Shown: positions 1-64,000 of the stretch, in pieces
Numbering within the stretch: position 1 is the stretch's first letter
Layout: each line of letters begins with the position of its first letter
Assembly: GCA_017516825.1 (NCBI GenBank)
Contig: JAFXBC010000068.1
Span: 10,950 to 74,949, forward strand
Direction: 5' to 3'
DNA from: Clostridia bacterium
Lineage (GTDB): Bacteria; Bacillota; Clostridia; Oscillospirales; CAG-382
Length of the DNA: 64,000 nucleotides
Translations under genes and position numbers: made by a program
Notes under the pieces: generated by a model
The model's database searches: none
The model's input: the letters and a program-made list of their open reading frames with translations, nothing else
Told to the model about the DNA's origin: nothing

Positions 1-311
1 AAGAGGGTGAATACCGTCAAGGCCACGCGGAAGGTACGCTGTACCTCCTTTTCCCTGCCACGCTTGGCAGAGGCGGAGATCATACGGCTGATGGCCACCG
101 GCAATCCGCTGGTGGAGACCATGTAAAGCATGGCGTATAAAGAATAAGCTGCGCTGAAGATGCCCATATGCTCGCCGAGAATATTGGCAAGGGGGATCTT
201 AAACAGAACGCCGATGATCTTCACAACAAAGCTGGAAACGGAGATGATCCCCGCTTCCACCAAAAAACTTTTATTCTTTTTTTGTCCTTGTGCTTTTTCC
301 AATTCAGACAT
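1..311 (-). CDS. MurJ/SpoVB-like (MOP flippase, polysaccharide biosynthesis protein), N-terminal part; runs off the window
   Basis: Not in the ORF track because it is partial. Manual translation from ATG at 311 gives MSELEKAQGQKKNKSFLVEAGIISVSSFVVKIIGVLFKIPLANILGEHMGIFSAAYSLYAMLYMVSTSGLPVAISRMIS, matching the typical YtgP/YabM/SpoVB N-terminus (KIIG..F.IPL..ILG; S.GLPVAISR). Confidence 0.85.
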   Translation of the reverse strand, partial: MSELEKAQGQKKNKSFLVEAGIISVSSFVVKIIGVLFKIPLANILGEHMGIFSAAYSLYAMLYMVSTSGLPVAISRMISASAKRGREKEVQRTFRVALTVFTL

Positions 312-317
312 AAAAAA

Positions 318-1139
318 TCAAATAAATTCTCTCAATAAGGAATCCTCCGGCACGGCGCTGTCCGGTAACAGAGGGATGGGCTTTAAGATCTCAATGAGCT
401 CTTGGGCCTGGTTTGCGTGGGAATGACCTGCAGGGAGCTGTTCCAGCAGCTCGATGGCATCGTCTGCAAGGATGCTCCGTTCGTAATCGAAAAAGGTGTT
501 GATCCTGGCGTCCGCCAGATACACGAAGGGCTCGATGGTCTCCTTCTCGGAGCTGCGAACGGTATCCCATTGGTCAAAGGTTTGGGCCGCATCTGCGGCG
601 CGGTAGCGGGAATCTCTCACCAAGCGGCGCAACAGACGGCCGTCGATGCCATCCTCCGCCTCGGAGTACAGATAGATACGGTATAAGGTCTCCTCCGCAG
701 TTCCTTTGGCGCAGATGGCGGGGTTCAAGGCGTGAAGGCCTTCCACGATGGTGATGCCGCCGGGAACGGGGGTCAAGATACGGTAAGCATCCGTGCGGCG
801 CTTACAGGTGAAATCGTAAAACGGAATAGGTGCAGGCTCTCCCACGGAGAGGAGATGCATGGTCTCCTGCAAAAGATCCAATCGGAGGCTACCTAGCCCC
901 TCGATATCCGGCTTGCCGTTGGGGAGGTACACCGCATTTTCGGGATTGCGGTAATAGTCGTCCAGGGAGATGGTGTCCACGTGGCGACCGCCCTTTTCGA
1001 TGAGGCGAGCCAGCTTTTTCGTGGTGGTGGTCTTCCCCGCACAGGAACCGCCTGCAATCAGAACAAGCTTTAACTTCTCGTTTTTGCAGATCTCGTCGGC
1101 ACAATCGCGCAGACGCTGTTCATACAGTTCCTCTTTCAT
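318..1139 (-). CDS. udk: Uridine/nucleoside kinase (PRK/UK family)
   Basis: Walker A GGSCAGKTT, SLDDYY, IVEGLHALNP and RLLRRLVRD, all typical of clostridial uridine kinases. Confidence 0.8.
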   Translation of the reverse strand: MKEELYEQRLRDCADEICKNEKLKLVLIAGGSCAGKTTTTKKLARLIEKGGRHVDTISLDDYYRNPENAVYLPNGKPDIEGLGSLRLDLLQETMHLLSVGEPAPIPFYDFTCKRRTDAYRILTPVPGGITIVEGLHALNPAICAKGTAEETLYRIYLYSEAEDGIDGRLLRRLVRDSRYRAADAAQTFDQWDTVRSSEKETIEPFVYLADARINTFFDYERSILADDAIELLEQLPAGHSHANQAQELIEILKPIPLLPDSAVPEDSLLREFI

Positions 1140-1142
1140 TGA

Positions 1143-2633
1143 TCATCGATCCTTTCTTGGATAGTGTGAAAAGAACTCACGGATCTCCGACTCACGGATG
1201 CCGTTGTCGGTATCCAGATATTCATAGGGATATTTGGGGAACGCGATGCGGCAGATCTCGTCTCTTGCAGGAGAGACCAGCTTGGTGATAGCACCTGCAC
1301 CGCAGGCAAAGACGGTGGAATATTCCTCCATCATCAAAACGTTGTAAAGATTCTCGGTGCCTTCCTTGGCGTAGCCCACGTTCTCCGCGTTGCCGATGAT
1401 GTTCTTCTGGCGGTAGAGGTAGTAGGGCGCCCAGCCCGCTTCTTCCAGGGTGTTGCAGGCGTATTCAACACAATCTCTCGCCAAAACCCCTGCGGGGTCG
1501 TAGACCTCCCCCTGGCGGAACCGCAGAGAGGCGGATTTCTTTACGGAAAGGGTATGGACGGTGATGTTTTCAAAGCCCATTGCCATCACGTCGGAAAGAC
1601 TTTTTGCAAAGCTTTCACGGGTATCCCCGGGAAGGCCTGCGATAAGATCCGCGTTGACGGTATCGAAGCCCATGGACAAGGCTTTTTCCGCCACGGTAAA
1701 GAAATCCGCAACGGAGTGCTTTCTGCCGATGGCCTTCAGCACATCGTCGTTGGTGGTTTGGGGGTTGACGCTGATGCGGTCAACGCCGTTTGCTTTCAGA
1801 ATATGCAGTTTATCCTCGGTGATGGTATCCGGACGGCCTGCCTCGAAGGAAAACTCCAGAAGATGTTCCTTGGGAAGATGCTCGTTCATGCAGGACAGCA
1901 GGTCGGAAAGCTGTTCCTCCGTTAAGAAAGACGGGGTGCCGCCGCCGATGTATACGCTTCTGAGGCGAAGACCAAGCTCCTTTATGATGGCGCAGGTCCT
2001 GACGAAATCTCTCTTTAACCGCTCCAGATAGGAGGGGATCAGAGAGAAAAGTCTGGGGGTTGCACAGGAAATAAAGGAACAATAATCGCACTTCGTGGGG
2101 CAGAAAGGGATAGATAGATACAATCCGCAATCGAATTCCCCCACGTCCCCAAGCATAAGATTTTCCGTTATGGCGGTCTTTACCGCAAGACGAGCTTTGG
2201 AGGGCAGGACGTTATAATCCTCGATGAAGAGTTTTTCCACAGTATCGGGGGAATAACCGCGATCCAGATAATATTTTGCACGTTTGACAGGGCGAAGTCC
2301 CAAAAGATAGCCCCAAGGAAGGGGAAAACCAAGCAAGGACTCCCCTGCCTGCAGGTAAGCCTTGCCCAATGCCAAGGCGGCAAAATCGCTTTCCGTCATG
2401 GCAACGTTGGGCGTGTAGCCTGCGGTATGGAAGGCGCCCTCTGCGGTACGGTCTCCCAAAGTCAGCTCGGTGTGGCAATAAAAGCCGTTCTCACGCCGTT
2501 CCAGCAGGAAGGAAGCCTCTGCGGGGCTATCAAAGCCTTCGTGAAACTTTTCCCCGGGAAAATACAGCAGACAAAGGGTCTGGAAATAGTAATCGTTGAG
2601 ATATTCGGTTTTGTTTTGAATGGTCAGTTTCAT
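1143..2633 (-). CDS. hemZ: HemZ-type radical SAM protein (coproporphyrinogen dehydrogenase-like)
   Basis: IPFCPTKCDYCSF (CxxxCxxC), YIGGGTP, EAGRPDTIT, PWGxLxGxRP, YLYRQKN, LMMEE; conserved position after dtd. Confidence 0.9.
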   Translation of the reverse strand: MKLTIQNKTEYLNDYYFQTLCLLYFPGEKFHEGFDSPAEASFLLERRENGFYCHTELTLGDRTAEGAFHTAGYTPNVAMTESDFAALALGKAYLQAGESLLGFPLPWGYLLGLRPVKRAKYYLDRGYSPDTVEKLFIEDYNVLPSKARLAVKTAITENLMLGDVGEFDCGLYLSIPFCPTKCDYCSFISCATPRLFSLIPSYLERLKRDFVRTCAIIKELGLRLRSVYIGGGTPSFLTEEQLSDLLSCMNEHLPKEHLLEFSFEAGRPDTITEDKLHILKANGVDRISVNPQTTNDDVLKAIGRKHSVADFFTVAEKALSMGFDTVNADLIAGLPGDTRESFAKSLSDVMAMGFENITVHTLSVKKSASLRFRQGEVYDPAGVLARDCVEYACNTLEEAGWAPYYLYRQKNIIGNAENVGYAKEGTENLYNVLMMEEYSTVFACGAGAITKLVSPARDEICRIAFPKYPYEYLDTDNGIRESEIREFFSHYPRKDR

Positions 2634-3082
2634 TTCTTCAAAAGTTCCGCCGTATCAAGGATCAGATTCACAGGGCCGTCCAGGTGTGCGGAGATCTGCA
2701 TATCAGCGCCGAAGATGCCACGGGAGACGGGAACCGTTTCCGCGACGGCATCGCAAAAGGCGTTATACATTGGCTCTGCCACGGAAGGGTGAGCGGCGTG
2801 GGTACAATCGGGACGGAAGCCTCTTTGCACTCTACCCAGCAAGGTGAAGTTGGAGATGATCATGATCTCCCCGCCCACGTCGGTGGCGGAGAGGGACATC
2901 TTCCCTTCCTCATTCTCGAAGATCCGAAGGCCTGCCAGCTTGGCGCTGCCCTTTTTCAGATCCTCCTCCGTATCTCCTTCTGCAACGCCAACGAAGGCAA
3001 GAAGGCCTTTGCCGATGCGGGAGACTTCTTTTCCTTCTACCACGCAGGAGGCGCTGTTCACGCGCTGAACCACGATCTTCAT
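2630..3082 (-). CDS. dtd: D-aminoacyl-tRNA deacylase
   Basis: MKIVVQRV, SNFTL, GFRP, FGADM and DGPV motifs. Start moved to ATG 3082, right after the rel stop. Confidence 0.93.
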   Translation of the reverse strand: MKIVVQRVNSASCVVEGKEVSRIGKGLLAFVGVAEGDTEEDLKKGSAKLAGLRIFENEEGKMSLSATDVGGEIMIISNFTLLGRVQRGFRPDCTHAAHPSVAEPMYNAFCDAVAETVPVSRGIFGADMQISAHLDGPVNLILDTAELLKK

Positions 3083-3084
3083 AC

Positions 3085-5286
3085 TTACTGATTTCCTCTT
3101 GTGATCTCGTAGACGCCCTTGATCTTCCGCAGGGCGCCGATGATGGTATTGGCATGATCGGTATTGCTGCAACGGATACCGAAGTTCAAAACGATGTTGT
3201 CTCCGCTCTCCTTGGTGGCAACAGAGGTGATCTCCACCTTCATATCTCTCAGCAGGATAGAAACGTCCGCAATGATGCTGGGAGTATAGGAGGCGAAGAT
3301 GTTGAGATGGATCTCAAAGCCGCCCAGAGCCCTTCTTTCCGCACGGGCAGTCCAGGAGGCGGTGACCCAACGGTCACGGTCTTCCTCCCGTTTCAGGCCG
3401 TTCTGGACGTTGATACAATCGTATTTATGAATGGAGATGCCGTAGCCCTTGGTGATAAAGCCGATGATGTTGTCCCCGGGCAAGGGAGAACAACATTTGG
3501 CAAACTTCACGGCACAGCCCTCCACGTTGTCCACGATAACGCTTTCGGAGGACTTCTTGTTCTTGCGATCCTCTCTGGCGGGACGGTCTACGATATCCGG
3601 CTTTACGGGGGCGGGCTCCTGCTCGGGAACCACCAGGCGATTGAATTCTTCCTTCAGCTTGGTGCCAAGCTTCACCACGTCCATGCCGCCGAAGCCGATG
3701 CTGTTATACAGATCGTCTCCTTCGGCAAAGCCCATACGGGAAGCCAGGCTCTGCATGATCTTATCACGCTGTGCCTCGGTATAGCGGACGCCGTAGCGCT
3801 TGAACTCACGGTCGATCTCCTGCTTGCCAAGCTGGATGTTTTCTTCCCGCATTTCCTTTTTGAAGAACATACGGATCTTGTTGCGGGCTTCGCTGGAGCG
3901 GACGTAGGTGAGCCAGTCGCGGCTGGGGCCTTTGGAATTGGGGTTGGTGAGGACCTCCACGATCTGCCCGGTCTGCAGCTCCGTATCGATGGGAACGATG
4001 TTGCCGTTGACCTTGGCGCCTACCATCTTATTACCCACACCGGAGTGGATGGCATAAGCAAAGTCTACGGGAGTACTGCGGGCAGGAAGATTGATCACGT
4101 CCCCCTTAGGAGTGAAGACGAAGATCTCATCCTCAAACAGGTCGATCTTCAGAGAATTGAAGAATTCGTCGGGATCTCCCCCGTCGTTGTCGGATTCCAC
4201 AAGGGAACGGATCCAACGGAGCTTTTCATCCAGACCGTGGGTGGCACGCTCGCCGGATTTATACTTCCAGTGAGCCGCCAGGCCGTATTCCGCTACGGAG
4301 TGCATTTCCCAAGTACGGATCTGCACCTCGAAGGGAATGCCGCCGGAGCCGATAACGGTGGTGTGGAGAGAACGGTAAAGGTTCTGCTTGGGAGTGGAGA
4401 TATAGTCCTTGAAACGGCCGGGCACGGAGTTGAATTTCTCGTGGATGATACCCAGCACGGTATAGCAATCCAGCTCGGTATCCACAAGGACGCGCAGAGC
4501 GTAAAAGTCGTAGATCTCATCGAAGGATTTGCTTTGGTTATACATCTTTTTATAGATGCTGTAAGTGCTTTTGACACGACCCTCCAGGCGGTAGTGAACG
4601 CCGTAGGAATCCAGACTTTGCGCCACCATCTTGGTAGCCTGGGTCAGGAAGTCCTTGCTTTCGCCGTAACGCTTTTCCGTATCCTTCTGGATCTCAGCAT
4701 AGCCGATGGGATCCAGGTAGGAAAGAGCAAGGGTCTCCAGTTCCAGCTTGATGCGCTGCATACCGATACGGTGGGCCAAGGGCGCGTAGACGTGCATGGT
4801 CTCCAAGGCTATGGAACGCTGTTTTTCGGGAGAGCGGACGTCCAGGGTACGCATATTGTGGAGACGGTCGGCAAGCTTTACGAAAATAACACGCAGATCC
4901 TTGGACATTGCGAGAAACATCTTACGCAGGTTGCGGATGCTGGCCTCCTGCTTGGTCTCAAAGGGGATATTCAGCTTGGTAACGCCGTCTACGATATCCG
5001 CAACGTCGTTACCGAACTGTCTCCGTACGTCGTCCAGGGTGACTCTGTCGGAGCAATCCTCCACGGTGTCGTGGAGAAAAGCGGCGCAGATGGAATCGGT
5101 GTCCAACTGGCAATCGTACACGATGGTGGCCACTGCGATGGGATGGATGATATAATCTTCCCCGGAAATACGCTTCTGGCCGCGGTGCAATTCCTCGGCC
5201 AGATAATAAGCGCGTTTGATTTTGTCTATGTCGTAACAACCGCTCGCATCACATCTGGCAAGCAATTCGTTTACATCGTATTCCAT
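3085..5286 (-). CDS. relA: Bifunctional (p)ppGpp synthetase/hydrolase Rel (long RSH)
   Basis: HD domain (HP..V, LHDTVED, KLADRLHNMRTL), SYNTH (RFKDY, EVQIRT, AEYGLAAHWKYK), TGS (TPVDFAYAIH), ZFD (AKCCSPLPGD..H..DC) and ACT. Confidence 0.97.
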   Translation of the reverse strand: MEYDVNELLARCDASGCYDIDKIKRAYYLAEELHRGQKRISGEDYIIHPIAVATIVYDCQLDTDSICAAFLHDTVEDCSDRVTLDDVRRQFGNDVADIVDGVTKLNIPFETKQEASIRNLRKMFLAMSKDLRVIFVKLADRLHNMRTLDVRSPEKQRSIALETMHVYAPLAHRIGMQRIKLELETLALSYLDPIGYAEIQKDTEKRYGESKDFLTQATKMVAQSLDSYGVHYRLEGRVKSTYSIYKKMYNQSKSFDEIYDFYALRVLVDTELDCYTVLGIIHEKFNSVPGRFKDYISTPKQNLYRSLHTTVIGSGGIPFEVQIRTWEMHSVAEYGLAAHWKYKSGERATHGLDEKLRWIRSLVESDNDGGDPDEFFNSLKIDLFEDEIFVFTPKGDVINLPARSTPVDFAYAIHSGVGNKMVGAKVNGNIVPIDTELQTGQIVEVLTNPNSKGPSRDWLTYVRSSEARNKIRMFFKKEMREENIQLGKQEIDREFKRYGVRYTEAQRDKIMQSLASRMGFAEGDDLYNSIGFGGMDVVKLGTKLKEEFNRLVVPEQEPAPVKPDIVDRPAREDRKNKKSSESVIVDNVEGCAVKFAKCCSPLPGDNIIGFITKGYGISIHKYDCINVQNGLKREEDRDRWVTASWTARAERRALGGFEIHLNIFASYTPSIIADVSILLRDMKVEITSVATKESGDNIVLNFGIRCSNTDHANTIIGALRKIKGVYEITRGNQ

Positions 5287-5298
5287 AGAGGCTTCCTT

Positions 5299-7395
5299 TT
5301 ATACTTGTCGGTGGTTCCCCCGAATCATTTGAAGAATGGGAGATTGGTCCAGATTGACCTTTTTACCCACGGGCAGAATGCTGACCTCGGCTACCTTGCC
5401 GCCGTCGCTGTAAGTACGGCTGATGAGTCCTTCATCGGCAAGAACGTCCAGAATGACCTTGAAGCTGCAATAGGAGACGTGGATATCTTCCTGCTCCAAA
5501 GCGCGGCAGGTTGCGGCAATGGCCATATGCTTACTGCTTTCCAGAACGTCACGCTTCAAGAACTTATAAACGTCTCTGAAGCCCGCCAGGGTGGGAACGT
5601 CGCTTCGGGAGACGTCACTACGGTCGGCGGGATCCACCAGACGGCGATAGGTAACTTCACCCTCGGCGGTATCCTCGCTTTCGATATCGGACAGGCGCAA
5701 GGCCTTGATGGTAACCTGGGGGGTACATTGACCCATATATTCGTTGATGTCTGCAGTAAAGACCACGTCACAGATGTTCCCCTCGCTGAGTTTGAGATCG
5801 GAGGGCACGGAGAACCAGATGGCGCTGACCTCACTGCCGCCGAACTTATAGTCGTGGGGGCGGAGCTTGAACTTCAGATGCTTACCGCCGGAAAGATATA
5901 CCAGGTCGGTCACCGCTACCCGCTTCATCATCAGCACGGGCTGAGGGTTCTGCAGGCCGAAGGGCTCCATAGTTTGCATCTCGCGGATACCCGCAAGAGT
6001 AATATCGTTGAAATCCACCTTGCACTCGATCTCCAAAGGCAGGGAGGAATCGGTCTTTACCAGGTACTGCTTGGCGTACTCGTTGATCCGCTTGCGGAAA
6101 TCGTCGATACGGTCCTTGGAAACGGAAAGACCTGCGGCAAGCTCGTGACCGCCGTATTCACACAACAGATCCTCGCAGGAGGACAAAGCATCCATCAAGG
6201 AGAAGCCCTTGATGCTTCTGCCGGAGCCCTTGGCCACTTCTCCGTCGTAGGAGAATAAGATGCAGGGCAGAGAGAACTTCTCGGCGATCTTGGAAGCAAC
6301 CACACCGATCACACCCTGGTGCCACCCCTCGGAACCGAGAACAAAGAAGCAATCGTCTTTACAGGACTGCTGGATCTGGGCAAGGGCCTGCTCGTAGATC
6401 TCCTGCTCCATAGTCTGGCGAAGCTTGTTGGTCTCGCACAGCTCACCGGCAATGCGGTCTGCCACCTGCTCGTCCTTGGTGACCAGCAGCTCCACGGCAC
6501 GGGATGCGGAGGCAATTCTGCCTGCGGCGTTGATACGGGGGGCCAACACGTAGCCCACGGTGGAGGAGGTGACCTTCTTCACCTGTCTGCCGTGCTTAAC
6601 GATGCCCGCATGGCGCATCAAAGCAAGGATGCCGGGAGAGCGAACGGATTCCAGCTTCTTCAGACCCATCGCGGCGATACGACGGTTTTCGTCAATAATA
6701 GGCATCACGTCCGCGATGGTGCCGATAGCAACGATGTCTGCGTAACGATCACAGATCCGCTTGGTATCTCCATCAACGGCGCAAAGCACCTTGAACACCA
6801 CGCCCACGCCTGCAAGGTTCTTGAAGGGATAGGGACAATCCTCTCTATGAGGGTTCACCACGGCAACGGCGTCGGGAATGGTCTCACGGCAGTTGTGGTG
6901 GTCGGTGATCACCATATCGATGCCCTGCTCTTTTGCATACAGAGCCTCGTCGATGGCGGTAATTCCCGTATCCACGGTGATGATCATATCCACCCTGCCC
7001 ACCATACGCTTGATCACGGGAAGGCTAAGGCCGTATCCCTCGGAGATGCGGTCGGGGATGAAATACTCACACTTTACGCCTCTGCCCGTGAGGTAGTCGT
7101 ACAGCATCATGGTAGAGGTAACGCCGTCTACGTCGTAGTCGCCGTAGATGCAGACACGCTCTTTGTTCTCAATGGCACGACGGATCCGGGCAACGGCGGG
7201 CTCCATATCCTTGAGAAGATAGGGATCGTGGAGAGGGATCTCGTCCTTGTTTAAGAATGCTTTGACTTTATCGGCTGAGTCAAGCCCTCTGTTGGAGAGC
7301 AATTTTGCGGTCAGGGGACGAACGCCCAGTTCAGCCTGCAAGCGACTGTACAGGGTTTCGTTCAGTTCCCGAAGGACCCATTTTCTTTCTGTCAT
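5299..7395 (-). CDS. recJ: Single-stranded-DNA exonuclease RecJ
   Basis: GDYDVDG, ITVDTG, TDHH, GTIADV, PRINAAGR, GSGRS and GGH motifs; GGAGG RBS. Confidence 0.96.
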   Translation of the reverse strand: MTERKWVLRELNETLYSRLQAELGVRPLTAKLLSNRGLDSADKVKAFLNKDEIPLHDPYLLKDMEPAVARIRRAIENKERVCIYGDYDVDGVTSTMMLYDYLTGRGVKCEYFIPDRISEGYGLSLPVIKRMVGRVDMIITVDTGITAIDEALYAKEQGIDMVITDHHNCRETIPDAVAVVNPHREDCPYPFKNLAGVGVVFKVLCAVDGDTKRICDRYADIVAIGTIADVMPIIDENRRIAAMGLKKLESVRSPGILALMRHAGIVKHGRQVKKVTSSTVGYVLAPRINAAGRIASASRAVELLVTKDEQVADRIAGELCETNKLRQTMEQEIYEQALAQIQQSCKDDCFFVLGSEGWHQGVIGVVASKIAEKFSLPCILFSYDGEVAKGSGRSIKGFSLMDALSSCEDLLCEYGGHELAAGLSVSKDRIDDFRKRINEYAKQYLVKTDSSLPLEIECKVDFNDITLAGIREMQTMEPFGLQNPQPVLMMKRVAVTDLVYLSGGKHLKFKLRPHDYKFGGSEVSAIWFSVPSDLKLSEGNICDVVFTADINEYMGQCTPQVTIKALRLSDIESEDTAEGEVTYRRLVDPADRSDVSRSDVPTLAGFRDVYKFLKRDVLESSKHMAIAATCRALEQEDIHVSYCSFKVILDVLADEGLISRTYSDGGKVAEVSILPVGKKVNLDQSPILQMIRGNHRQV

Positions 7396-7423
7396 TTGAC
7401 TCCGCCTCCTTTCTGTTTTATCA

Positions 7424-8695
7424 TCAGGAAATAGTATTTTCGATGACCTGGAGGGTCATCTCCGCAACGGGTACGGTATAATTGCCCACGACGCAGATGT
7501 GGTTGTTGCCGGTGGAGATCTCGGCAATACCGATGTAATCACCGGTTGCCGGATCCTTCTCCATAGTATTATAGTTGATCATCACGGTCATCAGCTCGCT
7601 CTTGTAGGTCAAGACCTCCTGATAAGGACCGAGAATGCGTACGGTCAGGTCACCGATGGCCTCGGCGATGAGATTGCTATCGGCAGGGATCCCGTAGACG
7701 AAAATGCGGGAAGCGTCGATCTCGATATTCGCAAAGCTGATGGCGGGGAGAGACACGGTATAGGTAAATTCCGCTTCGCCGTATTCCGCACTCAAGGTGG
7801 TGGGAACGTCGTTTTCTGCCAACAGTTCGGAAACCGTCATGGTTCTGGAAAAATCGCCGTCTGCAATAGAATCGTCGCAGGTGACGGTCAGATACTCAAC
7901 CTTGGAAAGGTCGTAAACAGGGCCTTCCAGAGTCACGGAGGACAAGTCAGTGGCGAAGCTGACCTCCTCGGAAGTGAAATCCGTATCCTTCATAACCAGC
8001 TTTACGGGAACCGTTTTCTTGCTGTTCATGGTGATGGTCACGTTGACAGTATTGCGGCTGAGGGAAATATAGGGGTTGGAAATGGTTGCCTTGGTCTCCA
8101 CGTCCCGAAGCTGAATGTTTCCGCTGACGTTGAAGGAGCCGGTAACCACGTTGCCCAGATCAAAATGTGCGTAGGCTTCCGCGTTGCTGATAATGCTTTC
8201 AGGTCCATAAACTGTGACAACGTAAGCATCCTGCTTCATTTGGCCGATGGTATAGGCGGAGGTATAGGTCTTTTCCACGTTGACCTGGATGGTGCGGGAG
8301 GTAAATACGTCCACGTACAAGGTCACATTGGGGACGGAAACAGATTCCACGGTGGAACCGTTGGGAGCCACCACGGTAACGGGCAAAGTAGTAAGCCCCG
8401 GTCCGTTCACACCAGAAATATCCACGTAAGCGGAGAGATCCGCCGCGTCAATGCCGGAAAGCAACTGACGGGTGCCCTCCAAACGGACGTCTACGGACAG
8501 GGAGAAGCTGTCTCCGTCGGCAACGGTGTAGCCGTTGGTGTTGACACCCATGATCTCCACCACCACGCCGGTATAGGTCTCGCTGGCCATTTCGGTATCG
8601 TAGCCGATGGCATACATCCAGAGAAGCAACGCGCCGAACAAAGCGACCGCGAAGGTAAAGATCTTTCTTTTTCTTCCGACGACTTCGTTATTCAT
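7424..8695 (-). CDS. cdaR: CdaR/YbbR-domain regulator of diadenylate cyclase
   Basis: Single N-terminal TM (A.LLW.Y) followed by repeated beta-rich YbbR-like units (V.L.G...L, AYVD, VTVYGP, VTLEGP); directly after cdaA. Start at ATG 8695 with GGAGG RBS. Confidence 0.75.
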   Translation of the reverse strand: MNNEVVGRKRKIFTFAVALFGALLLWMYAIGYDTEMASETYTGVVVEIMGVNTNGYTVADGDSFSLSVDVRLEGTRQLLSGIDAADLSAYVDISGVNGPGLTTLPVTVVAPNGSTVESVSVPNVTLYVDVFTSRTIQVNVEKTYTSAYTIGQMKQDAYVVTVYGPESIISNAEAYAHFDLGNVVTGSFNVSGNIQLRDVETKATISNPYISLSRNTVNVTITMNSKKTVPVKLVMKDTDFTSEEVSFATDLSSVTLEGPVYDLSKVEYLTVTCDDSIADGDFSRTMTVSELLAENDVPTTLSAEYGEAEFTYTVSLPAISFANIEIDASRIFVYGIPADSNLIAEAIGDLTVRILGPYQEVLTYKSELMTVMINYNTMEKDPATGDYIGIAEISTGNNHICVVGNYTVPVAEMTLQVIENTIS

Positions 8696-9566
8696 CGTTC
8701 TTTTTGCCTCCCTTCCGAAGAATGGTGCCCTTAAAGCGATTGACCATCTTTTCTGCAATGGCGTCCTCGCGGGCAAGGCGGAGGTTTAAGTATTCCTCAA
8801 GGGTACTGCGGTCAAAGCCGCGCTTCAGCTCCCCCTCCACGGCAACGGAGATGATGCCCGTTTCCTCGGAAACGATGAGAACCACGGCGTCGCTGTTTTC
8901 GCTCATGCCGATCCCTGCGCGGTGGCGGGTGCCAAGCTCGCGGATAAGATCAGCATTGGAAGAAAGAGGCAACAGACAGCCTGCGGCATGAAGACGGGAA
9001 TTGCTGATGATCACGGCACCGTCGTGCAGGGGGGATTTATTGAAGAAGATATTCTCCAAAAGGTAAGAAGACACGTCCGCGTTCACCACGGTACCGGTTT
9101 TTGCCTGGTCTCCCAGTTTGGTCTCCCGCTCAAAGACGATCAAGGCCCCGGTTCTGGTTTTGGAAAAATAGTCTGCGGCGATGCACACCTCGTTCACCAC
9201 GGAACGCAAGGCGGCATCCTGATTTTTATCCAGCTTGCCCTTGAAATTGTGGAATGTGGTACCGCCCACTTTTTCCAAGAAGCTACGCAATTCCGGCTGG
9301 AACACCACGATCAAGGAAAGGATACCCACGGAGAATACGTTGGTCAGAATGAAGTTCAGAGCCTTCATCTTTGCGACCTCGCTGATCAACAGCAAAACGA
9401 TCAGCAACACCACGCCCACCAGCAGCTTGCCTGCACGGCGTTTACGCATGAACTGGAAGATGTAATAAAATACAAACGCCACCAAAAGGATGTCCAGGAC
9501 ATCCACGGCACGAATGGATTTCAGTTGTTCGCCCACATAGCGAAAATAATCTAAGATCGCAGACAC
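8688..9566 (-). CDS. cdaA: Diadenylate cyclase CdaA (c-di-AMP synthase)
   Basis: Three N-terminal TMs, FQPELR, GALIV, PLHDGA and LGTRHRA motifs. Start uncertain (GTG 9566 chosen; ORF opens at 9587). Confidence 0.95.
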   Translation of the reverse strand: MSAILDYFRYVGEQLKSIRAVDVLDILLVAFVFYYIFQFMRKRRAGKLLVGVVLLIVLLLISEVAKMKALNFILTNVFSVGILSLIVVFQPELRSFLEKVGGTTFHNFKGKLDKNQDAALRSVVNEVCIAADYFSKTRTGALIVFERETKLGDQAKTGTVVNADVSSYLLENIFFNKSPLHDGAVIISNSRLHAAGCLLPLSSNADLIRELGTRHRAGIGMSENSDAVVLIVSEETGIISVAVEGELKRGFDRSTLEEYLNLRLAREDAIAEKMVNRFKGTILRKGGKKNDE

Positions 9567-9654
9567 TTCTTTCCCACCTTGTAACAAAAGTTATCCGTTT
9601 CTCATAATATCATATACAAAAAACGTTGTCAAGAATTTCGATCGGATTTTTGTG

Positions 9655-10257
9655 TTATTTCAAAAAGAAATCCCGATTTTTCATCAAAAGGGACAGGGCG
9701 TTTCCCCGATGGCTGACCCCATTCTTTTCGCTTCCCGTCAATTCGGCAAAGGTCTTGCCAAAGGGCGGGTAATAGAACAGAGGATCGTACCCAAAGGTAC
9801 CGCTTCCCTGCTTGGATTCCAGAATGAGCCCTTCCGCGGTACCCCGGACGGTAAGGTGCTCTCCGTCCTCGCGGAAAACGCAAACTGCGCTGACGAAACG
9901 GGCGGTGCGTTTCTCTGCGGGAACCCCCGAAAGCTCTGCCAACAGCTTTGCGTTGTTGGCGTCGTCATCTCCGTGAACGCCTGCATATCTGGCAGAATGG
10001 ACGCCGGGAGCGCCGTTCAACGCGTCAACCTCCAATCCGCTGTCGTCGGCGATGGCCATACAGCCTGTGGCAAGGGCGACGGTGCGGGCTTTGATGAGAG
10101 AATTCTCCTCAAAGGTTGCGCCGTCTTCAACGATCTCGCCGAGAAAGCCGGATTCTCTTAAGGGGATGATCTCCGCAGGGATCTCCGCTTCACGGAAATA
10201 ACGGCGGAATTCCTCCAGCTTATGAGCGTTGTCGGAGGCTAAAATGATCTTCTTCAT
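9655..10257 (-). CDS. rdgB: Non-canonical purine NTP pyrophosphatase (RdgB/HAM1)
   Basis: ASDNAHK, ADDSGL, APGVHSARY, FGYDPLF and SHRG motifs. Start could also be TTG 10278. Confidence 0.95.
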   Translation of the reverse strand: MKKIILASDNAHKLEEFRRYFREAEIPAEIIPLRESGFLGEIVEDGATFEENSLIKARTVALATGCMAIADDSGLEVDALNGAPGVHSARYAGVHGDDDANNAKLLAELSGVPAEKRTARFVSAVCVFREDGEHLTVRGTAEGLILESKQGSGTFGYDPLFYYPPFGKTFAELTGSEKNGVSHRGNALSLLMKNRDFFLK

Positions 10258-10267
10258 AGCTTTTTTC

Positions 10268-11179
10268 TCATCCTTCAAAGAATGCTTCGATGAATTCGGT
10301 GCCGTTGAAGGTCTGGAGATCGTCGATGCCCTCGCCCACGCCGATAAACTTCACGGGGATGCCAAGCTCACGCTTGATGGCAAGGACGATGCCGCCCTTG
10401 GCGGTGCCGTCCAGCTTGGTAAGCACCAATCCGGAGATCTCGGCGGCCTTGCGGAATTCCTTTGCCTGCACCAAGGCGTTCTGCCCGGTGGAGGCGTCCA
10501 GCACCAACAGGGTGTCTCTGGTGGCTTCGGGAAGCTCTCTGGAGATCACACGGTTGATCTTGGCAAGCTCGTCGATCAGGTTTTTCTTATTATGAAGTCT
10601 GCCTGCGGTATCCACGATGAGGACGTCCACGCCCTGCTTTCTGGCAGCACCGGCGGCATCAAACACCACGGCGGCGGGATCCGCTCCTTCTTTCTGCTTG
10701 ATGAGGGGCACGTCACTGCGATTTGCCCAGACCTCAAGCTGTTCGATGGCGGCGGCACGGAAAGTATCCGCGGCACACAGCATGACCTTCTTGCCCTGCT
10801 GCTTCAGACAATTGGCGATCTTACCGATGGAGGTGGTCTTGCCAACGCCGTTAACGCCGATGACCAGGATCACGGAAACGCCCTTTTCCCCGAGAGTCAA
10901 AGGAGCGCCCTCCCCTACCAGCTCCCGCAGAATGGCGCGGAATTCTTCTCTGGCAGGCTCGGTTTCCTTGATCTTCTTTTCCTTCAGACGTTCTCTCAGG
11001 GTATCGGCAATGTATTCCGAGGTGTCTACGCCCACGTCAGCCATAATCAGCAGGTCGGTAAGCTCCTCAAAAAAGTCATCGTCCACCTTGTCGCCGGAGG
11101 CAAACAGCAGATCCACCGGCTTCAGCAATGCGTCCTTGGTCTTTTTCAGACCGGATTTCAATTTATCAAAAAATCCCAT
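10268..11179 (-). CDS. ftsY: SRP receptor FtsY
   Basis: GVNGVGKTT, DTFRAAA, DTAGR, TKLDGTAKGG and GVGE motifs. Confidence 0.97.
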   Translation of the reverse strand: MGFFDKLKSGLKKTKDALLKPVDLLFASGDKVDDDFFEELTDLLIMADVGVDTSEYIADTLRERLKEKKIKETEPAREEFRAILRELVGEGAPLTLGEKGVSVILVIGVNGVGKTTSIGKIANCLKQQGKKVMLCAADTFRAAAIEQLEVWANRSDVPLIKQKEGADPAAVVFDAAGAARKQGVDVLIVDTAGRLHNKKNLIDELAKINRVISRELPEATRDTLLVLDASTGQNALVQAKEFRKAAEISGLVLTKLDGTAKGGIVLAIKRELGIPVKFIGVGEGIDDLQTFNGTEFIEAFFEG

Positions 11180-14100
11180 CAGTTGGTATACTCCTTAAAG
11201 TTTTCTTCCAAGCCGGAAAGGCTGAGACGGATATAATCGGAAATGCCCTTCTGGTGCATGGTGACACTGTAGAGGGTATCGGCACGCTCCATGGTACCGC
11301 GACGGTGGGTGATGACGATATACTGGGTCTTTTCGCTGTGAGAACGGATGTAATCGGCAAATTTGTTCAGGTTGATATCGTCAAGCGCACTCTCGATCTC
11401 GTCGAAGATACAGAAGGGTGCAGGGTTGACGCTTTGTAACGCCAGGTACAGAGCGATGGCCGCAAAGGATTGCTCGCCACCGGAGAGCAAGGAAATGCTC
11501 TTGACGCTCTTTCCCGGCGGCTTCGGGATAATATCGATGCCGCATTCCAGAGGATTCTCCGGATCCTGCAGTTCGATCCTTGCGCTACCGCCGCCGAAGA
11601 GTTCAACGAACACCCGGGCAAAGTTTTCATTGATCTGCTGAAAGGTGGTGACGAAGTTTTCCTTCATCTCGATCTCCAGCTTGGAGATGGTGCCGTCCAG
11701 ACTGCGGCGGGTCTTTTGCAGATCCTCCACCTGGGCGGAAAGAAAGTCGTAGCGTTCCTTGGTCTGGCGGTACTCCTCCACGGCGTTGACGTTGATCACG
11801 CCCATAGAGCGGATCTTTGCCTTGAGGGACGCCAATCGGGAGGGTGCCTTTTCCATTTGCTCCTCGGGGAGGCGGAAGGTCTCCGCATCGGAATAGGTCA
11901 GCTCGTATTCGTCCCACAGCTTAGCGGTGACGGCATCAAAATCCTCGTTGAGACGGCGGAAGTTGTTCTCCTCGTTGGTCACCTGCACGAAGGCCTCCTC
12001 ACGTTTCTGCTGGGCTTCCTTGTGCTTGCGGCGGATATCGGAAAGCTTGGATTCCTGGGCTTCTCTGCTTCCCACAAGCTCCTGCAGCTTTTCCTCTGCG
12101 AGGGTAATGCCTTTGCAGGCGGCCAGGATCTTTTCTTCCACCACAGCAATACGGTTCCCCCGCTCGGCAATGCTGTTCTGCGCAGAAGCCACGGTCACTC
12201 TGAGATTGGCAATGCGGTCCATCACGCCGGTAAGCAAAGCGGTCTGCTGTGCAAGGGCGGCGGAAAGGCTGTCGGTATAGGAGCGCTTAGAGACCACCAC
12301 GATCCTGGCCTGGGACAAGCCCTCGTAGGCGGCGGATTCTGCGGTGCGGGCATCTTCGACCTGCTTTTTGCAGGTACGGTTCTTTTCTTCTGCGGTAAGA
12401 ACGGCCTGGTTGCGAACCTCCAAGCCGGTGCGGACGGCCTGCAACCGTTCTTCGAGAGAACGTCTGCCGTCGGAATCCGCATTTTTACCGTTTTCGATGG
12501 CACGGATATGGGTAAGCTCCTCCTCCATACGCACCTGATAGCCGTTGATCTCGTTTTCCGCTTCGTCGTAACGGGTCTTCTGCTCTGCGGAAAGAAGCTC
12601 CAGCTCCAAGGCGGCGGCTTCGTTTTCTTCAATAGCGCGCTTTCTGCGGGCGGCCTTACGATCCAACTCCAGCAATGCGCCGTTCAGCTCACGGATCTCT
12701 CCGGAAAGACGTTCGATGTCCATCGCACGGGTGAATACGCCCACCTTTTTGGCGGAGGCGCCGCCGGTGAAGCTTCCGCCGGGATGGATCACTTGGCCGT
12801 CCAGGGTGACGATCTTCACCTTATACCCGGTGGCGGATGCGATCTTGGTGGCGTTGTCGATATGATCGGCGATCACCGTTCTGCCCAGCAGATCGTTGGC
12901 GACGCCGCGGAATTTTTCTTCAAAGCGGGCAAGCTGGGAGGCAATGCCCACGTAGCCTTCCATGTTTTTGATCTTGGAAACGTCGCAGAGAGAGCCTTTG
13001 ACGGTGTCCAGAGGCAGGAAGGTAGCTCTGCCGATGCGGTGATCCTTCAAATAGCGGATACAAGCCTTGGCATCCTCGGCGCTTTCCACAACAATAAACT
13101 GAACGGAAGCGGCAAGGGCGGTCTCCAGAGCCACCACGTATTCGTTGTCGGCGGAGAGGATATTGGAAACGGGGCCGTGAAGCACCACGTTTGCACCGCC
13201 GTTTCTGTGGATCTTGCCTGCGGCGCCATCCTTCAAGATACTGCGGACGCTTTCGGAATAGCCCTCGAAAAGCTGTTCCATCCGCTGAAGAGATTCTCTG
13301 CGCTGTTCGGCGGCGGTGAGCTTCAGGCGGAGGGAAACGGCTTCCTCGCGAAGATTTGCTTCCTCGGTGGAATCGGTACGGATCTGCTCACGCTTTTCCT
13401 TGATAGCGTTGAGAGTCTCCAGATATTCCGCCTCCAGGACGTCGCGGATCTTTACTTTCTCGGAGCATACTGCTTCCAGGGAGGCGATACGTTCTCTTCC
13501 GGCGGCGATACGTTCTTCGCTTTCGGAGTCGCTTTTTTTGGCGGCCTCCCACTCTGCGGCCAAGGCGGCCTCGGCCATGTTCAGGTCGGAAAGGGACTGT
13601 CTGGCGAGGGTGAGCGCTTGCTCGGCATCCTCAGCCGTTTTGGTGCAGAGAGCAACCGTTTCTCTGGCGGATTGCCAGGTCTGTTCCTTGACGGTGCAAT
13701 CCTCCTCCGCGGACTTCACGTCCTCCTTGGAGAGAGCGATCTCCTGCTCGGAGACGGAGATCTGCTTGGCGATCACGGCGGATTGCTGTTCCGATTCGGC
13801 GATCTCCTTGTTGCCGTCGGTGACGATCTGCTCGTAGTGCTGAAGGTCGTTAAGACAGACGGCCTTTTCGCCCTCGGCTTCCGCCTTCACACGCTCGGAG
13901 ACGGCTTTTTCCTGCTCTGCCAAAGACATAAGACGGGCGAACTCGTAGCTTTCGTTCAGCTGATCGTCCAGCTCCTTTTCCAAGGCGGTCTCGGAAAGCT
14001 GTGCCTGCTCCAGGGCGTTTTTGGCGTGGGTCAAGCCCTCCTCGCCAAGGTTGCGCTTCTCCCGCAGGTCGTCCAGTCGGTTCAGCCAGAGAGTGATCTC

Positions 14101-14838
14101 CAAGCCCTTCTTTTCCTCGCTGAGGACCAAGTATTGCTTGGCGTTTTCCGCTTCCTTTTCCAAGGGCTTCACACGGGAGGCTACCTCCTGGAGGATATCG
14201 GTCACGCGCAACAGATTGTTTTCCGTATCTGCCAGCTTCCGTTCCGCCTCGGTCTTGCGATAGCGGAAGCGGGAGATGCCTGCGGCCTCCTCGAAGATAC
14301 TGCGGCGTTCGTCGCCCTTCTGGGAGAGAACCTCCGCGATCCTGCCCTGGCTGATAACGGAGTAGCCCTCTCTTCCGATACCGGTGTCGTAGAACATCTC
14401 GTAGATATCGCGCAAACGGGACAGCTTGCGATTGATATAATACTCGCTTTCGCCGCTACGGTAATACTTACGGGTGATGACGGTCTCGGGAAAATCCGAG
14501 AGACGGGGTTTATCGTCGGGAGAAGCTTCCTCCTCCGGGGACTCCAAGGTCATTTGGTGGGTGGAGCGGTATTCCTCCTCGGAATCGATATACAGAGATA
14601 CCGAAGCGCAATTGGAGGCGGGGCGGGTGGGCGTGCCGTTGAAGATGACGTCGTCCATTTTGGAGCCGCGAAGGCTCTTCATGCTCATTTCACCCAAAAC
14701 CCAACGCACGGCGTCGGAAATATTGGATTTACCGCTTCCGTTGGGGCCGATGATGGCGGTGACACCTTGCTCGAAGGTGATCTTCGTTTTGTCGGGGAAC
14801 GATTTGAACCCCTGCATTTCCACAGCTTTTAATCGCAT
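11179..14838 (-). CDS. smc: Chromosome segregation protein SMC
   Basis: GFKSF, GPNGSGKSN, long coiled coils, hinge (GRATFLPL, GGSFTGG), LSGGE and FDEIESALD. Confidence 0.97.
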   Translation of the reverse strand: MRLKAVEMQGFKSFPDKTKITFEQGVTAIIGPNGSGKSNISDAVRWVLGEMSMKSLRGSKMDDVIFNGTPTRPASNCASVSLYIDSEEEYRSTHQMTLESPEEEASPDDKPRLSDFPETVITRKYYRSGESEYYINRKLSRLRDIYEMFYDTGIGREGYSVISQGRIAEVLSQKGDERRSIFEEAAGISRFRYRKTEAERKLADTENNLLRVTDILQEVASRVKPLEKEAENAKQYLVLSEEKKGLEITLWLNRLDDLREKRNLGEEGLTHAKNALEQAQLSETALEKELDDQLNESYEFARLMSLAEQEKAVSERVKAEAEGEKAVCLNDLQHYEQIVTDGNKEIAESEQQSAVIAKQISVSEQEIALSKEDVKSAEEDCTVKEQTWQSARETVALCTKTAEDAEQALTLARQSLSDLNMAEAALAAEWEAAKKSDSESEERIAAGRERIASLEAVCSEKVKIRDVLEAEYLETLNAIKEKREQIRTDSTEEANLREEAVSLRLKLTAAEQRRESLQRMEQLFEGYSESVRSILKDGAAGKIHRNGGANVVLHGPVSNILSADNEYVVALETALAASVQFIVVESAEDAKACIRYLKDHRIGRATFLPLDTVKGSLCDVSKIKNMEGYVGIASQLARFEEKFRGVANDLLGRTVIADHIDNATKIASATGYKVKIVTLDGQVIHPGGSFTGGASAKKVGVFTRAMDIERLSGEIRELNGALLELDRKAARRKRAIEENEAAALELELLSAEQKTRYDEAENEINGYQVRMEEELTHIRAIENGKNADSDGRRSLEERLQAVRTGLEVRNQAVLTAEEKNRTCKKQVEDARTAESAAYEGLSQARIVVVSKRSYTDSLSAALAQQTALLTGVMDRIANLRVTVASAQNSIAERGNRIAVVEEKILAACKGITLAEEKLQELVGSREAQESKLSDIRRKHKEAQQKREEAFVQVTNEENNFRRLNEDFDAVTAKLWDEYELTYSDAETFRLPEEQMEKAPSRLASLKAKIRSMGVINVNAVEEYRQTKERYDFLSAQVEDLQKTRRSLDGTISKLEIEMKENFVTTFQQINENFARVFVELFGGGSARIELQDPENPLECGIDIIPKPPGKSVKSISLLSGGEQSFAAIALYLALQSVNPAPFCIFDEIESALDDINLNKFADYIRSHSEKTQYIVITHRRGTMERADTLYSVTMHQKGISDYIRLSLSGLEENFKEYTN

Positions 14839-14845
14839 GGTGTAG

Positions 14846-15862
14846 TTATCCTTCTATTGAGATTTTCACACGGGGGACGGAAAGAGCTTCGTCCTCCCGC
14901 AGATCAAGGGTACGGGGTAACAGGACGGGTTGTAATTCCTTCAGTACCAGGCGGCGGTGGCCGGTCACCTTGGACAGCTCGCCGCGAGGAAGACAGACGG
15001 TGAGGTGTTTATTCACGGCCCTCTCCCCTGCCAAAGCCATGATCTCCTTGGCGTAGAGGTAGCCGTATGCCAGCTCCGCAAGAGAGCCGTCGGTGGGGCC
15101 GTAGGGAGCGTTTGCAAGCTCGGGTGAAGATTGCAACCCGATCTTCAGCACCTTCACGCCCCGGGATAAAAAGGTCTCCAGGCAGGGAACGGTACGCTTG
15201 GCGGCGGCAACGTCGTCCATGGGATGATACCCACCTTGCAACGTCATTTGGTGAAGCTTGGTTCCCGCAAATACCACGGTGGGATAGATGCGGGCTTCCT
15301 TGGCACCCAAGTCGCAAATGGCTTTCGCGGTAGCCAGCTCTTTTTCTTCATCGGAGCCCGGCAGGCCAAGCATCATTTGTCCACCAAACACAAAGCCGTT
15401 GTTCACAAGCAAGGCGGCGGAAGCACGGGTTTGGGCCGCGGTATGCCCTCTCCCGGAGAGGCGTAAGACCTCGTCATCCATGCTTTGCACCCCAAGCTCC
15501 ACGTTGGTAACGCGGTACTGCTTCAGGATGGCGATCATCTCCTCGTCGATGAGATCCGGCCGGGTAGAGATCCGAATGCTTGAGGCAAATCCCTGCTCCA
15601 GGTAAGCATTGGCACGTTTCAGAAGGGCGATCATCCGCTCCTTGGGGATGCCCGTGAAGCTCCCGCCGAAAAAGGCGATCTGATTTTCGGTGGTGTGGAG
15701 GTCGCCTGCGTTTGCCATCATGGAATCGAAGGCGGCAAGCTCAGCTTGGATGGATTCCGCCGTTTCCTTATGACCTGTGATCTTTTCCTGCGCGCAAAAG
15801 GCGCAACGATGGGGACATCCCGCAAAGGGGACGAAAAAGGGCAGGTTACGGTGTTTCTTCAT
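14846..15862 (-). CDS. Elp3/YhcC-like radical SAM protein (conserved rnc-smc neighbour)
   Basis: GCPHRCAFC, FFGGSFT, ISTRPD, ELGVQS, QMMLGLPG and RIYPT motifs; position between rnc and smc is typical of Clostridia. Confidence 0.85.
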   Translation of the reverse strand: MKKHRNLPFFVPFAGCPHRCAFCAQEKITGHKETAESIQAELAAFDSMMANAGDLHTTENQIAFFGGSFTGIPKERMIALLKRANAYLEQGFASSIRISTRPDLIDEEMIAILKQYRVTNVELGVQSMDDEVLRLSGRGHTAAQTRASAALLVNNGFVFGGQMMLGLPGSDEEKELATAKAICDLGAKEARIYPTVVFAGTKLHQMTLQGGYHPMDDVAAAKRTVPCLETFLSRGVKVLKIGLQSSPELANAPYGPTDGSLAELAYGYLYAKEIMALAGERAVNKHLTVCLPRGELSKVTGHRRLVLKELQPVLLPRTLDLREDEALSVPRVKISIEG

Positions 15863-16565
15863 TCAATTCGCCTAAAAGGATGAGGGCGTGCTTGGCGGCT
15901 TGCTGTTCCGCCTCCCGCTTGGTTCTGCCCTTGCCCGCACCTAACAGGTTGGAGTTCAAGTAGACCTCGAAATGGAAAATACGGTCGTGAGGAGGGCCTT
16001 CCTCGCCCTTTTCCGCGTAGGACAGCTTTTCCTCGGGGGTCTGCTGAACGATCCGCTGAAGCATGGATTTATAATCCTCCGTACCCTTTTTGGATACGGT
16101 CTCTAGCATGCGGATCAGACGGGGCAACAGGAAGATCTTGACCTGTTCCATACCGCTGTCCAGGTAGATAGCAGCCAAGAGGGCCTCAAAGGCATCGGCG
16201 ATGATGCTCTTACGCTTCTTGCCGCCGCCGGAGATGATCTCCCCGTGACCGAAGGACATGAAATCTCCCAACCCGATCTCGGAAGCAAGGACGGCCAAAG
16301 TCGATTCGCAGACCAAGGCGGCGCGAGTGCGGGTCAGAAAGCCCTCGTCTTCCCCGGGAAAGGTGGAAAACAGGTATTCCGCGGTGATCACGGACAAAAT
16401 GGAATCACCCAGAAACTCCAGTCGTTCGTTGCTTTCGATCTTGCGATGTTTATTTTCGTTGCAATAGGAGGAATGGGTCAGTGCTTCCGCAAGAAAAGCC
16501 TTGTTGCGGAAGGTATAGCCGATGCGCTCCTCCAAAAGCTCTTTGGTATATTCTTTCTGATTCAA
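15846..16565 (-). CDS. rnc: Ribonuclease III
   Basis: ALTHSS, NERLEFLGDS, ADAFEA and a C-terminal dsRBD (DYKS.LQ, GPPH, AEQ.AA). Confidence 0.97.
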   Translation of the reverse strand: MNQKEYTKELLEERIGYTFRNKAFLAEALTHSSYCNENKHRKIESNERLEFLGDSILSVITAEYLFSTFPGEDEGFLTRTRAALVCESTLAVLASEIGLGDFMSFGHGEIISGGGKKRKSIIADAFEALLAAIYLDSGMEQVKIFLLPRLIRMLETVSKKGTEDYKSMLQRIVQQTPEEKLSYAEKGEEGPPHDRIFHFEVYLNSNLLGAGKGRTKREAEQQAAKHALILLGELNEETP

Positions 16566-16594
16566 GTATTACACTTCCTTTTTTCGGGGGAGGA

Positions 16595-18817
16595 TTACTT
16601 TCCTTCGGAATAGCCGCAACCGGATTTACAGTAGACGGTGCCCTTTCCCTTCTTTCGCAGGAGGGGACTGCCGCAACCGGGACATTTTTCACCGGTGGGA
16701 GCATCCCAGGAGGAGAAGGAGCATTCCGGATATTTCTCACAGCAATAATAGGTCTTATGCTTGCGAGTCTGTTTGATCAAGATCCGTTTGCCGCAATCGG
16801 GGCATGCGATGCCGCTGTCACGGTAGAAGGGCATGCTTCCCTTGCAATCGGGATATTTACGACAGGCAAAGAAGGTACCGAAGGCACCCTTGCGGGCGAT
16901 CATTTCCCCGCCGCAGATGGGACAGGGATCGTCGGCGACGATCTCCGGCTGACGGTCTTCCTCGGGTGCAGGTGCTTCCGCCTTGGCTTCCAAGCGCTTG
17001 GTGTTCTTGCACTTGGGATAGTTGGGACAGGCGGCAAACTTACCGTATCTGCCTTCTCTCTGGATCATGCGGGCACCGCACTTCTCGCAGATCATATCCA
17101 GCTCCACCTTTTCCAAGGCGATCCGATCGTCCCCGAGGGTCTCGGAGGCCCGCTTCAGTTGGGATTCAAAATCCGCGTAGAAACGACGGAGAACAGCGAT
17201 ATAATCCTCGTCGCCGCTTTCGATGCGGTCAAGATCCGCTTCCATTTCGGCGGTGAAGTTATAGTCAACGATGTTGGAGAAAGCGTTCTTCATCAGATCG
17301 GTAGTCACAAAGCCAAGATCCGTTGGGATCAGGGTCTTACCTTCGCGCTTAACATAGCCGCGGTTTACGATGGTAGTGATGGTGGCTGTATAGGTGGAGG
17401 GACGGCCGATGCCCTTCTCTTCCAGGACGCGGATAAGGGACCCCTCGGTGTATCTGGGGGGCGGCTGGGTGAACTTCTGCTCGGGAGTGACGGAGACGGG
17501 AGACAGAATGGCGCCTTCGTTCAATTCGGGAAGTCTGCCTTCTGCTTCCTCCTCGTCGGCATCGTCGTAGAGAGCCATATACCCGCGGAAGCGGACAGTG
17601 TTACCGTTGGCACGGAAGACAGCGGAGCCGGACAGGAGATCTGCCGCAACTGTATCGAAGGCGGCGGCGGCCATCTGGCTTGCCATAAAGCGTTCCCAGA
17701 TCAGCTTATACAGCTTGTACTGATCGGCGGAAAGCTTCCCCTTCACGTCCTCGGGAAGCAAGGCGGGATCGGAGGGACGGATGGCTTCGTGAGCGTCCTG
17801 GGCATTCTTCCGCATTTTGTACTGGTTGGGAGTTTCGGGATAATATTCTTCGCCGTAACGGGAAAGGATCACGTTCTTGGCGGTGTCTCTTGCCTCGTCG
17901 GAGATACGGAGGGAGTCGGTACGCATATAGGTGATGAGACCGTGGGTACTTTTTTCGCCAAGGTTCACGCCCTCGTAAAGCTCCTGGGCGATCATCATGG
18001 TTCGGGAGGACTGGAAGCCCAGGCGACGGTTTGCCTCCTGCTGCAAGGTGGAGGTGACGAAGGGAGGCTGGGGCTTGCGGTGCTTGACGGATTTCTTGAC
18101 GGAAAGAACGGTAAAGGTTCCATCCATGGAAGCAAGCACAGCATCCACGTCATCCTTGCAATGAAGCTCCTTTTTGCCGTTTTCATCCCCGAAATAGTGG
18201 GCGGTGAAGGATTCTCCCGCGCCGTTCTTCAAAAGGGCGTTGATATGCCAGTATTCCTCGGGTACGAAGGCACGGATCTCCTCCTCCCGCTCAACGATGA
18301 TGCGGGTAGCCACGGACTGTACACGTCCTGCGGAGAGGCCGTTTTTGATCTTCTTCCAAAGGAAGGGGCTGATCTGATACCCCACGAGGCGATCCAGGAT
18401 GCGGCGGGTCTGCTGGGAATTGACCATGTCCATATCGATCTCTCTGGGAGACTTGATGGCCTCCTTCACCACGCTTTTTGTGATCTCGTTGAAGGTGATA
18501 CGCTTGGTCTTTTCGGGATCCAGTTTCAAAACAGCGGCCAGATGCCAGCTGATGGCTTCTCCTTCGCGGTCAGGGTCGGCGGCAAGCAGAACGCGGTCGG
18601 CGGCCTTAGCTTCCTTGCGAAGCTCGTTGATCAAGTCGCCCTTGCCGCGGATGTTGATATATTGAGGCTCAAAGTCGTTTTCGATATCGATGCCCAGCTT
18701 GCTTTTGGGCAGGTCGCGGACGTGGCCCTTGGAGGCTTTTACTTTATATCCTTTTCCCAAAAAGCTTTTGATGGAATTCGCTTTTGTGGGGGACTCCACG
18801 ATTACCAATGTGTTCAT
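16595..18817 (-). CDS. topA: DNA topoisomerase I (type IA) with C-terminal Zn ribbons
   Basis: IVESP, DPDREGE, SAGRVQ, ITYMRTDS (catalytic Tyr), AHEAIRP, GIGRPST and repeated CxxC...C zinc ribbons. Confidence 0.97.
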   Translation of the reverse strand: MNTLVIVESPTKANSIKSFLGKGYKVKASKGHVRDLPKSKLGIDIENDFEPQYINIRGKGDLINELRKEAKAADRVLLAADPDREGEAISWHLAAVLKLDPEKTKRITFNEITKSVVKEAIKSPREIDMDMVNSQQTRRILDRLVGYQISPFLWKKIKNGLSAGRVQSVATRIIVEREEEIRAFVPEEYWHINALLKNGAGESFTAHYFGDENGKKELHCKDDVDAVLASMDGTFTVLSVKKSVKHRKPQPPFVTSTLQQEANRRLGFQSSRTMMIAQELYEGVNLGEKSTHGLITYMRTDSLRISDEARDTAKNVILSRYGEEYYPETPNQYKMRKNAQDAHEAIRPSDPALLPEDVKGKLSADQYKLYKLIWERFMASQMAAAAFDTVAADLLSGSAVFRANGNTVRFRGYMALYDDADEEEAEGRLPELNEGAILSPVSVTPEQKFTQPPPRYTEGSLIRVLEEKGIGRPSTYTATITTIVNRGYVKREGKTLIPTDLGFVTTDLMKNAFSNIVDYNFTAEMEADLDRIESGDEDYIAVLRRFYADFESQLKRASETLGDDRIALEKVELDMICEKCGARMIQREGRYGKFAACPNYPKCKNTKRLEAKAEAPAPEEDRQPEIVADDPCPICGGEMIARKGAFGTFFACRKYPDCKGSMPFYRDSGIACPDCGKRILIKQTRKHKTYYCCEKYPECSFSSWDAPTGEKCPGCGSPLLRKKGKGTVYCKSGCGYSEGK

Positions 18818-18845
18818 AAAATTGCTTCTATCTCCTTGGTGTGAA

Positions 18846-20054
18846 TTATATACAGGTGAAACGGTTGCCGGGCAGAGAACGGATCTTGCCGTCTATTTCC
18901 AGCTCGGTAAGCTCTGCCAGCAGGTCGCCGATGCCGATGCCGGTAAGAGCGGAAAGCTCGTCGGCGGTGAGGGGCTTTTCCCGCAAGGCCGCACAGATCC
19001 TATCGGCGGGAGAGCCTTCGGCACGGGGTGCTTCCTTCTTTGGCTCGGCAGGCGGCGGCGAGGGAGGTGCGGGAGGCTCCTCTGCAAGCGGGGTAAAAGG
19101 TTCGTCTTCCATAGTGACGGCGGAAGCGTTGCCGTAGGCGTAGATCTTCTTGGAAGTGAGTAAATACTCCGGGTGGATCTTGGTGGGGTAAGAAAGAGAC
19201 AACTCGTTTAAGATATCCGAAGCGGAGGTGGCGGTTCTTGCACCGCTTTTGATCAGCTCGTTGGTGCCGGCGTGGGAATCTCCAAGGGCACCGGGAACGG
19301 CAAATACCAGCTTATTCTGATAAACGGCGTGGCGGGCGGTGATCAAGGCACCACTGTGCTCCCCCGCTTCCACCACCAACGTGGCTTTGGAGAGACCGCT
19401 GATGATACGGTTACGGTTGGGGAAATCCCCTCTGGTGCGTTTACAGCCGGGATACATCTCGCTGATGACCAGGCCGCTTTTATATAGGGCGTGGAAGGCT
19501 CTTGCGTTCTCCTTGGGATAGATCTCGTCAATGGGCGTTCCCAAAACGGCGATGGTATATCCGCCTGCGCGGAAGGCACCTCGGTGAGCGCAGGTATCGA
19601 TGCCCTTGGCAAGGCCGCTGATCACGGTGGCGCCGCAAACGGTAAGCCGCATGGCAAAATCTTCCGCAACTCTTGCGCCGTAGGCCGTCATGGAACGGGT
19701 TCCCACCACGGCAACGCCCACCAGGTCGTTCAGATCCCGCAGGTCGCCGATGGCGTATAAGACCGCGGGCGGGGCTTGGATGAGACGTAGAGAATCGGGA
19801 TAGCGGTCTTCATAATAAGTGAGGACGTGGATCTGCTTTTCCTGCAAGTTCTTCATCAGCTCGTAAGCTTCGTCCAGATCCTTGCGCTTCAAATTCTTTT
19901 CGCAAAGGTGCTTTCCCTCCAGGAAGGAGAAATCCTCACATTCGTAGATCTCCCTGCAGGAGGAAAAGCGGGTAAACAGCTTGAGATAGACCGTGTTGGC
20001 AATGCCGCAGGCCTGCTGTAACCATAATGCGTACAAAAGGTCGGGATTATGCAC
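18846..20054 (-). CDS. dprA: DNA-processing protein DprA
   Basis: AVVGTR, SGLAKGID, FPNRNRIISG, VVEA...SGALITA and a C-terminal winged helix; dprA-topA synteny. Confidence 0.95.
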   Translation of the reverse strand: MHNPDLLYALWLQQACGIANTVYLKLFTRFSSCREIYECEDFSFLEGKHLCEKNLKRKDLDEAYELMKNLQEKQIHVLTYYEDRYPDSLRLIQAPPAVLYAIGDLRDLNDLVGVAVVGTRSMTAYGARVAEDFAMRLTVCGATVISGLAKGIDTCAHRGAFRAGGYTIAVLGTPIDEIYPKENARAFHALYKSGLVISEMYPGCKRTRGDFPNRNRIISGLSKATLVVEAGEHSGALITARHAVYQNKLVFAVPGALGDSHAGTNELIKSGARTATSASDILNELSLSYPTKIHPEYLLTSKKIYAYGNASAVTMEDEPFTPLAEEPPAPPSPPPAEPKKEAPRAEGSPADRICAALREKPLTADELSALTGIGIGDLLAELTELEIDGKIRSLPGNRFTCI

Positions 20055-20835
20055 GGTTTCGCACTCCTTCCCACATAATAACGGCGGCGGCGATGGAAGC
20101 GTTCAGACTTTCGGCGGCATCCGTCATGGGGATCAGCACGCCGCTGTCACAGGCCGAAAGCAGGGCTTCGGAGATGCCTTGCCCCTCGTTGCCGATGACG
20201 AACAGATCTTCGTTGCCCACGGGGAACTGCCCAAGGAGACGGCTCTTTTCGCTTAACGCGGCGGCGTAGGTCTTCCTCCCCGTGCCCTTGAAGGAGTTGA
20301 CAAAGGAAACCGGATCCTTGCACAGATACGTATTCCTTGAAAACAAGGCACCCATGGTGGCACGGACGGTCTTGGAGGCGTACACGTCGGCGCAATCGGC
20401 GGACAGAACCACGGACCAACCCAAGGCGGCGGCAGTACGCAGAACGGTGCCTACGTTGCCGTTATCCCGCACGGACTCCAGCAGAAGAACCCTGCCGGGA
20501 ACGTGAGAAGCGTCGGTCACTTCCTTCACCTGCTCCAGATAGGGGGACAGAGTCAGGATACCCTGGGGAGCCTGCTCGGTGGAAAGCTTTTCAAAAACAT
20601 TGTCGGGAACGGAGCAAAGAACGTCCTCCGGCAGGGTGGACAGAAGCCCGGCATACTTCGCAAGGGCCCCGTCGGTGACGAACACGGCGTGGGGAACGTT
20701 GCCGAAGCGGAGGTATTCTTCCAGCAGGTGAACACCTTCGAAAAAGAACAGTTTTTCTTCCTCGCGGTGCTTACGGGACGAAAGCTTACCAACGCGAACC
20801 ACTAACGGGTTATTGCGGGATTCGATGCGCTTCAT
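20047..20835 (-). CDS. TrmH/SpoU-family RNA methyltransferase
   Basis: VRDNGNVGTVLRTA, RATMGA, IGNEGQG and ESLNAS SPOUT motifs. Start set at ATG 20835 with GGAG RBS. Confidence 0.92.
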   Translation of the reverse strand: MKRIESRNNPLVVRVGKLSSRKHREEEKLFFFEGVHLLEEYLRFGNVPHAVFVTDGALAKYAGLLSTLPEDVLCSVPDNVFEKLSTEQAPQGILTLSPYLEQVKEVTDASHVPGRVLLLESVRDNGNVGTVLRTAAALGWSVVLSADCADVYASKTVRATMGALFSRNTYLCKDPVSFVNSFKGTGRKTYAAALSEKSRLLGQFPVGNEDLFVIGNEGQGISEALLSACDSGVLIPMTDAAESLNASIAAAVIMWEGVRNRA

Positions 20836-20888
20836 ACCTTGACTCCTTTCCACGGCAAAACAAAAAATCCATACCATAATTATATATA

Positions 20889-20917
20889 ATAATAGTACAG
20901 ATTTTTTGAATTGTCAA
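20889..20917 (-). promoter_or_regulatory. Putative sigmaA promoter for the trmH-like-dprA-topA-rnc-smc run
   Basis: Minus strand TTGACA (20917-20912, overlapping the prmC stop), 17 bp, TATTAT (20894-20889). Confidence 0.6.
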
Positions 20918-21762
20918 CCTCTTTTTGCTAAAACGACGCGATCATTTTTGGAATAATCCTTCAAAACCGCAACGCTGTAGCCCGCTTCCTCCAAAATACG
21001 GGAAACGTCCTCCCCTTGGTCGTAGCCGATCTCGAAAAGAATGATGCCGTTGGGCTTTAAGATCAGAGGAGCGTAGGCCACGATGGCGCGGTAATAGCGC
21101 AGACCGTCTTCCCCGCCGTCAAGAGCGTTGTGAGGCTCGTACTGCACCTCGGTGGACAGGAAGTCGATGACGTCCGTGGGGATGTAGGGCGGATTGGAGA
21201 TCAGCAGGTCGATCTGTCTGCCTGCTTTGATGGAAAGGGCGGCGTAGTCGTCTGCATCCAATACGTCGAAGCGAAGCACCTCCACGTTGGAGCAGGGATC
21301 CAGGTTACGGATGGTATAGGGCAAAGCCTTTTGGGAAAGCTCCAAGGCGTAGCCTCTGCAATCCGGAAGATTGGCACCGATGGCTCTGGAGATACAGCCG
21401 CTCCCGCTGCAAAGATCGGCAAAAACGTCGCCGGGCTGCAACAGCTTCAAAGCGGTCTCCACCAAAAGCTCGGTATCACTGCGGGGGATGAACACGCCGT
21501 CCCCAACAAAGATCTCCTGGCCGTAGAAGCAACAGCTTCCCAGAATGTACTGAATGGGCTTGCCGTAGGAAAGCTCCTTGATGGCCTTGCCGCAGAATTC
21601 CTCGGATTCCTCGGACATTTCCTCGTCCAGGACGGAAAGCATGGTTCCCCTGTCGGTCTCCAAAGCGGCGCAGAGCAACAGGTCTGCGATGGCGTTGGCT
21701 TCCTCGGGGTTCATCTCCGCAAGAATATCACGGAGTCTCGTTCTGTATTCCCTCACCAGCAT
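20914..21762 (-). CDS. prmC: Release factor glutamine methyltransferase PrmC (HemK)
   Basis: PIQYILG, FIPRSDTE, DLCSGSG, SNPPY, ALDGG.DGL and EIGYDQ. Confidence 0.95.
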   Translation of the reverse strand: MLVREYRTRLRDILAEMNPEEANAIADLLLCAALETDRGTMLSVLDEEMSEESEEFCGKAIKELSYGKPIQYILGSCCFYGQEIFVGDGVFIPRSDTELLVETALKLLQPGDVFADLCSGSGCISRAIGANLPDCRGYALELSQKALPYTIRNLDPCSNVEVLRFDVLDADDYAALSIKAGRQIDLLISNPPYIPTDVIDFLSTEVQYEPHNALDGGEDGLRYYRAIVAYAPLILKPNGIILFEIGYDQGEDVSRILEEAGYSVAVLKDYSKNDRVVLAKRG

Positions 21763-22846
21763 GGGGTTCTTCCTCCGTTTTCTTGGCTTCTTCCTCCGTT
21801 TTCTTGGCTTCTTCCTTCTTTTTCAGGTATTCTTCTTCATAAGGAATCTCAAAATCCGCAAATTCCTCGTGAAGTGCGGACTTGGTGGCCACGATGGCTA
21901 CCTCGATCATATCGTCGTCGGGCTCACGGGTGGTGATCCTTTGCATCCAGAGACCGGGGGCGGCAAGGATGCGTACCAGGGCGTTGTCGTGCTTACCTGC
22001 GTAGCGGATGAACTCATAACCCAGGCCAACGCAAACGGGAAGGAGCAACAGCTTCAACAGCACGCGCAACCAGCCCCAAACGTTGGGAATGAAGGCGATG
22101 GATACGATGATGGACAGGAACACCATAACGAACATAAAGGAGGTGCCACATCTGGGATGGAAGCGGCTCTGCTTGCGGACGTTTTCCACGTTCAATTCCA
22201 GCCCTGCTTCATAACAGAAGATGGTCTTATGCTCTGCGCCGTGGTACATATAGACGCGGCGGATCTCCTTCATCAAGGAGGTGAAGTACAGGTATCCAAT
22301 GAAGATCAGCACCTTCATCACACCTTCCACCAAGCACTTCAGACGGTTCATCCAGAAATCGCCGTCCAATTCATCCGGGAAGATCAGATTGGTGACGAAG
22401 GCGGGCAGGGCGATGAACAGCCCCATTGCCAGCAGGATGCCCAGCACCATGGCGATGGCGGACACGAAATTCAGAAGGCTCTTGCCGAAATGCTTTTCCA
22501 GCCACTTTTCGAACTTAGAGGGTTCCTCGGCCTGAAGCTCCTCCTCCAGACCCATCATCTCCGTAGAGGCGGTGAGGGTGGAAAAGGAAAGCTTGAACAT
22601 CTCCACCAGGTTGACCACGCCGCGGATCAGAGGAAGATCCAATACCTTATACTTACTGCGGATGGTGGTAGAGGGCTGGGTACGGACCACGATGGTCTTA
22701 TCGTCGGTACGGCGGACTGCCGTTGCCATTTGCTTGGGGGAGCGCATCATAACGCCTTCCATGACCGCCTGGCCGCCTACTTTTCCCAAACGGGGATTGG
22801 CGGGGCAGTTTTTTTCTGCATTCTTTTTCAAAAATTCACCTTCCAT
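21728..22846 (-). CDS. DUF1385 (YqhQ-like) membrane protein
   Basis: GGQAVMEGVMM, YHGAEHK, HPRCGTSF and Q..TTREP signatures; usual neighbour of prmC. Confidence 0.92.
   Translation of the reverse strand: MEGEFLKKNAEKNCPANPRLGKVGGQAVMEGVMMRSPKQMATAVRRTDDKTIVVRTQPSTTIRSKYKVLDLPLIRGVVNLVEMFKLSFSTLTASTEMMGLEEELQAEEPSKFEKWLEKHFGKSLLNFVSAIAMVLGILLAMGLFIALPAFVTNLIFPDELDGDFWMNRLKCLVEGVMKVLIFIGYLYFTSLMKEIRRVYMYHGAEHKTIFCYEAGLELNVENVRKQSRFHPRCGTSFMFVMVFLSIIVSIAFIPNVWGWLRVLLKLLLLPVCVGLGYEFIRYAGKHDNALVRILAAPGLWMQRITTREPDDDMIEVAIVATKSALHEEFADFEIPYEEEYLKKKEEAKKTEEEAKKTEEEPHAGEGIQNETP
21767..21815. repeat. 21-bp tandem duplication (2 copies plus partial) in the DUF1385 tail
   Basis: TTCTTCCTCCGTTTTCTTGGC occurs at 21767-21787 and 21788-21808; encodes AKKTEEE twice. 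Confidence 0.9.
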
Positions 22847-22869
22847 TCTTGCTTTTTTTATAAAGATGT

Positions 22870-22936
22870 ATTATACTGTAAACGGATGACGAAGTCATCT
22901 TTGCCTATTATACTCTCACAAGCACCAAAAAGTAAA
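22870..22936 (-). promoter_or_regulatory. Two tandem candidate sigmaA -10 boxes upstream of DUF1385-prmC
   Basis: Minus strand TATAAT at 22875-22870 (ATGACT 17 bp upstream) and at 22912-22907 (TTTACT 18 bp upstream). Confidence 0.4.
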
Positions 22937-22967
22937 GACTATTTGTAAATTTTTGTGAGGATTTTTT

Positions 22968-23285
22968 GTGGAAACCAAGAGATTTACCAAAAATGACAGC
23001 GGTTTTATCTGCGAGCACTGCAAAAAAGAGGTGCCGCCGCTGGTATATTCCTCCCGCAACCACTGCCCTTTCTGCCTTTGGTCTCTCCACGTGGATGAGC
23101 TTCCGGGGGATCGGGCCTGCACCTGCCGCGGGCAGATGAAGCCCTACGCGGTGGTGTCCCACCCCAAAAAGGGGTTTGTGATCACCCACAAGTGTACCCT
23201 TTGCGGCGAGGAAAAGAACAATCGCTCTCAGCAGGACGACGATATGGATCTGCTGATCCGTCTTACCAACCCATATAACAGGTGA
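22968..23285 (+). CDS. RNHCP domain Zn-binding protein
   Basis: F.CEHC...RNHCPFCLWSLHVD..PGDR...C.G.M signature; GTG start with GAGG RBS. Confidence 0.92.
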   Translation: METKRFTKNDSGFICEHCKKEVPPLVYSSRNHCPFCLWSLHVDELPGDRACTCRGQMKPYAVVSHPKKGFVITHKCTLCGEEKNNRSQQDDDMDLLIRLTNPYNR

Positions 23286-24346
23286 CGAAATTGAAAAGAA
23301 AAGCTGAACTTTCACCCGCACTTTCCGCACTTTATATGCTTTTGCTGGGCTTGCTTGCCTGCGTCGCTTCCTTGACCATGCGGCCTTCCGCGGGGATCTG
23401 GAGCACGTTGCCCTTATATCCCATTTGCGTGGCGGCGGCTTGCTTTATTCCCGCAAAGCCCTGGCATCGGTTTTTATTCTTCGGCGGGATCACCCTGCTT
23501 TTGAATCTGGCGGAAAGCACTCCCATGGAAAGCCTTCCCTATCTGCTGGTGGCAATAGGATGCTTTGGGGCAGTCTCTATTGCCATGGCACTGCTCAAGA
23601 GCAAGAAGCTGAAGAAAAGCCTCATCGGCGGCGGCATTCTGGTTTGTTATCTTGCGTTCTCTTTTCTGTATATGGGCAATCCCTTTGCCGCATTCGGAAA
23701 AAGTGCGGTATTGAACGAATATATTCAGACCCATTACGGAGAAGGCAATCATTTTGAGAACGTGCGGTACGACACCGTTTCCGGCTGTTACGCCGTGACG
23801 GCTTATAACAAGAAGTTCCCCTCCGAGACGGCGGAGATCTTCCTGATGGGAGACCGCGTGATCGATCACTATCGGGAATTGGTGGAACAGCAGGCTATGC
23901 GGGAGCAGGCATTGGTATTGACCACAACTCTGCGAGAAGCGTTCCCCAAGGATTCCTTCACGGTGGTCGGTGTGAAGATCGACGGATTTTTGGAAAACGG
24001 AGAAAAATACGACGCCTACGAGACCAAGGCTGATCCCAAGGATATGCATTTTTACGTGGAGCTTTCCGGGAAGCCGATCTTTGAAAAATACTACGAGGGC
24101 GTGCAAGGGTATGCAAGAACCTTTGCCATGCTGAAAACGGAGTTTGCTTCCGTGACCTATCTTTGCGGGACGGGGTTGCATTTCCGAGTGGCCATCAACC
24201 CACAGATTTCCGACGGCTTCTACGTCACCCCGGAAAAGATCGCCATCCATACCGTTGCACATCCGGAGAACCATTATTATCTCCGGGCTTACGAGGATTG
24301 GAATCTGGTCAAGCGTATCGGCGCCCTTGACAAAGAGGAAGAATAA
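23282..24346 (+). CDS. Hypothetical membrane protein (about 5 N-terminal TMs plus a soluble domain)
   Basis: Long ORF coupled to the RNHCP stop (GTGA); hydrophobic N-terminal third; followed by a terminator. Confidence 0.7.
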   Translation: MTKLKRKAELSPALSALYMLLLGLLACVASLTMRPSAGIWSTLPLYPICVAAACFIPAKPWHRFLFFGGITLLLNLAESTPMESLPYLLVAIGCFGAVSIAMALLKSKKLKKSLIGGGILVCYLAFSFLYMGNPFAAFGKSAVLNEYIQTHYGEGNHFENVRYDTVSGCYAVTAYNKKFPSETAEIFLMGDRVIDHYRELVEQQAMREQALVLTTTLREAFPKDSFTVVGVKIDGFLENGEKYDAYETKADPKDMHFYVELSGKPIFEKYYEGVQGYARTFAMLKTEFASVTYLCGTGLHFRVAINPQISDGFYVTPEKIAIHTVAHPENHYYLRAYEDWNLVKRIGALDKEEE

Positions 24347-24352
24347 GCACAC

Positions 24353-24386
24353 AAAAAGCCATCTTTTGCGGATGGCTTTTTTCTTT
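24353..24386 (+). terminator. Intrinsic terminator
   Basis: AAAAAGCCATC-TTTTGCG-GATGGCTTTTT followed by TCTTT. Confidence 0.85.
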
Positions 24387-24502
24387 GAATACAGGAAGGA
24401 ACAGCGGGCAAAAATACCCTTGGAAAGGGTAACGGCAAACCCGTCTTCCACATATTCTGTTCTCGGGGGAACTCCCCCACGGGACATCGAGGAGTGTTTA
24501 TC

Positions 24503-24913
24503 TTGAAAGGACAACCGAACAGCGGTGAACGGGGCTCCGTTCGCCGAGGTGACATTTTTTACGCCGATCTCAGCCCTGTGGTCGGCTCGGAGCAAGGCGG
24601 CGTACGGCCCGTGCTCATCGTGCAGAACAACGTGGGCAACCGATACAGTCCTACGGTGATCGCTGCGGCCATCACCAGCCAGACAGGGAAAAACAAGCTT
24701 CCAACCCACATCGAGGTGGAGGGACAGCCGGTTGGGGACGGCAATCACAACGGACTTGCAAAGAATTCCATCATCCTTTTGGAGCAGATCCGCACCATCG
24801 ATAAGCGACGGCTGAAGGAAAAGATGGGGCATTTGGACGACCGCACCATGCACATGGTGGACGAGGCCATTTCCGTCAGCTTTGGGCTGGGAGACGGCGG
24901 CAATACGGTATAA
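24503..24913 (+). CDS. mazF: PemK/MazF-family endoribonuclease toxin (NdoA-like)
   Basis: [43 protein letters not shown]...LPTH...LEQIRTIDK is the NdoA signature. TTG 24503 lies 8 nt after GAGGAG. Confidence 0.95.
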
Positions 24914-24925
24914 AGTTTACGTCAA

Positions 24926-24960
24926 ATCGAGGCTGAGTCTTTTGACCCAGCCTCGTTTCG
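24926..24960. terminator. Probable bidirectional terminator between mazF and the convergent DUF4855 gene
   Basis: CGAGGCTG...CAGCCTCG stem with short T/A flanks. Confidence 0.6.
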
Positions 24961-27084
24961 TTATTTGCGTTTCTTGGTCAGCAAGGCGACTACGGCGAGA
25001 ACGGCCGCAGCAGCCCAAACTGCAATCAGGATCCAGAGGTAGCTTCCGCCCCTGGAGGGTTCCTCGGGAACGGAAGGTGCATTGGAAGGCTCTTCCGAAA
25101 CAGCGGGAGGTTCTTCGCCCACATGGAGGACCAGGGTGTATTCCATGGTCTCGTTCTGGCCGTCGGTGACGGTGATGATCACCTCCGCATCCCCCGTAAA
25201 GCCTTCGTCGGGGATAAAGATCAAACTCTTTTTGGTGGCGGAGATCTGTGCTCTGCCATTGGCGCAGGATTCCACCACCGCCTTCAGGTCTCCGGGGAAG
25301 GAATCGGCATCGGAAACAGATATCCCGATCTCAGAGCGTTCCCCTGCAGGGACGTAGGCTTCTTTGGGGATCTCGCAGGAGGGAGGAAGATTTTCATAGG
25401 TCTCTTTAATGAACTGATAGGTGATATCGTAGAGACGGCGAAGTCTGCGGTCGTTGCCACCGCCTCCGGTAGAGTGGCAGAAGTTATACAGCGTACCCGG
25501 TCCGGCTCCCTGGTAGAAGGTGTGAAGGGCGCTCATGTATCCCGTTTTGTAGCCTGCGAAAAGATACCGCTCGTAGTTATGGACGGCCTCCGCCATAGTC
25601 TCTGTGTTGGTAAAGAAGGAGGGCTCATTGGTTTCCATCTCAACGCCCAAATGGTATTTCCCGATGGTATCGGCAAACTCCCAAAGCATTTCCGTATCAA
25701 AGTAGGGACGGCTGTCGGTGAATGCCACGTTGGGCTGCATCACGGCGGCGTCGAAACCAAGCTCCTGCCAATGGTCAAAGCCTGTGGACAGGTAGAAGGG
25801 ATCGAACAGCACGGATTTCCCGCCGTCCTCAATGGCCTTGGTGGCAAGCTTGGTGAATCTTGCCTCGTCCTCCGACCAGGAATAGTTTACTTCCTCGCCG
25901 TACCAATAATAGCCTACCAGCTCTAAGTGGGAAAAGTTTGCCTGTTCAAAGCGTTGCGTGACGTATTCGTCGTACCATTTTACGGCAGCGGCACGCTCCT
26001 CGGGGGTGCGGGTATAATCCGCCTTGCCATCACCGTCCAGGTCGCCGAAGGGCTTGGTGGGGATCCCCGCGTAGGGCATGGTCAAAAGCACGGGGAATTT
26101 TCCTTCGATGCCCAGCTTGGAATACACCTGCTCTACGGCGGTGTTCAAGGCGTCCAAGTCGTAGCCTTCCTCGAACAGAAAATCGGTATAGTAGATCCAG
26201 TCGCTCATCACGGCGGCAGGGTACTTGGGGGTTTTTACCAGGGTACCGCCGGAAGGATACGCAAAGTTGGTGGAGACGCAGGGAACGAATGCTACGGCGT
26301 CAAACATGGTGTCCTTGATCTCACCTTCCGCAGAGAGATAGGCCACGTAGGGCAACAGCTCCTCTACGGTGTTTTGGGCTCTGTCCTGGGCAGAGGGGAA
26401 ATAGCCGTTGTACATCTTGATGACGTCGGTGATGCCCTCCAAAGAAGTGCAGTAGTAGGATTCCTCGGGACTATCGGGTTTGATGGTCAATTCCTGCCCG
26501 GTGAGGGTCTTGCTGCCGTAGATCTCGATCTCGTCGCAGACACCGAAAATATCACAGCAGTACTCCACCCGCACGTATTTTGCGGCGGTGGGCTCGATAG
26601 AGAGCTTGGCGTCAAAGCGGCGCGAGGAGGCGTTCAGCGGGAAGGAGGGGTTACAGGTGCCTGCCAGAAACCAATCTTCCCCGTTGTCGGAGAGATACAG
26701 ATTCACGTAGCGAGGCGCGTAGAAGGCAGAGCCGCTGTCGTGGTAAAAGCCTGCGGAAAAGCCGTCGACGGCTACGGGAGCGTCGAAGGCAAAGGTGACG
26801 TAGCGAGAGCGGGAGCGGAAGGTGGCGTACCAGGCGGGATCCTTGACGCCGCTTTTGGCACGAACGCCGTCGGTGAGCTTCCCTGCAATGCCAAGGCCGT
26901 CCTCGCTGTCGTAGGTAGCTCCGTTTTCGGAAAAGTTGGAATAGGAATGTTGGGTAGGGACTCCGTTCTCCACGGTGTACGCCATTCCGGACACCAGGTT
27001 GACACTCTCGGCGGTTGCAGAGCCTGTCAAGGGCAAAAGCAAAGAGAGCAGGATCAGGGGAACGACCATCATCTTCTTAAACAT
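24961..27084 (-). CDS. Membrane-anchored surface protein: discoidin/F5-8-like domain, DUF4855, Ig/cadherin-like domain, C-terminal TM
   Basis: Signal peptide; LTDG..W / P..V.L.LS.NG..W / AKYVRV discoidin pattern; DTMFD, GYYW..E, MQPN, GVEME, FYQG DUF4855-type motifs; P/E linker, TM, KKRK. ATG 27084 with AAGGAG RBS. Confidence 0.7.
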   Translation of the reverse strand: MFKKMMVVPLILLSLLLPLTGSATAESVNLVSGMAYTVENGVPTQHSYSNFSENGATYDSEDGLGIAGKLTDGVRAKSGVKDPAWYATFRSRSRYVTFAFDAPVAVDGFSAGFYHDSGSAFYAPRYVNLYLSDNGEDWFLAGTCNPSFPLNASSRRFDAKLSIEPTAAKYVRVEYCCDIFGVCDEIEIYGSKTLTGQELTIKPDSPEESYYCTSLEGITDVIKMYNGYFPSAQDRAQNTVEELLPYVAYLSAEGEIKDTMFDAVAFVPCVSTNFAYPSGGTLVKTPKYPAAVMSDWIYYTDFLFEEGYDLDALNTAVEQVYSKLGIEGKFPVLLTMPYAGIPTKPFGDLDGDGKADYTRTPEERAAAVKWYDEYVTQRFEQANFSHLELVGYYWYGEEVNYSWSEDEARFTKLATKAIEDGGKSVLFDPFYLSTGFDHWQELGFDAAVMQPNVAFTDSRPYFDTEMLWEFADTIGKYHLGVEMETNEPSFFTNTETMAEAVHNYERYLFAGYKTGYMSALHTFYQGAGPGTLYNFCHSTGGGGNDRRLRRLYDITYQFIKETYENLPPSCEIPKEAYVPAGERSEIGISVSDADSFPGDLKAVVESCANGRAQISATKKSLIFIPDEGFTGDAEVIITVTDGQNETMEYTLVLHVGEEPPAVSEEPSNAPSVPEEPSRGGSYLWILIAVWAAAAVLAVVALLTKKRK

Positions 27085-27191
27085 ACGCGCATCTCCTTTT
27101 TCTTCTTGGATACAGTATAAAGGTTTTTTGGCCAAATTGCAAGAGCTGTCTGAAACTTTTTTGCATATACTGTCTATCAGAGGTGTTGTTT

Positions 27192-27917
27192 ATGTTGGAC
27201 GGTAAGACAATTGCTTTTCGGTTGCCCTGCGGGACGCCTGCTTTTTCCGTAGCCTTCAGAGGAAACGAGGGCTTTGCGGCGGTGGACGGGCGGGAAAACG
27301 CAGTCTATCTCTTTTCCTGTTGCGGGGCGTTTTTGGAGACAATTCATACGGCAAGGGCTTACGAGGTTTTGACGGAAATGGGAGACTTGGGGTATCTTGC
27401 CCTTCCCCGCTGTATCTGCAGACGGTTTTCCAATCGGGTATACCTGTTAAACGGACGATTCGAGGAAGTGGGAAGCTTGGAGCTTTCCGGCGAATGCGAG
27501 GACTGCGGCGAACTGAACGACGTGTTTTTCACGGAAGACGGAGAGATCATGGCCATTTTCAAAAACAGCCTGCGGGTATACGATCTCACCGGGAAGGAAA
27601 TAGACAGAATGACGGATCCCGCCTCGCGGATGCTTTTCAACGTAGCTACCAACAAGGAGCTGACGGCTGTACACCATCGCCGCAGGTGGGGGGATCTGCT
27701 GACGGTAGCCGCCGAAAACGATAGCCAGATAAAGGCTATTTGCGGACGTCTTGTCCTGCGGGATCTGATCCCCGGCGGGGAGGGCGTGTTTTACGGACTT
27801 TTCGGATATCGTTATCAGTACAATTATCTTCTGCCGGTGTATGCCGACGGACGGATGGTATTGCCACGCGAGGATGAGCTTTTCACCTTTCTGCAAAATG
27901 TTACGCCCTGTTCTTGA
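27192..27917 (+). CDS. Hypothetical Cys-rich protein (beta-propeller-like)
   Basis: ORF with GAGGTG RBS before ATG 27192; no family recognised. Confidence 0.6.
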   Translation: MLDGKTIAFRLPCGTPAFSVAFRGNEGFAAVDGRENAVYLFSCCGAFLETIHTARAYEVLTEMGDLGYLALPRCICRRFSNRVYLLNGRFEEVGSLELSGECEDCGELNDVFFTEDGEIMAIFKNSLRVYDLTGKEIDRMTDPASRMLFNVATNKELTAVHHRRRWGDLLTVAAENDSQIKAICGRLVLRDLIPGGEGVFYGLFGYRYQYNYLLPVYADGRMVLPREDELFTFLQNVTPCS

Positions 27918-27942
27918 AAAGAAGGAAAAGATGTGATACAAT
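27914..27942 (+). promoter_or_regulatory. Putative sigmaA promoter (extended -10) for nnrD-lipoprotein-alr
   Basis: TTGAAA (27914-27919), 17 bp ending in TGA, then TACAAT (27937-27942); GAGGAGG RBS at 27952-27958. Confidence 0.65.
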
Positions 27943-27967
27943 GCTTCCTGTGAGGAGGTATTTTCAC

Positions 27968-28777
27968 ATGACGGAGCAGATCGACGGAAGGATTTTGGAG
28001 CGTTTGTTACCCAGACCCGAAGAGTCTCACAAGGGAAGCTTCGGCACTCTTGCTATGCTTTGCGGCTGTGACGATATGCCCGGTGCGGCGTATCTTGCGG
28101 CTTCCGGTGCGTTGCGAAGCGGCGTAGGGCTTTTGATGGCGGCGGCAGAGGGGAGCTTGCGGACTGTTTTGCAGACTCGTCTTGCGGAGCCTGTATGGAT
28201 CACCCCCGATGCACTTCCCCATCCCGCACAAACGGCTTTCCTTTGCGGATGCGGGTTGGGGCGGACGAGGGATCAATTGTTGAAGACCCTTTTGCCCAAG
28301 ATTTCCGTTCCCGCCGTTTTCGATGCGGATTGCATAAATTTCTTTGCGCTGCATAAGGATGTGTTGGACGGACTTTCCGCGCCTTGCGTGCTGACACCCC
28401 ATCCCATGGAATTCTCCAGACTTACAGGGCTTTCCGTGGGAGAGATCCAAGCCGACCGGGAAGGCCTTGCCGCCGCTTTTGCACATCAACACGGCTGTGT
28501 TCTGGTTTTGAAGGGACACAGGACGGCGGTTGCTTCCCCCGACGGCAGGGTATTCGTAAACACCAGCGGCTGTAACGCGCTGGCAAAGGGCGGTAGCGGC
28601 GACGTGCTGGCAGGGGTGATCGCTTCTCTCCTGGCCCAGGGGCATTCCTGCTTGGATGCCGCCTGCATCGGCGTTTATGCTCACGGCCTTGCGGGAGAAC
28701 GGTTGGCAGAGAAGCACGGCGCAAGAGGGGTTTTGCCCTCCGATCTGCCTATGGAGATCGGGAGGATTTTGGGATAA
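27968..28777 (+). CDS. nnrD: ADP-dependent NAD(P)H-hydrate dehydratase NnrD (no NnrE domain)
   Basis: SHKGSFG, GAAYLA...ALRSGVGL, GCGLG, FDAD, LTPHPMEF, VLKG and LAKGGSGDVLAG. Confidence 0.93.
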   Translation: MTEQIDGRILERLLPRPEESHKGSFGTLAMLCGCDDMPGAAYLAASGALRSGVGLLMAAAEGSLRTVLQTRLAEPVWITPDALPHPAQTAFLCGCGLGRTRDQLLKTLLPKISVPAVFDADCINFFALHKDVLDGLSAPCVLTPHPMEFSRLTGLSVGEIQADREGLAAAFAHQHGCVLVLKGHRTAVASPDGRVFVNTSGCNALAKGGSGDVLAGVIASLLAQGHSCLDAACIGVYAHGLAGERLAEKHGARGVLPSDLPMEIGRILG

Positions 28778-28811
28778 GTCCGTATCTGAATAGAAACGGG
28801 ACGATTTTGCA

Positions 28812-29318
28812 TTGAAAAAGCTTTTGTTGTTACCTTTGTTTTGTATTCTGCTTTGGGGCTGTACCGGGGACGCTCCCCCGCCCGAGGAGTCATTTTGCGC
28901 CGCGATGGAGATCACCTTTGCCACGGAGGGTGTGGAGGGGATCCTGACGGTAACGGAGGAAGGCTGTACCTTTGGGTTCACCAAGCCCGATACGCTGAAA
29001 AAGCTGACTTTGTTCTACGACGGGGCAGAGCTTACCGCAAAGTACGGGAGCATGGAGACCAAGGTGCCGAAATCCTTTCTGGGGAGGATCCTGCCCATTT
29101 ACGACCTGCTTTCGGCCTTCCGCGACGGAACCCCCGAGCAGACGGGAGAAAATATCCGCAGGGTAGCTCTTGACGAACGGGAGTTTTTGTTGTATTATAA
29201 TGTGGAGACCAACCGGATCACAGAGTTGGAAGTGAAAGGAGCAGACGGCACGTACGTATACGAGGTGCTTTCCTACATAGAAAAGAATGACGACACAGAG
29301 AGTGCGGGTTCAGATTGA
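28812..29318 (+). CDS. Lipoprotein, possibly LolA-like (occupies the ydcC position before alr)
   Basis: Lipobox LWGC; F..P..L..L...YDG beta-rich pattern; synteny between nnrD and alr. Confidence 0.6.
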   Translation: MKKLLLLPLFCILLWGCTGDAPPPEESFCAAMEITFATEGVEGILTVTEEGCTFGFTKPDTLKKLTLFYDGAELTAKYGSMETKVPKSFLGRILPIYDLLSAFRDGTPEQTGENIRRVALDEREFLLYYNVETNRITELEVKGADGTYVYEVLSYIEKNDDTESAGSD

Positions 29319-30387
29319 GACCCGAAAGATCAAAGAGAATTACAGGCACTTGCAAGCTCTCGTTCCTGCAGACTGCAAGGTTCTGGCAGTGGTAAAAGCG
29401 GATGCCTACGGACACGGTGCCGTGGAGATCTGCAACCGGCTTTACGAAAGCGGTTGCCGTTATTTTGCGGTGGCTTGCATTGAGGAAGCCATGCATTTGC
29501 GGAAGCACGGGATCAAAGGAAACATTCTGATCCTGGGGAACACGGATCCCTCTTACGCCAAGCAGTTGGAGGAGATGGATCTGATCCAGACGGTGGACTC
29601 CGAGGTATACGCCAAGGCCTTGGCCAAGGACGGCAGAGTGCGGGTCCATATCAAGGTGGACACCGGGATGTCCCGTTTGGGGCTTTACTGCCATCACCCC
29701 CGAGACGTGGAAGGGGTCGCAAAGGCCATTGAGGACATTTCCTCTCTTGAAGGGCTTTCCGTAGAAGGGATCTTTACCCACTTTGCGGACAGCGACGGAG
29801 AGACGGAGGAGTTCACACGGAAGCAATTCGGGTTGTTCACTTCCCTGCTGGATGTGTTGGATACCATGGGCGTGGACGTTGGGATCCGCCATTGCTGTAA
29901 CAGCGCGGGGATCCTGCGATTCCCGGAAATGCATTTGGATATGGTACGTGCGGGACTGGTGCTTTACGGGCTGATGCCTTCCGCATACGTAAAGGATCCT
30001 GCTTTACAGCCCGCCATGAAGCTGATCGCCAGAGTCTCTGCGGTGAACACCTTACAGGCCGGAGACGCGGTCTCCTACGGAGGCATTTTCAAAGCGGAAA
30101 AGGAGATGCGGGTGGCTGTTCTTTCCATCGGGTATGCCGACGGGCTTTCCAGAGCCTTGTCGGGAGATCTGGACGTGGAGATCAACGGACACCGGGTGCC
30201 CTTGATCGGACGGATCTGCATGGATCTTTGCATGGCGGATCTGGGAGACGTTCCCTGCAAGACGGGGGACGAGGCGGTGATCTTTGATACCCCCGAGAAG
30301 ATCGAGGAGATAGCGGAAAAGCTTGGTACCATCAATTACGAGGTAATCTGCTCCCTGAAGAAGCGGGTCTATATCGAATACGTTTGA
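29287..30387 (+). CDS. alr: Alanine racemase
   Basis: AVVKADAYGHGA (PLP lysine), HIKVDTGMSRLG, VSYG, IGYADG, GRICMD and TINYE. Confidence 0.97.
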   Translation: MTTQRVRVQIETRKIKENYRHLQALVPADCKVLAVVKADAYGHGAVEICNRLYESGCRYFAVACIEEAMHLRKHGIKGNILILGNTDPSYAKQLEEMDLIQTVDSEVYAKALAKDGRVRVHIKVDTGMSRLGLYCHHPRDVEGVAKAIEDISSLEGLSVEGIFTHFADSDGETEEFTRKQFGLFTSLLDVLDTMGVDVGIRHCCNSAGILRFPEMHLDMVRAGLVLYGLMPSAYVKDPALQPAMKLIARVSAVNTLQAGDAVSYGGIFKAEKEMRVAVLSIGYADGLSRALSGDLDVEINGHRVPLIGRICMDLCMADLGDVPCKTGDEAVIFDTPEKIEEIAEKLGTINYEVICSLKKRVYIEYV

Positions 30388-30390
30388 GTA

Positions 30391-30423
30391 AAAAAAGACT
30401 TCCCGAAGCAGGAAGTCTTTTTT
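30391..30423. terminator. Bidirectional intrinsic terminator
   Basis: AAAAAAGACTTCC-CGAAGCA-GGAAGTCTTTTTT between convergent genes. Confidence 0.9.
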
Positions 30424-30430
30424 GATGGGT

Positions 30431-31285
30431 TTATACAGGCACAAAACGCAGTAAAGCACAGGCGCCAACCATGGCGCTGGAGCAACAGATCTGCTGTTTG
30501 CCGGGGGCATATTCGGAGATATGATGCCCATGAACGTGGCCGCAAAGGATGGCGGCAATGGGACAGGTCTCCTCCTGCAGGTATGCCAGGAATTCTGCGC
30601 TCTCTGCATCCACGTCATCCCCGCCCAACAGGAAGTAGGGGTTGAAAATGGAGGTCTCTGCCGTGTTGTGGGGCGTTTTTACGGGAATATGCATAGCAAG
30701 CACGGGAACGTTGCCTTGATCCTTTTCTTGCTGTGCGGCGGCTTTCACGGCCTCGGACAGCTCTCGGGGGATCTTCTTGCGGGAATTATCGATCCCCAGA
30801 AGGGAGAGATTTCCGAACCGCAGGATCTGTACGGTTCCTTCTCCGGTATAGGGCAGATAAGCCTCATCGTTACCCACCTCGTGGTTGCCCCGCACCCACA
30901 TCCAGGGGATCTCTACCTTCTGCAAGCCGTCCCCGAGGAAATCGATGGTCTCGGTGCTGAAGTCGTTGAGCATATCCCCGGTCATCAACAAGCAATGGGG
31001 CCTTTTTTCGTTGACCAAGGAAATATACTTTGCAAGAGCTTCCTCCGGCTGGATAAGGTGGGGCTCGTCGTAAGCGTCTCCGTAGAGCTTTGCAAAGGAA
31101 AGACGGACACCCTGCCAGGCATCACGCTGTTTTTTAGCGAAAGCCTTCCATTCCTCGGTGCTGTTTTCGTCGGCGACGATGAGGTGCAGGTCGGACATAT
31201 GGAAGATCTGCACTTCCTCCTTGAGTCCCTGTACGGGGATCACCCGCTCCCTCACCTGGAAATAAGGATCGTTGGTATAGAACAT
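30431..31285 (-). CDS. Calcineurin-like metallophosphoesterase
   Basis: SDLH, TGD, GNHE, MHIP and GHVH motifs. Confidence 0.9.
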   Translation of the reverse strand: MFYTNDPYFQVRERVIPVQGLKEEVQIFHMSDLHLIVADENSTEEWKAFAKKQRDAWQGVRLSFAKLYGDAYDEPHLIQPEEALAKYISLVNEKRPHCLLMTGDMLNDFSTETIDFLGDGLQKVEIPWMWVRGNHEVGNDEAYLPYTGEGTVQILRFGNLSLLGIDNSRKKIPRELSEAVKAAAQQEKDQGNVPVLAMHIPVKTPHNTAETSIFNPYFLLGGDDVDAESAEFLAYLQEETCPIAAILCGHVHGHHISEYAPGKQQICCSSAMVGACALLRFVPV

Positions 31286-31297
31286 AGGGCAGGCGTA

Positions 31298-32161
31298 TTA
31301 TTCAAAGGTGACGCTGGATGCCCACTGGAAGACGTCGTCCTTCAGCTTGTTGGCGTCTCTTTCCATGGTAGTAAAGTCTACGAACCAGAAGGCCTCCTCG
31401 GATTTGTAGACGAAGGTGTAGCACTTGTAAACGCTGTTGTCTGCGGGGCTTTCCTCGGTATACTCGAAGTACATCAGGTCGCCTTCGGTCTTCACCTCGC
31501 CGTCGCAGTCGATGTATTGGTCATCCAGCATGGAGATCAAAGCGTCGGCATATTCCTCCAGAGAAAGATCCTCCAGGCCCTCGTAGGCGGAGAACTGCTC
31601 CTTCAGAACCAGAACCATGGCCTCGTTGGAGGAATAGCACTGGGTATAACCGAAGTATTCGTCTTCAAAGAAGTTGTCGTTCAGCGTGATGGAAATGCCA
31701 TCTCCGCTGAAGGTCTTATCGGATGCGAAGTCCAGATTGCGGAGAAGGCCGATGGCAACACCCACCAGGATGGCAACCAGGATGATGACCACGCCCTTGA
31801 CGGCATTCTTCTTGCGGTGCTTCAAAACAGCTTCGTTGGAGTTCCCGTCGAAGCGGAAGCCGTTGCCCGCGCCGACGCTGTTGACGCACTTACCGGACAG
31901 GACGATGTCCTCGGTGCCTGCGGGGAGCTGGTAGAATTCACCGGACATATTCTTGCTGAGCACGTCAGCAATGACGTAGATCTTGGCCTCCTCGTCGCCA
32001 ACCACGAAGTTGCGCTCTTCCCCGTTCTTCAGTTCGCCAAGCTTACGGCAAGGAACGCCGCCGATCTTGATCTCCTCGGACTGGGGGTCTTCGATGTAGA
32101 CCTTCATAGTCGCAAGGGACGCTACGAAGGACTTGGCTCGGATGATGGTAACGTTTCTCAT
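31298..32161 (-). CDS. Hypothetical single-pass membrane protein (cytoplasmic N-domain, acidic external domain)
   Basis: AAGGAGG RBS before ATG 32161; central TM after KHRKK; upstream TG-G-TATAAT at 32221-32213. Confidence 0.7.
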   Translation of the reverse strand: MRNVTIIRAKSFVASLATMKVYIEDPQSEEIKIGGVPCRKLGELKNGEERNFVVGDEEAKIYVIADVLSKNMSGEFYQLPAGTEDIVLSGKCVNSVGAGNGFRFDGNSNEAVLKHRKKNAVKGVVIILVAILVGVAIGLLRNLDFASDKTFSGDGISITLNDNFFEDEYFGYTQCYSSNEAMVLVLKEQFSAYEGLEDLSLEEYADALISMLDDQYIDCDGEVKTEGDLMYFEYTEESPADNSVYKCYTFVYKSEEAFWFVDFTTMERDANKLKDDVFQWASSVTFE

Positions 32162-32262
32162 AAAATGCCTCCTTTTAAGGCCGCAGGTATCGCGGCTCTT
32201 TTTGATACGGTCATTATACCATATCATATGAAAAAACACAATAGGATTTTTTCAATTTTCAC

Positions 32263-32294
32263 AAAAAAAGAAGGCAACTTTTAGTCGCCTTCTT
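32263..32294 (-). terminator. Intrinsic terminator closing the long protease/Opp/redoxin operon
   Basis: Minus strand AAGAAGGCGACT-AAA-AGTTGCCTTCTT followed by a T run. Confidence 0.8.
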
Positions 32295-32301
32295 CGAAAA
32301 C

Positions 32302-33384
32302 TCAATCATTGGGAGACCACTTACCCAGCAGGTAGTTTCTCAACTTGAAGTAATCCACCTTTTCGATCTTGCCGTTGCCGTCGATATCACTTCTGGAAAG
32401 CATTCCATCGTCGTAGTCGATCTCCTTGCCCAGCAGATAGGTCTTCAGCTTGAAGTAATCAAGCTTTCCGGCTTTACCGTCGCCGTCAATATCGCCAAAG
32501 ACGTAGGCGGGTTCTTCCTGCTCGAAATAGTAGCAAGCAAACATCCAGGCGTCATCCAGGTTACCGCCGATCCAGCCATCTGCACCGTACCAGCCCTGAA
32601 ACTTGCCAACGCCTTGGAAGATGATCATCAGGTCTTCGGTGAGAGGATAGTACGCAGTTTCATCGGTGCATGCCAGATATTCTCCCAAAGCTTGGTTGTA
32701 ATTGATCTTCTGTACGACGGTATCTCCCTCGTAGATCACGTCCTTCAGCTGACCGTACTCCTTTGCTGCGGCAAGACTCATCTGGAAGTCGGCAAGGCAG
32801 GCGTACAGCAGAGGACCGTTGGCACTACCCAGGTGATAATATCCGTCCGCGCCCTGAACAGCAATATCGCAAGTCTTATCGAAGGTATCCACGTACAGCA
32901 GATCATCCTCATTGCCCTCAAAGGTGAAGGGAACGGGGGTGAACTTGTTTTCGTAAACAGTCCACGGGATCTCAACAATGACGATCTCTTCCTTCTCAAC
33001 AGAGAGATTAACAGTAGCATCGTCGGTGATGACAGCAACCAGGATGGACTGGCCTACGGATCTGCATTCCCATTCGAAGCTGTTTTCCGTTACGGTTTCT
33101 GCAGTAGGCTCGATAGTGACCCACATACCGTTATAGCTGACGAGAGCCACCAAGCCGTTGGAGGCGGTGAAGATAAATTTGCCGATCTCGGTAGGTTCAA
33201 AGTAAAATACGGTGTATATGCAGTCGGGAACCATGTGGTATTCCTTGGTCCCTACGGAAAGACTTTCGTCAGACTGGACGTAGTTTTCCAAAGAGACCGG
33301 ATCCGCAGCCTCGGCGAGGACTGCCATGGGGGTAACGGTGAGGATCACAGCCATAAGCAGGCTAAGAAGTTTCTTCATGGTCAT
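32302..33384 (-). CDS. Secreted protein with an unassigned WxxxCxY domain and a C-terminal type I dockerin
   Basis: Sec signal (AVLA-EA); duplicated GDIDGDGK...DY..LK.YLLG and SDIDGNGK...DY..LR.YLLG dockerin repeats; paralog of 35918-37186. Confidence 0.85.
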   Translation of the reverse strand: MTMKKLLSLLMAVILTVTPMAVLAEAADPVSLENYVQSDESLSVGTKEYHMVPDCIYTVFYFEPTEIGKFIFTASNGLVALVSYNGMWVTIEPTAETVTENSFEWECRSVGQSILVAVITDDATVNLSVEKEEIVIVEIPWTVYENKFTPVPFTFEGNEDDLLYVDTFDKTCDIAVQGADGYYHLGSANGPLLYACLADFQMSLAAAKEYGQLKDVIYEGDTVVQKINYNQALGEYLACTDETAYYPLTEDLMIIFQGVGKFQGWYGADGWIGGNLDDAWMFACYYFEQEEPAYVFGDIDGDGKAGKLDYFKLKTYLLGKEIDYDDGMLSRSDIDGNGKIEKVDYFKLRNYLLGKWSPND

Positions 33385-33414
33385 GTTTGGGGCCTCCTGT
33401 TTTATAATTTAATT

Positions 33415-34593
33415 TTAGGAAAGGTATTCTCCGCTCCAGGTGATCACGGTGGCGGGGTACTTCCCTCGTCTGTTGGGAACGGCACCCACGTTGATGGACA
33501 ATTCATCCCCTGCCTGCACGCTGACGTCAACGTACAGTCTGCCTTGATCGTCCGTGATTTCCGCGTCGGAGGTGACCTGGGCGTAGCTGCGGTTGTTGGT
33601 AACCCTGATAAAGCTGTCAACGGTTGCGGAAAGGTAGAAGCGGATGACACCGTCCTCGGTGGCTGCGTAACGGTAGAAGTAACCCACATCGTTACCGGCT
33701 TCCAGAGAGACTACGTTGTCCTCCGTAATGGATTCCACCACGACGGCGTTGCCCATGGTTCCGAGAGGAAGCGCAAACTTCAAGTCAAAGGACTGCTCTC
33801 CGCTGCCGTTGTTTCCAATTTGGAAGAGAATGGCCTCGCTGGGCATTGCATTTTCCACATGGAAGGTCAAAACGCCATCCACAGGGGTGTAGGTCACGCC
33901 CTCGTAGATTACGTATACGTCCTCGGAAAGAATGGTCAGATCCATTCCGCCCACACGATAGATCCCGAAATACAGGGAAGAGCCGGACTGGATCTTCTTG
34001 GTGGTGACGGGCGTATTTTCATGAGGGATATAGAGATACGGATCCTCCTCCGTACCGGAGCCAAGAGGTTCCTCCTCTACGGGCTCGGAGGATTCCTCCG
34101 GCTCGGAAGGCTCGTCAGGTTCAGAGGGTTCTACGGGTTCTTCGGAGGATTCGTCGGGTTCAGAGGGCTCTACGGGTTCTTCGGAGGATTCGTCGGGCTC
34201 GGAGGGCTCTACGGGTTCCTCAGAGGATTCGTCGGGCTCGGAGGGCTCTACCGGCTCCTCGGAAGATTCATCGGGCTCGGAGGGCTCTACCGGCTCCTCG
34301 GAGGATTCGTCGGAAGGTTCTTCGGAAGGCTCAACAGAAGGCTCTTCGGAAGGTTCCTCGGAGGGTTCTTCGGAAGACTCGGCAGAAGGTTCCCGGGAAG
34401 GCTCGGAAGAAGAATCCGCAGAGGGTTCCTCGGAAGACGTATCTTCGGAGGAGGTTGCGGTGCTTTCCTCTTTGGAGACGGGATCTTCGCTTCCCTTGGG
34501 CGGAAGCTCTTCGGAGCATCCAACCAAGGCAAAGGAAAGAACGAAGGTCAGCAAAAGAGAAGCCGCGAGACAAAATAACAGTTTTTTGTTCAT
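33415..34593 (-). CDS. Lipoprotein with a long Glu/Pro/Ser stalk and C-terminal beta-sandwich domains
   Basis: Lipobox LVGC; ~150-aa E/P/S stalk; GSGTEEDPY motif; Y.ATEDG.I.F PPC-like strand. Confidence 0.85.
   Translation of the reverse strand: MNKKLLFCLAASLLLTFVLSFALVGCSEELPPKGSEDPVSKEESTATSSEDTSSEEPSADSSSEPSREPSAESSEEPSEEPSEEPSVEPSEEPSDESSEEPVEPSEPDESSEEPVEPSEPDESSEEPVEPSEPDESSEEPVEPSEPDESSEEPVEPSEPDEPSEPEESSEPVEEEPLGSGTEEDPYLYIPHENTPVTTKKIQSGSSLYFGIYRVGGMDLTILSEDVYVIYEGVTYTPVDGVLTFHVENAMPSEAILFQIGNNGSGEQSFDLKFALPLGTMGNAVVVESITEDNVVSLEAGNDVGYFYRYAATEDGVIRFYLSATVDSFIRVTNNRSYAQVTSDAEITDDQGRLYVDVSVQAGDELSINVGAVPNRRGKYPATVITWSGEYLS
34112..34312. repeat. 39-bp coding tandem repeat, about 5 copies (SSEEPVEPSEPDE)
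   Basis: Units such as GGAGGATTCGTCGGGCTCGGAGGGCTCTACGGGTTCCTC with synonymous variation. Confidence 0.92.
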
Positions 34594-34595
34594 AA

Positions 34596-35036
34596 TCAGT
34601 TACCCTTGGTCAAGGTCAAGGTATATTCGGTGGCTCCGTACTCAAGATGGATCTCAGCTTCGCCCTCGTAGGTGTAACCCTCGGGGAGAGACAGCACGGA
34701 AAGCTTATAGCCATCGGTGATCTCCGCCTCGAAAACGGCAACGCCGTTCTCATCGCTCATTGCGAACACACAGGATTCCTTGCAGATCTGCACGTAAACG
34801 CCAGAAACAGGGTTGCCGTCCTGATCCACAACGGTAACGGAGAACTTAGCCGCTTCCGGCAGAGAAGCTTCGGTGGAGGCTTCCGCAGAAGTTTCGGAAG
34901 AAGTCTCTGCAACGCTCTCGGCAGAGGATTCTATGGGAGTGGAGGTCTCGGTCTGCTCGGCGCAAGCCGCCAGGCAAAGAAGCATGGTCAAGCCCAGAAC
35001 AAGCGCAAGAAGTCTTTTGGTGAGTTTCATATTCAT
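34596..35036 (-). CDS. Small lipoprotein with a prealbumin/carboxypeptidase-regulatory-like domain and CxxxC
   Basis: Lipobox LAAC; S/E/T linker; FSVTVVDQDGNPVSGV.VQICKESC...SDENG.A.F...LPEGY. Confidence 0.85.
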   Translation of the reverse strand: MNMKLTKRLLALVLGLTMLLCLAACAEQTETSTPIESSAESVAETSSETSAEASTEASLPEAAKFSVTVVDQDGNPVSGVYVQICKESCVFAMSDENGVAVFEAEITDGYKLSVLSLPEGYTYEGEAEIHLEYGATEYTLTLTKGN

Positions 35037-35046
35037 TTTCTCCTTT

Positions 35047-35928
35047 TTAAGGATTCATTTCTTCCATGGTTTGGTACGTTTTCTGCACGTAGTTGTCGGA
35101 AGTGACAAAGTCGAAAAGCTTTGCGAAGGGTTCGGGGGTGGTAATTGCTCCCACGTGCACCAAGCAGATCATACCGTAGCGGTCAACAACCACCGTGGTG
35201 GGATAAGCACGGAGATTCATGGCCGTCTGCCAGAAGGGGTCTGCAGAAGCTACCGGGAAGGTCAGCGCCAACTGCTCCGCATAGGCGGAGACGGTGGTGT
35301 CGGTGCCGTCGTAGGGATTGATGGCGATGACCTCCAGACGATCCTTATATTCCCCGTAGGCCTGTTCCAGATAAGGAAACTCCATACGGCAAGGGCCGCA
35401 ACCGATGAACCAGAAATTCAGCACAACGGCCTTCTTTTCCGTGAGAAGGTCAGCGATGGAAAGCTGTGTGCCGTCGGTACAGGTGATGTGGAAATCGGGA
35501 ATAATATCTCCCAATCGAAGGGAAAGGTCGGATGTGTCCGTGACAAAATAGGGAGCGGTCTTTACCTTCACCACGGTGTCTTTTTCGGTGATGGGGTAAT
35601 ACTTATCCGTAACATAGCCCTGCTTTTCCAGGTAGATCACGGCAACGTAGGGATTGGATCCTTCCGCGGTAAAGGAAAGCTTCCCTTCCCTGTCGGTCAT
35701 GGCGGCATATACAAGGTCGGTGAGGGATGAATCCTCAAAAACCTTGACCATAACGCCGTCTATGGCCATACCGCCTTCCGTTTGGAAGGTGAGGGTGTAA
35801 TCCATGGGAACGCTTTCCGCCGAAGGGGCTTGGCTTTCCTCTGCGTGACCTTGACAGCCTGCCAAAGACAGGACCAGGCAGATCAATGCAACCTGCAGGG
35901 AGAGCAATCGTTTGCCATTATTCCACAT
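35047..35928 (-). CDS. TlpA/ResA-like thiol-disulfide oxidoreductase lipoprotein (CGPC)
   Basis: Lipobox LAGC; prealbumin-like domain; PDF...DG, VVLNFWFIGCGPCRMEFP and AYPTT.VVD cis-Pro loop. Confidence 0.9.
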   Translation of the reverse strand: MWNNGKRLLSLQVALICLVLSLAGCQGHAEESQAPSAESVPMDYTLTFQTEGGMAIDGVMVKVFEDSSLTDLVYAAMTDREGKLSFTAEGSNPYVAVIYLEKQGYVTDKYYPITEKDTVVKVKTAPYFVTDTSDLSLRLGDIIPDFHITCTDGTQLSIADLLTEKKAVVLNFWFIGCGPCRMEFPYLEQAYGEYKDRLEVIAINPYDGTDTTVSAYAEQLALTFPVASADPFWQTAMNLRAYPTTVVVDRYGMICLVHVGAITTPEPFAKLFDFVTSDNYVQKTYQTMEEMNP

Positions 35929-37186
35929 AGCAGCACATCAGCAACCAAGCGATATCGTGATTAATACCGGGCTCGGGGTTGCCGTCCAGATCAACAAACA
36001 GGTACGCACGGCTTTCGGGATCCCACCAACCCTGGTAATCACCATGCTGTTGTACAATATACTTCAGATCCTCGGTCAGGGGGTATACACCCATGGCTTC
36101 GTCGGCACAGGCGATGTATTCCATGAGACATTCGGAATAGGTTTCTTTTCTGTCGAAGTTGCCTTCCTCATCGTAGAAATACTTGGTAACGCCGGTATGC
36201 TCCAGGATGGTCTGGTAGGAATCCATATACTCGCTGTCCTCGGAAAGGCGCATCAGAACCAAAGGCCCGTCAGCGGAATCCAGATGGTAGAAGCCGTCGG
36301 TTTCGTTGTACACCAGGGTATATTCCTTGGTGAAATCGAATTCCTTCAAGGTAGTACCTGCGGGAAGCTGATATGCCTCGGGAGCTTTTTCTGCCTTATA
36401 AACAGTCCAGGGCTCATCCTCGATGGTCTTGATGGGATCGCCGATGCGGCGGATACCAAAGATGCAAGAGGTCTCGATATCTGCATCCACACCAAGCACC
36501 AGCACGTTGGTGCCACCTTCGCCGCTTCCGATCATGGAAGCTTTGATGGATACGGTGAACACGTTATCGGTGACGGTTGCAACACTGTTTTCCATCACGT
36601 AATGCGGAGAACCGTAGTAGCCGACGGTTGCTTTGGTCTCTCCGATCAGAGAGAACTCAAAGTTACCGGCAACGGTGGGAGTAAACAGGAAGTAGTTCCG
36701 AACGCCGGGGGTGAGCTCTACGTAGGTGGTTCCGATCCCTAAAGGATACGTCTCGATATCAGAAGAACCTACGGCGATGACCTGAGCCTCCGCAGTGATC
36801 CTGCCGCAGAGAGTCACTTCCGCAGAAGTGACCTCCGCAGTTACAGTGGTTTTTTCGTAATAATAGTTTTCTTCTCCATCGGAGAATGCAAGAGAAATCT
36901 CGTAATCCCCGGCAGTAAGGCTTTTGCTTGCAACGCCGTTTGCGTCACAAGGCTGCATGGCAACACGCTCACCGTTCTGCAAGAACTGAACGGCTACACC
37001 TGCTGTGCAGGGATCGCCGAACGCATCCTTAACGGTGACGGTGTAGGTAAGCTCGCCTGCGGGAACGGAGGAGTCTCCGTCGGAGGTCTCTCCTGCAGAG
37101 GAGGAGCAAGCCGCCAGAAGCATAGCTACGGTCAGCAGTGCGATCAAGAGGTAAGTTTTTACGGTCTTATAGATCATGGTGTTCAC
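35918..37186 (-). CDS. Lipoprotein with a prealbumin-like domain and the unassigned WxxxCxY domain
   Basis: Lipobox LAAC; shares PWTVY, DG[YF]YHL.SA.GPL, EY.AC.DE, YPLTEDL, QGW and AW...C.Y with 32302-33384. Confidence 0.85.
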   Translation of the reverse strand: MNTMIYKTVKTYLLIALLTVAMLLAACSSSAGETSDGDSSVPAGELTYTVTVKDAFGDPCTAGVAVQFLQNGERVAMQPCDANGVASKSLTAGDYEISLAFSDGEENYYYEKTTVTAEVTSAEVTLCGRITAEAQVIAVGSSDIETYPLGIGTTYVELTPGVRNYFLFTPTVAGNFEFSLIGETKATVGYYGSPHYVMENSVATVTDNVFTVSIKASMIGSGEGGTNVLVLGVDADIETSCIFGIRRIGDPIKTIEDEPWTVYKAEKAPEAYQLPAGTTLKEFDFTKEYTLVYNETDGFYHLDSADGPLVLMRLSEDSEYMDSYQTILEHTGVTKYFYDEEGNFDRKETYSECLMEYIACADEAMGVYPLTEDLKYIVQQHGDYQGWWDPESRAYLFVDLDGNPEPGINHDIAWLLMCCYVE

Positions 37187-37192
37187 CCGTTA

Positions 37193-39982
37193 TCAATCGT
37201 TGGCGCCCAGATAATCGTAATAGTAGCAGAGCTTCAGCCAAGAATTCTCTACACCGGCGAAGGTGTATTTATCCATGAGAAGCTGAAGCATCTCAGCAAG
37301 CCGTTGATCTACTGCCACGCATCCGTTACGCTCGGTATTTTCGGAATCATCGATCTTATCCAGATAGGTACGCATTTCCTCGGTGAGGTCGCCGCCCTTG
37401 CCGTGATATCTGCCGGCAAAGACGTCCTCCAACTGGTAGTTGATTGCGTTTTGATCGTACTCATCTCCCCATTTTTCTCTGAGATAAGCATCGGTCTTTT
37501 CGATATCGTTATCGTTTTGCTTCAGGTAGGAAAGAATCTCGGCATCGGTCTCGGATTTGCTGAAATCGAAGCCGCCCATCTCGATCATCTCGGTGATAGA
37601 GTGACTGAATACGCTGGTCATAGAGGTGAAATCCGCATAGATCAGACTTCCGTCAGCGGAATCATACCAATAACCGTCTTTCAATTCCGGCTTGATACCG
37701 CCGGTAATGATATCGTACATGGTGTCGCCGGTGGCATCACCGTCGTAGGTGAAGTACCCGGGAGCGGCGGCACGGAAGAGCCACAGCTCTTCTGCGATAT
37801 ACTCAACGTCATAGTAAATAACGCCGGTAGCGTAAACGTCCCAGAAAGCCATATTGATATAGTAAGGCTTGCCCGCTTCCATATAGTAGACCATGGAAAC
37901 GTTAACGGTATCGGTATACATACGTTCGTCGTGCTCGTAGGTATAAATGATATCGCCGTTGCTGTCAAAGATCCAGGAGTCGATGCCGTCTTTGTATTCG
38001 CTTCTGGAGGTAAAACGGTATACCCCGGATCTTTCGGGAATGAATTCCGCAAACATACCTCTGGGGATGATCGCTCTGTCGTAGTAGAAATAGTTGGTCT
38101 CAACGTTCTTACCCAGGGTTGCGTCCAGTGCGCTTTCGGGGCAAAGACCGATGATGGGATCCTGAAGCTGAGTAGCGGTGGGACCGTACGCCACGAAGTA
38201 CTTACAGATCTTCAGCCATTCGTTCTCGGTGCCGTCAAAGCCGGCCACCTCGGCAACCTGCTTGAGCATTTCAGCAAGCTCTTTGTTTACGGTACAGATG
38301 CCGTTCAAGGAAGCGTTGGAAGCATAGGAGAAGTATTTCACCATGTTCTTCCCTTCCTTGTCGTAGAGGCTGACGTCGTCCTTATCTGCCAGACCCTCGT
38401 AGACGATCTGGTAAACGGACATTTCCTCGGAGAAGGAAGTGTAGCCCATAAGGTCTGCCAACAGCAGGGGGCCGTCTGCCTTGCCTACGTGGTAGTAGCC
38501 GTCCTTTTCGTTATAGACGATATCCACGTAAGAATAGGTCTCGCCGTCCTCGGTGGAGCCTGCGGGACGGGGCAGATAGGTATCCACGTCGATTTCGGAA
38601 GCATCCACGGCGCGGAAATTATTGATGTAAACGGTGTCGTCACCCTCGGAGGTATCGCTATCCTTGACAAAGCAAAGAGCGATCTCGTAGGTGCCGTCTT
38701 CCTCTGCAACGCAGGGGTAGCAGGACTGCCAGGTCTCGGTCTCCCCTACGCCGGAGATCTGGAACACGTCCTCGTCGTTGACGATGACGTACAGGATATC
38801 GCAAAGGCGCTCGGAGGAGATGAGGTAGTCGAAGCCAACCGCCTGTCCTTTTTTCATGGTGACGTCGGCGTAGAGAATGGCGTAGGAGGAATCGACGCCG
38901 GTGTTGGAGGCGTAAAGTGCCTTCTTGCCGTTCTTTTCCGTAGCGATGAAGGGCCAGATATACTGAGCGTTTTCATCCTCGGTCTCGGGACGGTAGGTAA
39001 CATCGATATCGCCCTTGTTGATGAGAGCAGAAATGTTCTCGGAGGAATCCATGGTGTAGTTGGGAAGCACCTGGGTAGCCAGATCGCCGATGCCGCCTGT
39101 GCAGACCTTCTGCTTATAAACGTCCGCAAGGAAATGGTCGAAGGCGGACAGGAAGGGACGCTTGCTGGTGATAGCACCTGCCTCCACAACGCTGATCATA
39201 CCGTAACGGTCGATGAACACGGAGGTAGGATAAGCCTTAATGCCAAATACGTTTGCCCAAGAAGTGGGACACTTTGCCATGGGGAAATCAAGCTCGTATT
39301 CCGCCTTGAAGTTCTTCACAGCCGTTTCGTTGTCCTCCGGATAGGGGTTCAAAGCGATGATCTCGATCTGATCCTTATACTCTCCGTAAAGGGTGTTCAT
39401 CAGCGGGAACTCCGTTACACACCAGCTGCAGGTGGTATACCAGAAGTTCAAGATCACCAGTTTTTTGGTCTCTAAAACCTTGGAAAGAGTAAGCTCTTCT
39501 CCGTCGGAGGTAGTGACGGTGAAATCGTACATGATATCCCCGATCCCAAGGGTAGCGGCGGACAGATCCTCATCGTTCACCAAAGAGGAGGTGAGGACGA
39601 TACTTGCGGAGGTGCCGGAGAAGCCGTAGTAGCTGTCAACGGAGTAGCCCTTTGCAACCCCCGTGAGAACGATGGCGTAGTCCTTGCTCTGGGGCAAGGT
39701 AAAGGATACGTCACCGTTTGCGTCGGTCTTGGCAAAGTCCACCATATCGGCAAGGGAACCGTCTGCGTAGATATACACGTCGGTTTCGGACATTGCCATG
39801 CCGCCGGCTGTCTCGATATGGACGGTATAGGTAGCGGAGCCGCCTGCAGGCGCGCTCTCCTCGGAGCTTGTGTCGCTGGTGGTTCCGCTGTCACCCGAGC
39901 AGGATGCCAACAGAGGGAGACAGATCGCCAAAAGCAGAAGCAATGCGATCATCCCGTGCTTTCTGTAGATTCTTCTTTTCAT
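37193..39982 (-). CDS. Large multidomain lipoprotein: prealbumin-like domain, TlpA redoxin (CSWC), two WxxxCxY domains
   Basis: Lipobox LASC; VILNFWYTTCSWCVTEFP; AYPTSVFID; two internal repeats ending ENEWLKICKY and ENSWLKLCYY. ATG 39982 with AAGGA RBS. Confidence 0.88.
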   Translation of the reverse strand: MKRRIYRKHGMIALLLLLAICLPLLASCSGDSGTTSDTSSEESAPAGGSATYTVHIETAGGMAMSETDVYIYADGSLADMVDFAKTDANGDVSFTLPQSKDYAIVLTGVAKGYSVDSYYGFSGTSASIVLTSSLVNDEDLSAATLGIGDIMYDFTVTTSDGEELTLSKVLETKKLVILNFWYTTCSWCVTEFPLMNTLYGEYKDQIEIIALNPYPEDNETAVKNFKAEYELDFPMAKCPTSWANVFGIKAYPTSVFIDRYGMISVVEAGAITSKRPFLSAFDHFLADVYKQKVCTGGIGDLATQVLPNYTMDSSENISALINKGDIDVTYRPETEDENAQYIWPFIATEKNGKKALYASNTGVDSSYAILYADVTMKKGQAVGFDYLISSERLCDILYVIVNDEDVFQISGVGETETWQSCYPCVAEEDGTYEIALCFVKDSDTSEGDDTVYINNFRAVDASEIDVDTYLPRPAGSTEDGETYSYVDIVYNEKDGYYHVGKADGPLLLADLMGYTSFSEEMSVYQIVYEGLADKDDVSLYDKEGKNMVKYFSYASNASLNGICTVNKELAEMLKQVAEVAGFDGTENEWLKICKYFVAYGPTATQLQDPIIGLCPESALDATLGKNVETNYFYYDRAIIPRGMFAEFIPERSGVYRFTSRSEYKDGIDSWIFDSNGDIIYTYEHDERMYTDTVNVSMVYYMEAGKPYYINMAFWDVYATGVIYYDVEYIAEELWLFRAAAPGYFTYDGDATGDTMYDIITGGIKPELKDGYWYDSADGSLIYADFTSMTSVFSHSITEMIEMGGFDFSKSETDAEILSYLKQNDNDIEKTDAYLREKWGDEYDQNAINYQLEDVFAGRYHGKGGDLTEEMRTYLDKIDDSENTERNGCVAVDQRLAEMLQLLMDKYTFAGVENSWLKLCYYYDYLGAND

Positions 39983-40058
39983 TCTTAGGTTATTCCTTTC
40001 GTAGCCCGCTGGGGCGGGCGGTCTATATGGATTTTGTGTGCGAAGCCGCAAAATCCGA

Positions 40059-40083
40059 TTTGAAAAAGGATCCCTTTTTCAAA
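40059..40083. promoter_or_regulatory. Perfect 11-bp inverted repeat in the only sizeable gap inside the operon
   Basis: TTTGAAAAAGG-ATC-CCTTTTTCAAA; function (operator, weak terminator or processing site) unknown. Confidence 0.45.
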
Positions 40084-40111
40084 CTTTCCTCCCGGATGAA
40101 TGAGTGAATGG

Positions 40112-40357
40112 TTAAACGAGCCAAAAGATCAAGGCCACGATGAGAAAGGCAACCGCAAGGAAGCCCACGGCAACAAGGGTGGGCAGAAGCATCATACGTA
40201 CCGCACTCCAATAGGTGCGCCAGATGTCGCCGACAGAGGACGTGGTACCGCTCCCCCAGCGGCTTTTCCCCGCAGATACGCCTGACATATCCGCGATGGT
40301 CCTGCCGTCGTCGATATAATGCACTTTTTCCTTTTTGGGCTTGTCTTTCTTCATCAT
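40112..40357 (-). CDS. Small single-TM hypothetical protein (DDGRTIADM motif)
   Basis: 13 nt after oppF with AAGGA RBS; basic N-terminus and C-terminal hydrophobic helix. Confidence 0.75.
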   Translation of the reverse strand: MMKKDKPKKEKVHYIDDGRTIADMSGVSAGKSRWGSGTTSSVGDIWRTYWSAVRMMLLPTLVAVGFLAVAFLIVALIFWLV

Positions 40358-40370
40358 GAACGCTTTTTCC

Positions 40371-41372
40371 TTACTCGTTCAGCAAATGGCAGGCGGCACA
40401 GTGGCCGTTGCCGTAATCTTTGTATTCCGGCGTTACCTCTTTGCAAATCTCCTTTGCGTGGGGGCAACGGGTGTGGAAGCGGCAACCCTTGGGCGGGTTG
40501 GCGGGAGACGGGATATCACCGCTTAGGATGATGCGGTTCATTTTGACGTCGGGATCGGGATAAGGAATGGCGGAGAACAGGGCCTGGGTGTAGGGGTGCA
40601 AGGGGTTTGCGAAGATATCCTCCTTGGTGCCGAACTCCACCATGGAGCCAAGGTACATCACGCCGATCTTATCGGAAATGAACTTGACCACGGAAAGGTC
40701 GTGGGAAATGAACACGTAGGTGAGATCCATCTCCTGCTGGAGACGCTTCAAAAGATTGATGATCTGGGCCTGGATGGAAACGTCCAGGGCGGAAACCGGC
40801 TCGTCACAGATGACAAGCTTGGGGTTGACGGAAAGGGCGCGTGCGATACAGATACGCTGGCGCTGTCCGCCGGAGAATTCGTGGGGGTAGCGCTCGTAAT
40901 AGTAGGAACGCAGACCGCACTTATCCATGAGATCCAGAACGTACTCCTTCACCTGATCCTTGGGAACGATGTTATGTACCTCCACAGGCTCGGAAAGGAT
41001 GCCGCCCACGGTGCTTCTGGGAGGCAAGGAGGAGTAGGGGTCCTGGAAGATGATCTGCATCTTCTTGCGGATCTCCCGCATTTGGGAAGAGGTGTAATCG
41101 GTGATGTCCTGCCCTTCGAAGAAGATACGCCCGGAGGTGGGCTGGTGGAGCTTGAGAATGGCTCTGCCCAGGGTGGTCTTACCGCAGCCGGATTCGCCGA
41201 CGATGCCCAGTGTCTCCCCTGCTTTCAGGGAGAAGGACACGTCGTCAACGGCGATAAGCTCGCGGGTGACCTTGCCGGTGATGGTCTTCTTGAGGGGGAA
41301 GCACTTCCGCAAATTGTGAACCTCCAAAAGGTTGTCACTTGCGGGGGTAACGTTCTTCTGTTCTTCAGCCAT
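40371..41372 (-). CDS. oppF: Oligopeptide ABC transporter ATPase OppF
   Basis: GESGCGKTT, FQDPYSSL, FSGGQRQR, DEPVSALD, HPYT and the C-terminal Cys cluster. Confidence 0.93.
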   Translation of the reverse strand: MAEEQKNVTPASDNLLEVHNLRKCFPLKKTITGKVTRELIAVDDVSFSLKAGETLGIVGESGCGKTTLGRAILKLHQPTSGRIFFEGQDITDYTSSQMREIRKKMQIIFQDPYSSLPPRSTVGGILSEPVEVHNIVPKDQVKEYVLDLMDKCGLRSYYYERYPHEFSGGQRQRICIARALSVNPKLVICDEPVSALDVSIQAQIINLLKRLQQEMDLTYVFISHDLSVVKFISDKIGVMYLGSMVEFGTKEDIFANPLHPYTQALFSAIPYPDPDVKMNRIILSGDIPSPANPPKGCRFHTRCPHAKEICKEVTPEYKDYGNGHCAACHLLNE

Positions 41373-42513
41373 TGTTCTGTTCCTCCCCGTATAAGTGGCA
41401 AGCTACGTAATGGGTGGGGCTGACCTGAATCATCCCCGGATACTCCCCTGCACACTTTTTGGTACAAGAGGAGCATCTCTCACGGAAGTAGCAATAGTTG
41501 GGCATATTGATGGGGTTGGGCACGTTCCCGGGGATGTTGAACAGCGTGTCGCTGTCGGAATCCAGGGTGGGCTTGGATTTCTGCAAGCCGATGGTATAGG
41601 GATGCATGGGATTATGGAAGATCTCCTGCACGGTGCCCTGCTCGATGACTCTGCCCGCGTACATGACCACCACGTAATCCGCCATCTCGGCTATGATGCC
41701 AAGGTCGTGGGTGATGAGCATGATGGAGCCGTCGATCTTCTCCTTCAGATCACGGAGCAGATCCAGGATCTGCGCCTGGATTGTCACGTCCAAGGCGGTG
41801 GTGGGCTCGTCGGCAATGATGAGGCGGGGATCCGCCGCAAGAGCCATGGAGATCATCACACGCTGACGCATACCGCCGGAAAGCTCGTGAGGGAAGGAAT
41901 TGTATACACGCTCGGGGATGGCGATGCCCACAAGATTCAGCATCTCGATGGAACGGGCCTTCGCCGTCTCCTTGGTGGCCTTGGGATTGTTGATGAAGGT
42001 GACCTCATCCAGCTGCTGACCGATGGTGAACACGGGATTCAGAGAGGTCATGGGCTCCTGGAAGATCATAGCGATCTGGTTGCCACGGATCTTGTGGATG
42101 TCCCGCATGGGCATTTTTGCCACGTCGTACACCTTCTCGGTGCCGTCGGCTTCCTTTGCGTTGAAGCGGATGGAGCCGGAGTAGATCTGGCCTGCAGGGC
42201 CCTGGATCAGACGCATGACGGACATACTGGTCACAGACTTGCCGCAACCGGACTCCCCTACCACGCCTACGGTGGCGTGCTTGGGGATGTTGAAGGAAAC
42301 GCCGTTAACGGCCTTGACCACGCCCTGCTCGGTGAAGAAATAGGTGTGGAGGTCGTCGATCTCCAGAATATTGGAGTCGTCCTTCATTTCGGTGAGATAT
42401 TCCGATTCGGGAGCCTTGCGATTCTTGTAGGCCTCCAGCTTTTTGATGATCTTCTTGTTTTCTTTGGCAATGGCGCGGACTTCCTTGCCCGAAAGGTGAT
42501 TTGTTTTGCTCAT
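41365..42513 (-). CDS. oppD: Oligopeptide ABC transporter ATPase OppD
   Basis: [34 protein letters not shown] and HPYT. Confidence 0.93.
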
Positions 42514-42516
42514 AGC

Positions 42517-43560
42517 TTATCTCCTCGCTTTCGGGTCAAGGGCATCTCTCAAGCCGTCTCCCACGAAGTTGAAGCCCAGCACGGCAATGACGATGCAAAT
42601 ACCTGCGGGAACCCAGACGTTGAGATGGTTTTGGAGAATGTCCTGGTTGGTGGAAATGATGTTGATCATGGTACCCCAAGCGGCATAAGGCGCTTTGACA
42701 CCCAAATTCAGATAGGACAAAGTTGCCTCGTAGAGGATCATGCTGCCCAGGCTCAAGCTCATTTGCACGATGAGCTGGGGCATGACGTTGGGAACCAGGT
42801 GCTTGAAGATCTTACGGGGAGCGGAGTAACCCATAGCTTCCGCCGCCACCATGTATTCCTGTTCGCGGAGAGAAAGGATCTGTCCGCGGACCAGACGTGC
42901 GGTTCCGGGCCAGGAGATAAAGGTGAGGTAGATCATCAGCAGGTAGATGCGGTATTTGGCATCAATGCCGGAGGCGTCCAGAATTGTACTGATGATCAGC
43001 AGGATCGGAATGCCGGGAAGGCAGATCAGCACGTCGCATACACGCATGATGACGTTATCCACCACCCCGCCGAAGAAGCCTGCAATGCCGCCCATGAACA
43101 CGCCGAGAATGGTGATCAGGAACACGGCGATGAAGCTGACGATCAGGGAGATCCTGCCGCCGTACATCAGACGAACGAAGATGTCGTAGCCCTCGTTGTC
43201 GGTACCCAGGATATGCTCTGCGGAGGGAGGCGCCAGGAAGTTGTCCTTCAGGCTCTTCTCGGTGGTCTGGTGAAGGGTGTATTCCACGCCGTTGACGGTA
43301 TAAGTAGTCTCTGCGGTGGCGTACTCCGTTTTGCCGCTTTCGTCCAGCTCAATCTCACCCCACTGGGTATAGATCAGCGGGCCTACGAAGCTGAACAGGA
43401 ACAATCCCACGATCATGATCAGGCCGATGATGCTCAGCCTGGAGCGGAAGAAACGGCGAACCACCATGCGGGTGGGAGACATCAATCGGACGTTTTGATC
43501 CAGAGGGGTGTCGGTATCTTCGGTTCCTTCGGGAATGTTGTTTTTCAGTTGTTCTTCCAC
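42517..43560 (-). CDS. oppC: Oligopeptide ABC transporter permease OppC
   Basis: HILGTD.G.D...RL.YGGR.SL, ARLVRGQ.LS.RE.EY..AA, HLVPN and GDGLRDALDP. Confidence 0.93.
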   Translation of the reverse strand: MEEQLKNNIPEGTEDTDTPLDQNVRLMSPTRMVVRRFFRSRLSIIGLIMIVGLFLFSFVGPLIYTQWGEIELDESGKTEYATAETTYTVNGVEYTLHQTTEKSLKDNFLAPPSAEHILGTDNEGYDIFVRLMYGGRISLIVSFIAVFLITILGVFMGGIAGFFGGVVDNVIMRVCDVLICLPGIPILLIISTILDASGIDAKYRIYLLMIYLTFISWPGTARLVRGQILSLREQEYMVAAEAMGYSAPRKIFKHLVPNVMPQLIVQMSLSLGSMILYEATLSYLNLGVKAPYAAWGTMINIISTNQDILQNHLNVWVPAGICIVIAVLGFNFVGDGLRDALDPKARR

Positions 43561-43572
43561 AAAGATACCTCC

Positions 43573-44565
43573 TTACTCCAATTTAACTCTGGGGTCTACG
43601 ATGCCGTACATCAAGTCGGCCAGCAATACGCCGATGACGGAAAGCAGTGCGAGGAACATATTATAACCCATGATAAAGGGGATATCGCCGCGGTTCATGG
43701 CGTCCAGGGCGATGTTACCGATACCGGGAAGGTTGAACACCTGCTCCGTGATGATGGCACCGGAGAACAGGGAGGGCAGAAGCCCTGCCAGAGAGGTGAC
43801 CATGGGGATAAGGGTGTTGCGGAAGGCGTGCTTGTTGATGACAACACTTTCCTTGAGACCTTTTGCACGGGCGGTACGGATGTAGTCGGAGTTCATGACC
43901 TCCAGCATATTGGTTCTGGTCATACGCATTCTGGCACCGATGGACAGGATCACGATGGTGAGAATGGGGATGAACATATGCCGTGCGTAGTCCAACAGGA
44001 GGGAAAGACCCGCCTGGGACACGGTGGCATCCAGCAGGCCCGAAGCCGGGAACCATCCCAGCTTCAGGGCGAGGAAATCCTTGAGCACCTGCCCAAAGAA
44101 GAAGGAGGGCAGGGAGATGCCGATCATAACCAGGACGGTGACCACGTAGTCGCGGATGCTGTACTGGTGGGTGGCGGCGGTGATACCAAGGGGGATCGCG
44201 ATGAGGAATTCGAAAATGGTAGCAATCAAGGCGATGATAAAGGACACGCCCATATGCTCGAAAATAACGTCTGCGACGGGAATGCCGTGGACGAAGCTGG
44301 TACCCAGGTCAAAGGTAGCCAGGGCGCCCAGCCAGCTGAAGTAACCCTTCAGGATCCCCATAAAGCTGTTGTCTCCCAGGCCGTACATTTCGTACATGGC
44401 GTTCACCGTTTCCTCGCTGACCGTTGCGCCGCCTTGGTTGATGGCGTCGATCTTGCTCTGGATAAAATCCACGGGCATGAGTCGGATCAGGAAGTAGATG
44501 ATCATGGAGACACCCAGCAGAATGAGGACTGCCATGGCAAGTCTTTTAATGATGTATTTCAGCAT
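43573..44565 (-). CDS. oppB: Oligopeptide ABC transporter permease OppB
   Basis: DLG.S, DYIRTARAKGL, HAFRN, E.VF..PGIG and DPR. Confidence 0.93.
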   Translation of the reverse strand: MLKYIIKRLAMAVLILLGVSMIIYFLIRLMPVDFIQSKIDAINQGGATVSEETVNAMYEMYGLGDNSFMGILKGYFSWLGALATFDLGTSFVHGIPVADVIFEHMGVSFIIALIATIFEFLIAIPLGITAATHQYSIRDYVVTVLVMIGISLPSFFFGQVLKDFLALKLGWFPASGLLDATVSQAGLSLLLDYARHMFIPILTIVILSIGARMRMTRTNMLEVMNSDYIRTARAKGLKESVVINKHAFRNTLIPMVTSLAGLLPSLFSGAIITEQVFNLPGIGNIALDAMNRGDIPFIMGYNMFLALLSVIGVLLADLMYGIVDPRVKLE

Positions 44566-44579
44566 GGGTCACACCCGCT

Positions 44580-47162
44580 TTACTGAGCAAATTCGATTTC
44601 CCAAATACGATCCAAGGGAGAGGAATAGGGGTTCATTTCAGCCTCGGTAGGAAGGCTGGAGGAAGCGATCACGTTGGAGTTATAGGCGTAGAGAACGCTT
44701 CTCTGGTATACGGGAAGCTCGATAGCCAGGTCAAGAACGTGCTCCATTGCGCTCTGGTAGAGCTGGGTACGCTTACCCTGGTCGTTGGTCTCACGTGCAG
44801 CGTCGATCAGATCGCTGAGCTCGTTGAGGATCTTGGTCTCCTCTGCGCTACCGCTGGTCTTCAGGTGGTTATAACCCCAGGCCAGGGTGCTGGTTGCGGT
44901 GGAATCCTTGTGGTAGACCTGGTACATATCGGGGTCAAGTGCGGAGGACCATGCTGCTGCCCAGACCTCAAGAGAACCGGTATTGATCTTGGTAAGGGCC
45001 TGGGTGTCGCAAACTACCTCTACGTCCCAGCCCAGATCGTTCAGCAGAGCGGCGGCATCGCGGAACACCTTATAGGTGGGGTGATCCTGCAAGCTGGAGC
45101 CTGCGATGGTGAACTTCACGGAGAGCTGAGAGTCGCCTGCGCTGACGCCTGCGGCCTGCATATACTTCTCGATGTTGGCAACTGCGATATCCTGGTTCCA
45201 GGTACCCAGAGGAGGATAGTCAAAGTTGTTGTCGTTGGCGGCCGCACCCTTGGGGTAAGCCCAGCTTACCTTGGACATGGGCCAGAAGATCTGCGTCGCG
45301 GTACCTGCACGGTAGTAGTCCAAAGCAAGGGAGGTGTTCATGGCGCACATGATGGCCTTACGCAGGTTGATGTCGTTGATCTTCGCCGCGTTGACACCCA
45401 CGTAACCGTAGCCAAGCTGATCGGTGGTGAGGGTCACCATACCCTTGGAAGCCAGAGCCTCCAGCTTCTCGTAGTTGTTGGTGGTAAGAGAGGGAGAGAT
45501 GTAGTGAACGTTGCCCTCCTCCAATGCGGCGATGGCGTTGGCGGAAGAAACGATCTGGTAACGGATCTTGGGGATCTTGGCATTTTCGATGCCTGCACCA
45601 ACGGTGTTGAAGTTCTCGTTGGCCTTGAAGTATACAACGTTGTTGGAATAGAACTGGCTTTCGCCGGGGTTATCGTCGTTGTTGGCGTTGGTCACCTTGT
45701 AAGCACCTGCACCCATAGGGAGCTTGATGTTACGGGTGGACTGGATCACGTCGGTCATGAAGTCGAAGCTTGCGAACTCAACGCCAAACTTGTTGTTGGC
45801 AATATCCATTGCAACGGAGCTTCCCTCGCCGTAATAGTGCTGGGGAGCTACGGTGAGTGCGAAGTTCCAGATGGCCTTGGGGTCAACGCCGTCGATGGTG
45901 ATCTGGAGAACGTCGTACTCGGAAGCGTTGGTAACGGTACCGTCGGCATTGTGGCCGGAGGCGATGGTGTAATCGGTGCCGTTCACGGTGATGGTGGAGC
46001 CTGCCTTATCGGTATGACCCAGAGAGACGATGCCGGAGATGTGGTCAACTGCCAAGGAGCCGTCGTCGGAGACGTTCTCGTGGAGGATGACTTCCTTTGC
46101 TTTTGCGGTGAACTCGGTGTTCAGGGTATTTGCGGTTGCCCAATACTGCAGAATGATATTCAGCTCTCTTGCGATCTTGTCGTTATAGATATAGTCGATG
46201 GCCGCCTCCTTGGTGGTGATGGAGGAGGGGTATGCAGGGGTCATCTTCTCGATGGTGGTACGGTCGATCTTACCGTCTGCGCCCTCGGCGTACTCCACTT
46301 CCACGTAGCCCTCGGAATACATGAAGCAGAAGATCTCGTTCTTGAATTCCTCGTAGTTGCTGAAGGGCTTGTCGATGTAGGACTCCTGGGCAGAGAGGTA
46401 GTCAGTCTCAAGCTCTTCCTTGAACAGCTTCAGAGCGTACTCGTAGTCAGCCAGCAGGTTCTTGTTGGAGACCTCTGCGGGGTTGGTGGAGATAGCGGTC
46501 TTATAGCCGTTGCTGACGGAGTGAGCGTTGATGGCGGCCTTCATTGCCTCGTAGCCAACCTCCTTGGTGGAGGAAGCCTTGACCTGGGAGTTGAACAGGT
46601 TGATCAGCTCGTTCAGTCTGGCAGCGGCTCTGGAAGCGGCCTGAGAGGTGATCTGACTGTCGCTGTCATCGGAGGAGGAGCCGACAGTTTGGGTTCTGTA
46701 CTCGGAAAGGCCCAGGATATCGGTAGAATACAGGGTGTTGGAGCCGGTATAAACGGGATCCAGATATACGTAGTAGTTAAACAGCACGTCCTCCATGGTC
46801 AGAGGGTGACCGTCGGAGAATTTGATGCCGTTCTTGAGAACGAAGGTATAGGTTACGGTGCCGTCGCTGTTTTCAACGATGTCATAATCCTTGGTAACCA
46901 CCGCCTCGTTGTCGCCGTAGGCAACCTGCACTTCCCCGTTTACGTACTTGGAAGCAAGCATGCCGATCTGGGTCATAGCGACGATGGTGCCGTCATTGGC
47001 GGAGGTGGAGAAGAACGGGTTGAACAAGCCGTCCAGCTGTTCCGTCATGATAACGAAAGCGTCTACGCCGGCGCCGCCGTTGTCGGAACAACCTGTGAAT
47101 GCAGTCAGGATGCCCATGCAAAGAACAACGCACAGGACCAGTGAAAGGAGTCTCTTTTTCAT
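44580..47162 (-). CDS. oppA: Oligopeptide-binding lipoprotein OppA (SBP family 5), unusually long
   Basis: Lipobox FTGC; DGLFNPFF, YTF.LK.GIKFSDG.PLT.EDV.F, P.GAGAYK, LRKAI..A and LPVYQR; 860 aa. Confidence 0.9.
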   Translation of the reverse strand: MKKRLLSLVLCVVLCMGILTAFTGCSDNGGAGVDAFVIMTEQLDGLFNPFFSTSANDGTIVAMTQIGMLASKYVNGEVQVAYGDNEAVVTKDYDIVENSDGTVTYTFVLKNGIKFSDGHPLTMEDVLFNYYVYLDPVYTGSNTLYSTDILGLSEYRTQTVGSSSDDSDSQITSQAASRAAARLNELINLFNSQVKASSTKEVGYEAMKAAINAHSVSNGYKTAISTNPAEVSNKNLLADYEYALKLFKEELETDYLSAQESYIDKPFSNYEEFKNEIFCFMYSEGYVEVEYAEGADGKIDRTTIEKMTPAYPSSITTKEAAIDYIYNDKIARELNIILQYWATANTLNTEFTAKAKEVILHENVSDDGSLAVDHISGIVSLGHTDKAGSTITVNGTDYTIASGHNADGTVTNASEYDVLQITIDGVDPKAIWNFALTVAPQHYYGEGSSVAMDIANNKFGVEFASFDFMTDVIQSTRNIKLPMGAGAYKVTNANNDDNPGESQFYSNNVVYFKANENFNTVGAGIENAKIPKIRYQIVSSANAIAALEEGNVHYISPSLTTNNYEKLEALASKGMVTLTTDQLGYGYVGVNAAKINDINLRKAIMCAMNTSLALDYYRAGTATQIFWPMSKVSWAYPKGAAANDNNFDYPPLGTWNQDIAVANIEKYMQAAGVSAGDSQLSVKFTIAGSSLQDHPTYKVFRDAAALLNDLGWDVEVVCDTQALTKINTGSLEVWAAAWSSALDPDMYQVYHKDSTATSTLAWGYNHLKTSGSAEETKILNELSDLIDAARETNDQGKRTQLYQSAMEHVLDLAIELPVYQRSVLYAYNSNVIASSSLPTEAEMNPYSSPLDRIWEIEFAQ

Positions 47163-47201
47163 TTTGTCGTACCTTCCTATGTGAAATATTTTAATACGTG
47201 T

Positions 47202-48509
47202 TTACTCGGCGAAAGTCAAGGTGACCTTTTGGCCGTCCAGGGTGACGGTGATCCGCTGGGGGTTGTCGCCAACCACGGCGCAGGTGATTTCGGCATCGGG
47301 AAGAACGTCGTCTCCCATACCGCACACCAGACCGATGGAATAGTCGTCAACACCGAAGTAGCAGGAGGAATCGATCTGCAGGACGGATTCTTGGATCTTG
47401 ATCTCCTCCAGAACGGCGTCGTTGGAGATCGTGCCTGCCAAAAGGCCGTAGTTGGTGCCCGCCACGCGGGTGCCGGATTGGACGGTGAAGGTGACGTTTT
47501 GGAACATCAGATCCTTGATGGAAGCCTTTTCCGTCAGCTGACCGAACAGCCCTGCGTTCGCCTTGGAGTTGTTGGTCTGTGCGAAAGAAACGTTTTTGAT
47601 GGTATGGCCGTTGCCTTTGATCTCACCGTTGAAATTGCCGTACATAAAGGTAGTGGGCCAGATCTCATCGGAGAAGTCCAGGTCGGCGCAGATCTCGTAG
47701 TGGCCGTTCAGATTGGCGTTATCTGCCAGCTGTTCGGCGGTATAAATGCGGTACCACTCCCCTTCCGTGTACTCCACATAAAGGGTCAGCACGGGATCCT
47801 TGGCGGTGCCGGTCTCGTAGTCAATCACGCCGGGGTGGACTACGTTTTCGGTATCCAGAACCTTGGTGAAGCTGTCGTCGTAATAGGCGGCGGTGAAGGT
47901 GTAGCCCTTACGGGAGGGGAATTTGTGCATTTCCAGAGTGCCGGTCTCCGTATCCCACGCGGGGGCGGAAACGGTCTCGGTGGTAGGATCGAAATCCAAG
48001 GATTCCAGCACTTCCCCGGTGGCCTTGTCGCAGAAGCGGATCTCAAAGCGGGGGATCCAGGCGGCGTACAAGGTGAGCACGGGGGTCGCGGAGGAATGGG
48101 GCGCGTTGGGATCGACAGTCAACAGATCGGTGTCGAAATCCCATTTGTCGCCGTAGGTATATTCCCCTTGGGCAACCTCGTTTCGAACGGCGTACCAGCC
48201 GGCCAGGAAATAGCCGGGTCTGGAGACGGCAAAAGAGTCGTTGCCGCGGAGGGGGTTATCGGGAGAAAGCAGGGCGATCTCCGCCTTGCCTTCTCCGTTC
48301 TTGTGAAGATCTGCGGGGTTGAAGGAATCCACGATCACGGAGGAATTGGTGGTAAAGGTACCGCCGTTGGCGTCAAACTTAACGCTGACGGTGTATCCGT
48401 CCAGGTCGTTCTGCTCGTAAGGAGTAGGTTCCGCGCTACATCCTGTGATGAGGATCAACGCACCCACGCAAAGCAGAGGGAAGAGAACGCGTTTGATGAA
48501 TTTTTTCAT
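47202..48509 (-). CDS. Lipoprotein with InlB B-repeat-like units and a GLUG/beta-helix-like domain
   Basis: Lipobox ITGC; V.FDANGG...RPGY.LAGWY; IYTAEQL...YEICADLD...FNG...GNGHTIKN...GLFG. Confidence 0.75.
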   Translation of the reverse strand: MKKFIKRVLFPLLCVGALILITGCSAEPTPYEQNDLDGYTVSVKFDANGGTFTTNSSVIVDSFNPADLHKNGEGKAEIALLSPDNPLRGNDSFAVSRPGYFLAGWYAVRNEVAQGEYTYGDKWDFDTDLLTVDPNAPHSSATPVLTLYAAWIPRFEIRFCDKATGEVLESLDFDPTTETVSAPAWDTETGTLEMHKFPSRKGYTFTAAYYDDSFTKVLDTENVVHPGVIDYETGTAKDPVLTLYVEYTEGEWYRIYTAEQLADNANLNGHYEICADLDFSDEIWPTTFMYGNFNGEIKGNGHTIKNVSFAQTNNSKANAGLFGQLTEKASIKDLMFQNVTFTVQSGTRVAGTNYGLLAGTISNDAVLEEIKIQESVLQIDSSCYFGVDDYSIGLVCGMGDDVLPDAEITCAVVGDNPQRITVTLDGQKVTLTFAE

Positions 48510-48537
48510 ATAGATCTTAACTTCTCCTTCCCGTTGA

Positions 48538-51500
48538 TTACTGTGCGGGAGCGGGTTTGATGGGGTCTTCCTTCTTCAGAACGCCCTGCAAGCAATAGAT
48601 CGTCAGCACGAAGACGGCGACCAGAGAGAAGAGGAGTGCCACTTCCCCGGGGTTACCCTTGGGTACGTTCACGCCGTTCTCGCCGGGATCCTCCACGGGA
48701 GGTGTGAGGGCGGCGATACGCTGTTCGGCAGAGACCAGAACGTTGTAATTGGTTACCAACGCCTGCTGTTCCAGGGTTGCGATCTTGTCGTAGGCGGCAC
48801 GGGCGGCTTCCACGATGGCCTTATCCTCGTAGGTTACCTTTTCGGGGATGGCATTGATGGCGTTGATGGCCGCGATGGTGACGTCGTCCGGAGCGGCGGG
48901 GCCCTGGATTCGATAGCCGAAATACTGGTCGCAGATGAAGGAATCGTAGCCGACGCCGTTGACGGGGCTGACCATGATCACCTTATTGTCCACATAGCCC
49001 ACGTAATCCACGAAGTTCGCGCCGTAGAAGACGTTGGAATACTGGCCGCCGGTGGCGTTCCACATGAAGTAAGGGATCAGACCCATACCAACGATGGTCA
49101 CCTCGGTGCCGTCGTAGTCGGTATAGTCACCGTATTCTCCTGCACCGGGAACGTGCTCCAGGGATTCGTAATAAGTGGGATCGAATTCCTCCTCCATGAT
49201 GGGAGCGGTATAGCTGCCGAAGACCACCAGAGCCAGCTCATCGCAGGCGTAGAAGGCTTTATGGCCGATGGCAGTGGTCATGTAAGGCATCTTGATGCGC
49301 TGTACGTTACTGCCTGCGAAGGCGTAGGCGGCGATACGCACGGTATCATCTGCAACGATCACGTCCTCGGGGGTATAGCCGGCGTAGGTCACCAGCTCCA
49401 TACCAAGGAGATTCTTGTAGTAGAGAGAGCCGTCGATGACGGAAACGGTATCGCTGATATCATAGGTGTAGGTGGGTACTTCGTATTCCTTACCGCCGAA
49501 GGTTTCGGTGGTGGTGGATACGAAGGGCGTGAGGGTACACATAGCGAAAGGGTTATCGCCCAGGGTGGTGAGGGCGTTGCCCAGAGTCACCTTGAAGGGA
49601 GTCACCTCCTCCTTGATGAAGGCGTAGGAGCCCAGGGATACCACGCCGGAGAGGTCTGCCTCGGTGAGAGCGATATAAGCAAAGGCATACTCACCGATCT
49701 CTGTCACGGCGGAAAGATTCTTCACCTCGTCCAGCGGGTCGCAGTAGGCGAAGGCACCCTCGCCAACGGTGGAGCCGTTGGGATTCAGGGTGAGAGATTC
49801 CATGAGACGGTTGGAAACGAAGGCGTACTTATCGACCTTGGAAACGGAGGACAGATCCACGGATTCCAGGCCGCATTCCATAAAGGCGTACTCGCCGATG
49901 GTCTCAACGGACTTCAGGTTAATCTTCTTAAGAGCGTCACAGCCTGCGAAAGCGTAGGCGGGGATCTCCTTGATACCGTTGCCCAACTTGATCTCCACCA
50001 TGTCGCGGCAATATGCAAAGGCGTATTCGCCGATGCTTTCAGCAGAGGAGAGATCCAGGGAGGTGACTTTAGGTCCGTAGTAGGAATAGATGTAGTATCC
50101 GTCCTTGCCCACGGCAGCAACGGTCATATTGGTATCCATGCAGGCGTAGTAAACGTCGCCGGACAGAGCATAGTCGCCGATGGACTTCGCCTTAGAAAGG
50201 TCAATGGACTTAAGAGAACACATATTGTAGAAGGCCATGTTACCGATCACCGCGTTTTTACCCAGGGTGATCTTCTCCAGGCTTGCGGCGTAGGAGAAGG
50301 CGTTGTTGCCGATGACTACGTCGTCGCCGATGGTGAGAGAAGTCAGAGCGGAGGAGAACTTATAACGGAAGTACTTATCCTCACCCACGTAGAAGCCTTC
50401 CACCTCAAAGGCGTTGTCCTTATTCAGGCTGAAGGCGTAGTCTCCAAGAATCACGTTATCGCCGATAACAACGGTAGCCAGATCCAGACATTCGCTGAAG
50501 ATCCCTTCCCCTACCGTCATTCCGTTGGGAATGGTAACGGACTGCAGAGAGGTATGAGAGAAGGCGTAGTCGCCCATGAAGGCGTCGCTTACAAAGTCGG
50601 GAAGGTTGGTAAGGTGGGTCTCGAAGAAGGCGTACGCACCGATGGAGGTGAGCTTACCCAGCTTTACCAAAACCAGGTTGGTAGAGGAAGCGAAACCGTA
50701 ATCCTCGATAACGGTGACCTTTTCCATCACGGCGGAGGTGATCTTCTTGTTATGAGACAAGGCACCCTTGCCGACGGTGGTCACGGAAGCGTTGACGTAT
50801 TCCCCGGAAACGTTGGGGGACAGGGCTACGAGGGTCTTTCCGTCGGTGGACAAAATGTGGTCGGCGGTCTGTGCGCGGTAAGCGCGGTTGCCGTTTTCCA
50901 CCACGAAGGAGCTGATCTTGGTCTCCCGGAAGGCGAAGGCACCGATGTCGTTCACCTCGGGACCGATGGTAACGGTCTCCATGGCTTTACACTGGTAGAA
51001 CATACCCTCGGGCAGGACGGCGGAGTTGATGCGGAATTCCTTCAAGGTCTCGCAACCGGTGAAGGCGTAGGCGCCGTATTTCACCTTATCTGCCTTGATA
51101 TCGGCGTTTGCAAGCTTCTTACAGCCGGCGAAGGCGTACTGGCCTACGGACTGGAGAGTATCCGCCAGGACGATGCCGGACAGGTTCCGGTTACCCGCAA
51201 AGGCGTAGTCGGAGATCACGCAGATGGCGTCCAGCGCAAGAGTTCCGCGAAGGTCGCAGTTCTCGAAGGCGTTCTGGTTGATGATCTTCAGGTTGTTTTC
51301 ACCGCTGAAGGTGATCTTCTTGAGAGAGGTGCAGTTGTAGAACGCGCCGTAGTCGATGGCCTCCAGGGAGGAGGGGAACACGATCTCCTCCAGGGCGGTC
51401 AGATTTGCGAAGGCGTAGGAATTGATCTTTTCCACACCCTCGGGGATGACCACCTTGGTGATGGTGTTGTCACCGATGAACCAGGCCTTGGAATTTTCGG

Positions 51501-54500
51501 CGTCGTCGAAGGCAAGCTCCTCCTCCGTCTTCATAATATATTCGAAGTTGGAGAAGGCGAACTGGCCGATCTCGGTAAGAGCAAGCTTTGCGGGAATATC
51601 CACCAAGCCGCCGTTGCCGTAATAGTGGGTCAGGCTGGAGCCTGTTTTAATGTAGGGATCCTTGACCTCCACGGAAACGGTTTCGGAGTAGTAGGTGCTC
51701 TTCCCTTCCTGCATAACCTTGATGGTCACGGAGGCAAAGCCCTCGGCTACCGCGGTCACCACGCCGCTTTGGTCGATCTTAACGATCTTTTCGTTGCTGG
51801 ATTCAAATTCCACGGTGGTGTCACCGGGATAATAAGCATCCAGAGAATACTGCAACAGAACGGACTCGGAGGGATACATAGCCAGATTGAAGTTGCCCTC
51901 AAAGAAGCGGACGTTGCCGGTATCGCCGATGTCCTTATCCTCGTTCACCACAACGTAATAGGCCTTCAAAGTCTGATAGCCGTCCAGAGTGAATACGTCC
52001 ACAACGGGCTTGTCGTATCTCCGGTAGCCCTCGTCGCCTTCCTTCAGAACGGTGACCTTAAAGGTGACGCTTTCGTTGGTGTTGGGGTCCTGGGCCTTGA
52101 TGATGGCGTTACCGGAGGATACGGCCACCAGCTTATTGTTCACCACGCGGACCACGCTGGGCTTGGAGGAGGAGTAGTGAAGCAGCTCCCCCCACTGGGT
52201 ATAGGGATACACGATGGGCTCCAGGGTGTACACTTCGTTGGGGCTGAGGGTGAGACCATCCTCCAGGCTTTCGAAATAGAACTCGGTAAAGTCGTCGGGG
52301 AGGGGGATCTCGAAGGTTGCGGTGTTCAGCGCATAGTCGTACACGCTGACCACGAAGCAGTTCTTATTGGTTGCGTTATGCTTGATATCAAAGAGGTAAT
52401 CCGTCAGCTCAAAGGTCACGCGGGTGGTGCTGTTCTTCTTGGAGTATACGGGAGTCATATACTGCTCGAAGGCCTTCATCTCGGGAGTGGGATTGCCGTT
52501 TTCGTCCTGGCCGGTGGTGACGTAGCCCAGCTGTGCGCTCATGGCGTAGTGGTTGTCGTAGATCAGCACGTCGGCGTAGAGACGGTTCTTCTTCAAGGTC
52601 TTGTCGTACTCGTAGTAATACTCTACGTCGGTAACGGTGGGAGCCTGGAAGTCGATGGTCAGGGGGAATTCGAAAACGTTGTTCTTGTTGGTATCCAGAG
52701 CGCCGTCGGCGTAATCCAGATAACCGGTGAGAGTGACGATGAACTGAGAGTTATTTGCAAAGTTATAATTTGCGGTGTCGAACTCGATCTCGATGTTAGA
52801 GGGGTATATGGAAGGTCCGCCGTCGCTGTAAGACTTACGCACCATGTCGTCAACGCAAGTAAATACCACTTCTCCGGTGGTGGCGTTGGAGATGGCCACT
52901 TCGATACGCTCGGCATTACGGAGCAAACCTGCCCAGACGAAGCGCAAGGAGTGAATGGTGCCATCCTTATTGGAAAGAGCGATGTACTGCTCGTTGGCGG
53001 CGATGACCATGTCCTTGGGATCCTGCAGGAAGTAGTAGGAGCCCAGGTAGCTGACGTAGTCCTCACTGACGCCACCGATGGGACGGGTGGCGTAGGCGTC
53101 TGCCATGGTCTTGTCTTCGAAGTCGATACCGTCGTCCAGCTCGTCGGCGTTGGTATCGTAATAGGTCAGGTCGAAGAGAGGTGCAACGGTCCAGTCGCCG
53201 TAGAAGGCCAGGTAAGGAACGTTCAGGTCATATTCGGTGCCCTCAGTGGCAGTGAGGGTGATATAGCCCTCCACGTACATACCGTTGGCGAAGGATTCGT
53301 TCAGATACTTCTTGTCTGCATCAGACAGGGTGACGGTGACGGTGACATCCAGGCTATCGCCGCCGTAAACGGTGACGGTGTTGCCCTGAAGGTGGCCGCC
53401 GCTGCTATCCTTGGAGGTAACGGTAACGGTGGCACCGTCCAGAATGTAAGACTCCTCGGTAACGGTGGTCTTACCTGCGCCGGTCTTGGTGTCACTGACT
53501 CCCTCGGTCATTACGTAGGCGCCGAGGTCGTAGGAAACGGTTGCATCACCGAAGTTGTTGATGGTGAAGGTCATCTCGTAGACACCGGTCTTGGAGGGGT
53601 CGTCTCCAAGCTCCAGCTTGGCCTTGTCCATCAGATTGCCGTTCTTATCCAGGGTGGTGATATAGGCGGGGGTGTTCAAGGCGTTGGAAAGGCTACCCAA
53701 GCCCGCCCCCTGCTTGCGAACGGAGTAAGGAAGGCCGTTTTTGCCAAGGGCGATGTCCGCGGTGGACATCAAAAGCCCGTTGACCATGGCGTTGACCTTA
53801 TTGTTATCGTTTGCGATCTCGGGGAAATTCTCCACCACGTACTGACGGAGCAGGACGACCACACCCGCCAGGTTGGGGCAGGCCATGGAGGTACCGGACA
53901 AACGGTCGTACCCGCCGCCGGTTACGGAAGACAGGATGCTGCCGCCGTGTGCGGTGATCTCGGGCTTGATGCGAAGATCGGGAGTGGGACCCCAGGAGGA
54001 GAAGTCGGAGATAAAGGGACCGGAGGTCTGGGAACGACTGATCAACAGCTTGCCGCTACCCACGGCCGCCAGCATTTCGCCGTCGTCCTGGGAAATGGAG
54101 CAAACCGCAAGGGTGGTCTCGCCCACGTTCATTTTGATGTCGCCGGATACATTATTATATATAATGATGCCTGCCGCGCCCTGTTCCTGGGCGATGATGG
54201 CTTTTTCCTCGAAGGTGTTGGAGCCGCGGCGTACCAGGGCGATCTTGCCCTTCACGTCCATGCCGGTGTAGTCGGCGGTTCTGCCCACGCCGGGGATGAG
54301 GACGAATTCCAGCTCGGCGGAATCCTTGTCCCCCAAGAGGGTATCAAAGAAGTTGTTCTCCTTACTGGAGGAGTTGACGGATTCGGAGAAGTAGACGATG
54401 GTCTCGCCGTACTTGATGTAAGGAGTCTCCACACCGCTGATGGAGGCAACGGAGAGCACGCCCTCGTAGGTGGAGGGAGAGCCTACCGTACCGGTATCGG

Positions 54501-55725
54501 GGTTGGAGGTGAGGCCCAGGTTACCGTTTGCCTCGGAGCCCTGGGAGGAGCTGTAGCTGTTGGAGGCGGCGACCACCATGCTGATGCCCGCCTTGCGGAT
54601 CTTTTCGTAGATGCCGTTGACTGCCTCCTCGTCGGTCTCGCGGGAGAAGCCGCAGGCGGTACCGATGGACATATTAATCACGTCTACGCCCAAAACCACG
54701 CAATCCTCAAGAGCTGCCATGACCCAAGCGGTTCTGGTGGTATCCATCACGTCGGAGAAGATCTTCATGGAAACCAGCTGTGCGTTGGGAGCAACGCCGC
54801 GGATGGTATCGTCGTTACCCACGATCACGCCGGAAACGTGAGTACCGTGGTTGTTGTGGGTGGAATATACGTCGGAATCGTTGTCGGCGTAGTCGAAGCC
54901 GAAGGGAACCTTTTCGTTGATATATACGTCGTCTACGGTGATACCCTTCAGAAGGTCGTAAGCGATGGTCTTCTCCACCAGAGAAGCCACGTCGTCGTAA
55001 GTCAAGCCCAGATGAGTAGAGGTAAAGTTATCGGGAGAGAAGGCGGTGTGCTTGGAGTCCAGACCTGTGTCCAGAACGGCAACCACCATACCGCTGCCGT
55101 CGTAGCCCGCATCGGAGCTGTCAAAAATACCCGTCTCGAAAACGTCTACTTCGTTTTCCACCAGCTGGGTCTCCGCGGCGTTATACACCTCGCCGACGAT
55201 GACACCTCTGCCTTCCCCCAAGGCACTGCAGGTGGTAGCAAAATCCCCGGCCTTGATCAAAAGCTCAAAGCCGCTGACCACGGTGGAGTATTCCTCGCCC
55301 AAACGGTAGGAAACGCCCTTCTTATCCAGATTGGAAAGAACGTCGGACTTTTCCGCGGCGATGGATGCTCTGATCCCCCTGGCATCCTCGCTTCCCGTGA
55401 TGTATTCGGCAAAGCTCATGGTTTTACCGGAACGCTCGTAAGCGTCCATCATGCTGATGGTATCCACCGTGACGATCACGGAGATCTCCTCGCTGTCCTT
55501 GATCCCGGAGGGCAAGGGGAACATGACGGAATTGTTCAGATACTTCTGATAATCCAACGTCAGTCCTTCCAGCTCTCTGATAGAATAGGGATTCTCCGTC
55601 TTAGCGGAGGTAAGGATCCGGGTCAGGCTCAAAACAGGGGCGACCAAAGTACCCGCCAACAATACGGGAACCATCAAAGCCGCCAGGCTGTTTTTCCAGT
55701 TTTTCACAAAGTTTCTTCTTTTCAT
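48538..55725 (-). CDS. Cell-envelope S8 (subtilisin/lactocepin-like) serine protease with PA, Fn3-like and Big_2 domains, a BspA-type LRR array and a C-terminal TM
   Basis: Triad motifs VAVLDTG, HGTHVSG and SGTSMACP; FSSWGP...KPEITA; PA domain DVKGKIALVRRG; two Big_2-like SS...V.V...V.A..G.A.I; many IG.YAF..C repeats; TM near the end. ATG 55725 with GAGG RBS (~2395 aa). Confidence 0.93.
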   Translation of the reverse strand: MKRRNFVKNWKNSLAALMVPVLLAGTLVAPVLSLTRILTSAKTENPYSIRELEGLTLDYQKYLNNSVMFPLPSGIKDSEEISVIVTVDTISMMDAYERSGKTMSFAEYITGSEDARGIRASIAAEKSDVLSNLDKKGVSYRLGEEYSTVVSGFELLIKAGDFATTCSALGEGRGVIVGEVYNAAETQLVENEVDVFETGIFDSSDAGYDGSGMVVAVLDTGLDSKHTAFSPDNFTSTHLGLTYDDVASLVEKTIAYDLLKGITVDDVYINEKVPFGFDYADNDSDVYSTHNNHGTHVSGVIVGNDDTIRGVAPNAQLVSMKIFSDVMDTTRTAWVMAALEDCVVLGVDVINMSIGTACGFSRETDEEAVNGIYEKIRKAGISMVVAASNSYSSSQGSEANGNLGLTSNPDTGTVGSPSTYEGVLSVASISGVETPYIKYGETIVYFSESVNSSSKENNFFDTLLGDKDSAELEFVLIPGVGRTADYTGMDVKGKIALVRRGSNTFEEKAIIAQEQGAAGIIIYNNVSGDIKMNVGETTLAVCSISQDDGEMLAAVGSGKLLISRSQTSGPFISDFSSWGPTPDLRIKPEITAHGGSILSSVTGGGYDRLSGTSMACPNLAGVVVLLRQYVVENFPEIANDNNKVNAMVNGLLMSTADIALGKNGLPYSVRKQGAGLGSLSNALNTPAYITTLDKNGNLMDKAKLELGDDPSKTGVYEMTFTINNFGDATVSYDLGAYVMTEGVSDTKTGAGKTTVTEESYILDGATVTVTSKDSSGGHLQGNTVTVYGGDSLDVTVTVTLSDADKKYLNESFANGMYVEGYITLTATEGTEYDLNVPYLAFYGDWTVAPLFDLTYYDTNADELDDGIDFEDKTMADAYATRPIGGVSEDYVSYLGSYYFLQDPKDMVIAANEQYIALSNKDGTIHSLRFVWAGLLRNAERIEVAISNATTGEVVFTCVDDMVRKSYSDGGPSIYPSNIEIEFDTANYNFANNSQFIVTLTGYLDYADGALDTNKNNVFEFPLTIDFQAPTVTDVEYYYEYDKTLKKNRLYADVLIYDNHYAMSAQLGYVTTGQDENGNPTPEMKAFEQYMTPVYSKKNSTTRVTFELTDYLFDIKHNATNKNCFVVSVYDYALNTATFEIPLPDDFTEFYFESLEDGLTLSPNEVYTLEPIVYPYTQWGELLHYSSSKPSVVRVVNNKLVAVSSGNAIIKAQDPNTNESVTFKVTVLKEGDEGYRRYDKPVVDVFTLDGYQTLKAYYVVVNEDKDIGDTGNVRFFEGNFNLAMYPSESVLLQYSLDAYYPGDTTVEFESSNEKIVKIDQSGVVTAVAEGFASVTIKVMQEGKSTYYSETVSVEVKDPYIKTGSSLTHYYGNGGLVDIPAKLALTEIGQFAFSNFEYIMKTEEELAFDDAENSKAWFIGDNTITKVVIPEGVEKINSYAFANLTALEEIVFPSSLEAIDYGAFYNCTSLKKITFSGENNLKIINQNAFENCDLRGTLALDAICVISDYAFAGNRNLSGIVLADTLQSVGQYAFAGCKKLANADIKADKVKYGAYAFTGCETLKEFRINSAVLPEGMFYQCKAMETVTIGPEVNDIGAFAFRETKISSFVVENGNRAYRAQTADHILSTDGKTLVALSPNVSGEYVNASVTTVGKGALSHNKKITSAVMEKVTVIEDYGFASSTNLVLVKLGKLTSIGAYAFFETHLTNLPDFVSDAFMGDYAFSHTSLQSVTIPNGMTVGEGIFSECLDLATVVIGDNVILGDYAFSLNKDNAFEVEGFYVGEDKYFRYKFSSALTSLTIGDDVVIGNNAFSYAASLEKITLGKNAVIGNMAFYNMCSLKSIDLSKAKSIGDYALSGDVYYACMDTNMTVAAVGKDGYYIYSYYGPKVTSLDLSSAESIGEYAFAYCRDMVEIKLGNGIKEIPAYAFAGCDALKKINLKSVETIGEYAFMECGLESVDLSSVSKVDKYAFVSNRLMESLTLNPNGSTVGEGAFAYCDPLDEVKNLSAVTEIGEYAFAYIALTEADLSGVVSLGSYAFIKEEVTPFKVTLGNALTTLGDNPFAMCTLTPFVSTTTETFGGKEYEVPTYTYDISDTVSVIDGSLYYKNLLGMELVTYAGYTPEDVIVADDTVRIAAYAFAGSNVQRIKMPYMTTAIGHKAFYACDELALVVFGSYTAPIMEEEFDPTYYESLEHVPGAGEYGDYTDYDGTEVTIVGMGLIPYFMWNATGGQYSNVFYGANFVDYVGYVDNKVIMVSPVNGVGYDSFICDQYFGYRIQGPAAPDDVTIAAINAINAIPEKVTYEDKAIVEAARAAYDKIATLEQQALVTNYNVLVSAEQRIAALTPPVEDPGENGVNVPKGNPGEVALLFSLVAVFVLTIYCLQGVLKKEDPIKPAPAQ

Positions 55726-55771
55726 CGGGACCTCTTTTCTGATTTGGGCATAATACGACACATACATATTC

Positions 55772-55805
55772 ATTATATAATACAATAATTTTTATAAAAA
55801 TGCAA
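55772..55805 (-). promoter_or_regulatory. Putative sigmaA promoter of the protease operon with an overlapping palindrome
   Basis: Minus strand TTGCAT (55805-55800), 17 bp, TATTAT (55782-55777); palindrome ATTTTTATAAAAAT at 55788-55801. Confidence 0.55.
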
Positions 55806-55862
55806 TAGCTTTATCACATTTTTTTAATTTTAATTTTTTGTTCATCTTTTTTCGTCAAAACA

Positions 55863-55891
55863 TTTACTTTCGGGAGAACTTGTGGTATACT
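55863..55891 (+). promoter_or_regulatory. Putative sigmaA promoter (extended -10) of the divergent CXXC/Fe-S/MFS operon
   Basis: TTTACT (55863-55868), 17 bp ending in TGG, then TATACT (55886-55891). Confidence 0.6.
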
Positions 55892-55923
55892 CTTTTGCAT
55901 GAATGAACGTTGGGAGCTTCTAT

Positions 55924-56670
55924 ATGAGCAACAAAGCCATACAAATCATCCACCGCGCTTACGGTATCGTCCTTTCCCTCTCTCTGCTTCTTGCCGGCAT
56001 CTGTCTCATGGCGGGGTGTCTTTCCATTTACAACGGAGGAGAACCTTTGTATTCGAGAGAACAGGTGGCAGAGACTTTTTCGGCTATCGCCGTTCCCGTT
56101 TGTATCTTCCCCGTTTTGGCATTGCTTGGGGTATTTTTGCCCGGGAATCTGGTGGTGAAGGGCGGCAAACGAAATATTCCCGCAGGCATGATCTTGGGCA
56201 AGGAGCTTTCCTATTGTGACGAATCCACCCTCTCCGCCGTGAAGGCAGAGCAAAGGGGACGGAGGATCAGAAACGTTTATCTCCTCGTGCTTTCCGTTCT
56301 TTGCGGGCTCGCTTTCGTCGCTTACGCCCTTACCACGGCTCACAGAGACGGTGTTTCCATTAACGAGTACGTCATCGGCTGTATGCGGATGATGGTTCCC
56401 TGCTTGCTGGTTCCCTTTGGGTTCGGGATCTACGCTTCTCTTTGGAGCGTAAAGAGCCTGGCCCGCCAATGGGAGCTTGTGAAAAAATGTCCGAATCTGA
56501 ATCCCGAAGAAGCCGCTTATCGGAAAAAGGAGTGTCGCAGAAAGGCGATTCTGGTGTCCCTTGCGGCAGTATCTGTGTCGTTGATCGTCATCGGTAGAGC
56601 CACAGGCGGTGCGGCGGACGTGTTGACCAAGGCCATCAATATTTGCACCGAGTGCATCGGTCTGGGTTAA
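55924..56670 (+). CDS. Multi-TM membrane protein ending in a CD1871A-like CxECIGxG motif
   Basis: About 5 hydrophobic segments; C-terminus VLTKAINICTECIGLG. ATG 55924 with GGGAG RBS. Confidence 0.8.
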   Translation: MSNKAIQIIHRAYGIVLSLSLLLAGICLMAGCLSIYNGGEPLYSREQVAETFSAIAVPVCIFPVLALLGVFLPGNLVVKGGKRNIPAGMILGKELSYCDESTLSAVKAEQRGRRIRNVYLLVLSVLCGLAFVAYALTTAHRDGVSINEYVIGCMRMMVPCLLVPFGFGIYASLWSVKSLARQWELVKKCPNLNPEEAAYRKKECRRKAILVSLAAVSVSLIVIGRATGGAADVLTKAINICTECIGLG

Positions 56671-56683
56671 AAAGGAGGCGGCA

Positions 56684-58171
56684 ATGAAAACGTTTTTTGC
56701 AAAACTGAAAAAGCTGATTCCCTCAAAGCGGAAGCTGGTCCAATTATATTTCGCCTTGTTATTTAACGCCAACGTCAAGGGATTTGTGGAGGGAAAGATC
56801 TTCAGAGGGGATTCCAAATCCTTTTGCATTCCCGGCTTGAACTGCTATTCCTGTCCCGGTGCAGTAGGGGCTTGTCCTTTGGGATCCTTGCAAGGGTCCT
56901 TCAGCGCGGGCAAAAGCACCATGTTCTACGTATTCGGCATTCTCATGCTGTTTGGCCTGGCCTTGGGCAGGACTATCTGCGGATGGCTGTGTCCTTTCGG
57001 GTTGATCCAGGAGCTGCTCTATAAGATCAAGACCCCCAAGCTGAAGAAGAGCCCCGTGACCCGGTTGCTTTCTTATCTGAAGTACGTGATCCTGGCGTTC
57101 TTCGTGTTCCTGGTTCCCATTCTTTACGCCTTCAAGGATACGCCCTTGCCTGCTTTCTGTAAGTACATTTGCCCCGCGGGCACTCTGGAGGGGGGCATCA
57201 GCCTTCTTTCCAACAAGCTGAACGAAAGCTATTTCGCCATGCTGGGCCCGCTGTTCACCTGGAAGTTCCTGCTTCTGGTAAGCTTTGTGGTGGGCTGTGT
57301 CTTCGTGTTCCGTTTATTCTGCCGTTTCTTCTGTCCCTTGGGAGCGCTTTACGGCTTCTTCAATCGGATCTCCTTCATCGGGGTACAGGTGGAGGCCCCC
57401 AAGTGTACCAACTGTGATCTTTGCGTTCATAAGTGTAAGATGGACGTGAAGAGGGTGGGAGATGCGGAGTGTATCTCCTGCGGAGAATGCATTGACGTCT
57501 GTCCCACGAAGGCCATCTCCTGGAAGGGGTTACCCAAAAAGAAGACCTCCCTGGCAGAGGATGCTGCGGGAGGCAGTAAAAAGACGGCGAAATTCATTAC
57601 CCGCTGTATTTCCGCGATTTTGATGGTCGCGTTGCTGGCGGGCGTGTTCGTATACGCCTGGAACGACGCGGGAGACGTATCCTCCGAAGTATCCTCCGAG
57701 GAAAGCTCCTCCTCTGTTCCCATGGGAAATCAGGTTGGTGAGAAGTGCTACCAGGGCACTTTGTCCGTGGTAGACGCCTCCGGCATCAAAGAGGAGACGC
57801 TGGACGTGATCAGCGAAGGAAAGATCACCGTGATCAACTTCTGGGGCACCTGGTGCACCCCTTGCGTCAACGAGCTTCCTTACTTTGACCGCATTGCCAC
57901 AGAATACGAGGATTCCGTTTCCGTGGTGGCGATCCACACCAATATGGTGGTGAACACTGCCGGTGGCTACATTGCACAGCATTATCCCGAGAGCAACATC
58001 AGATTCGCCTGCGACGGCGAGGGTGAGTCGTACTACAACACCTTGGGCGGCAGAGGGACCTATCCCTATACCGTTGTGGTGGATGAGGACGGTGTGATCG
58101 CCGCCGTGTTCGTGAAAGCATTGGAATATGAGGATCTGCAGGAGATCGTGGAGACGCTTCTGGCTGATTAA
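56684..58171 (+). CDS. NapH/RdxA-like polytopic 4Fe-4S membrane protein fused to a C-terminal TlpA redoxin (CTPC)
   Basis: LNCYSCP..GACPLG; CxxxCP motifs (CGWLCP, CKYICP, CRFFCP); ferredoxin motifs CTNCDLCVHKC and CISCGECIDVCP; a TM, then VINFWGTWCTPCVNELP. AAGGAGG RBS. Confidence 0.9.
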   Translation: MKTFFAKLKKLIPSKRKLVQLYFALLFNANVKGFVEGKIFRGDSKSFCIPGLNCYSCPGAVGACPLGSLQGSFSAGKSTMFYVFGILMLFGLALGRTICGWLCPFGLIQELLYKIKTPKLKKSPVTRLLSYLKYVILAFFVFLVPILYAFKDTPLPAFCKYICPAGTLEGGISLLSNKLNESYFAMLGPLFTWKFLLLVSFVVGCVFVFRLFCRFFCPLGALYGFFNRISFIGVQVEAPKCTNCDLCVHKCKMDVKRVGDAECISCGECIDVCPTKAISWKGLPKKKTSLAEDAAGGSKKTAKFITRCISAILMVALLAGVFVYAWNDAGDVSSEVSSEESSSSVPMGNQVGEKCYQGTLSVVDASGIKEETLDVISEGKITVINFWGTWCTPCVNELPYFDRIATEYEDSVSVVAIHTNMVVNTAGGYIAQHYPESNIRFACDGEGESYYNTLGGRGTYPYTVVVDEDGVIAAVFVKALEYEDLQEIVETLLAD

Positions 58172-58193
58172 AGGGTTACGGGATTAAAGGGTT

Positions 58194-59417
58194 ATGAGAC
58201 ACAAAAGAGACGGCGCGGCATCCTTGATCCTGCTGTGCTGGTTGGTTTACGCTTGCTCTTATTTGGGGAAGCTGAATTATGCGGCCAATATCACCCCCAT
58301 CATGGCACATTACGGTGTGAACCATGCCCAGGCGGGATTGGTGAGCAGTTATTTTTCCGTGACCTACGCCATCGGACAGGTGGTGAATGGGATCTTCTGC
58401 AAACGGTATCCTCTGAAGCAGGTAGTTTTCGGTGCTTTGGTGGTTTCCGCAACCGTCAATTTGGCCGTGGCGTTTGCCCCCGCTTTCTGGATGATCCGTT
58501 TTCTGTGGATGGTGAACGGGTTTGCCACTTCCCTGCTATGGCCCTGCCTTGTAAGACTACTTTCCGAGACCTTGGACAAGAAGGATCTGGGGAAAGCGGT
58601 GATTGCCATGGGGACCACAACGGCGTCAGGCACCTTTGCCATTTACGGCATCAGCGCGGGATTTGCGTTGTTTGACGGTTTTAAGTGGGTGTTCGTTCTC
58701 GCGGCGGCGGTGGTTCTGTCGGTTGCGGTATATTGGTTATGGGTTGCAGATAAGAAGATCGGCGGCGTTGTCAGAACGGAAGAAGCGGAAACTCCCCTTT
58801 TGAAAAAGCAAGAGCGGGTCTCACCGGGGAAAGCGCTTTTCATCTGCGTCGGGATGTTGGCCCTTTACGGCGTGTTCACCAATCTGGTAAAGGATGGACT
58901 TTCCGGGTGGGTACCTTCCATTTTGAAGGAAGAATACGGACTGGGAGATTCCCTTTCCATTCTTCTGACCCTGACATTGCCTATGGTATCCATGTTCGGT
59001 AGTGCCCTCTCTGTGCGGGCCCAGAAGCGGATCCCGGATTTCGTATTGCTTTGCGGAGTACTGTTCGGACTTTCCGGGGCGGTGCTGTTCGGGGTGACCG
59101 CAGGACTGCAGGCGGGCGCATTGGTGCCTATCTTCGCCGGATTTGCGATGGTGTGTCTGTTCATGGCCACCTGCAACAGCGTGATCACAAGTATGTTCCC
59201 TATGTTCATGAAGGGGAAGCTGAACTCCGGAATGCTTGCCGGAGTGCTTAACGGTTTTTGCTACGTGGGCAGTACCCTCAGCTCTTATGGATTGGGTGCT
59301 TTGGCAGATCATTTCGGTTGGCAATCGGTGTTTTCGGTGCTGACTGCAGTCTGTCTGGGGTGTCTCGTCCTTGCCGCGGGGTATTGGGGCGGAAAACGCA
59401 TTCTGAAAAGAGCATAA
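58194..59417 (+). CDS. MFS transporter (OPA/GlpT-like)
   Basis: About 12 hydrophobic helices; Y.GKLNY, G.VSS.F...YAIGQ..NG and G.LAD.FGW. Confidence 0.88.
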   Translation: MRHKRDGAASLILLCWLVYACSYLGKLNYAANITPIMAHYGVNHAQAGLVSSYFSVTYAIGQVVNGIFCKRYPLKQVVFGALVVSATVNLAVAFAPAFWMIRFLWMVNGFATSLLWPCLVRLLSETLDKKDLGKAVIAMGTTTASGTFAIYGISAGFALFDGFKWVFVLAAAVVLSVAVYWLWVADKKIGGVVRTEEAETPLLKKQERVSPGKALFICVGMLALYGVFTNLVKDGLSGWVPSILKEEYGLGDSLSILLTLTLPMVSMFGSALSVRAQKRIPDFVLLCGVLFGLSGAVLFGVTAGLQAGALVPIFAGFAMVCLFMATCNSVITSMFPMFMKGKLNSGMLAGVLNGFCYVGSTLSSYGLGALADHFGWQSVFSVLTAVCLGCLVLAAGYWGGKRILKRA

Positions 59418-59423
59418 AAAACG

Positions 59424-59462
59424 GCACCGTCGAGGGTTGAATTCGACGGTGCTTTTTGTTTT
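59424..59462 (+). terminator. Intrinsic terminator (possibly bidirectional)
   Basis: GCACCGTCGA-GGGTTGAAT-TCGACGGTGC followed by TTTTTGTTTT. Confidence 0.85.
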
Positions 59463-59489
59463 GTCATGCTTCTGCGCTGCGGTACATTT

Positions 59490-61577
59490 TCAGAGTGCCG
59501 TGATAAGCAGGGGGAGGAATAGAGTCACAGCCCAAAGAAGCGGGAAAAGGATAGGGTGTCGGAATTTATACGCAAGGAGAGCCGCCGAGGCCGACAGAAC
59601 GATGCAAAGCAAGATGCGGATCATAACGCCGATGGCCAGACATCCTGCCAAAGAGAGGGTCTCGATGCCTCCGGAGGGAAGACTTGCCAAGGGAGCGGCC
59701 GCCAGGGGCAGGGTGTGGAGGGAATGAAGCTTGCAGACGTCCATAGCAAGCAAGAGCAGGCTCCCCGTAGCGGTAGTGGCGGCAGACAGGATGATCTTTG
59801 CCCAAAGGGTATGAGATCGTCCTTTGGGGGAAGCGTACATCACGACGCGGAAGCCCTGCCTATCCTCCGATACGTATGCGAAGGCCGGGAACAGCAAGAT
59901 CAGAAGAAGGAACAGATCTATCTTCGGTGCAAAAAGGGCATCCCAGCCCTTGGGATACAGAAGCACTGCGGGAATGTCCTTCTCATTCAGAGCTTTGATA
60001 CGGGTTACCTCCTCCAGGATGGACGTGAAGACCCCGTAGCGGATCTCAGCAGTACGCACCTCCATACGCAATGCTGAAAGCTCTTTGAAAGAGATCTTCC
60101 CCGCCTCATATAGAAGGGTATATTCCTTTTCTTTTTCGAACAGGGCGCGGAAGCGGGCACCTTCTTCATTCAGAAACAGTTCCTTTTCCGGGGTAAGCTC
60201 TCCTTCCAGGGCGGTCATATAAGAGCGGTAGATCTCGTCCTTATAGGTGAGTGGCGGGGCGGGAACCAGGGATTTGGAAAGAAGGATCAGCAAAATCGGA
60301 AACAACAATCCCGTGGAGAAAAACAGTTTTTTGGCCTCGAAGCCAAGCACCGTACGGGGAATATAAACGGGGAGTTTCCATTTGAATGGCTTACGCTTGC
60401 CGAAGGTAAGCCTGCGCGGGAGAAGGAACAGAAGAAGGATGGAAAGGGCGGCAGTTCCCATCACCGCAACACAGTATGCCAAAGGTAGCGGGACGGAGAT
60501 GCCAAACAGGTTGACAGCTACGTAGCGGGTTACAAGGTTGTTCCCTTCCAAAAGACGGAACAGGTTCAGGTTTGCCGTCAAGGAGCCGAGAGAGGCTACG
60601 TCACCACCGTTCCACATTGCATGGAGTCCAATAAAGCCAATCCCCGCCGCAAGGAAAAGAAAACGATTGTTGAGCATCCGTGCCATCAGCAAAAAGAGCG
60701 TTCCCAAGGAAAACAGCGTTAGGATCCGCAAGCCCAGACGGAGGAAGAAAAACTCGAAGACGTAAAGGGGATGGGGGCAGAGGGCGTAGTCTTCGAAGGA
60801 GGCCAGGAATTCCGTAAAGCCGTGAAAGGGGGTTCTCATGGAAAAGGCGGCAAGGGCAACGGCTTCCATGGCAAGAGATGTGAAAACGCAGAAAACCGCC
60901 AAGGCTGAGATCTTGCTTCCGAGGACGCCGCGGAAGCCCTTTTTGGTGGCGTACAGGATGGATTCCGTGTCCCCCTCCCGATCGGCGACGGCCAGGAACA
61001 GAGCCACCATGAAGACAGCCGCCAGGAGCAGGATCCCCGTGCCGTGATACCGGAAGTAAGAATCCCAACCGCTAACGTAACCGTCGGAGACGGGAAGATA
61101 CGCCATGGTGCGATAAGTCTCCAGCACGCCGTTCAGATAAGAACGCATATAGGGATCCGTCACCACTGCAAGATTCTTTTCCGTATTTTGCAGGATCTCT
61201 TCTATGCGGAGGCGGTAGCTTCTTGGGTATTCCAAACGGCTGTAAAGGGCCGTATAAAGCTCGCCGTCGGTGACGCCGGATTCGGGATACAGGGTCATTG
61301 GCTCGTTGAAGGCGAACTTTTCCGGGTCTTCCCCGTTGATCACCGCTTGGATCTGGAGATCCACGGCCAGCTCTTTTGCCTCCAGATAGGCCAGGTATTC
61401 CCTGTGATATAGATCGGGTTCCTTTTCGTAGGCTTCGAAAAAGGTGTTCAGCAAAGTCCTGAAGTCCTTATCCTTCGGGGCTTGCGGATAGGCAAGAATT
61501 GCGTTCGCCAGAAGAAGCACAAGCAGAAAGAGGAGGAAAAAACGACGGGAAAACAGTTTTTTCAGCTCGTATCTCAT
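59490..61577 (-). CDS. ABC-2-type exporter permease, internally duplicated
   Basis: Two halves starting YELKKL and FEAKKL, each with GW..., [AE]DR.G and [TS].KG motifs and several TMs; ATGA-coupled to the ATPase. Confidence 0.8.
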   Translation of the reverse strand: MRYELKKLFSRRFFLLFLLVLLLANAILAYPQAPKDKDFRTLLNTFFEAYEKEPDLYHREYLAYLEAKELAVDLQIQAVINGEDPEKFAFNEPMTLYPESGVTDGELYTALYSRLEYPRSYRLRIEEILQNTEKNLAVVTDPYMRSYLNGVLETYRTMAYLPVSDGYVSGWDSYFRYHGTGILLLAAVFMVALFLAVADREGDTESILYATKKGFRGVLGSKISALAVFCVFTSLAMEAVALAAFSMRTPFHGFTEFLASFEDYALCPHPLYVFEFFFLRLGLRILTLFSLGTLFLLMARMLNNRFLFLAAGIGFIGLHAMWNGGDVASLGSLTANLNLFRLLEGNNLVTRYVAVNLFGISVPLPLAYCVAVMGTAALSILLLFLLPRRLTFGKRKPFKWKLPVYIPRTVLGFEAKKLFFSTGLLFPILLILLSKSLVPAPPLTYKDEIYRSYMTALEGELTPEKELFLNEEGARFRALFEKEKEYTLLYEAGKISFKELSALRMEVRTAEIRYGVFTSILEEVTRIKALNEKDIPAVLLYPKGWDALFAPKIDLFLLLILLFPAFAYVSEDRQGFRVVMYASPKGRSHTLWAKIILSAATTATGSLLLLAMDVCKLHSLHTLPLAAAPLASLPSGGIETLSLAGCLAIGVMIRILLCIVLSASAALLAYKFRHPILFPLLWAVTLFLPLLITAL

Positions 61578-62422
61578 AAACTCACTTCTCCGAAATGGTA
61601 ATAATAGCAATCTTCAAGGTCGGGGGTGGCGGGAACAGCTCCCGGGGAGGGCTTTTCGGCGCTGAAGACCCTTGCGCCCGCAGGGAGATGCTTGACCAGG
61701 CTGTGGGAGTGCAAAAGCTCCGGGGCGGGGAGATCCCAGAACAAGCCGATCAAGGAAGCCTTCAAGTCGCGGGGAGCGCCGTGGGCAACCAAAAGACCTT
61801 TTTTGAGAAGCAGGAGGTGGGAGGCAAGGCCTTCCACGTCGGACACGATGTGGGTGGCGATAAGAACGCAATGCTTTCTCCCGTAGGCGGAGAGCAGGTT
61901 TTTCACCTTTAACCGCTGCATGGGGTCAAGGCCTGCGGTAGGCTCGTCCAGGATCAGCAGGTCGGGCTCCCCCAACAAGGCCTGGGCCAGGAGCGCCCGT
62001 TGCTTCATACCGCCGGAGAAGGTGCTGACCTTACGGTTTTTGCAATCCGAAAGCTCTACCGCTTCCATCAATTTTTCAGCTTGGCTTTTTGCTTCCTTGC
62101 GGGAAATGCCCTTCAAGCAAGCCATGTACAGAAGGAATTCATAGAGGGTGAACCCTGCGGGGACACCTGCCGTTTGGGGCATAAAGCCGAGGCGGGCTCG
62201 ATAGGCACTGCCAAGGGAATCAATGCTCTCCCCTTTGAAAAGGATCTCTCCCCTATCCTGTTCAAGATTTTGGGTGAGGAGGTTCATCAGGGTGCTTTTG
62301 CCGCTTCCGTTGGGGCCGAGAAGGGCGTGGATGCCCACGTCCAGATCGCAGGAAAAGCCTTGCAGAGCCTTGACCTGCTTGTAGGATTTGGAAAGCTCTC
62401 TGATGGAAAGGAGTGCCGTCAC
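61574..62422 (-). CDS. ABC exporter ATP-binding protein
   Basis: GPNGSGKST, FSGGMKQR, LILDEPTAGLD, ATH and PDLED.Y. Confidence 0.93.
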   Translation of the reverse strand: MTALLSIRELSKSYKQVKALQGFSCDLDVGIHALLGPNGSGKSTLMNLLTQNLEQDRGEILFKGESIDSLGSAYRARLGFMPQTAGVPAGFTLYEFLLYMACLKGISRKEAKSQAEKLMEAVELSDCKNRKVSTFSGGMKQRALLAQALLGEPDLLILDEPTAGLDPMQRLKVKNLLSAYGRKHCVLIATHIVSDVEGLASHLLLLKKGLLVAHGAPRDLKASLIGLFWDLPAPELLHSHSLVKHLPAGARVFSAEKPSPGAVPATPDLEDCYYYHFGEVSL

Positions 62423-63528
62423 GTTATCACCTGCAAGGTCTTTCCCGTGGCCAGATCCATCATCACCGTATACTGCTTCCTGGAGGAACCTTTGCCGGTG
62501 GAATAAACGTAATACAGGAGATCTCCGTGGATGGCTACGGAATAGATGGAGGCATCCGTTTGGGAGTCATAGAGAACCACGACTTCGGAGAAATCACGGT
62601 CTGCGCGGTAGATTCGGTTGTCCGTGCCGTAGAAATACAGCGCCTCTCCGCCAAACATCAATTCCACCACGGGAAGATCGGTAAGACGTTTCTCGTCTCC
62701 CATGCCGCATTCGCTTTTGCGATACAGGACACCGTCGCGGAGGTAATAGAAATCCTCCTCCATCAAGGTGACGGGAAGAAGATCGTCTTCGCCGTAGGGG
62801 GTGCTTTCCTTAGCGGCGGGGTCGTACAGGGAAAAGCCGTCCTTCCCCAAATACAGAAGCTTGCCGCCTAAGGGCATGAAGTAGTAAAGATCCGCGACGG
62901 TGAGAAGCTCCTCCAGGTCACCCGTAGAAAGAACGATACGGCAGACGGTGCCTTGGATGGCACCCGTTTCCTCGTCCACACGCTCCAAAAGGAAATACAG
63001 ATACTCCCCTTCCTGAACGGGGTGGGAGATCAGATCCTCCGAGGTATACAGCTTTTCGGCACCGTCACCGAAAAAGTCCGTGGTGTACAAAGTGGAAACG
63101 CCTTCTTCTTCCACCAGGAAGAACAAACCGTTGGCTCCCCGGTAGACCAGAGCCTTTCCCGCGCCCCAAAGACAGGACTCGTGATCGCAAAGGGGATCGC
63201 GGCAGGCGGAGGAGAAGTTTCCCGTGGTTTTATCATAGGCGAGAAGGGTCACGTAGCCGCTGACCTTCAGGTACAGAACGGGAGGGGTATCCAGGCGGGA
63301 CTCCATGGGCATATCGTTGTAATAAACGGCGTAGGGCTGTTCTGCCAGCAGGTCTTCGTGGGACTTCCCCGTTAAGGAAGAAACGGGAAAGGGATCCTCG
63401 AAGTTCCCCGTGGGAGGTGCTTCGGAAGTGCTTACCGTACTGCTTTCCGTAGAAACCTCCGGAATACGGCTTTGGCAAGACGTGAGGAGCAGGACGAGAG
63501 CGAGAATAGCAAGAACGATTTTTTTCAT
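62419..63528 (-). CDS. Beta-propeller-like lipoprotein with a CxDPxCxHxxC motif
   Basis: Lipobox LTSC; ACRDPLCDHESC; repeated G..LY[YF] blades; GGAGG RBS. Confidence 0.8.
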   Translation of the reverse strand: MKKIVLAILALVLLLTSCQSRIPEVSTESSTVSTSEAPPTGNFEDPFPVSSLTGKSHEDLLAEQPYAVYYNDMPMESRLDTPPVLYLKVSGYVTLLAYDKTTGNFSSACRDPLCDHESCLWGAGKALVYRGANGLFFLVEEEGVSTLYTTDFFGDGAEKLYTSEDLISHPVQEGEYLYFLLERVDEETGAIQGTVCRIVLSTGDLEELLTVADLYYFMPLGGKLLYLGKDGFSLYDPAAKESTPYGEDDLLPVTLMEEDFYYLRDGVLYRKSECGMGDEKRLTDLPVVELMFGGEALYFYGTDNRIYRADRDFSEVVVLYDSQTDASIYSVAIHGDLLYYVYSTGKGSSRKQYTVMMDLATGKTLQVIT

Positions 63529-63568
63529 GCAATACCTCCAAAATGGTTTATTGTCATCTACCGCTTAT

Positions 63569-63597
63569 AGTTTACACAAATAAACCGCATTTGTCAA
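63569..63597 (-). promoter_or_regulatory. Putative sigmaA promoter for the lipoprotein-ABC operon
   Basis: Minus strand TTGACA (63597-63592), 17 bp, TAAACT (63574-63569). Confidence 0.6.
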
Positions 63598-63624
63598 TAG
63601 GGAAACTGAAATTTTACAATTTTT

Positions 63625-63659
63625 AACAAAAGCACCGCCGAGGATGAGCTCGGCGGTGT
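63625..63659 (-). terminator. Intrinsic terminator of the upstream partial gene
   Basis: GCACCGCCGAG-GATGAG-CTCGGCGGTGT stem, followed on the minus strand by TTTTGTT. Confidence 0.75.
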
Positions 63660-63673
63660 TTGCTTGTGAGGTA

Positions 63674-64000
63674 TTACAAATTAGTGAAGGATATGATCTC
63701 GAAAAGGAGAGACAGCAAGAGAAGGGGGATGCCAATGGCGAGAGAAATGCGTTTCTCCCCTTTTGGATCCCGCCCGGTGTCCTTTGCGGAATAGTGCATA
63801 ATGACAAGAAAAGCCGCAGGGAGAGCAAGAGGCAAAAACAGGAGGATGGAGGTGCCGCCGCTGAGGATATAGCGGATACCGTCTGCAACCACGAGATCCA
63901 AAATCAGAAAGACGCCGCAAAGGAGAATGGCTTTGTACATACTTTCCTTTAATTGATGGCGGAAAAAGCGGGGCAAAACGGAGATCCCCAGCACCGTTAA
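63674..64000 (-). CDS. C-terminal part of a membrane protein entering from beyond the window
   Basis: Frame stays open to the window edge; three hydrophobic segments; followed by a terminator. Confidence 0.55.
   Translation of the reverse strand, partial: LTVLGISVLPRFFRHQLKESMYKAILLCGVFLILDLVVADGIRYILSGGTSILLFLPLALPAAFLVIMHYSAKDTGRDPKGEKRISLAIGIPLLLLSLLFEIISFTNL

Follow-up and report, generated by a model that had tools for sequence, protein, structure and literature searches.

A clostridial locus joining a cell-envelope protease and an Opp-type importer to surface TlpA lipoproteins and a candidate Fe-S electron path

The window (the whole stretch of DNA analysed, 64,000 nucleotides, from an uncultured bacterium of the gut) carries 14 co-oriented genes on the minus strand, from 55725 to 32302, as given in the preliminary description and confirmed by the listing of open reading frames and by reading of the sequence. 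Spacing between these genes is -11 to 39 nt with the single exception of 129 nt (40111..39983) between the gene for an 81-aa protein and that for a 929-aa lipoprotein, the ATG of which is at 39982. A single strong terminator closes the set directly 3′ of the last stop codon, as had been described, and other terminator-like matches in the same scan were at the level of shuffled sequence (16 found, 17.0 expected). The make-up reported earlier also holds: a protease, a lipoprotein, an SBP_bac_5 protein with OppBCDF, a small membrane protein, two ResA/TlpA-like lipoproteins and four more exported proteins. Lipoboxes were recognized in seven of the products, and one product has a type-I signal peptide together with a Dockerin_1 domain. 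Head-to-head with this set, across the AT-rich gap already noticed (177 bp, 27% GC versus about 54% for the window), lie the genes for a CD1871A-like membrane protein and a NapH-like/TlpA fusion. The gap is 198 bp if the invariant Met8 of the CD1871A-like protein (at 55924), which is its likely start, is the true one. Neither a sulfur-responsive riboswitch nor any other Rfam family was found in the window, and no nitrate-reductase genes were seen there.

Three modules may be distinguished (Table 1): module A, a predicted cell-envelope subtilase with a lipoprotein and an Opp-type ABC importer; module B, a putative membrane redox complex in which a CD1871A-type CXXC protein would pair with a Fe-S protein that is NapH-like and bears a presumably outward-facing TlpA domain; and module C, predicted surface lipoproteins, two of which would have binding-type domains, Ig-like and beta-sandwich, fused to a CxxC domain of the ResA/TlpA type.

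Table 1 Features of the locus, in order of position in the window
Feature	Position	Strand	Basis
Intrinsic terminator, end of 14-gene set	32267..32295	-	13-bp stem + T run
Module C: 360-aa secreted paralogue of ~419-aa protein, C-terminal dockerin	32302..33384	-	Dockerin_1, 31.7 bits
Module C: 392-aa lipoprotein	33415..34593	-	Sequence reading, Pfam
Module C: 146-aa lipoprotein, lone Ig-like domain	34596..35036	-	Weak Ig-like Pfam matches
Module C: 293-aa lipoprotein, Ig-like + ResA/TlpA-like domain (CGPC)	35047..35928	-	Pfam, NCBIfam
Module C: ~419-aa lipoprotein	35918..37186	-	Structure model, Foldseek, paralogy
Module C core: 929-aa lipoprotein	37193..39982	-	Pfam, NCBIfam, structure model, Foldseek
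81-aa protein, basic N-terminus, one C-terminal membrane helix	40112..40357	-	Translation
Module A: OppF	40371-41372	-	Domain calls
Module A: OppD	41365-42513	-	Domain calls
Module A: OppC	42517-43560	-	Domain calls
Module A: OppB	43573-44565	-	Domain calls
Module A: SBP_bac_5 substrate-binding lipoprotein, 860 aa	44580..47162	-	Pfam, NCBIfam
Module A: 435-aa lipoprotein, no curated family	47202..48509	-	Lipobox ITGC
Module A: cell-envelope S8 protease, 2395 aa	48538..55725	-	Pfam, motifs, solved relatives
Module B: multi-pass membrane protein, CD1871A-family CXXC	55903..56670	+	NF040920
Module B: NapH-like membrane polyferredoxin/TlpA fusion	56684..58171	+	Pfam, NCBIfam
MFS transporter (MFS_1)	58194..59417	+	Pfam

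The protease of module A has an N-terminal signal peptide and a C-terminal membrane anchor, and its Pfam domains are Peptidase_S8 with a PA insert, fn3_5, Big_2 and LRR_5 in seven stretches. The motifs of the Asp/His/Ser triad read as intact (VLDTG, HGTHVSG, GTSMACP). Among solved structures it is closest to C5a peptidase, SpyCEP and cell-envelope proteinase A (E 3e-66 to 5e-57), and by sequence it is assigned to the cell-envelope proteinase clade. It had been called Cys-rich, a label that does not suit a protein with 24 Cys in 2395 aa; the LRR_5 region contains about one Cys per repeat. The 435-aa lipoprotein gives no Pfam match at E≤0.01, so its earlier designation as GLUG-like survives only as a lead, from look-alike clusters in the Atlas that carry Flg_new and Glug. 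In the substrate-binding protein the SBP_bac_5 match is limited to the N-terminal edge and residues 475-754, the long middle part being unmatched in Pfam; it scores 90.8 bits against Opp4A (cut-off 650), and its nearest solved sequence is a remote match, the oligopeptide-binding AppA of B. subtilis (1xoc, E 1.5e-11). The Opp subunits carry BPD_transp_1 (twice), OppC_N, and ABC_tran with oligo_HPY (twice), OppC_N and oligo_HPY being marks of the oligopeptide subfamily. The 81-aa gene is kept 3′ of oppF wherever gene order of the window type occurs.

The 929-aa lipoprotein at the core of module C combines an Ig-like with a ResA/TlpA-like domain (CSWC) and a beta-sandwich, and in addition has a duplicated domain that contains a conserved Cys pair. 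Both it and the 293-aa lipoprotein have AhpC-TSA/Redoxin/ResA-type domains in Pfam and NCBIfam. Its structure model (pLDDT 86.7) matched ResA and 4nmu in Foldseek with a TM of about 0.8, with Etrx2 among the matches, and 692 cluster representatives match the protein at E≤1e-30. Active-site CxxC and cis-Pro do not vary among 33 sequences of the family; such conservation indicates that the redox sites are under constraint. In the ~419-aa lipoprotein (model pLDDT 85; Foldseek matches 5sv5, 1nqd and 5iku) an Ig-like domain is followed by a pre-peptidase-C-terminal/collagen-binding-like beta-sandwich and by the same Cys-pair domain. The 360-aa protein is its paralogue (29% identity, E 1e-22), as is a part of the 929-aa protein (E 3e-8), and the Cys pairs of the repeated C-terminal domain are conserved in all three proteins. 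No cohesin partner for the dockerin of the 360-aa protein was found in the genome. The 392-aa lipoprotein has a long Pro/Ser/Glu linker before a C-terminal domain of about 215 aa that belongs to no known family.

In module B the CD1871A-like protein matches NF040920 with 40.6 bits (cut-off 32). Its last 38 residues form the CXXC domain, ending in NICTECIGLG, and this C-terminus is invariant in 16 sequences. The fusion protein contains two Fer4_5 repeats, a 4Fe-4S dicluster domain and a Redoxin/Thioredoxin domain. Its NapH-like part has a 4-Cys motif, three CX3CP motifs and two 4Fe-4S motifs, with every Fe-S and CX3CP cysteine invariant in 14 sequences, and is followed by one more membrane helix, a Ser-rich linker and the TlpA-like domain (WCTPC). 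When the NapH-like part and the CD1871A-like protein were modelled as a complex, the score was 0.61 (best control 0.00), a mark that was attained in 58 of 80 solved complexes and in 2 of 110 mismatched pairs, these counts being rough as own alignments were used. At least 96% of the contacts agree between runs, partner pLDDT is at least 74, and the C-terminal CXXC residues 247-255 belong to the interface, beside NapH-like residues 45-64 and 159-163. The model thus supports binding of the two membrane proteins to each other. The preliminary description had also called for a transmembrane electron donor, and a donor other than CcdA is supported by the distribution of PF02683, which was found neither in the genome of the window (91% complete) nor in the six system-bearing genomes of a Clostridia class sample, as against 179 of all 399 genomes sampled. 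NapH-like genes occur in 72 of these 399, and a TlpA-like gene is fused or adjacent in 23 of the 29 best NapH-like loci, mostly without modules A or C. The NapH-like/TlpA/CD1871A trio is a widespread, unstudied clostridial module, and module B is not specific to the system described here.

The whole block is syntenic in all seven fully covered congeners, with identities from about 30% (CD1871A-like protein) to 92% (OppB), and its flanks differ in all congeners except the closest relative. Module C was detected in 9 and the full-length fusion in 10 of the 25 genomes of the genus; in the tenth genome with the fusion, G007, the end of a contig carries part of the 929-aa gene, so that, counting this fragment, the same 10 genomes have both. 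Neither was found in the other 15. The MFS gene, previously included in the unit, was rejected as a member: it is adjacent here, but it is common only to the closest relative (G012), is present in none of the 80 further loci described below, and is no conserved part of the unit.

These 80 loci were drawn from species genomes and linkage was scored within ±10 kb. The order of the window was seen in 13, module C followed by reversed B in 26 (with the protease seen beyond B in 18 of them), C directly before the protease in 6 and an inverted Opp in 1; no link was found within this distance in 34. Where 9 kb or more was available on each side (35 loci), the link was present in 26. The 929-aa gene is adjoined by the 146-aa gene in 70 of the 80 loci, and the 392-aa gene was found in 64. 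Other families also have the modules close together, in no fewer than four arrangements. Both G182, from another family, and G410 have all modules within 29 kb, in differing orders, the G410 protease being only 30% identical to that of the window; the family including G410 has module C without most of the accessory paralogues and keeps the TlpA lipoprotein. Between families Opp, SBP and protease are 64-86% identical, and TopA 54%.

Of the 399 class-sample genomes, six have long matches to the 929-aa protein, and precisely these six bear the five strongest matches to the 435-aa lipoprotein (E≤7e-16) and one weak match (7e-9), counts that overstate the support for co-occurrence because kin are not independent; in nine other genomes of the sample there are only partial matches to the 435-aa lipoprotein (5e-11 to 8e-9). 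In G442, a genome with module C whose completeness is not given, no fusion, SBP or 435-aa lipoprotein was found, and in G094 (190 contigs) the NapH-like gene was not found. The linkage of redoxin and Fe-S/TlpA genes to the protease and Opp genes in relatives, which the preliminary description had named as a test, is supported by synteny in the genus, by clustering elsewhere and by genome-wide co-occurrence. It does not extend to obligate physical linkage: in G432, G259 and G441 module C is on a different contig from module A, with A and B elsewhere in the genome.

The locus is a real and conserved combination of known families which, in agreement with the preliminary description, is not described in the searched literature. 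With the lactic acid bacteria, for which a scheme of cell-envelope proteinase, transport and peptidases is set out in passages of PMC3587842, it shares an S8 protease that belongs to the cell-envelope proteinase clade and contains a PA insert and fn3_5, and also a five-component Opp-type importer. It differs in that protease and Opp share a putative operon with redox lipoproteins, in the seven LRR_5 stretches of the protease and its anchoring by a C-terminal membrane helix with no sorting signal, and in the size of the SBP (860 aa). We know of no redox partner of the lactic acid bacterial proteolytic system. ResA, StoA, CcmG/TlpA and the pneumococcal Etrx proteins are likewise membrane- or lipid-anchored extracellular thioredoxin-fold CxxC proteins. 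Here, unlike in CcdA/DsbD-dependent pathways, CcdA/DsbD was not found, the candidate donor is the NapH-like Fe-S protein fused to TlpA, and the TlpA domains of the lipoproteins are fused to Ig-like and beta-sandwich modules. The NapH/MauN/CcoG polyferredoxins have the same Fer4_5 repeats with CX3CP motifs and the two-cluster ferredoxin domain, whereas the locus protein scores 84.3 bits against a NapH model cut-off of 213, adds a C-terminal helix and a TlpA domain, and has a CXXC membrane protein of the CD1871A family as its partner. DipZ of M. tuberculosis also fuses an electron-transporting membrane part to an outward TlpA-like domain, its membrane domain being of the CcdA/DsbD type, unlike module B. 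Foldseek aligns its thioredoxin and CBM-like beta-sandwich to the 929-aa protein across about 345 columns (E 6e-11), with a low overall TM (0.37) because domain orientation differs.

A plausible, if tentative, reading of the locus is that modules A, B and C form one functional system for surface disulfide reduction, proteolysis and peptide import. Cytoplasmic electrons would pass through the Fe-S clusters and cysteine motifs of module B to its own TlpA domain, which in turn would recharge the surface TlpA lipoproteins of module C. The binding-type domains of the latter, fused to TlpA domains much as Ig-like and PPC/CBM-like modules are in enzymes acting on external polymers, may hold extracellular proteins while the CxxC sites reduce the disulfides that make them protease-resistant; the opened proteins would be cut by the protease and the peptides imported by Opp. 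Gene content, conservation of the active sites, grouping and co-occurrence of the modules and lack of CcdA were observed; we infer which way the electrons flow, what the substrate is and that reduction and proteolysis act in synergy. Keratin, seed inhibitors and storage proteins are known to become more susceptible to proteases once their disulfides are reduced, and thioredoxin-aided digestion comes from work on seed and milk proteins. The synergy of reductase and protease is stated in passages of keratinase reviews, and the order proposed here, with cross-links reduced first and subtilase cleavage next, resembles keratinolysis as presented in those passages and also thioredoxin-aided digestion. 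In those cases the functions are not brought together in a single conserved locus that also supplies an importer and a dedicated electron path in the membrane, and none has been described for strict gut anaerobes in the searched literature. If this reading is correct, disulfide-stabilised proteins from the diet or the host could serve as food for gut Clostridia without CcdA/DsbD. Reducing conditions already prevail in the gut lumen, so that enzymatic reduction would be less necessary, a point against this reading.

We consider unlikely a role in self-maintenance, which the preliminary description had suggested for the protease: modules B and C would assist folding and quality control of proteins that the system itself exports, and would not reduce external substrates. 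The TlpA domains would then reduce or isomerise wrong disulfides, or keep free Cys reduced, both in the LRR region of the protease and in those lipoprotein domains that contain a Cys pair. The known clients of ResA, StoA and CcmG are exported proteins of the cell itself, and the Cys of the LRR_5 repeats and the conserved Cys pairs of the 929-aa, ~419-aa and 360-aa proteins mean that these could be clients of the redoxins. The low total of Cys in the protease speaks against such a role, as do the outlay, large for housekeeping, of three separate TlpA domains of which two are fused to binding-type modules, the separation of module C from the protease in G432 and G259, and the retention of the TlpA lipoprotein without most accessory paralogues in the family including G410. 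It is rather improbable that the protease merely supplies peptides to sulfur scavenging, with cystine, mixed disulfides and disulfide-linked peptides reduced and imported by Opp as a cysteine source, or to electron disposal, with external disulfides as the sink of a ferredoxin-oxidising membrane complex. The resemblance of module B to an outward electron path fed by Fe-S clusters would suit these versions, and Opp-family binders include importers of thiol peptides such as the glutathione binder GsiB; a NifS-like gene convergent to the fusion gene in four of six congeners examined points weakly the same way. The lack of a sulfur-responsive riboswitch or other Rfam family in the window and of an energy-conserving component in the locus argues against them, and the large binding-type domains of the reductases fit macromolecular rather than small substrates.

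The importer might also have a cargo other than protein-derived peptides, for instance a non-peptide ligand or peptides from the cell wall or for signalling, with protease and lipoproteins serving in adhesion or in the processing of another surface polymer. The atypical SBP, with its size, its long part outside SBP_bac_5 and its weak Opp4A and AppA scores, and the adhesion-type LRR_5 and dockerin modules are consistent with this, yet the oligopeptide-subfamily marks of Opp and the intact triad of a protease from the cell-envelope proteinase clade make it quite improbable. Independent operons lying side by side on a mobile island, with no functional coupling, are already disfavoured and in our view very improbable: the patchy presence of the block in the genus (10/25) and the between-family identities, higher than that of TopA, hint at island transfer, but the modules stay together through the reshuffled orders and co-occur even when unlinked. 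Pieces of the locus genes are present in RNA-library contigs from gut metatranscriptomes (assembled contigs only).

The locus is real and conserved, and the preliminary description of its contents agreed with the ORFs and with the Pfam and NCBIfam assignments, with one reservation concerning the 435-aa lipoprotein. Fourteen minus-strand genes, defined from the ORF listing, the translations and the sequence at two critical gaps, encode a cell-envelope protease, the 435-aa lipoprotein, an Opp-type importer, a small membrane protein and an accessory operon of five lipoproteins and a dockerin-containing protein; they overlap by at most 11 nt or lie at most 39 nt apart, with a single exception of 129 nt. 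The protease side is separated by a divergent gap of 177 bp (27% GC) from three plus-strand genes, for a CD1871A-like membrane protein, an Fe-S/TlpA fusion and an MFS transporter. Apart from the terminator closing the minus-strand set, terminator-like and promoter-like matches in the window were at the level of shuffled sequence, and the palindrome in the 129-nt gap was absent from the output of the terminator scan. No Rfam family reached its gathering score anywhere within the 64-kb window, so there is no riboswitch hint at regulation. A CodY box in the divergent promoter region was considered and rejected: the window has a single site with three mismatches, six of eight relatives have none, and 103 of 2000 shuffles yield such a site.

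Coordinates of features of the locus and of neighbouring genes in the window
Feature	Position	Strand	Description
Fourteen-gene set	55725 to 32302	minus	protease to dockerin protein
81-aa protein	gene end 40112	minus	single helix
Palindrome TTGAAAAAGGGATCCTTTTTCAA	40050-40111	minus	followed by T-poor tail, within the 129-nt gap; could be an attenuator or processing site dividing importer genes from accessory genes
929-aa lipoprotein	ATG 39982	minus	ribosome-binding site GAAAGGA before ATG; ResA/TlpA-like domain, CSWC (Pfam/NCBIfam)
~419-aa lipoprotein		minus	adjoining accessory gene
293-aa lipoprotein		minus	second ResA/TlpA-like domain, CGPC
146-aa lipoprotein		minus	Ig-like
392-aa lipoprotein		minus	Pro/Ser/Glu linker
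360-aa protein	32302-33384	minus	secreted, with dockerin
Intrinsic terminator	32295-32267	minus	13-bp stem and T run, just after last stop
Exported/membrane protein	24961-27135		DUF4855, F5/8 type C and Big_9
Exported/membrane protein	59490-62422		
Exported/membrane protein	62419-63528		

The protease (2395 aa) is an S8A cell-envelope proteinase by its domains (Pfam/NCBIfam): PF00082 is matched at 150 bits, the Asp-His-Ser triad motifs are visible in the translation, a PA insert (residues 504-572) lies inside the S8 domain (230-695) and is followed by fn3_5 (733-859), Big_2, seven LRR_5 stretches and a terminal membrane helix. Its closest solved structures are C5a peptidase, SpyCEP and CEP A. 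Neither a cell-wall sorting signal nor an S-layer-type anchor was recognized, LPXTG being absent from the translation; the C-terminus consists of the hydrophobic helix followed by KKEDPIKPAPAQ. The 435-aa lipoprotein has no family in Pfam or NCBIfam, and of its earlier label "GLUG-like" there is left a lead from ESM Atlas look-alikes carrying Flg_new/Glug. The importer is of the Opp/Dpp type and comprises an 860-aa SBP_bac_5 lipoprotein, OppB and OppC (BPD_transp_1 in both, OppC_N in one) and OppD and OppF (ABC_tran and oligo_HPY in both). Peptides are the putative cargo of the binding protein, which scores 90.8 bits against the curated oligopeptide-binder equivalog NF045467 (Opp4A; cut-off 650) and matches AppA (1xoc) only at E 1.5e-11.

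The redoxin domains of the 929-aa and 293-aa lipoproteins and of the fusion are all of the ResA/TlpA type, with a thioredoxin fold, a cis-Pro and the active sites CSWC, CGPC and WCTPC, respectively, which are invariant in the alignments; they score 83.6, 84.1 and 50.3 bits against the ResA subfamily model PRK03147, below its cut-off of 170. Their position outside the membrane follows from lipoboxes or from a preceding membrane helix. The 929-aa protein belongs to a family that lacks any annotation and has 692 cluster representatives at E<=1e-30 in an exhaustive HMMER search. No substitution is seen among 33 diverse members at the two catalytic cysteines, at the Glu and Pro that follow them or at the cis-Pro, and each of two C-terminal domains carries one conserved Cys pair. 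Its model (pLDDT 86.7) has a thioredoxin fold resembling ResA and a Bacillus thiol-disulfide oxidoreductase (Foldseek, TM ~0.8) and matches over ~345 columns the C-terminal part of Mycobacterium tuberculosis DipZ, a thioredoxin domain plus a CBM-like one; the reductases described here are somewhat alike DipZ in carrying binding-type modules.

The 360-aa protein is a paralogue of the 419-aa one (29% identity across ~280 residues, E 1e-22), and part of their shared region recurs within the 929-aa protein (E 3e-8). For the 419-aa protein, whose relatives bear no better name than "hypothetical protein", AlphaFold predicts (pLDDT 85) an Ig-like domain, a β-sandwich similar in Foldseek to the pre-peptidase C-terminal/collagen-binding domains of clostridial collagenases (5sv5, 1nqd, 5iku), and, at the C-terminus, an alpha/beta domain with a Cys pair, for which there was no match in Foldseek and no usable one in the ESM Atlas. 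The 360-aa protein has Dockerin_1 at 31.7 bits, and cohesin (PF00963) was not found in the genome, which is 91% complete; in many orthologues the dockerin part lies outside the match (query coverage 64-80%). In some genomes the accessory operon is expanded (loci L132, L161, L141, L155 and others): the 392-aa protein has as many as six paralogues there, the 419-aa protein two or three. Two separate loci of the 929-aa type also occur in some genomes; L136 and L144, for instance, belong to the same one.

The fusion (495 aa) consists of two Fer4_5 stretches, two 4Fe-4S motifs, an extra helix, a Ser-rich linker and the TlpA-like domain. With PF12801 in two stretches, CX3CP motifs and the two 4Fe-4S motifs it has the motif pattern of NapH/MauN, and unlike NapH itself it is fused to TlpA and scores below the NapH model cut-offs (84.3 against 213 bits for TIGR02163, 60.8 against 234 for PRK09477). 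Among 14 fusion proteins all cysteines of a four-Cys motif, of three CX3CP motifs and of two ferredoxin motifs are invariant (Cys 99/103, 159/163 and 213/217 plus eight ferredoxin cysteines), as is WCTPC. The ferredoxin domain is probably cytoplasmic and the TlpA domain external, because a single helix lies between them and the Fe-S domains of such membrane proteins are generally cytoplasmic.

Just before this 4Fe-4S membrane protein a 255-aa multi-pass protein is encoded, whose last 38 residues match the CD1871A family NF040920 (40.6 bits, cut-off 32) and end in ICTECIGLG; elsewhere the family is known from short proteins. An alignment of 16 CD1871A-like proteins shows invariance only in the C-terminal motif K-A-x-x-I-C-T-x-C-x-G-L-G, at the start and at a few glycines. 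Complex prediction supports binding between the NapH-like part of the fusion (residues 1-340) and the CD1871A-like protein, with a score of 0.61 against 0.00 for the best of three controls; scores this high were obtained for 58 of 80 solved complexes and for two of 110 mismatched pairs, a rough calibration since our own alignments were used. Contact agreement between runs was at least 96% and the pLDDT of the partner at least 74, and in the model the CXXC end of the partner (residues 247-255) contacts NapH-like residues 45-64 and 159-163.

The linkage of the redoxin and Fe-S/TlpA genes to the protease and Opp genes, on which the preliminary description had staked its reading, held in synteny, in rearranged clusters and in co-occurrence. 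The complete block from the fusion to the dockerin-type protein has an identical order in all seven genus genomes with covering contigs (an eighth contig is too short to cover it), at identities from ~30% (CD1871A-like protein) to 92% (OppB). Both flanks of the block are common only to the closest relative; the same is true of the MFS transporter gene, which had been counted as a member of the unit and is not. No gene downstream of the fusion is conserved in the same direction among six congeners. Four of these (G003, G005, G018 and G023) have there a convergent gene for a protein of 372-406 aa starting MIYFDNAAT, presumably cysteine-desulfurase-like, which is not present downstream of the fusion in the window. 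The accessory operon occurs in 9 of the 25 genus genomes and in none of 16 genomes from other families of the order. The full-length fusion occurs in 10 of the 25; the additional genome has a partial 929-aa gene at the end of a contig. In the remaining 15 genomes (seven at least 95% complete) neither was found.

Long matches to the 929-aa protein were found in six of 399 sampled Clostridia genomes, belonging to four families. G182 has all components within 28 kb, the accessory operon lying on the opposite side of the fusion gene from that in the window; G410 has the protease (30% identical), lipoprotein, binding protein, OppBCDF, fusion and a 929-aa-type gene within 29 kb. The 929-aa-type operon is separate from the protease and Opp genes in G432 and G259, homologues of the binding protein and of the 435-aa lipoprotein are on other contigs, and in G432 the operon adjoins split NapH-like, TlpA and CD1871A-like genes. 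A 1503-aa GLUG-motif protein of G432 (L064:1527-6038) is encoded divergently to the CD1871A-like gene, in the position taken by the S8 protease in the window. The 435-aa lipoprotein has its five strongest matches, and one weak one, in precisely the six genomes that bear the 929-aa protein; in nine others it is matched only in part, within larger proteins.

A scan of 185,579 species genomes with a pattern built from 10 closer sequences gave 326 relatives of the 929-aa protein, and the 80 best loci all come from metagenome-assembled genomes. By their titles these derive from animal guts, mostly those of ruminants, and are assigned to Oscillospiraceae, Acutalibacteraceae, Faecousia or Candidatus Fimenecus, a few of these labels being evidently loose. 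The fusion, protease, Opp or 435-aa lipoprotein genes lie within 10 kb on either side in 46 of these 80 loci, and in 26 of the 35 that have 9 kb or more of sequence on each side, counts that are, like those of co-occurrence, phylogenetically non-independent. The window order is seen in 13 of the 80 loci, the accessory operon followed by reversed fusion and CD1871A genes in 26 (with the protease beyond in 18), the accessory operon directly before the protease in six and an inverted Opp in one. The 34 loci with no such link are mostly on short contigs. When five of these genomes were searched whole, a full-length fusion was found elsewhere in four, in G441 together with the protease-side lipoprotein and the binding protein on a separate contig; G442 had none of the three. 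Since the clustering outlasts repeated rearrangement and the modules co-occur when unlinked, there is good evidence that they form one functional system. The window and G182 (L058-L060) represent different families; their OppB/C/D/F share 76-86% identity, their binding proteins 78% and their proteases 64%, against 54% for topoisomerase I, the one housekeeping gene compared; these values hint at lateral transfer of the locus.

No electron donor of the CcdA/DsbD type was detected: PF02683 was found neither in the genome of the window (91% complete) nor in any of the six system-bearing sample genomes, against 179 of 399 genomes overall. A NapH-like gene, usually for a protein of ~300 aa, occurs in 72 of the 399 at E<=1e-30. 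At the 29 best NapH-like loci (L029-L057) a TlpA-like gene is fused or at most 1.5 kb away in 23, and a CD1871A-like CXXC ORF or C-terminus was detected in 12. CcdA accompanies the NapH-like gene in 18 of 72 genomes and is present in 161 of the 327 without it (odds ratio 0.34; Fisher p 2e-4, uncorrected and overstated by the non-independence of kin); 54 genomes have the NapH-like gene only and 166 have neither, and about half of the sampled Clostridia are without CcdA. The NapH-like/CD1871A/TlpA module is thus a possible general substitute for CcdA and, being partly complementary to it, a candidate source of reducing power outside the membrane in CcdA-less Clostridia.

From the gene content, the conserved active sites, the linkage and the lack of CcdA we infer the course that electrons and substrates would take. 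The Fe-S/CD1871A pair would pass electrons to its own external TlpA domain, which would recharge the TlpA lipoproteins of the accessory operon; the accessory proteins would grip extracellular proteins via their Ig-like and β-sandwich domains and reduce their disulfides, the protease would cleave the opened proteins and Opp would take up the resulting peptides. Redox-assisted scavenging, as already suggested in the preliminary description, is plausible and has withstood the linkage test, its function being putative; the whole chain from electron donor to importer we hold tentatively, as something a little short of probable. Against it count the membrane module, which is general and not dedicated, the gut, which is already reducing, and the peptide cargo of the binding protein, which is as yet putative. 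The redoxins might instead serve the exported proteins of the system itself, with the conserved Cys pairs of the accessory proteins as possible clients, and this we think improbable. Its earlier form, in which the redoxins mature a "Cys-rich LRR protease", is weakened as worded because the protease is not Cys-rich (Cys 1.0%).

An extended version of redox-assisted scavenging, which we regard as doubtful, would make the NapH-like and CD1871A proteins a new transmembrane conduit that replaces CcdA/DsbD in many Clostridia and powers an array of substrate-binding protein-disulfide reductases at the surface, carrying electrons from Fe-S clusters in the cytoplasm to TlpA domains beyond the membrane; the reductase family of ~700 sequence clusters would be dedicated to unlocking disulfide-stabilised proteins for the protease and Opp. 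If this is true, Firmicutes of herbivore guts would possess a locus for redox-assisted protein utilisation.

How strict gut anaerobes gain access to protease-resistant, disulfide-locked proteins, such as seed inhibitors, storage proteins, mucin end domains and immunoglobulins, is poorly understood. A conserved locus of reductase, protease and importer would provide a concrete, testable mechanism and genes that could serve as markers of protein breakdown in the herbivore gut. Reduction before cleavage is also known for seed and milk proteins treated with thioredoxin. The same logic is established for keratin, according to excerpts of reviews. In its overall plan the locus resembles the CEP/Opp proteolytic system of lactic acid bacteria, as outlined in an excerpt of PMC3587842, with a ResA/TlpA-type reducing pathway added to it; what sets it apart is that one locus contains both and that CcdA is missing. 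In the searched literature, in which few subscription journals were covered, neither the CD1871A family nor NapH-TlpA fusions nor a locus of this kind were described; there was nothing relevant on NapH/thioredoxin-like fusions or extracytoplasmic ones in Clostridia, only background on surface or extracellular thioredoxin with proteolysis in gut bacteria, and no occurrence of the term "protein utilization locus". Known families are thus combined here in a way not described in that literature, and two families without annotation form the core.

Five RNA runs gave only small shares, of 0.05-0.17, and the four examined yielded short assembled contigs. A few of these are near-identical to the window and lie on the 929-aa gene (273 nt with three differences, 306 nt with four) and the binding-protein gene (232 nt, no differences), such contigs being blind to strand, ends, level and co-transcription and open to DNA carry-over. 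High depth over oppD/oppF was rejected as an expression signal, since it reflects cross-mapping of conserved ABC genes.

The two undescribed entries at the end of the table comprise a 706-aa multi-pass membrane protein without Pfam match, adjoining an ABC ATPase-like ORF, and a DUF5050-like lipoprotein. The remaining left half of the window is occupied by housekeeping genes (SMC, TopA, DprA, RelA/SpoT and RecJ).

Follow-up and report, generated by a model that had tools for sequence, protein, structure and literature searches.

Three minus-strand genes of the window, the whole stretch of 64,000 nucleotides analysed here, which comes from an uncultured bacterium of the animal gut, carry four homologous copies of a module of 140–200 amino acids whose hallmarks are a DGYYH..GP motif and a C-terminal WxxxCxY. 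The four copies are paralogous instances of a single extracytoplasmic alpha/beta domain, previously uncatalogued. Its core measures approximately 140 amino acids and reaches approximately 200 with insertions; the first hallmark forms a beta-hairpin and the second a C-terminal helix-strand unit (W-x3-C-x-Y). The module probably helps the cell to open up and digest disulfide-bonded extracellular proteins, because it lies among enzymes that break disulfides, a giant protease of the cell surface and, frequently, an importer of peptides. We tentatively favour the explanation that it is a non-catalytic partner domain of a disulfide-reducing, protein-digesting apparatus at the cell surface.

The module copies and their host proteins

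The large lipoprotein P0001 is encoded by an ORF of 952 amino acids (37193..40051, minus strand), with a likely start at Met24 (position 39982) that gives 929 amino acids, the same length as in a 96%-identical homologue. It consists, in order, of an Ig-like domain, a TlpA/ResA-like redoxin domain (residues 165–297, CSWC), a region without assignment (300–485), module copy 1, a sandwich-like spacer and module copy 2. Copy 1 (38168..38587, minus strand; residues 489–628) has its DGYYH at 517, Cys586 in NGICTV and Cys616 in WLKICKY. Copy 2 (37196..37789, minus strand; residues 755–952) has Cys911 in NGCVAV and Cys942 in WLKLCYY, contains a long helical insertion, and reads DGYWY where the others have DGYYH. 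The lipoprotein P0002 (35918..37186, minus strand; ORF of 422 amino acids, 419 in homologues) is built from an Ig-like domain, a PPC-like beta-sandwich and the module (35921..36418, minus strand; residues 257–422), which has DGFYH at 297 together with Cys353, Cys360, Cys418 and Cys419. P0003 (32302..33384, minus strand) is a secreted protein of 360 amino acids with a signal peptide, a sandwich, the module (32503..32991, minus strand; residues 132–294; DGYYH at 180, Cys239 in EYLAC, Cys284 in WMFACYY) and a type I dockerin (297–353). The latter scores 31.7 bits against a Dockerin_1 cut-off of 22.9 and is one of 17 dockerin matches in the genome. The Pfam cohesin model has no match in this genome. 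This model may overlook divergent cohesins, and among 14 control genomes it matches just 2.

The envelopes of the module in P0001, P0002 and P0003 were set by HMM. BLASTP aligns P0002 with P0003 across 284 amino acids (E 6e-22) and copy 1 of P0001 with P0002 (E 1.6e-7), and finds no significant similarity of copy 2 to the other copies (E 0.57 or worse). Four orthologue groups, each built separately from 80 other loci, were compared by hhalign. The P0002 type (lipo422) and the dockerin type were paired at a probability of 100% (1.7e-39), and copy 1 was paired with copy 2 at 97.4% (1e-11), with lipo422 at 98.2% and with the dockerin type at 98.1%; weaker pairs were copy 2 with the dockerin type (89.4%) and with lipo422 (60.8%). 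Judged from these alignments, the similarity among the four copies exceeds chance by far. The initial annotation had described four copies of one module in three proteins, and this is borne out, with the motifs located where they had been claimed. Its limits also fit: WMFACYY of the 360-aa protein ends at position 32527, and the D that opens DGYYH of the 952-aa ORF lies at 38503.

A beta-sandwich had further been proposed ahead of most copies, which is borne out only in part. In the structural model of P0002 the sandwich spans residues 135–250 and resembles the collagenase pre-peptidase C-terminal domain. Foldseek with the whole P0002 model matched 5sv5 (probability 1.00, TMt 0.58, rmsd 4.2, 110 columns), and the sandwich also matched ColG 5iku at a probability of 1.00. 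The PPC model of Pfam gave no match at E<=0.1. In a database of four proteins, an HMM of the P0002 sandwich matched P0003 at 58–106 (domain E 4e-4) and P0004 at 302–358 (4e-3), and there was no match ahead of copy 2 of P0001 (0.45). The likeness to PPC or collagen-binding sandwiches (5sv5, 5iku) belongs to the spacer of P0002 and not to the module.

Three more minus-strand genes complete the cluster. TlpA293 (35047..35928) encodes a lipoprotein of 293 amino acids with an Ig-like domain and a TlpA/ResA-like redoxin domain (CGPC active site) and is without the module. Lipo146 (34596..35036) encodes a lipoprotein of 146 amino acids whose sole domain is Ig-like or CarboxypepD_reg-like. P0004, or lipo392 (33415..34593), encodes a lipoprotein of 392 amino acids with an acidic Pro/Glu/Ser repeat linker and a sandwich-like C-terminal half, and it too is without the module. 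Both lipo146 and P0004 are conserved in the cluster. By tblastn, the large redoxin, lipo422 and the module/dockerin protein each had a match at every one of 80 related loci, although at some loci the best match to the last falls within the lipo422 gene; the counts were 79 for TlpA293, 77 for lipo146 and 74 for lipo392. The number of module copies per locus is four in 53, three in 19, two in 5, one in 1 and five in 2. These 80 loci are not independent counts, because related genomes share their gene neighbourhood. The six-gene surface-protein cluster with four module copies recurs in many uncultured gut Clostridia.

Distribution, fold and cysteines of the module

The module forms a genuine family of narrow distribution. 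In a library of 1.84 billion it has 1107 representatives at a threshold of E<=0.001 and 571 when E<=1e-10 is required, and an even sample of the order has the module in 3 of 201 genomes. The source genome holds exactly four copies, all within this cluster; its other 16 dockerin matches are without the module, as are all its other surface proteins.

The module matches no catalogued family, and no match to a solved structure was found, in agreement with the earlier reading, which could not place it in a named family. In the whole proteins, neither Pfam nor NCBIfam matched the module region (E<=0.1), and a Pfam scan of 110 single module sequences (E<=0.01) gave no shared family, with one chance match to DUF4340 (0.0039). 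An AlphaFold2 model of the module by itself reached a pLDDT of 89.8 and a pTM of 0.85. Foldseek of this model against the PDB returned a best E of 1.6, and VIA-align against 48,161 chains peaked at Z 2.4 (rmsd 3.8 across 58 aligned residues). A second VIA comparison with the PDB found none of 96 chains at Z>=2, a missing match that is no proof of a new fold. A PDB profile search with the module yielded repeat-motif sums and one weak helical match, and nothing else. VanY was weakly suggested by a language model at 0.82, which is under the usable level; none of the 110 sequences has a VanY Pfam match.

Each window copy has, as had been noticed, an upstream Cys and a terminal Cys in WxxxCxY, but the upstream residues do not occupy equivalent columns of the family alignment: they fall in column 96 for P0002 and P0003, in column 106 for copy 1 and in column 105 for copy 2. 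The proposed Cys pair is only partly borne out across homologues. Among 238 complete domains the terminal Cys is nearly universal (232), whereas the upstream Cys is missing in a quarter of domains and differs in position among subfamilies (columns 105/106, or 89, 94, 96). No Cys is found at any usual upstream column in 59 of the 232 domains with a terminal Cys, and in 26 of them the terminal Cys is the sole one; the six domains without it still keep an upstream Cys in five cases. Modules of TlpA-fused proteins include 24 with a single Cys. Where columns 105, 106 and 136 lack Cys they are occupied by L, Y, V, I, S or T, substitutes that are typical of buried core positions. Among close orthologues of the large redoxin (loci of 50–70% identity), both Cys are fixed in copy 1 (70/71 and 71/71) and in copy 2 (74/74 each), and a Cys pair at the level of subfamilies is therefore possible. 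The strict conservation of two Cys in these copies would fit a redox role of the module at least as well as passive binding.

Redoxins, electron supply and genomic neighbourhood

Coupling of the module to TlpA, which the initial annotation had proposed from the direct fusion, stands firmly. A TlpA-like domain lies in the same chain as the module in 92 of the best 150 representatives, a gene order that includes two TlpA-type genes recurs in the 80 loci, and the module is found almost exclusively alongside TlpA-type genes. A fused form of 1368 amino acids (L019) unites redoxin, Ig and a C-terminal module in a single chain. The two redoxin domains score 55.1 and 58.8 bits with AhpC-TSA (cut-off 26) and 44.4 and 56.6 with Redoxin (cut-off 26.6), and C177, P179 and C180 are invariant across 66 orthologues. 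The redoxins are predicted to be extracytoplasmic and membrane-tethered from their signal sequences, which include a lipobox Cys (LASC, LAGC). They are comparable to TlpA, ResA, StoA and CcmG (DsbE), which are membrane-tethered thioredoxin folds with CxxC; the redoxin motifs here are CSWC, CGPC and CTPC. In contrast to those systems, which are supplied by CcdA or DsbD, the redoxins score 83.6 and 84.1 bits with the ResA model (NCBIfam NF002854), under its curated cut-off of 170, and DsbD_TM/CcdA (PF02683, one Pfam model) has no match in the source genome and matches in 10 of 14 control genomes. The absence of CcdA/DsbD is unproven, because the assembly is 91% complete. We know of no characterized TlpA, ResA, StoA or CcmG (DsbE) member that carries this module.

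The candidate electron supplier is a membrane protein of 495 amino acids (56684..58171, plus strand) that combines three CX3CP motifs with two of the ferredoxin-type 4Cys kind and ends in an additional predicted membrane helix and a TlpA-like domain (CTPC). The protein has a Fer4_5 match in Pfam, and its CX3CP motifs lie inside or beside predicted membrane helices; in these features it resembles the membrane Fe-S proteins of NapH/NosR type, from which it differs by the extra membrane helix and the terminal TlpA-like domain. Upstream lies the gene of a multi-pass membrane protein of 255 amino acids without a family (55903..56670, plus strand), a homologue of which occupies the equivalent position in 16 of the 80 related loci. 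Across the 201-genome sample of the order, the full-length Fe-S/TlpA fusion occurs in the three module-bearing genomes and in one 72%-complete genome; about ten other genomes possess just the Fe-S part, which in two of them is adjoined by a separate TlpA-like match.

An Opp-type ABC peptide importer lies on the minus strand (40371..47162) and comprises OppF (40371-41372), OppD (41365-42513), OppC (42517-43560), OppB (43573-44565) and a family-5 binding protein of 860 amino acids (44580-47162). Beyond it on the same strand is an S8 subtilase of 2415 amino acids (48538..55785) with PA, Fn3-like, Big_2 and BspA-type LRR domains, the architecture of a cell-envelope proteinase. A 70%-identical orthologue of this protease is found only in the three module-bearing genomes of the 201-genome sample, and in each of them the modules, the Fe-S/TlpA fusion and the S8 protease share one contig. 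Opp is seen at 23 of the 80 loci and the S8 unit at 17; among the 29 loci whose flanks of 10 kb are complete, 24 carry Opp or the S8 / Fe-S-TlpA unit at that distance or closer and 5 show neither there. No cytochrome c or sporulation context is seen in the neighbourhood. In lactococci, a very large S8 cell-envelope proteinase, PrtP, works with the Opp importer. Here too a huge S8 subtilase (PA, Fn3-like) stands beside Opp in one region; to our knowledge, the lactococcal system has neither thiol-disulfide reductases nor module-bearing surface proteins.

Possible roles of the module

Under the explanation that we favour, the TlpA domains would reduce disulfides, the S8 protease would cleave and Opp would take up the products, with the Fe-S/TlpA membrane protein supplying the reducing power. 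The module would serve for binding or assembly, keeping disulfide-bonded extracellular proteins or peptides, or the other cluster proteins, beside the CxxC sites. Its near-invariant terminal Cys would stay a thiol in this reducing setting and could belong to the core or engage in thiol-disulfide exchange. The sole hints of a site in the module are conserved residues (Asp, His and terminal Cys), which are as compatible with catalysis or metal binding as with a binding site.

It is possible, if rather doubtful, that the module is itself a redox client or relay, its terminal Cys, with a partner Cys in some subfamilies, cycling between thiol and disulfide or sulfenate and being recycled by TlpA; it could then trap the disulfides of substrates through thiol-disulfide exchange or work as a one-Cys reductase. 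The near-universal terminal Cys, the fixed pairs of copies 1 and 2, the frequent TlpA fusion and the Asp and His of DGYYH that are kept with Cys in three of four subfamilies all speak for such a role, but the shifting or missing partner, the single-Cys modules in TlpA-fused proteins, the core-like substitutes at the Cys columns and the replacement of His by Tyr in 90% of copy 2 orthologues argue against it. The core-like substitutes also fit a purely structural or anchoring domain, for example one for binding to cell wall, S-layer or scaffold, without a redox role and linked to TlpA merely through a common surface complex, which we regard as unlikely. The last module ends within 15 residues of the C-terminus in 113 of the best 150 representatives, spacer domains of sandwich or Ig-like type always precede the module, and the recurrent Pfam partners in 44 length-selected representatives are redoxin, Ig-like and dockerin only, redoxin being the sole enzyme. 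However, the module proteins are already anchored by lipid or dockerin, the other surface proteins of the genome do without the module, and its company is almost exclusively of TlpA type.

An unrecognised Cys-His-Asp hydrolase or a small metal site formed by Asp33, His37 and Cys136 (family columns) is improbable. Over 255 domains these residues rank among the best conserved (Asp 89%, His 78%, Cys 97%), and the His reaches 95–100% in three subfamilies; yet copy 2 has Tyr in its place, much of the remaining conservation concerns aromatic or Gly/Pro residues, as a structural core would show, no fold match to Cys hydrolases (papain-like, NlpC/P60, transglutaminase-like) or metalloproteins was obtained (a missing match, which is no proof), and the weak VanY lead stayed under the usable level. 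We give the least credence to surface oxidative-stress repair in which the module either repairs or is itself repaired. In Streptococcus pneumoniae, as far as the available part of the source describes it, Etrx1 and Etrx2, surface lipoproteins of the thioredoxin family, serve the methionine sulfoxide reductase MsrAB2, with electrons coming via CcdA1/2 (PMC3914529). Surface TlpA-like lipoproteins of a Gram-positive-type cell with a dedicated extracellular partner are a shared feature, but the partner described in that part is Msr (PMC3914529), whereas here it is a module of no catalogued family and the 91%-complete genome has no match to MsrA or MsrB (PF01625, PF01641) or to CcdA/DsbD. The electron route through CcdA (PMC3914529, same part) is here probably replaced by the Fe-S membrane protein fused to TlpA. 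Moreover, the cluster is accompanied by a protease and a peptide importer instead, and the host bacteria are gut anaerobes, going by the titles of their sequence records.

Gene cluster and the four copies of the module

Seven minus-strand ORFs are found at 31298–40051 of the window, and six of them form the cluster that carries the module, a recurring domain with a DGYYH..GP hairpin and a C-terminal WxxxCxY motif. From high to low coordinate these are the large redoxin P0001 (952 aa, 37193–40051), the lipoprotein lipo422 or P0002 (422 aa, 35918–37186), the redoxin lipoprotein TlpA293 (293 aa, 35047–35928), lipo146 (146 aa, 34596–35036), lipo392 or P0004 (392 aa, 33415–34593), and the module/dockerin protein P0003 (360 aa, 32302–33384). 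The seventh ORF (313 aa), at the lowest coordinates, is conserved only in the four nearest relatives. Judged from the translations, five of the cluster proteins start with a signal sequence and a lipobox Cys; the sixth, P0003, starts with a signal peptide of the ordinary kind. Pfam and NCBIfam place Ig-like or CarboxypepD_reg-like domains at the N-termini of cluster proteins, TlpA/ResA-like redoxins at residues 165–297 of P0001 (CSWC) and 140–263 of TlpA293 (CGPC), and a type I dockerin at the C-terminus of P0003; the module stretches of the window proteins receive no assignment from either database. P0004 carries a disordered repeat of the Pro/Thr type (Pfam PT repeat over part of the linker). 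In a phmmer search against PDB sequences, neither residues 300–485 of P0001 nor the C-terminal half of P0004 had a match below E 0.3. At residues of about 95–165 of P0004, an acidic 13-residue unit (EPVEPSEPDESSE-like) is found in five tandem copies, as a long linker after the lipobox. Open frames of 654–1063 aa also lie antisense on the plus strand (41395–44586, 32614–34578, and 37304–39475); they translate into low-complexity sequence and look like shadow ORFs of 54% G+C DNA, not genes.

The initial annotation had reported four copies of the module in three proteins; its motifs are where it placed them, 32527–38503 running from WMFACYY of P0003 to DGYYH of copy 1 in P0001, and BLASTP, HMM, and hhalign together bear out the recurrence. 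The HMM envelopes cover residues 489–628 and 755–952 of P0001 (copies 1 and 2), 257–422 of P0002, and 132–294 of P0003; the sandwich HMM lacks the strength to bear out the spacer ahead of copy 2. In BLASTP, P0002 and P0003 match over 284 aa including the pre-module sandwich (E 6e-22), copy 1 matches P0002 (E 1.6e-7) and P0003 (E about 1e-5), and copy 2 has no significant match to the other copies (E 0.57 or worse). A non-circular comparison was made for copy 2, in which segments from 80 other loci were sorted by their best match to the window copies, and each of the four groups was aligned separately and then compared with hhalign. The lipo422 and dockerin types pair at 100% (E 1.7e-39), copy 1 pairs with the lipo422 type at 98.2%, with the dockerin type at 98.1%, and with copy 2 at 97.4% (E 1e-11), and copy 2 pairs with the dockerin type at 89.4% and the lipo422 type at 60.8%. 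Based on these group comparisons, all four copies are judged homologous, copy 2 being the most diverged and tied in mainly through copy 1.

Family and predicted fold of the module

At E<=0.001, a search among proteins of similar length gave 1290 relatives of P0002, and the source-given names of the 120 listed are all "hypothetical protein". A search with the C-terminal half of P0001 gave 1574 relatives, mostly of about 930 aa, which are TlpA-family or redoxin-domain proteins where the source names them. A profile of the four window copies, as had been proposed at the outset, was run against 1.84 billion cluster representatives; 1107 of these pass E<=0.001, of which 571 reach E<=1e-10 and 34 reach E<=1e-30, the family representatives being counted at the 50% clustering level. 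Pfam was run on 44 of the best 150 listed representatives, a pick by length that mostly avoids the common 860–1040 aa class (7 of the 44 fall inside it); the recurrent partners of the module in this set are redoxin/AhpC-TSA (15 proteins), Ig-like, and dockerin domains (4 proteins), and no other enzyme domain stands beside it there. With a TlpA profile built from 66 TlpA293 orthologues, a TlpA-like domain is detected in the same chain as the module in 92 of the 150 listed representatives and is absent in 58; the coupling to TlpA suspected in the initial annotation holds. In 113 of the same 150 the last module ends 15 residues or less from the C-terminus.

The model of full P0002 (50 sequences, pLDDT 80.4) runs from a membrane anchor through an Ig-like domain and a second sandwich (residues 135–250) to the module, and its PDB matches cover only the two sandwiches, one of the matches being a pre-peptidase C-terminal domain (5sv5). 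Because the fold matches of the whole protein hit only these domains, the module was modelled separately, as copy 1 of P0001 with 110 module sequences of all four types (pLDDT 89.8, pTM 0.85). It opens with a beta-meander at the N-terminus, of which the DGYYH hairpin is part. Helices follow, then a short strand holding the upstream Cys of copy 1 (GIC Cys, Cys586) and a long helix; the conserved Trp is on a short helix after it, and the conserved terminal Cys opens the last strand. Run on this confident model, Foldseek returned no PDB chain below E 1.6. In VIA-align against 48,161 representative chains the highest Z was 2.4, where Z 7–8 is typical of models that lack a clear match, and none of the 96 Foldseek candidates was at Z>=2 when rescored. 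The module profile searched against PDB sequences gave only summed repeat-motif matches and one weak helical match. The former are the designed propellers Cake2-10, in which 8–9 per-repeat matches, each with an E in the hundreds, are summed over a resemblance in the hairpin motif DG..Y..s.dG.l that we do not read as homology; the latter, 2jpu/2q00 (E 5e-4, 59 columns), is isolated, weak, and without support from the fold search, and was taken as chance. In the ESM Atlas, VanY-type clusters scored 0.82, below the usable level, and a second query gave no usable match.

No Pfam family is shared at E<=0.01 among the 110 module sequences, and for the predicted model no relative is detectable among solved structures with these tools, although a missing match is not proof of a new fold. 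The description of the module as an unassigned extracytoplasmic domain therefore stands: it is real, conserved, and so far uncatalogued, and would be a new entry for domain catalogues with 1107 representatives. It is a new domain family, possibly with a new fold, and a solved structure could add a fold since a confident model finds no structural neighbour. The module is placed inside a new version of a known theme, that of extracytoplasmic thiol-disulfide oxidoreductase systems, of which Etrx1/2 are treated in PMC3914529 and StoA in PMC2665060. Our full-text literature search returned nothing on the module or on such a cluster, nor any paper that links proteins of the TlpA type to dockerins or cell-envelope proteinases in such bacteria; its matches were general work on TlpA, Etrx, StoA, and cellulosomes.

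Cysteines of the module and what they may mean

In total 255 domain instances, from the 150 listed representatives and the window proteins, were aligned to the family profile, and 238 complete domains were kept after 17 truncated ones were dropped. The terminal Cys (profile column 136) is present in 232 of the 238 and is as conserved as the Trp four residues earlier. The upstream Cys has no fixed column, being found at column 105 in 67 domains, at column 106 in 54, and at columns 89, 94, and 96 in 12–16%. Of the 232 domains with the terminal Cys, 59 have no Cys at the usual upstream columns and 26 have the terminal one as their sole Cys, and an upstream Cys is kept in 5 of the 6 domains that lack the terminal one. 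Since no upstream column is fixed and some domains have the terminal Cys only, there is no obligate Cys pair at the family level; even among TlpA-fused modules of the wider family, the combination of column 105/106 with 136 is found in only 102 of 168. Conservation is tighter across the 80 close loci, where copy 1 has the GIC Cys in 70/71 and the terminal Cys in 71/71, and copy 2 has both in 74/74. The lipo422 type keeps Cys353 in 88%, Cys418 in 92%, Cys419 in 95%, and Cys360 in only 42%, and the dockerin type keeps its terminal Cys in 100% and its upstream Cys in 62%. Thus the conserved pair claimed for every copy in the initial annotation is found within the subfamilies of copies 1 and 2, but not in the family, where the upstream Cys shifts or is absent.

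Such a distribution bears on the main rival to our reading, namely that the module is itself a redox-active client which acts through its near-invariant Cys. The pairs fixed in both copies of the large redoxin are what one would expect of a client, whereas two features speak against it: the upstream Cys in general changes position and is dispensable, and the residues that replace Cys in its columns (L, Y, V, F, I, S, or T) are core-like. Another reading would have the module hide a Cys-His-Asp or metal site; the His of DGYYH is kept in 100%, 95%, and 100% of three subfamilies and is Tyr in 90% of copy 2, and the Asp is likewise well kept. The module may also be a purely structural anchor. We prefer the reading in which the module would bind substrates of the TlpA-like reductases, or hold the apparatus together beside their CxxC sites.

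A patchy island and its proposed role

A pattern search with one genome per species gave 424 stretches encoding a P0002 relative. According to their record titles, the best 80 of these all come from metagenome-assembled genomes of uncultured Clostridia, Oscillospiraceae, Ruminococcus-like, and similar bacteria, and for many of them the source is the gut of goat, sheep, deer, buffalo, or yak. With the window proteins as tblastn queries, the large redoxin, lipo422, and the module/dockerin protein were matched in 80/80 loci (for the last, the top match of some loci is located in its paralogue, the lipo422 gene), TlpA293 in 79/80, lipo146 in 77/80, and lipo392 in 74/80; the window genes flanking the cluster were matched in only 4/80. 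Clustering of ORFs shows the usual order to be large redoxin, lipo422, TlpA293, lipo146, lipo392, and a final module protein of variable length, and there is a variant in which TlpA293-like, Ig, and module parts are fused into one protein of up to 1368 aa. In this longest fusion (L019:10708–14811, plus strand), a TlpA-like redoxin (residues 153–277), Ig-like domains, and a C-terminal module replace the separate genes. Exactly four module copies are found in 53 of the 80 loci, and the others have three (19 loci), two (5), one (1), or five (2), many of these loci being cut by contig ends. The module occurs almost only together with TlpA-like reductases, often fused to them, and no other feature marks this conserved surface cluster as specifically.

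On the same strand upstream of the cluster lie OppF, OppD, OppC, OppB, a family-5 binding protein (44580–47162), a 435-aa lipoprotein (47202–48509), and an S8 subtilase of 2415 aa (48538–55785) with PA, Fn3-like, and Big_2 domains and six BspA-type LRR_5 stretches, these three also on the minus strand. Divergent from the subtilase, on the plus strand, are a multi-pass membrane protein of 255 aa without a family and with a C-terminal CTEC (55903–56670) and a 495-aa Fe-S/TlpA membrane protein (56684–58171), which has three CX3CP motifs, two ferredoxin-type 4Cys motifs, a late membrane helix, and, after a Ser/Glu-rich linker, a C-terminal TlpA-like domain (CTPC). This 495-aa protein may be an electron conduit independent of CcdA; the own genome, 91% complete, has no Pfam match to DsbD_TM/CcdA, MsrA, or MsrB. 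At 860 aa the Opp binding protein is unusually long, its best SBP_bac_5 stretch covering residues 475–754 only and its N-terminal half being without assignment, and the 435-aa lipoprotein, located between the protease and this binding protein, has GY.F.GWY-like strands and no Pfam family. The own genome has 17 dockerin matches and, at 91% completeness, no match to the Pfam cohesin model, and its cohesins are either too divergent for the model or in the missing 9%.

Within the 80 loci, the Opp operon is upstream of the cluster in 23, and the genes directly downstream are the Fe-S/TlpA gene in 19, an S8 subtilase in 17, and in 16 the small membrane partner, a homologue of the 255-aa protein that adjoins the Fe-S/TlpA gene upstream, as in the window. 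Where the full 10-kb flanks are available, Opp or the S8/Fe-S-TlpA unit is present in 24/29 loci and neither in 5/29. The module was found in 3 genomes of an even set of 201 from the order, that is the own genome (2.12 Mb, 91% complete, these four copies only), G007, and G095, and in 0/4 other genomes of the same genus in that sample; 400 further genomes sampled across the phylum gave one marginal match (E 4e-4). The full-length Fe-S/TlpA fusion is present in 4 of the 201, three with the module and one 72%-complete genome, and its Fe-S part alone in about ten others, two of them with an adjoining separate TlpA-like match. An S8 orthologue of roughly 2400 aa and 70% identity is confined to the three module-bearing genomes among the 201, in each of which modules, fusion, and orthologue share one contig; seven other genomes of the order have S8 proteins at 34–39% identity. 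The module island (window about 32300–58200) is patchy: not found in the four other genomes of its genus, the module turns up, beside neighbours 58–70% identical, in a member of another family of the order. This spread suggests an island that moves, or is frequently lost, in one piece.

The island also carries a giant surface protease, a candidate Fe-S/TlpA conduit, and often a peptide importer. Since module, TlpA reductases, protease, conduit, and importer co-occur, we infer that the island may break the disulfides of extracellular proteins or peptides, which would then be cut and imported; the role proposed for the module is drawn from context only. The cluster could alternatively be read as an oxidative-stress repair system. 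A more far-reaching proposal, which we consider rather unlikely, is that the module has a new fold in which the Cys and the DGYYH Asp/His form a new extracellular redox or catalytic center recycled by the TlpAs, themselves fed by the CcdA-independent Fe-S conduit, so that an undescribed machine would export reducing power and break external disulfides before proteolysis and peptide uptake. Disulfides are abundant in many storage proteins and protease inhibitors of plants, and if the cluster does reduce external disulfides before digestion, it would add a new step to the way proteins are degraded in the herbivore hindgut. It also points to an export route for reducing equivalents without CcdA/DsbD. 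In one metatranscriptome (X20), short contigs 90–99% alike hold parts of four cluster genes, which does not by itself show transcription, just as the uncovered parts carry no information, and near-identical DNA is found in animal gut and faecal metagenomes from several studies.
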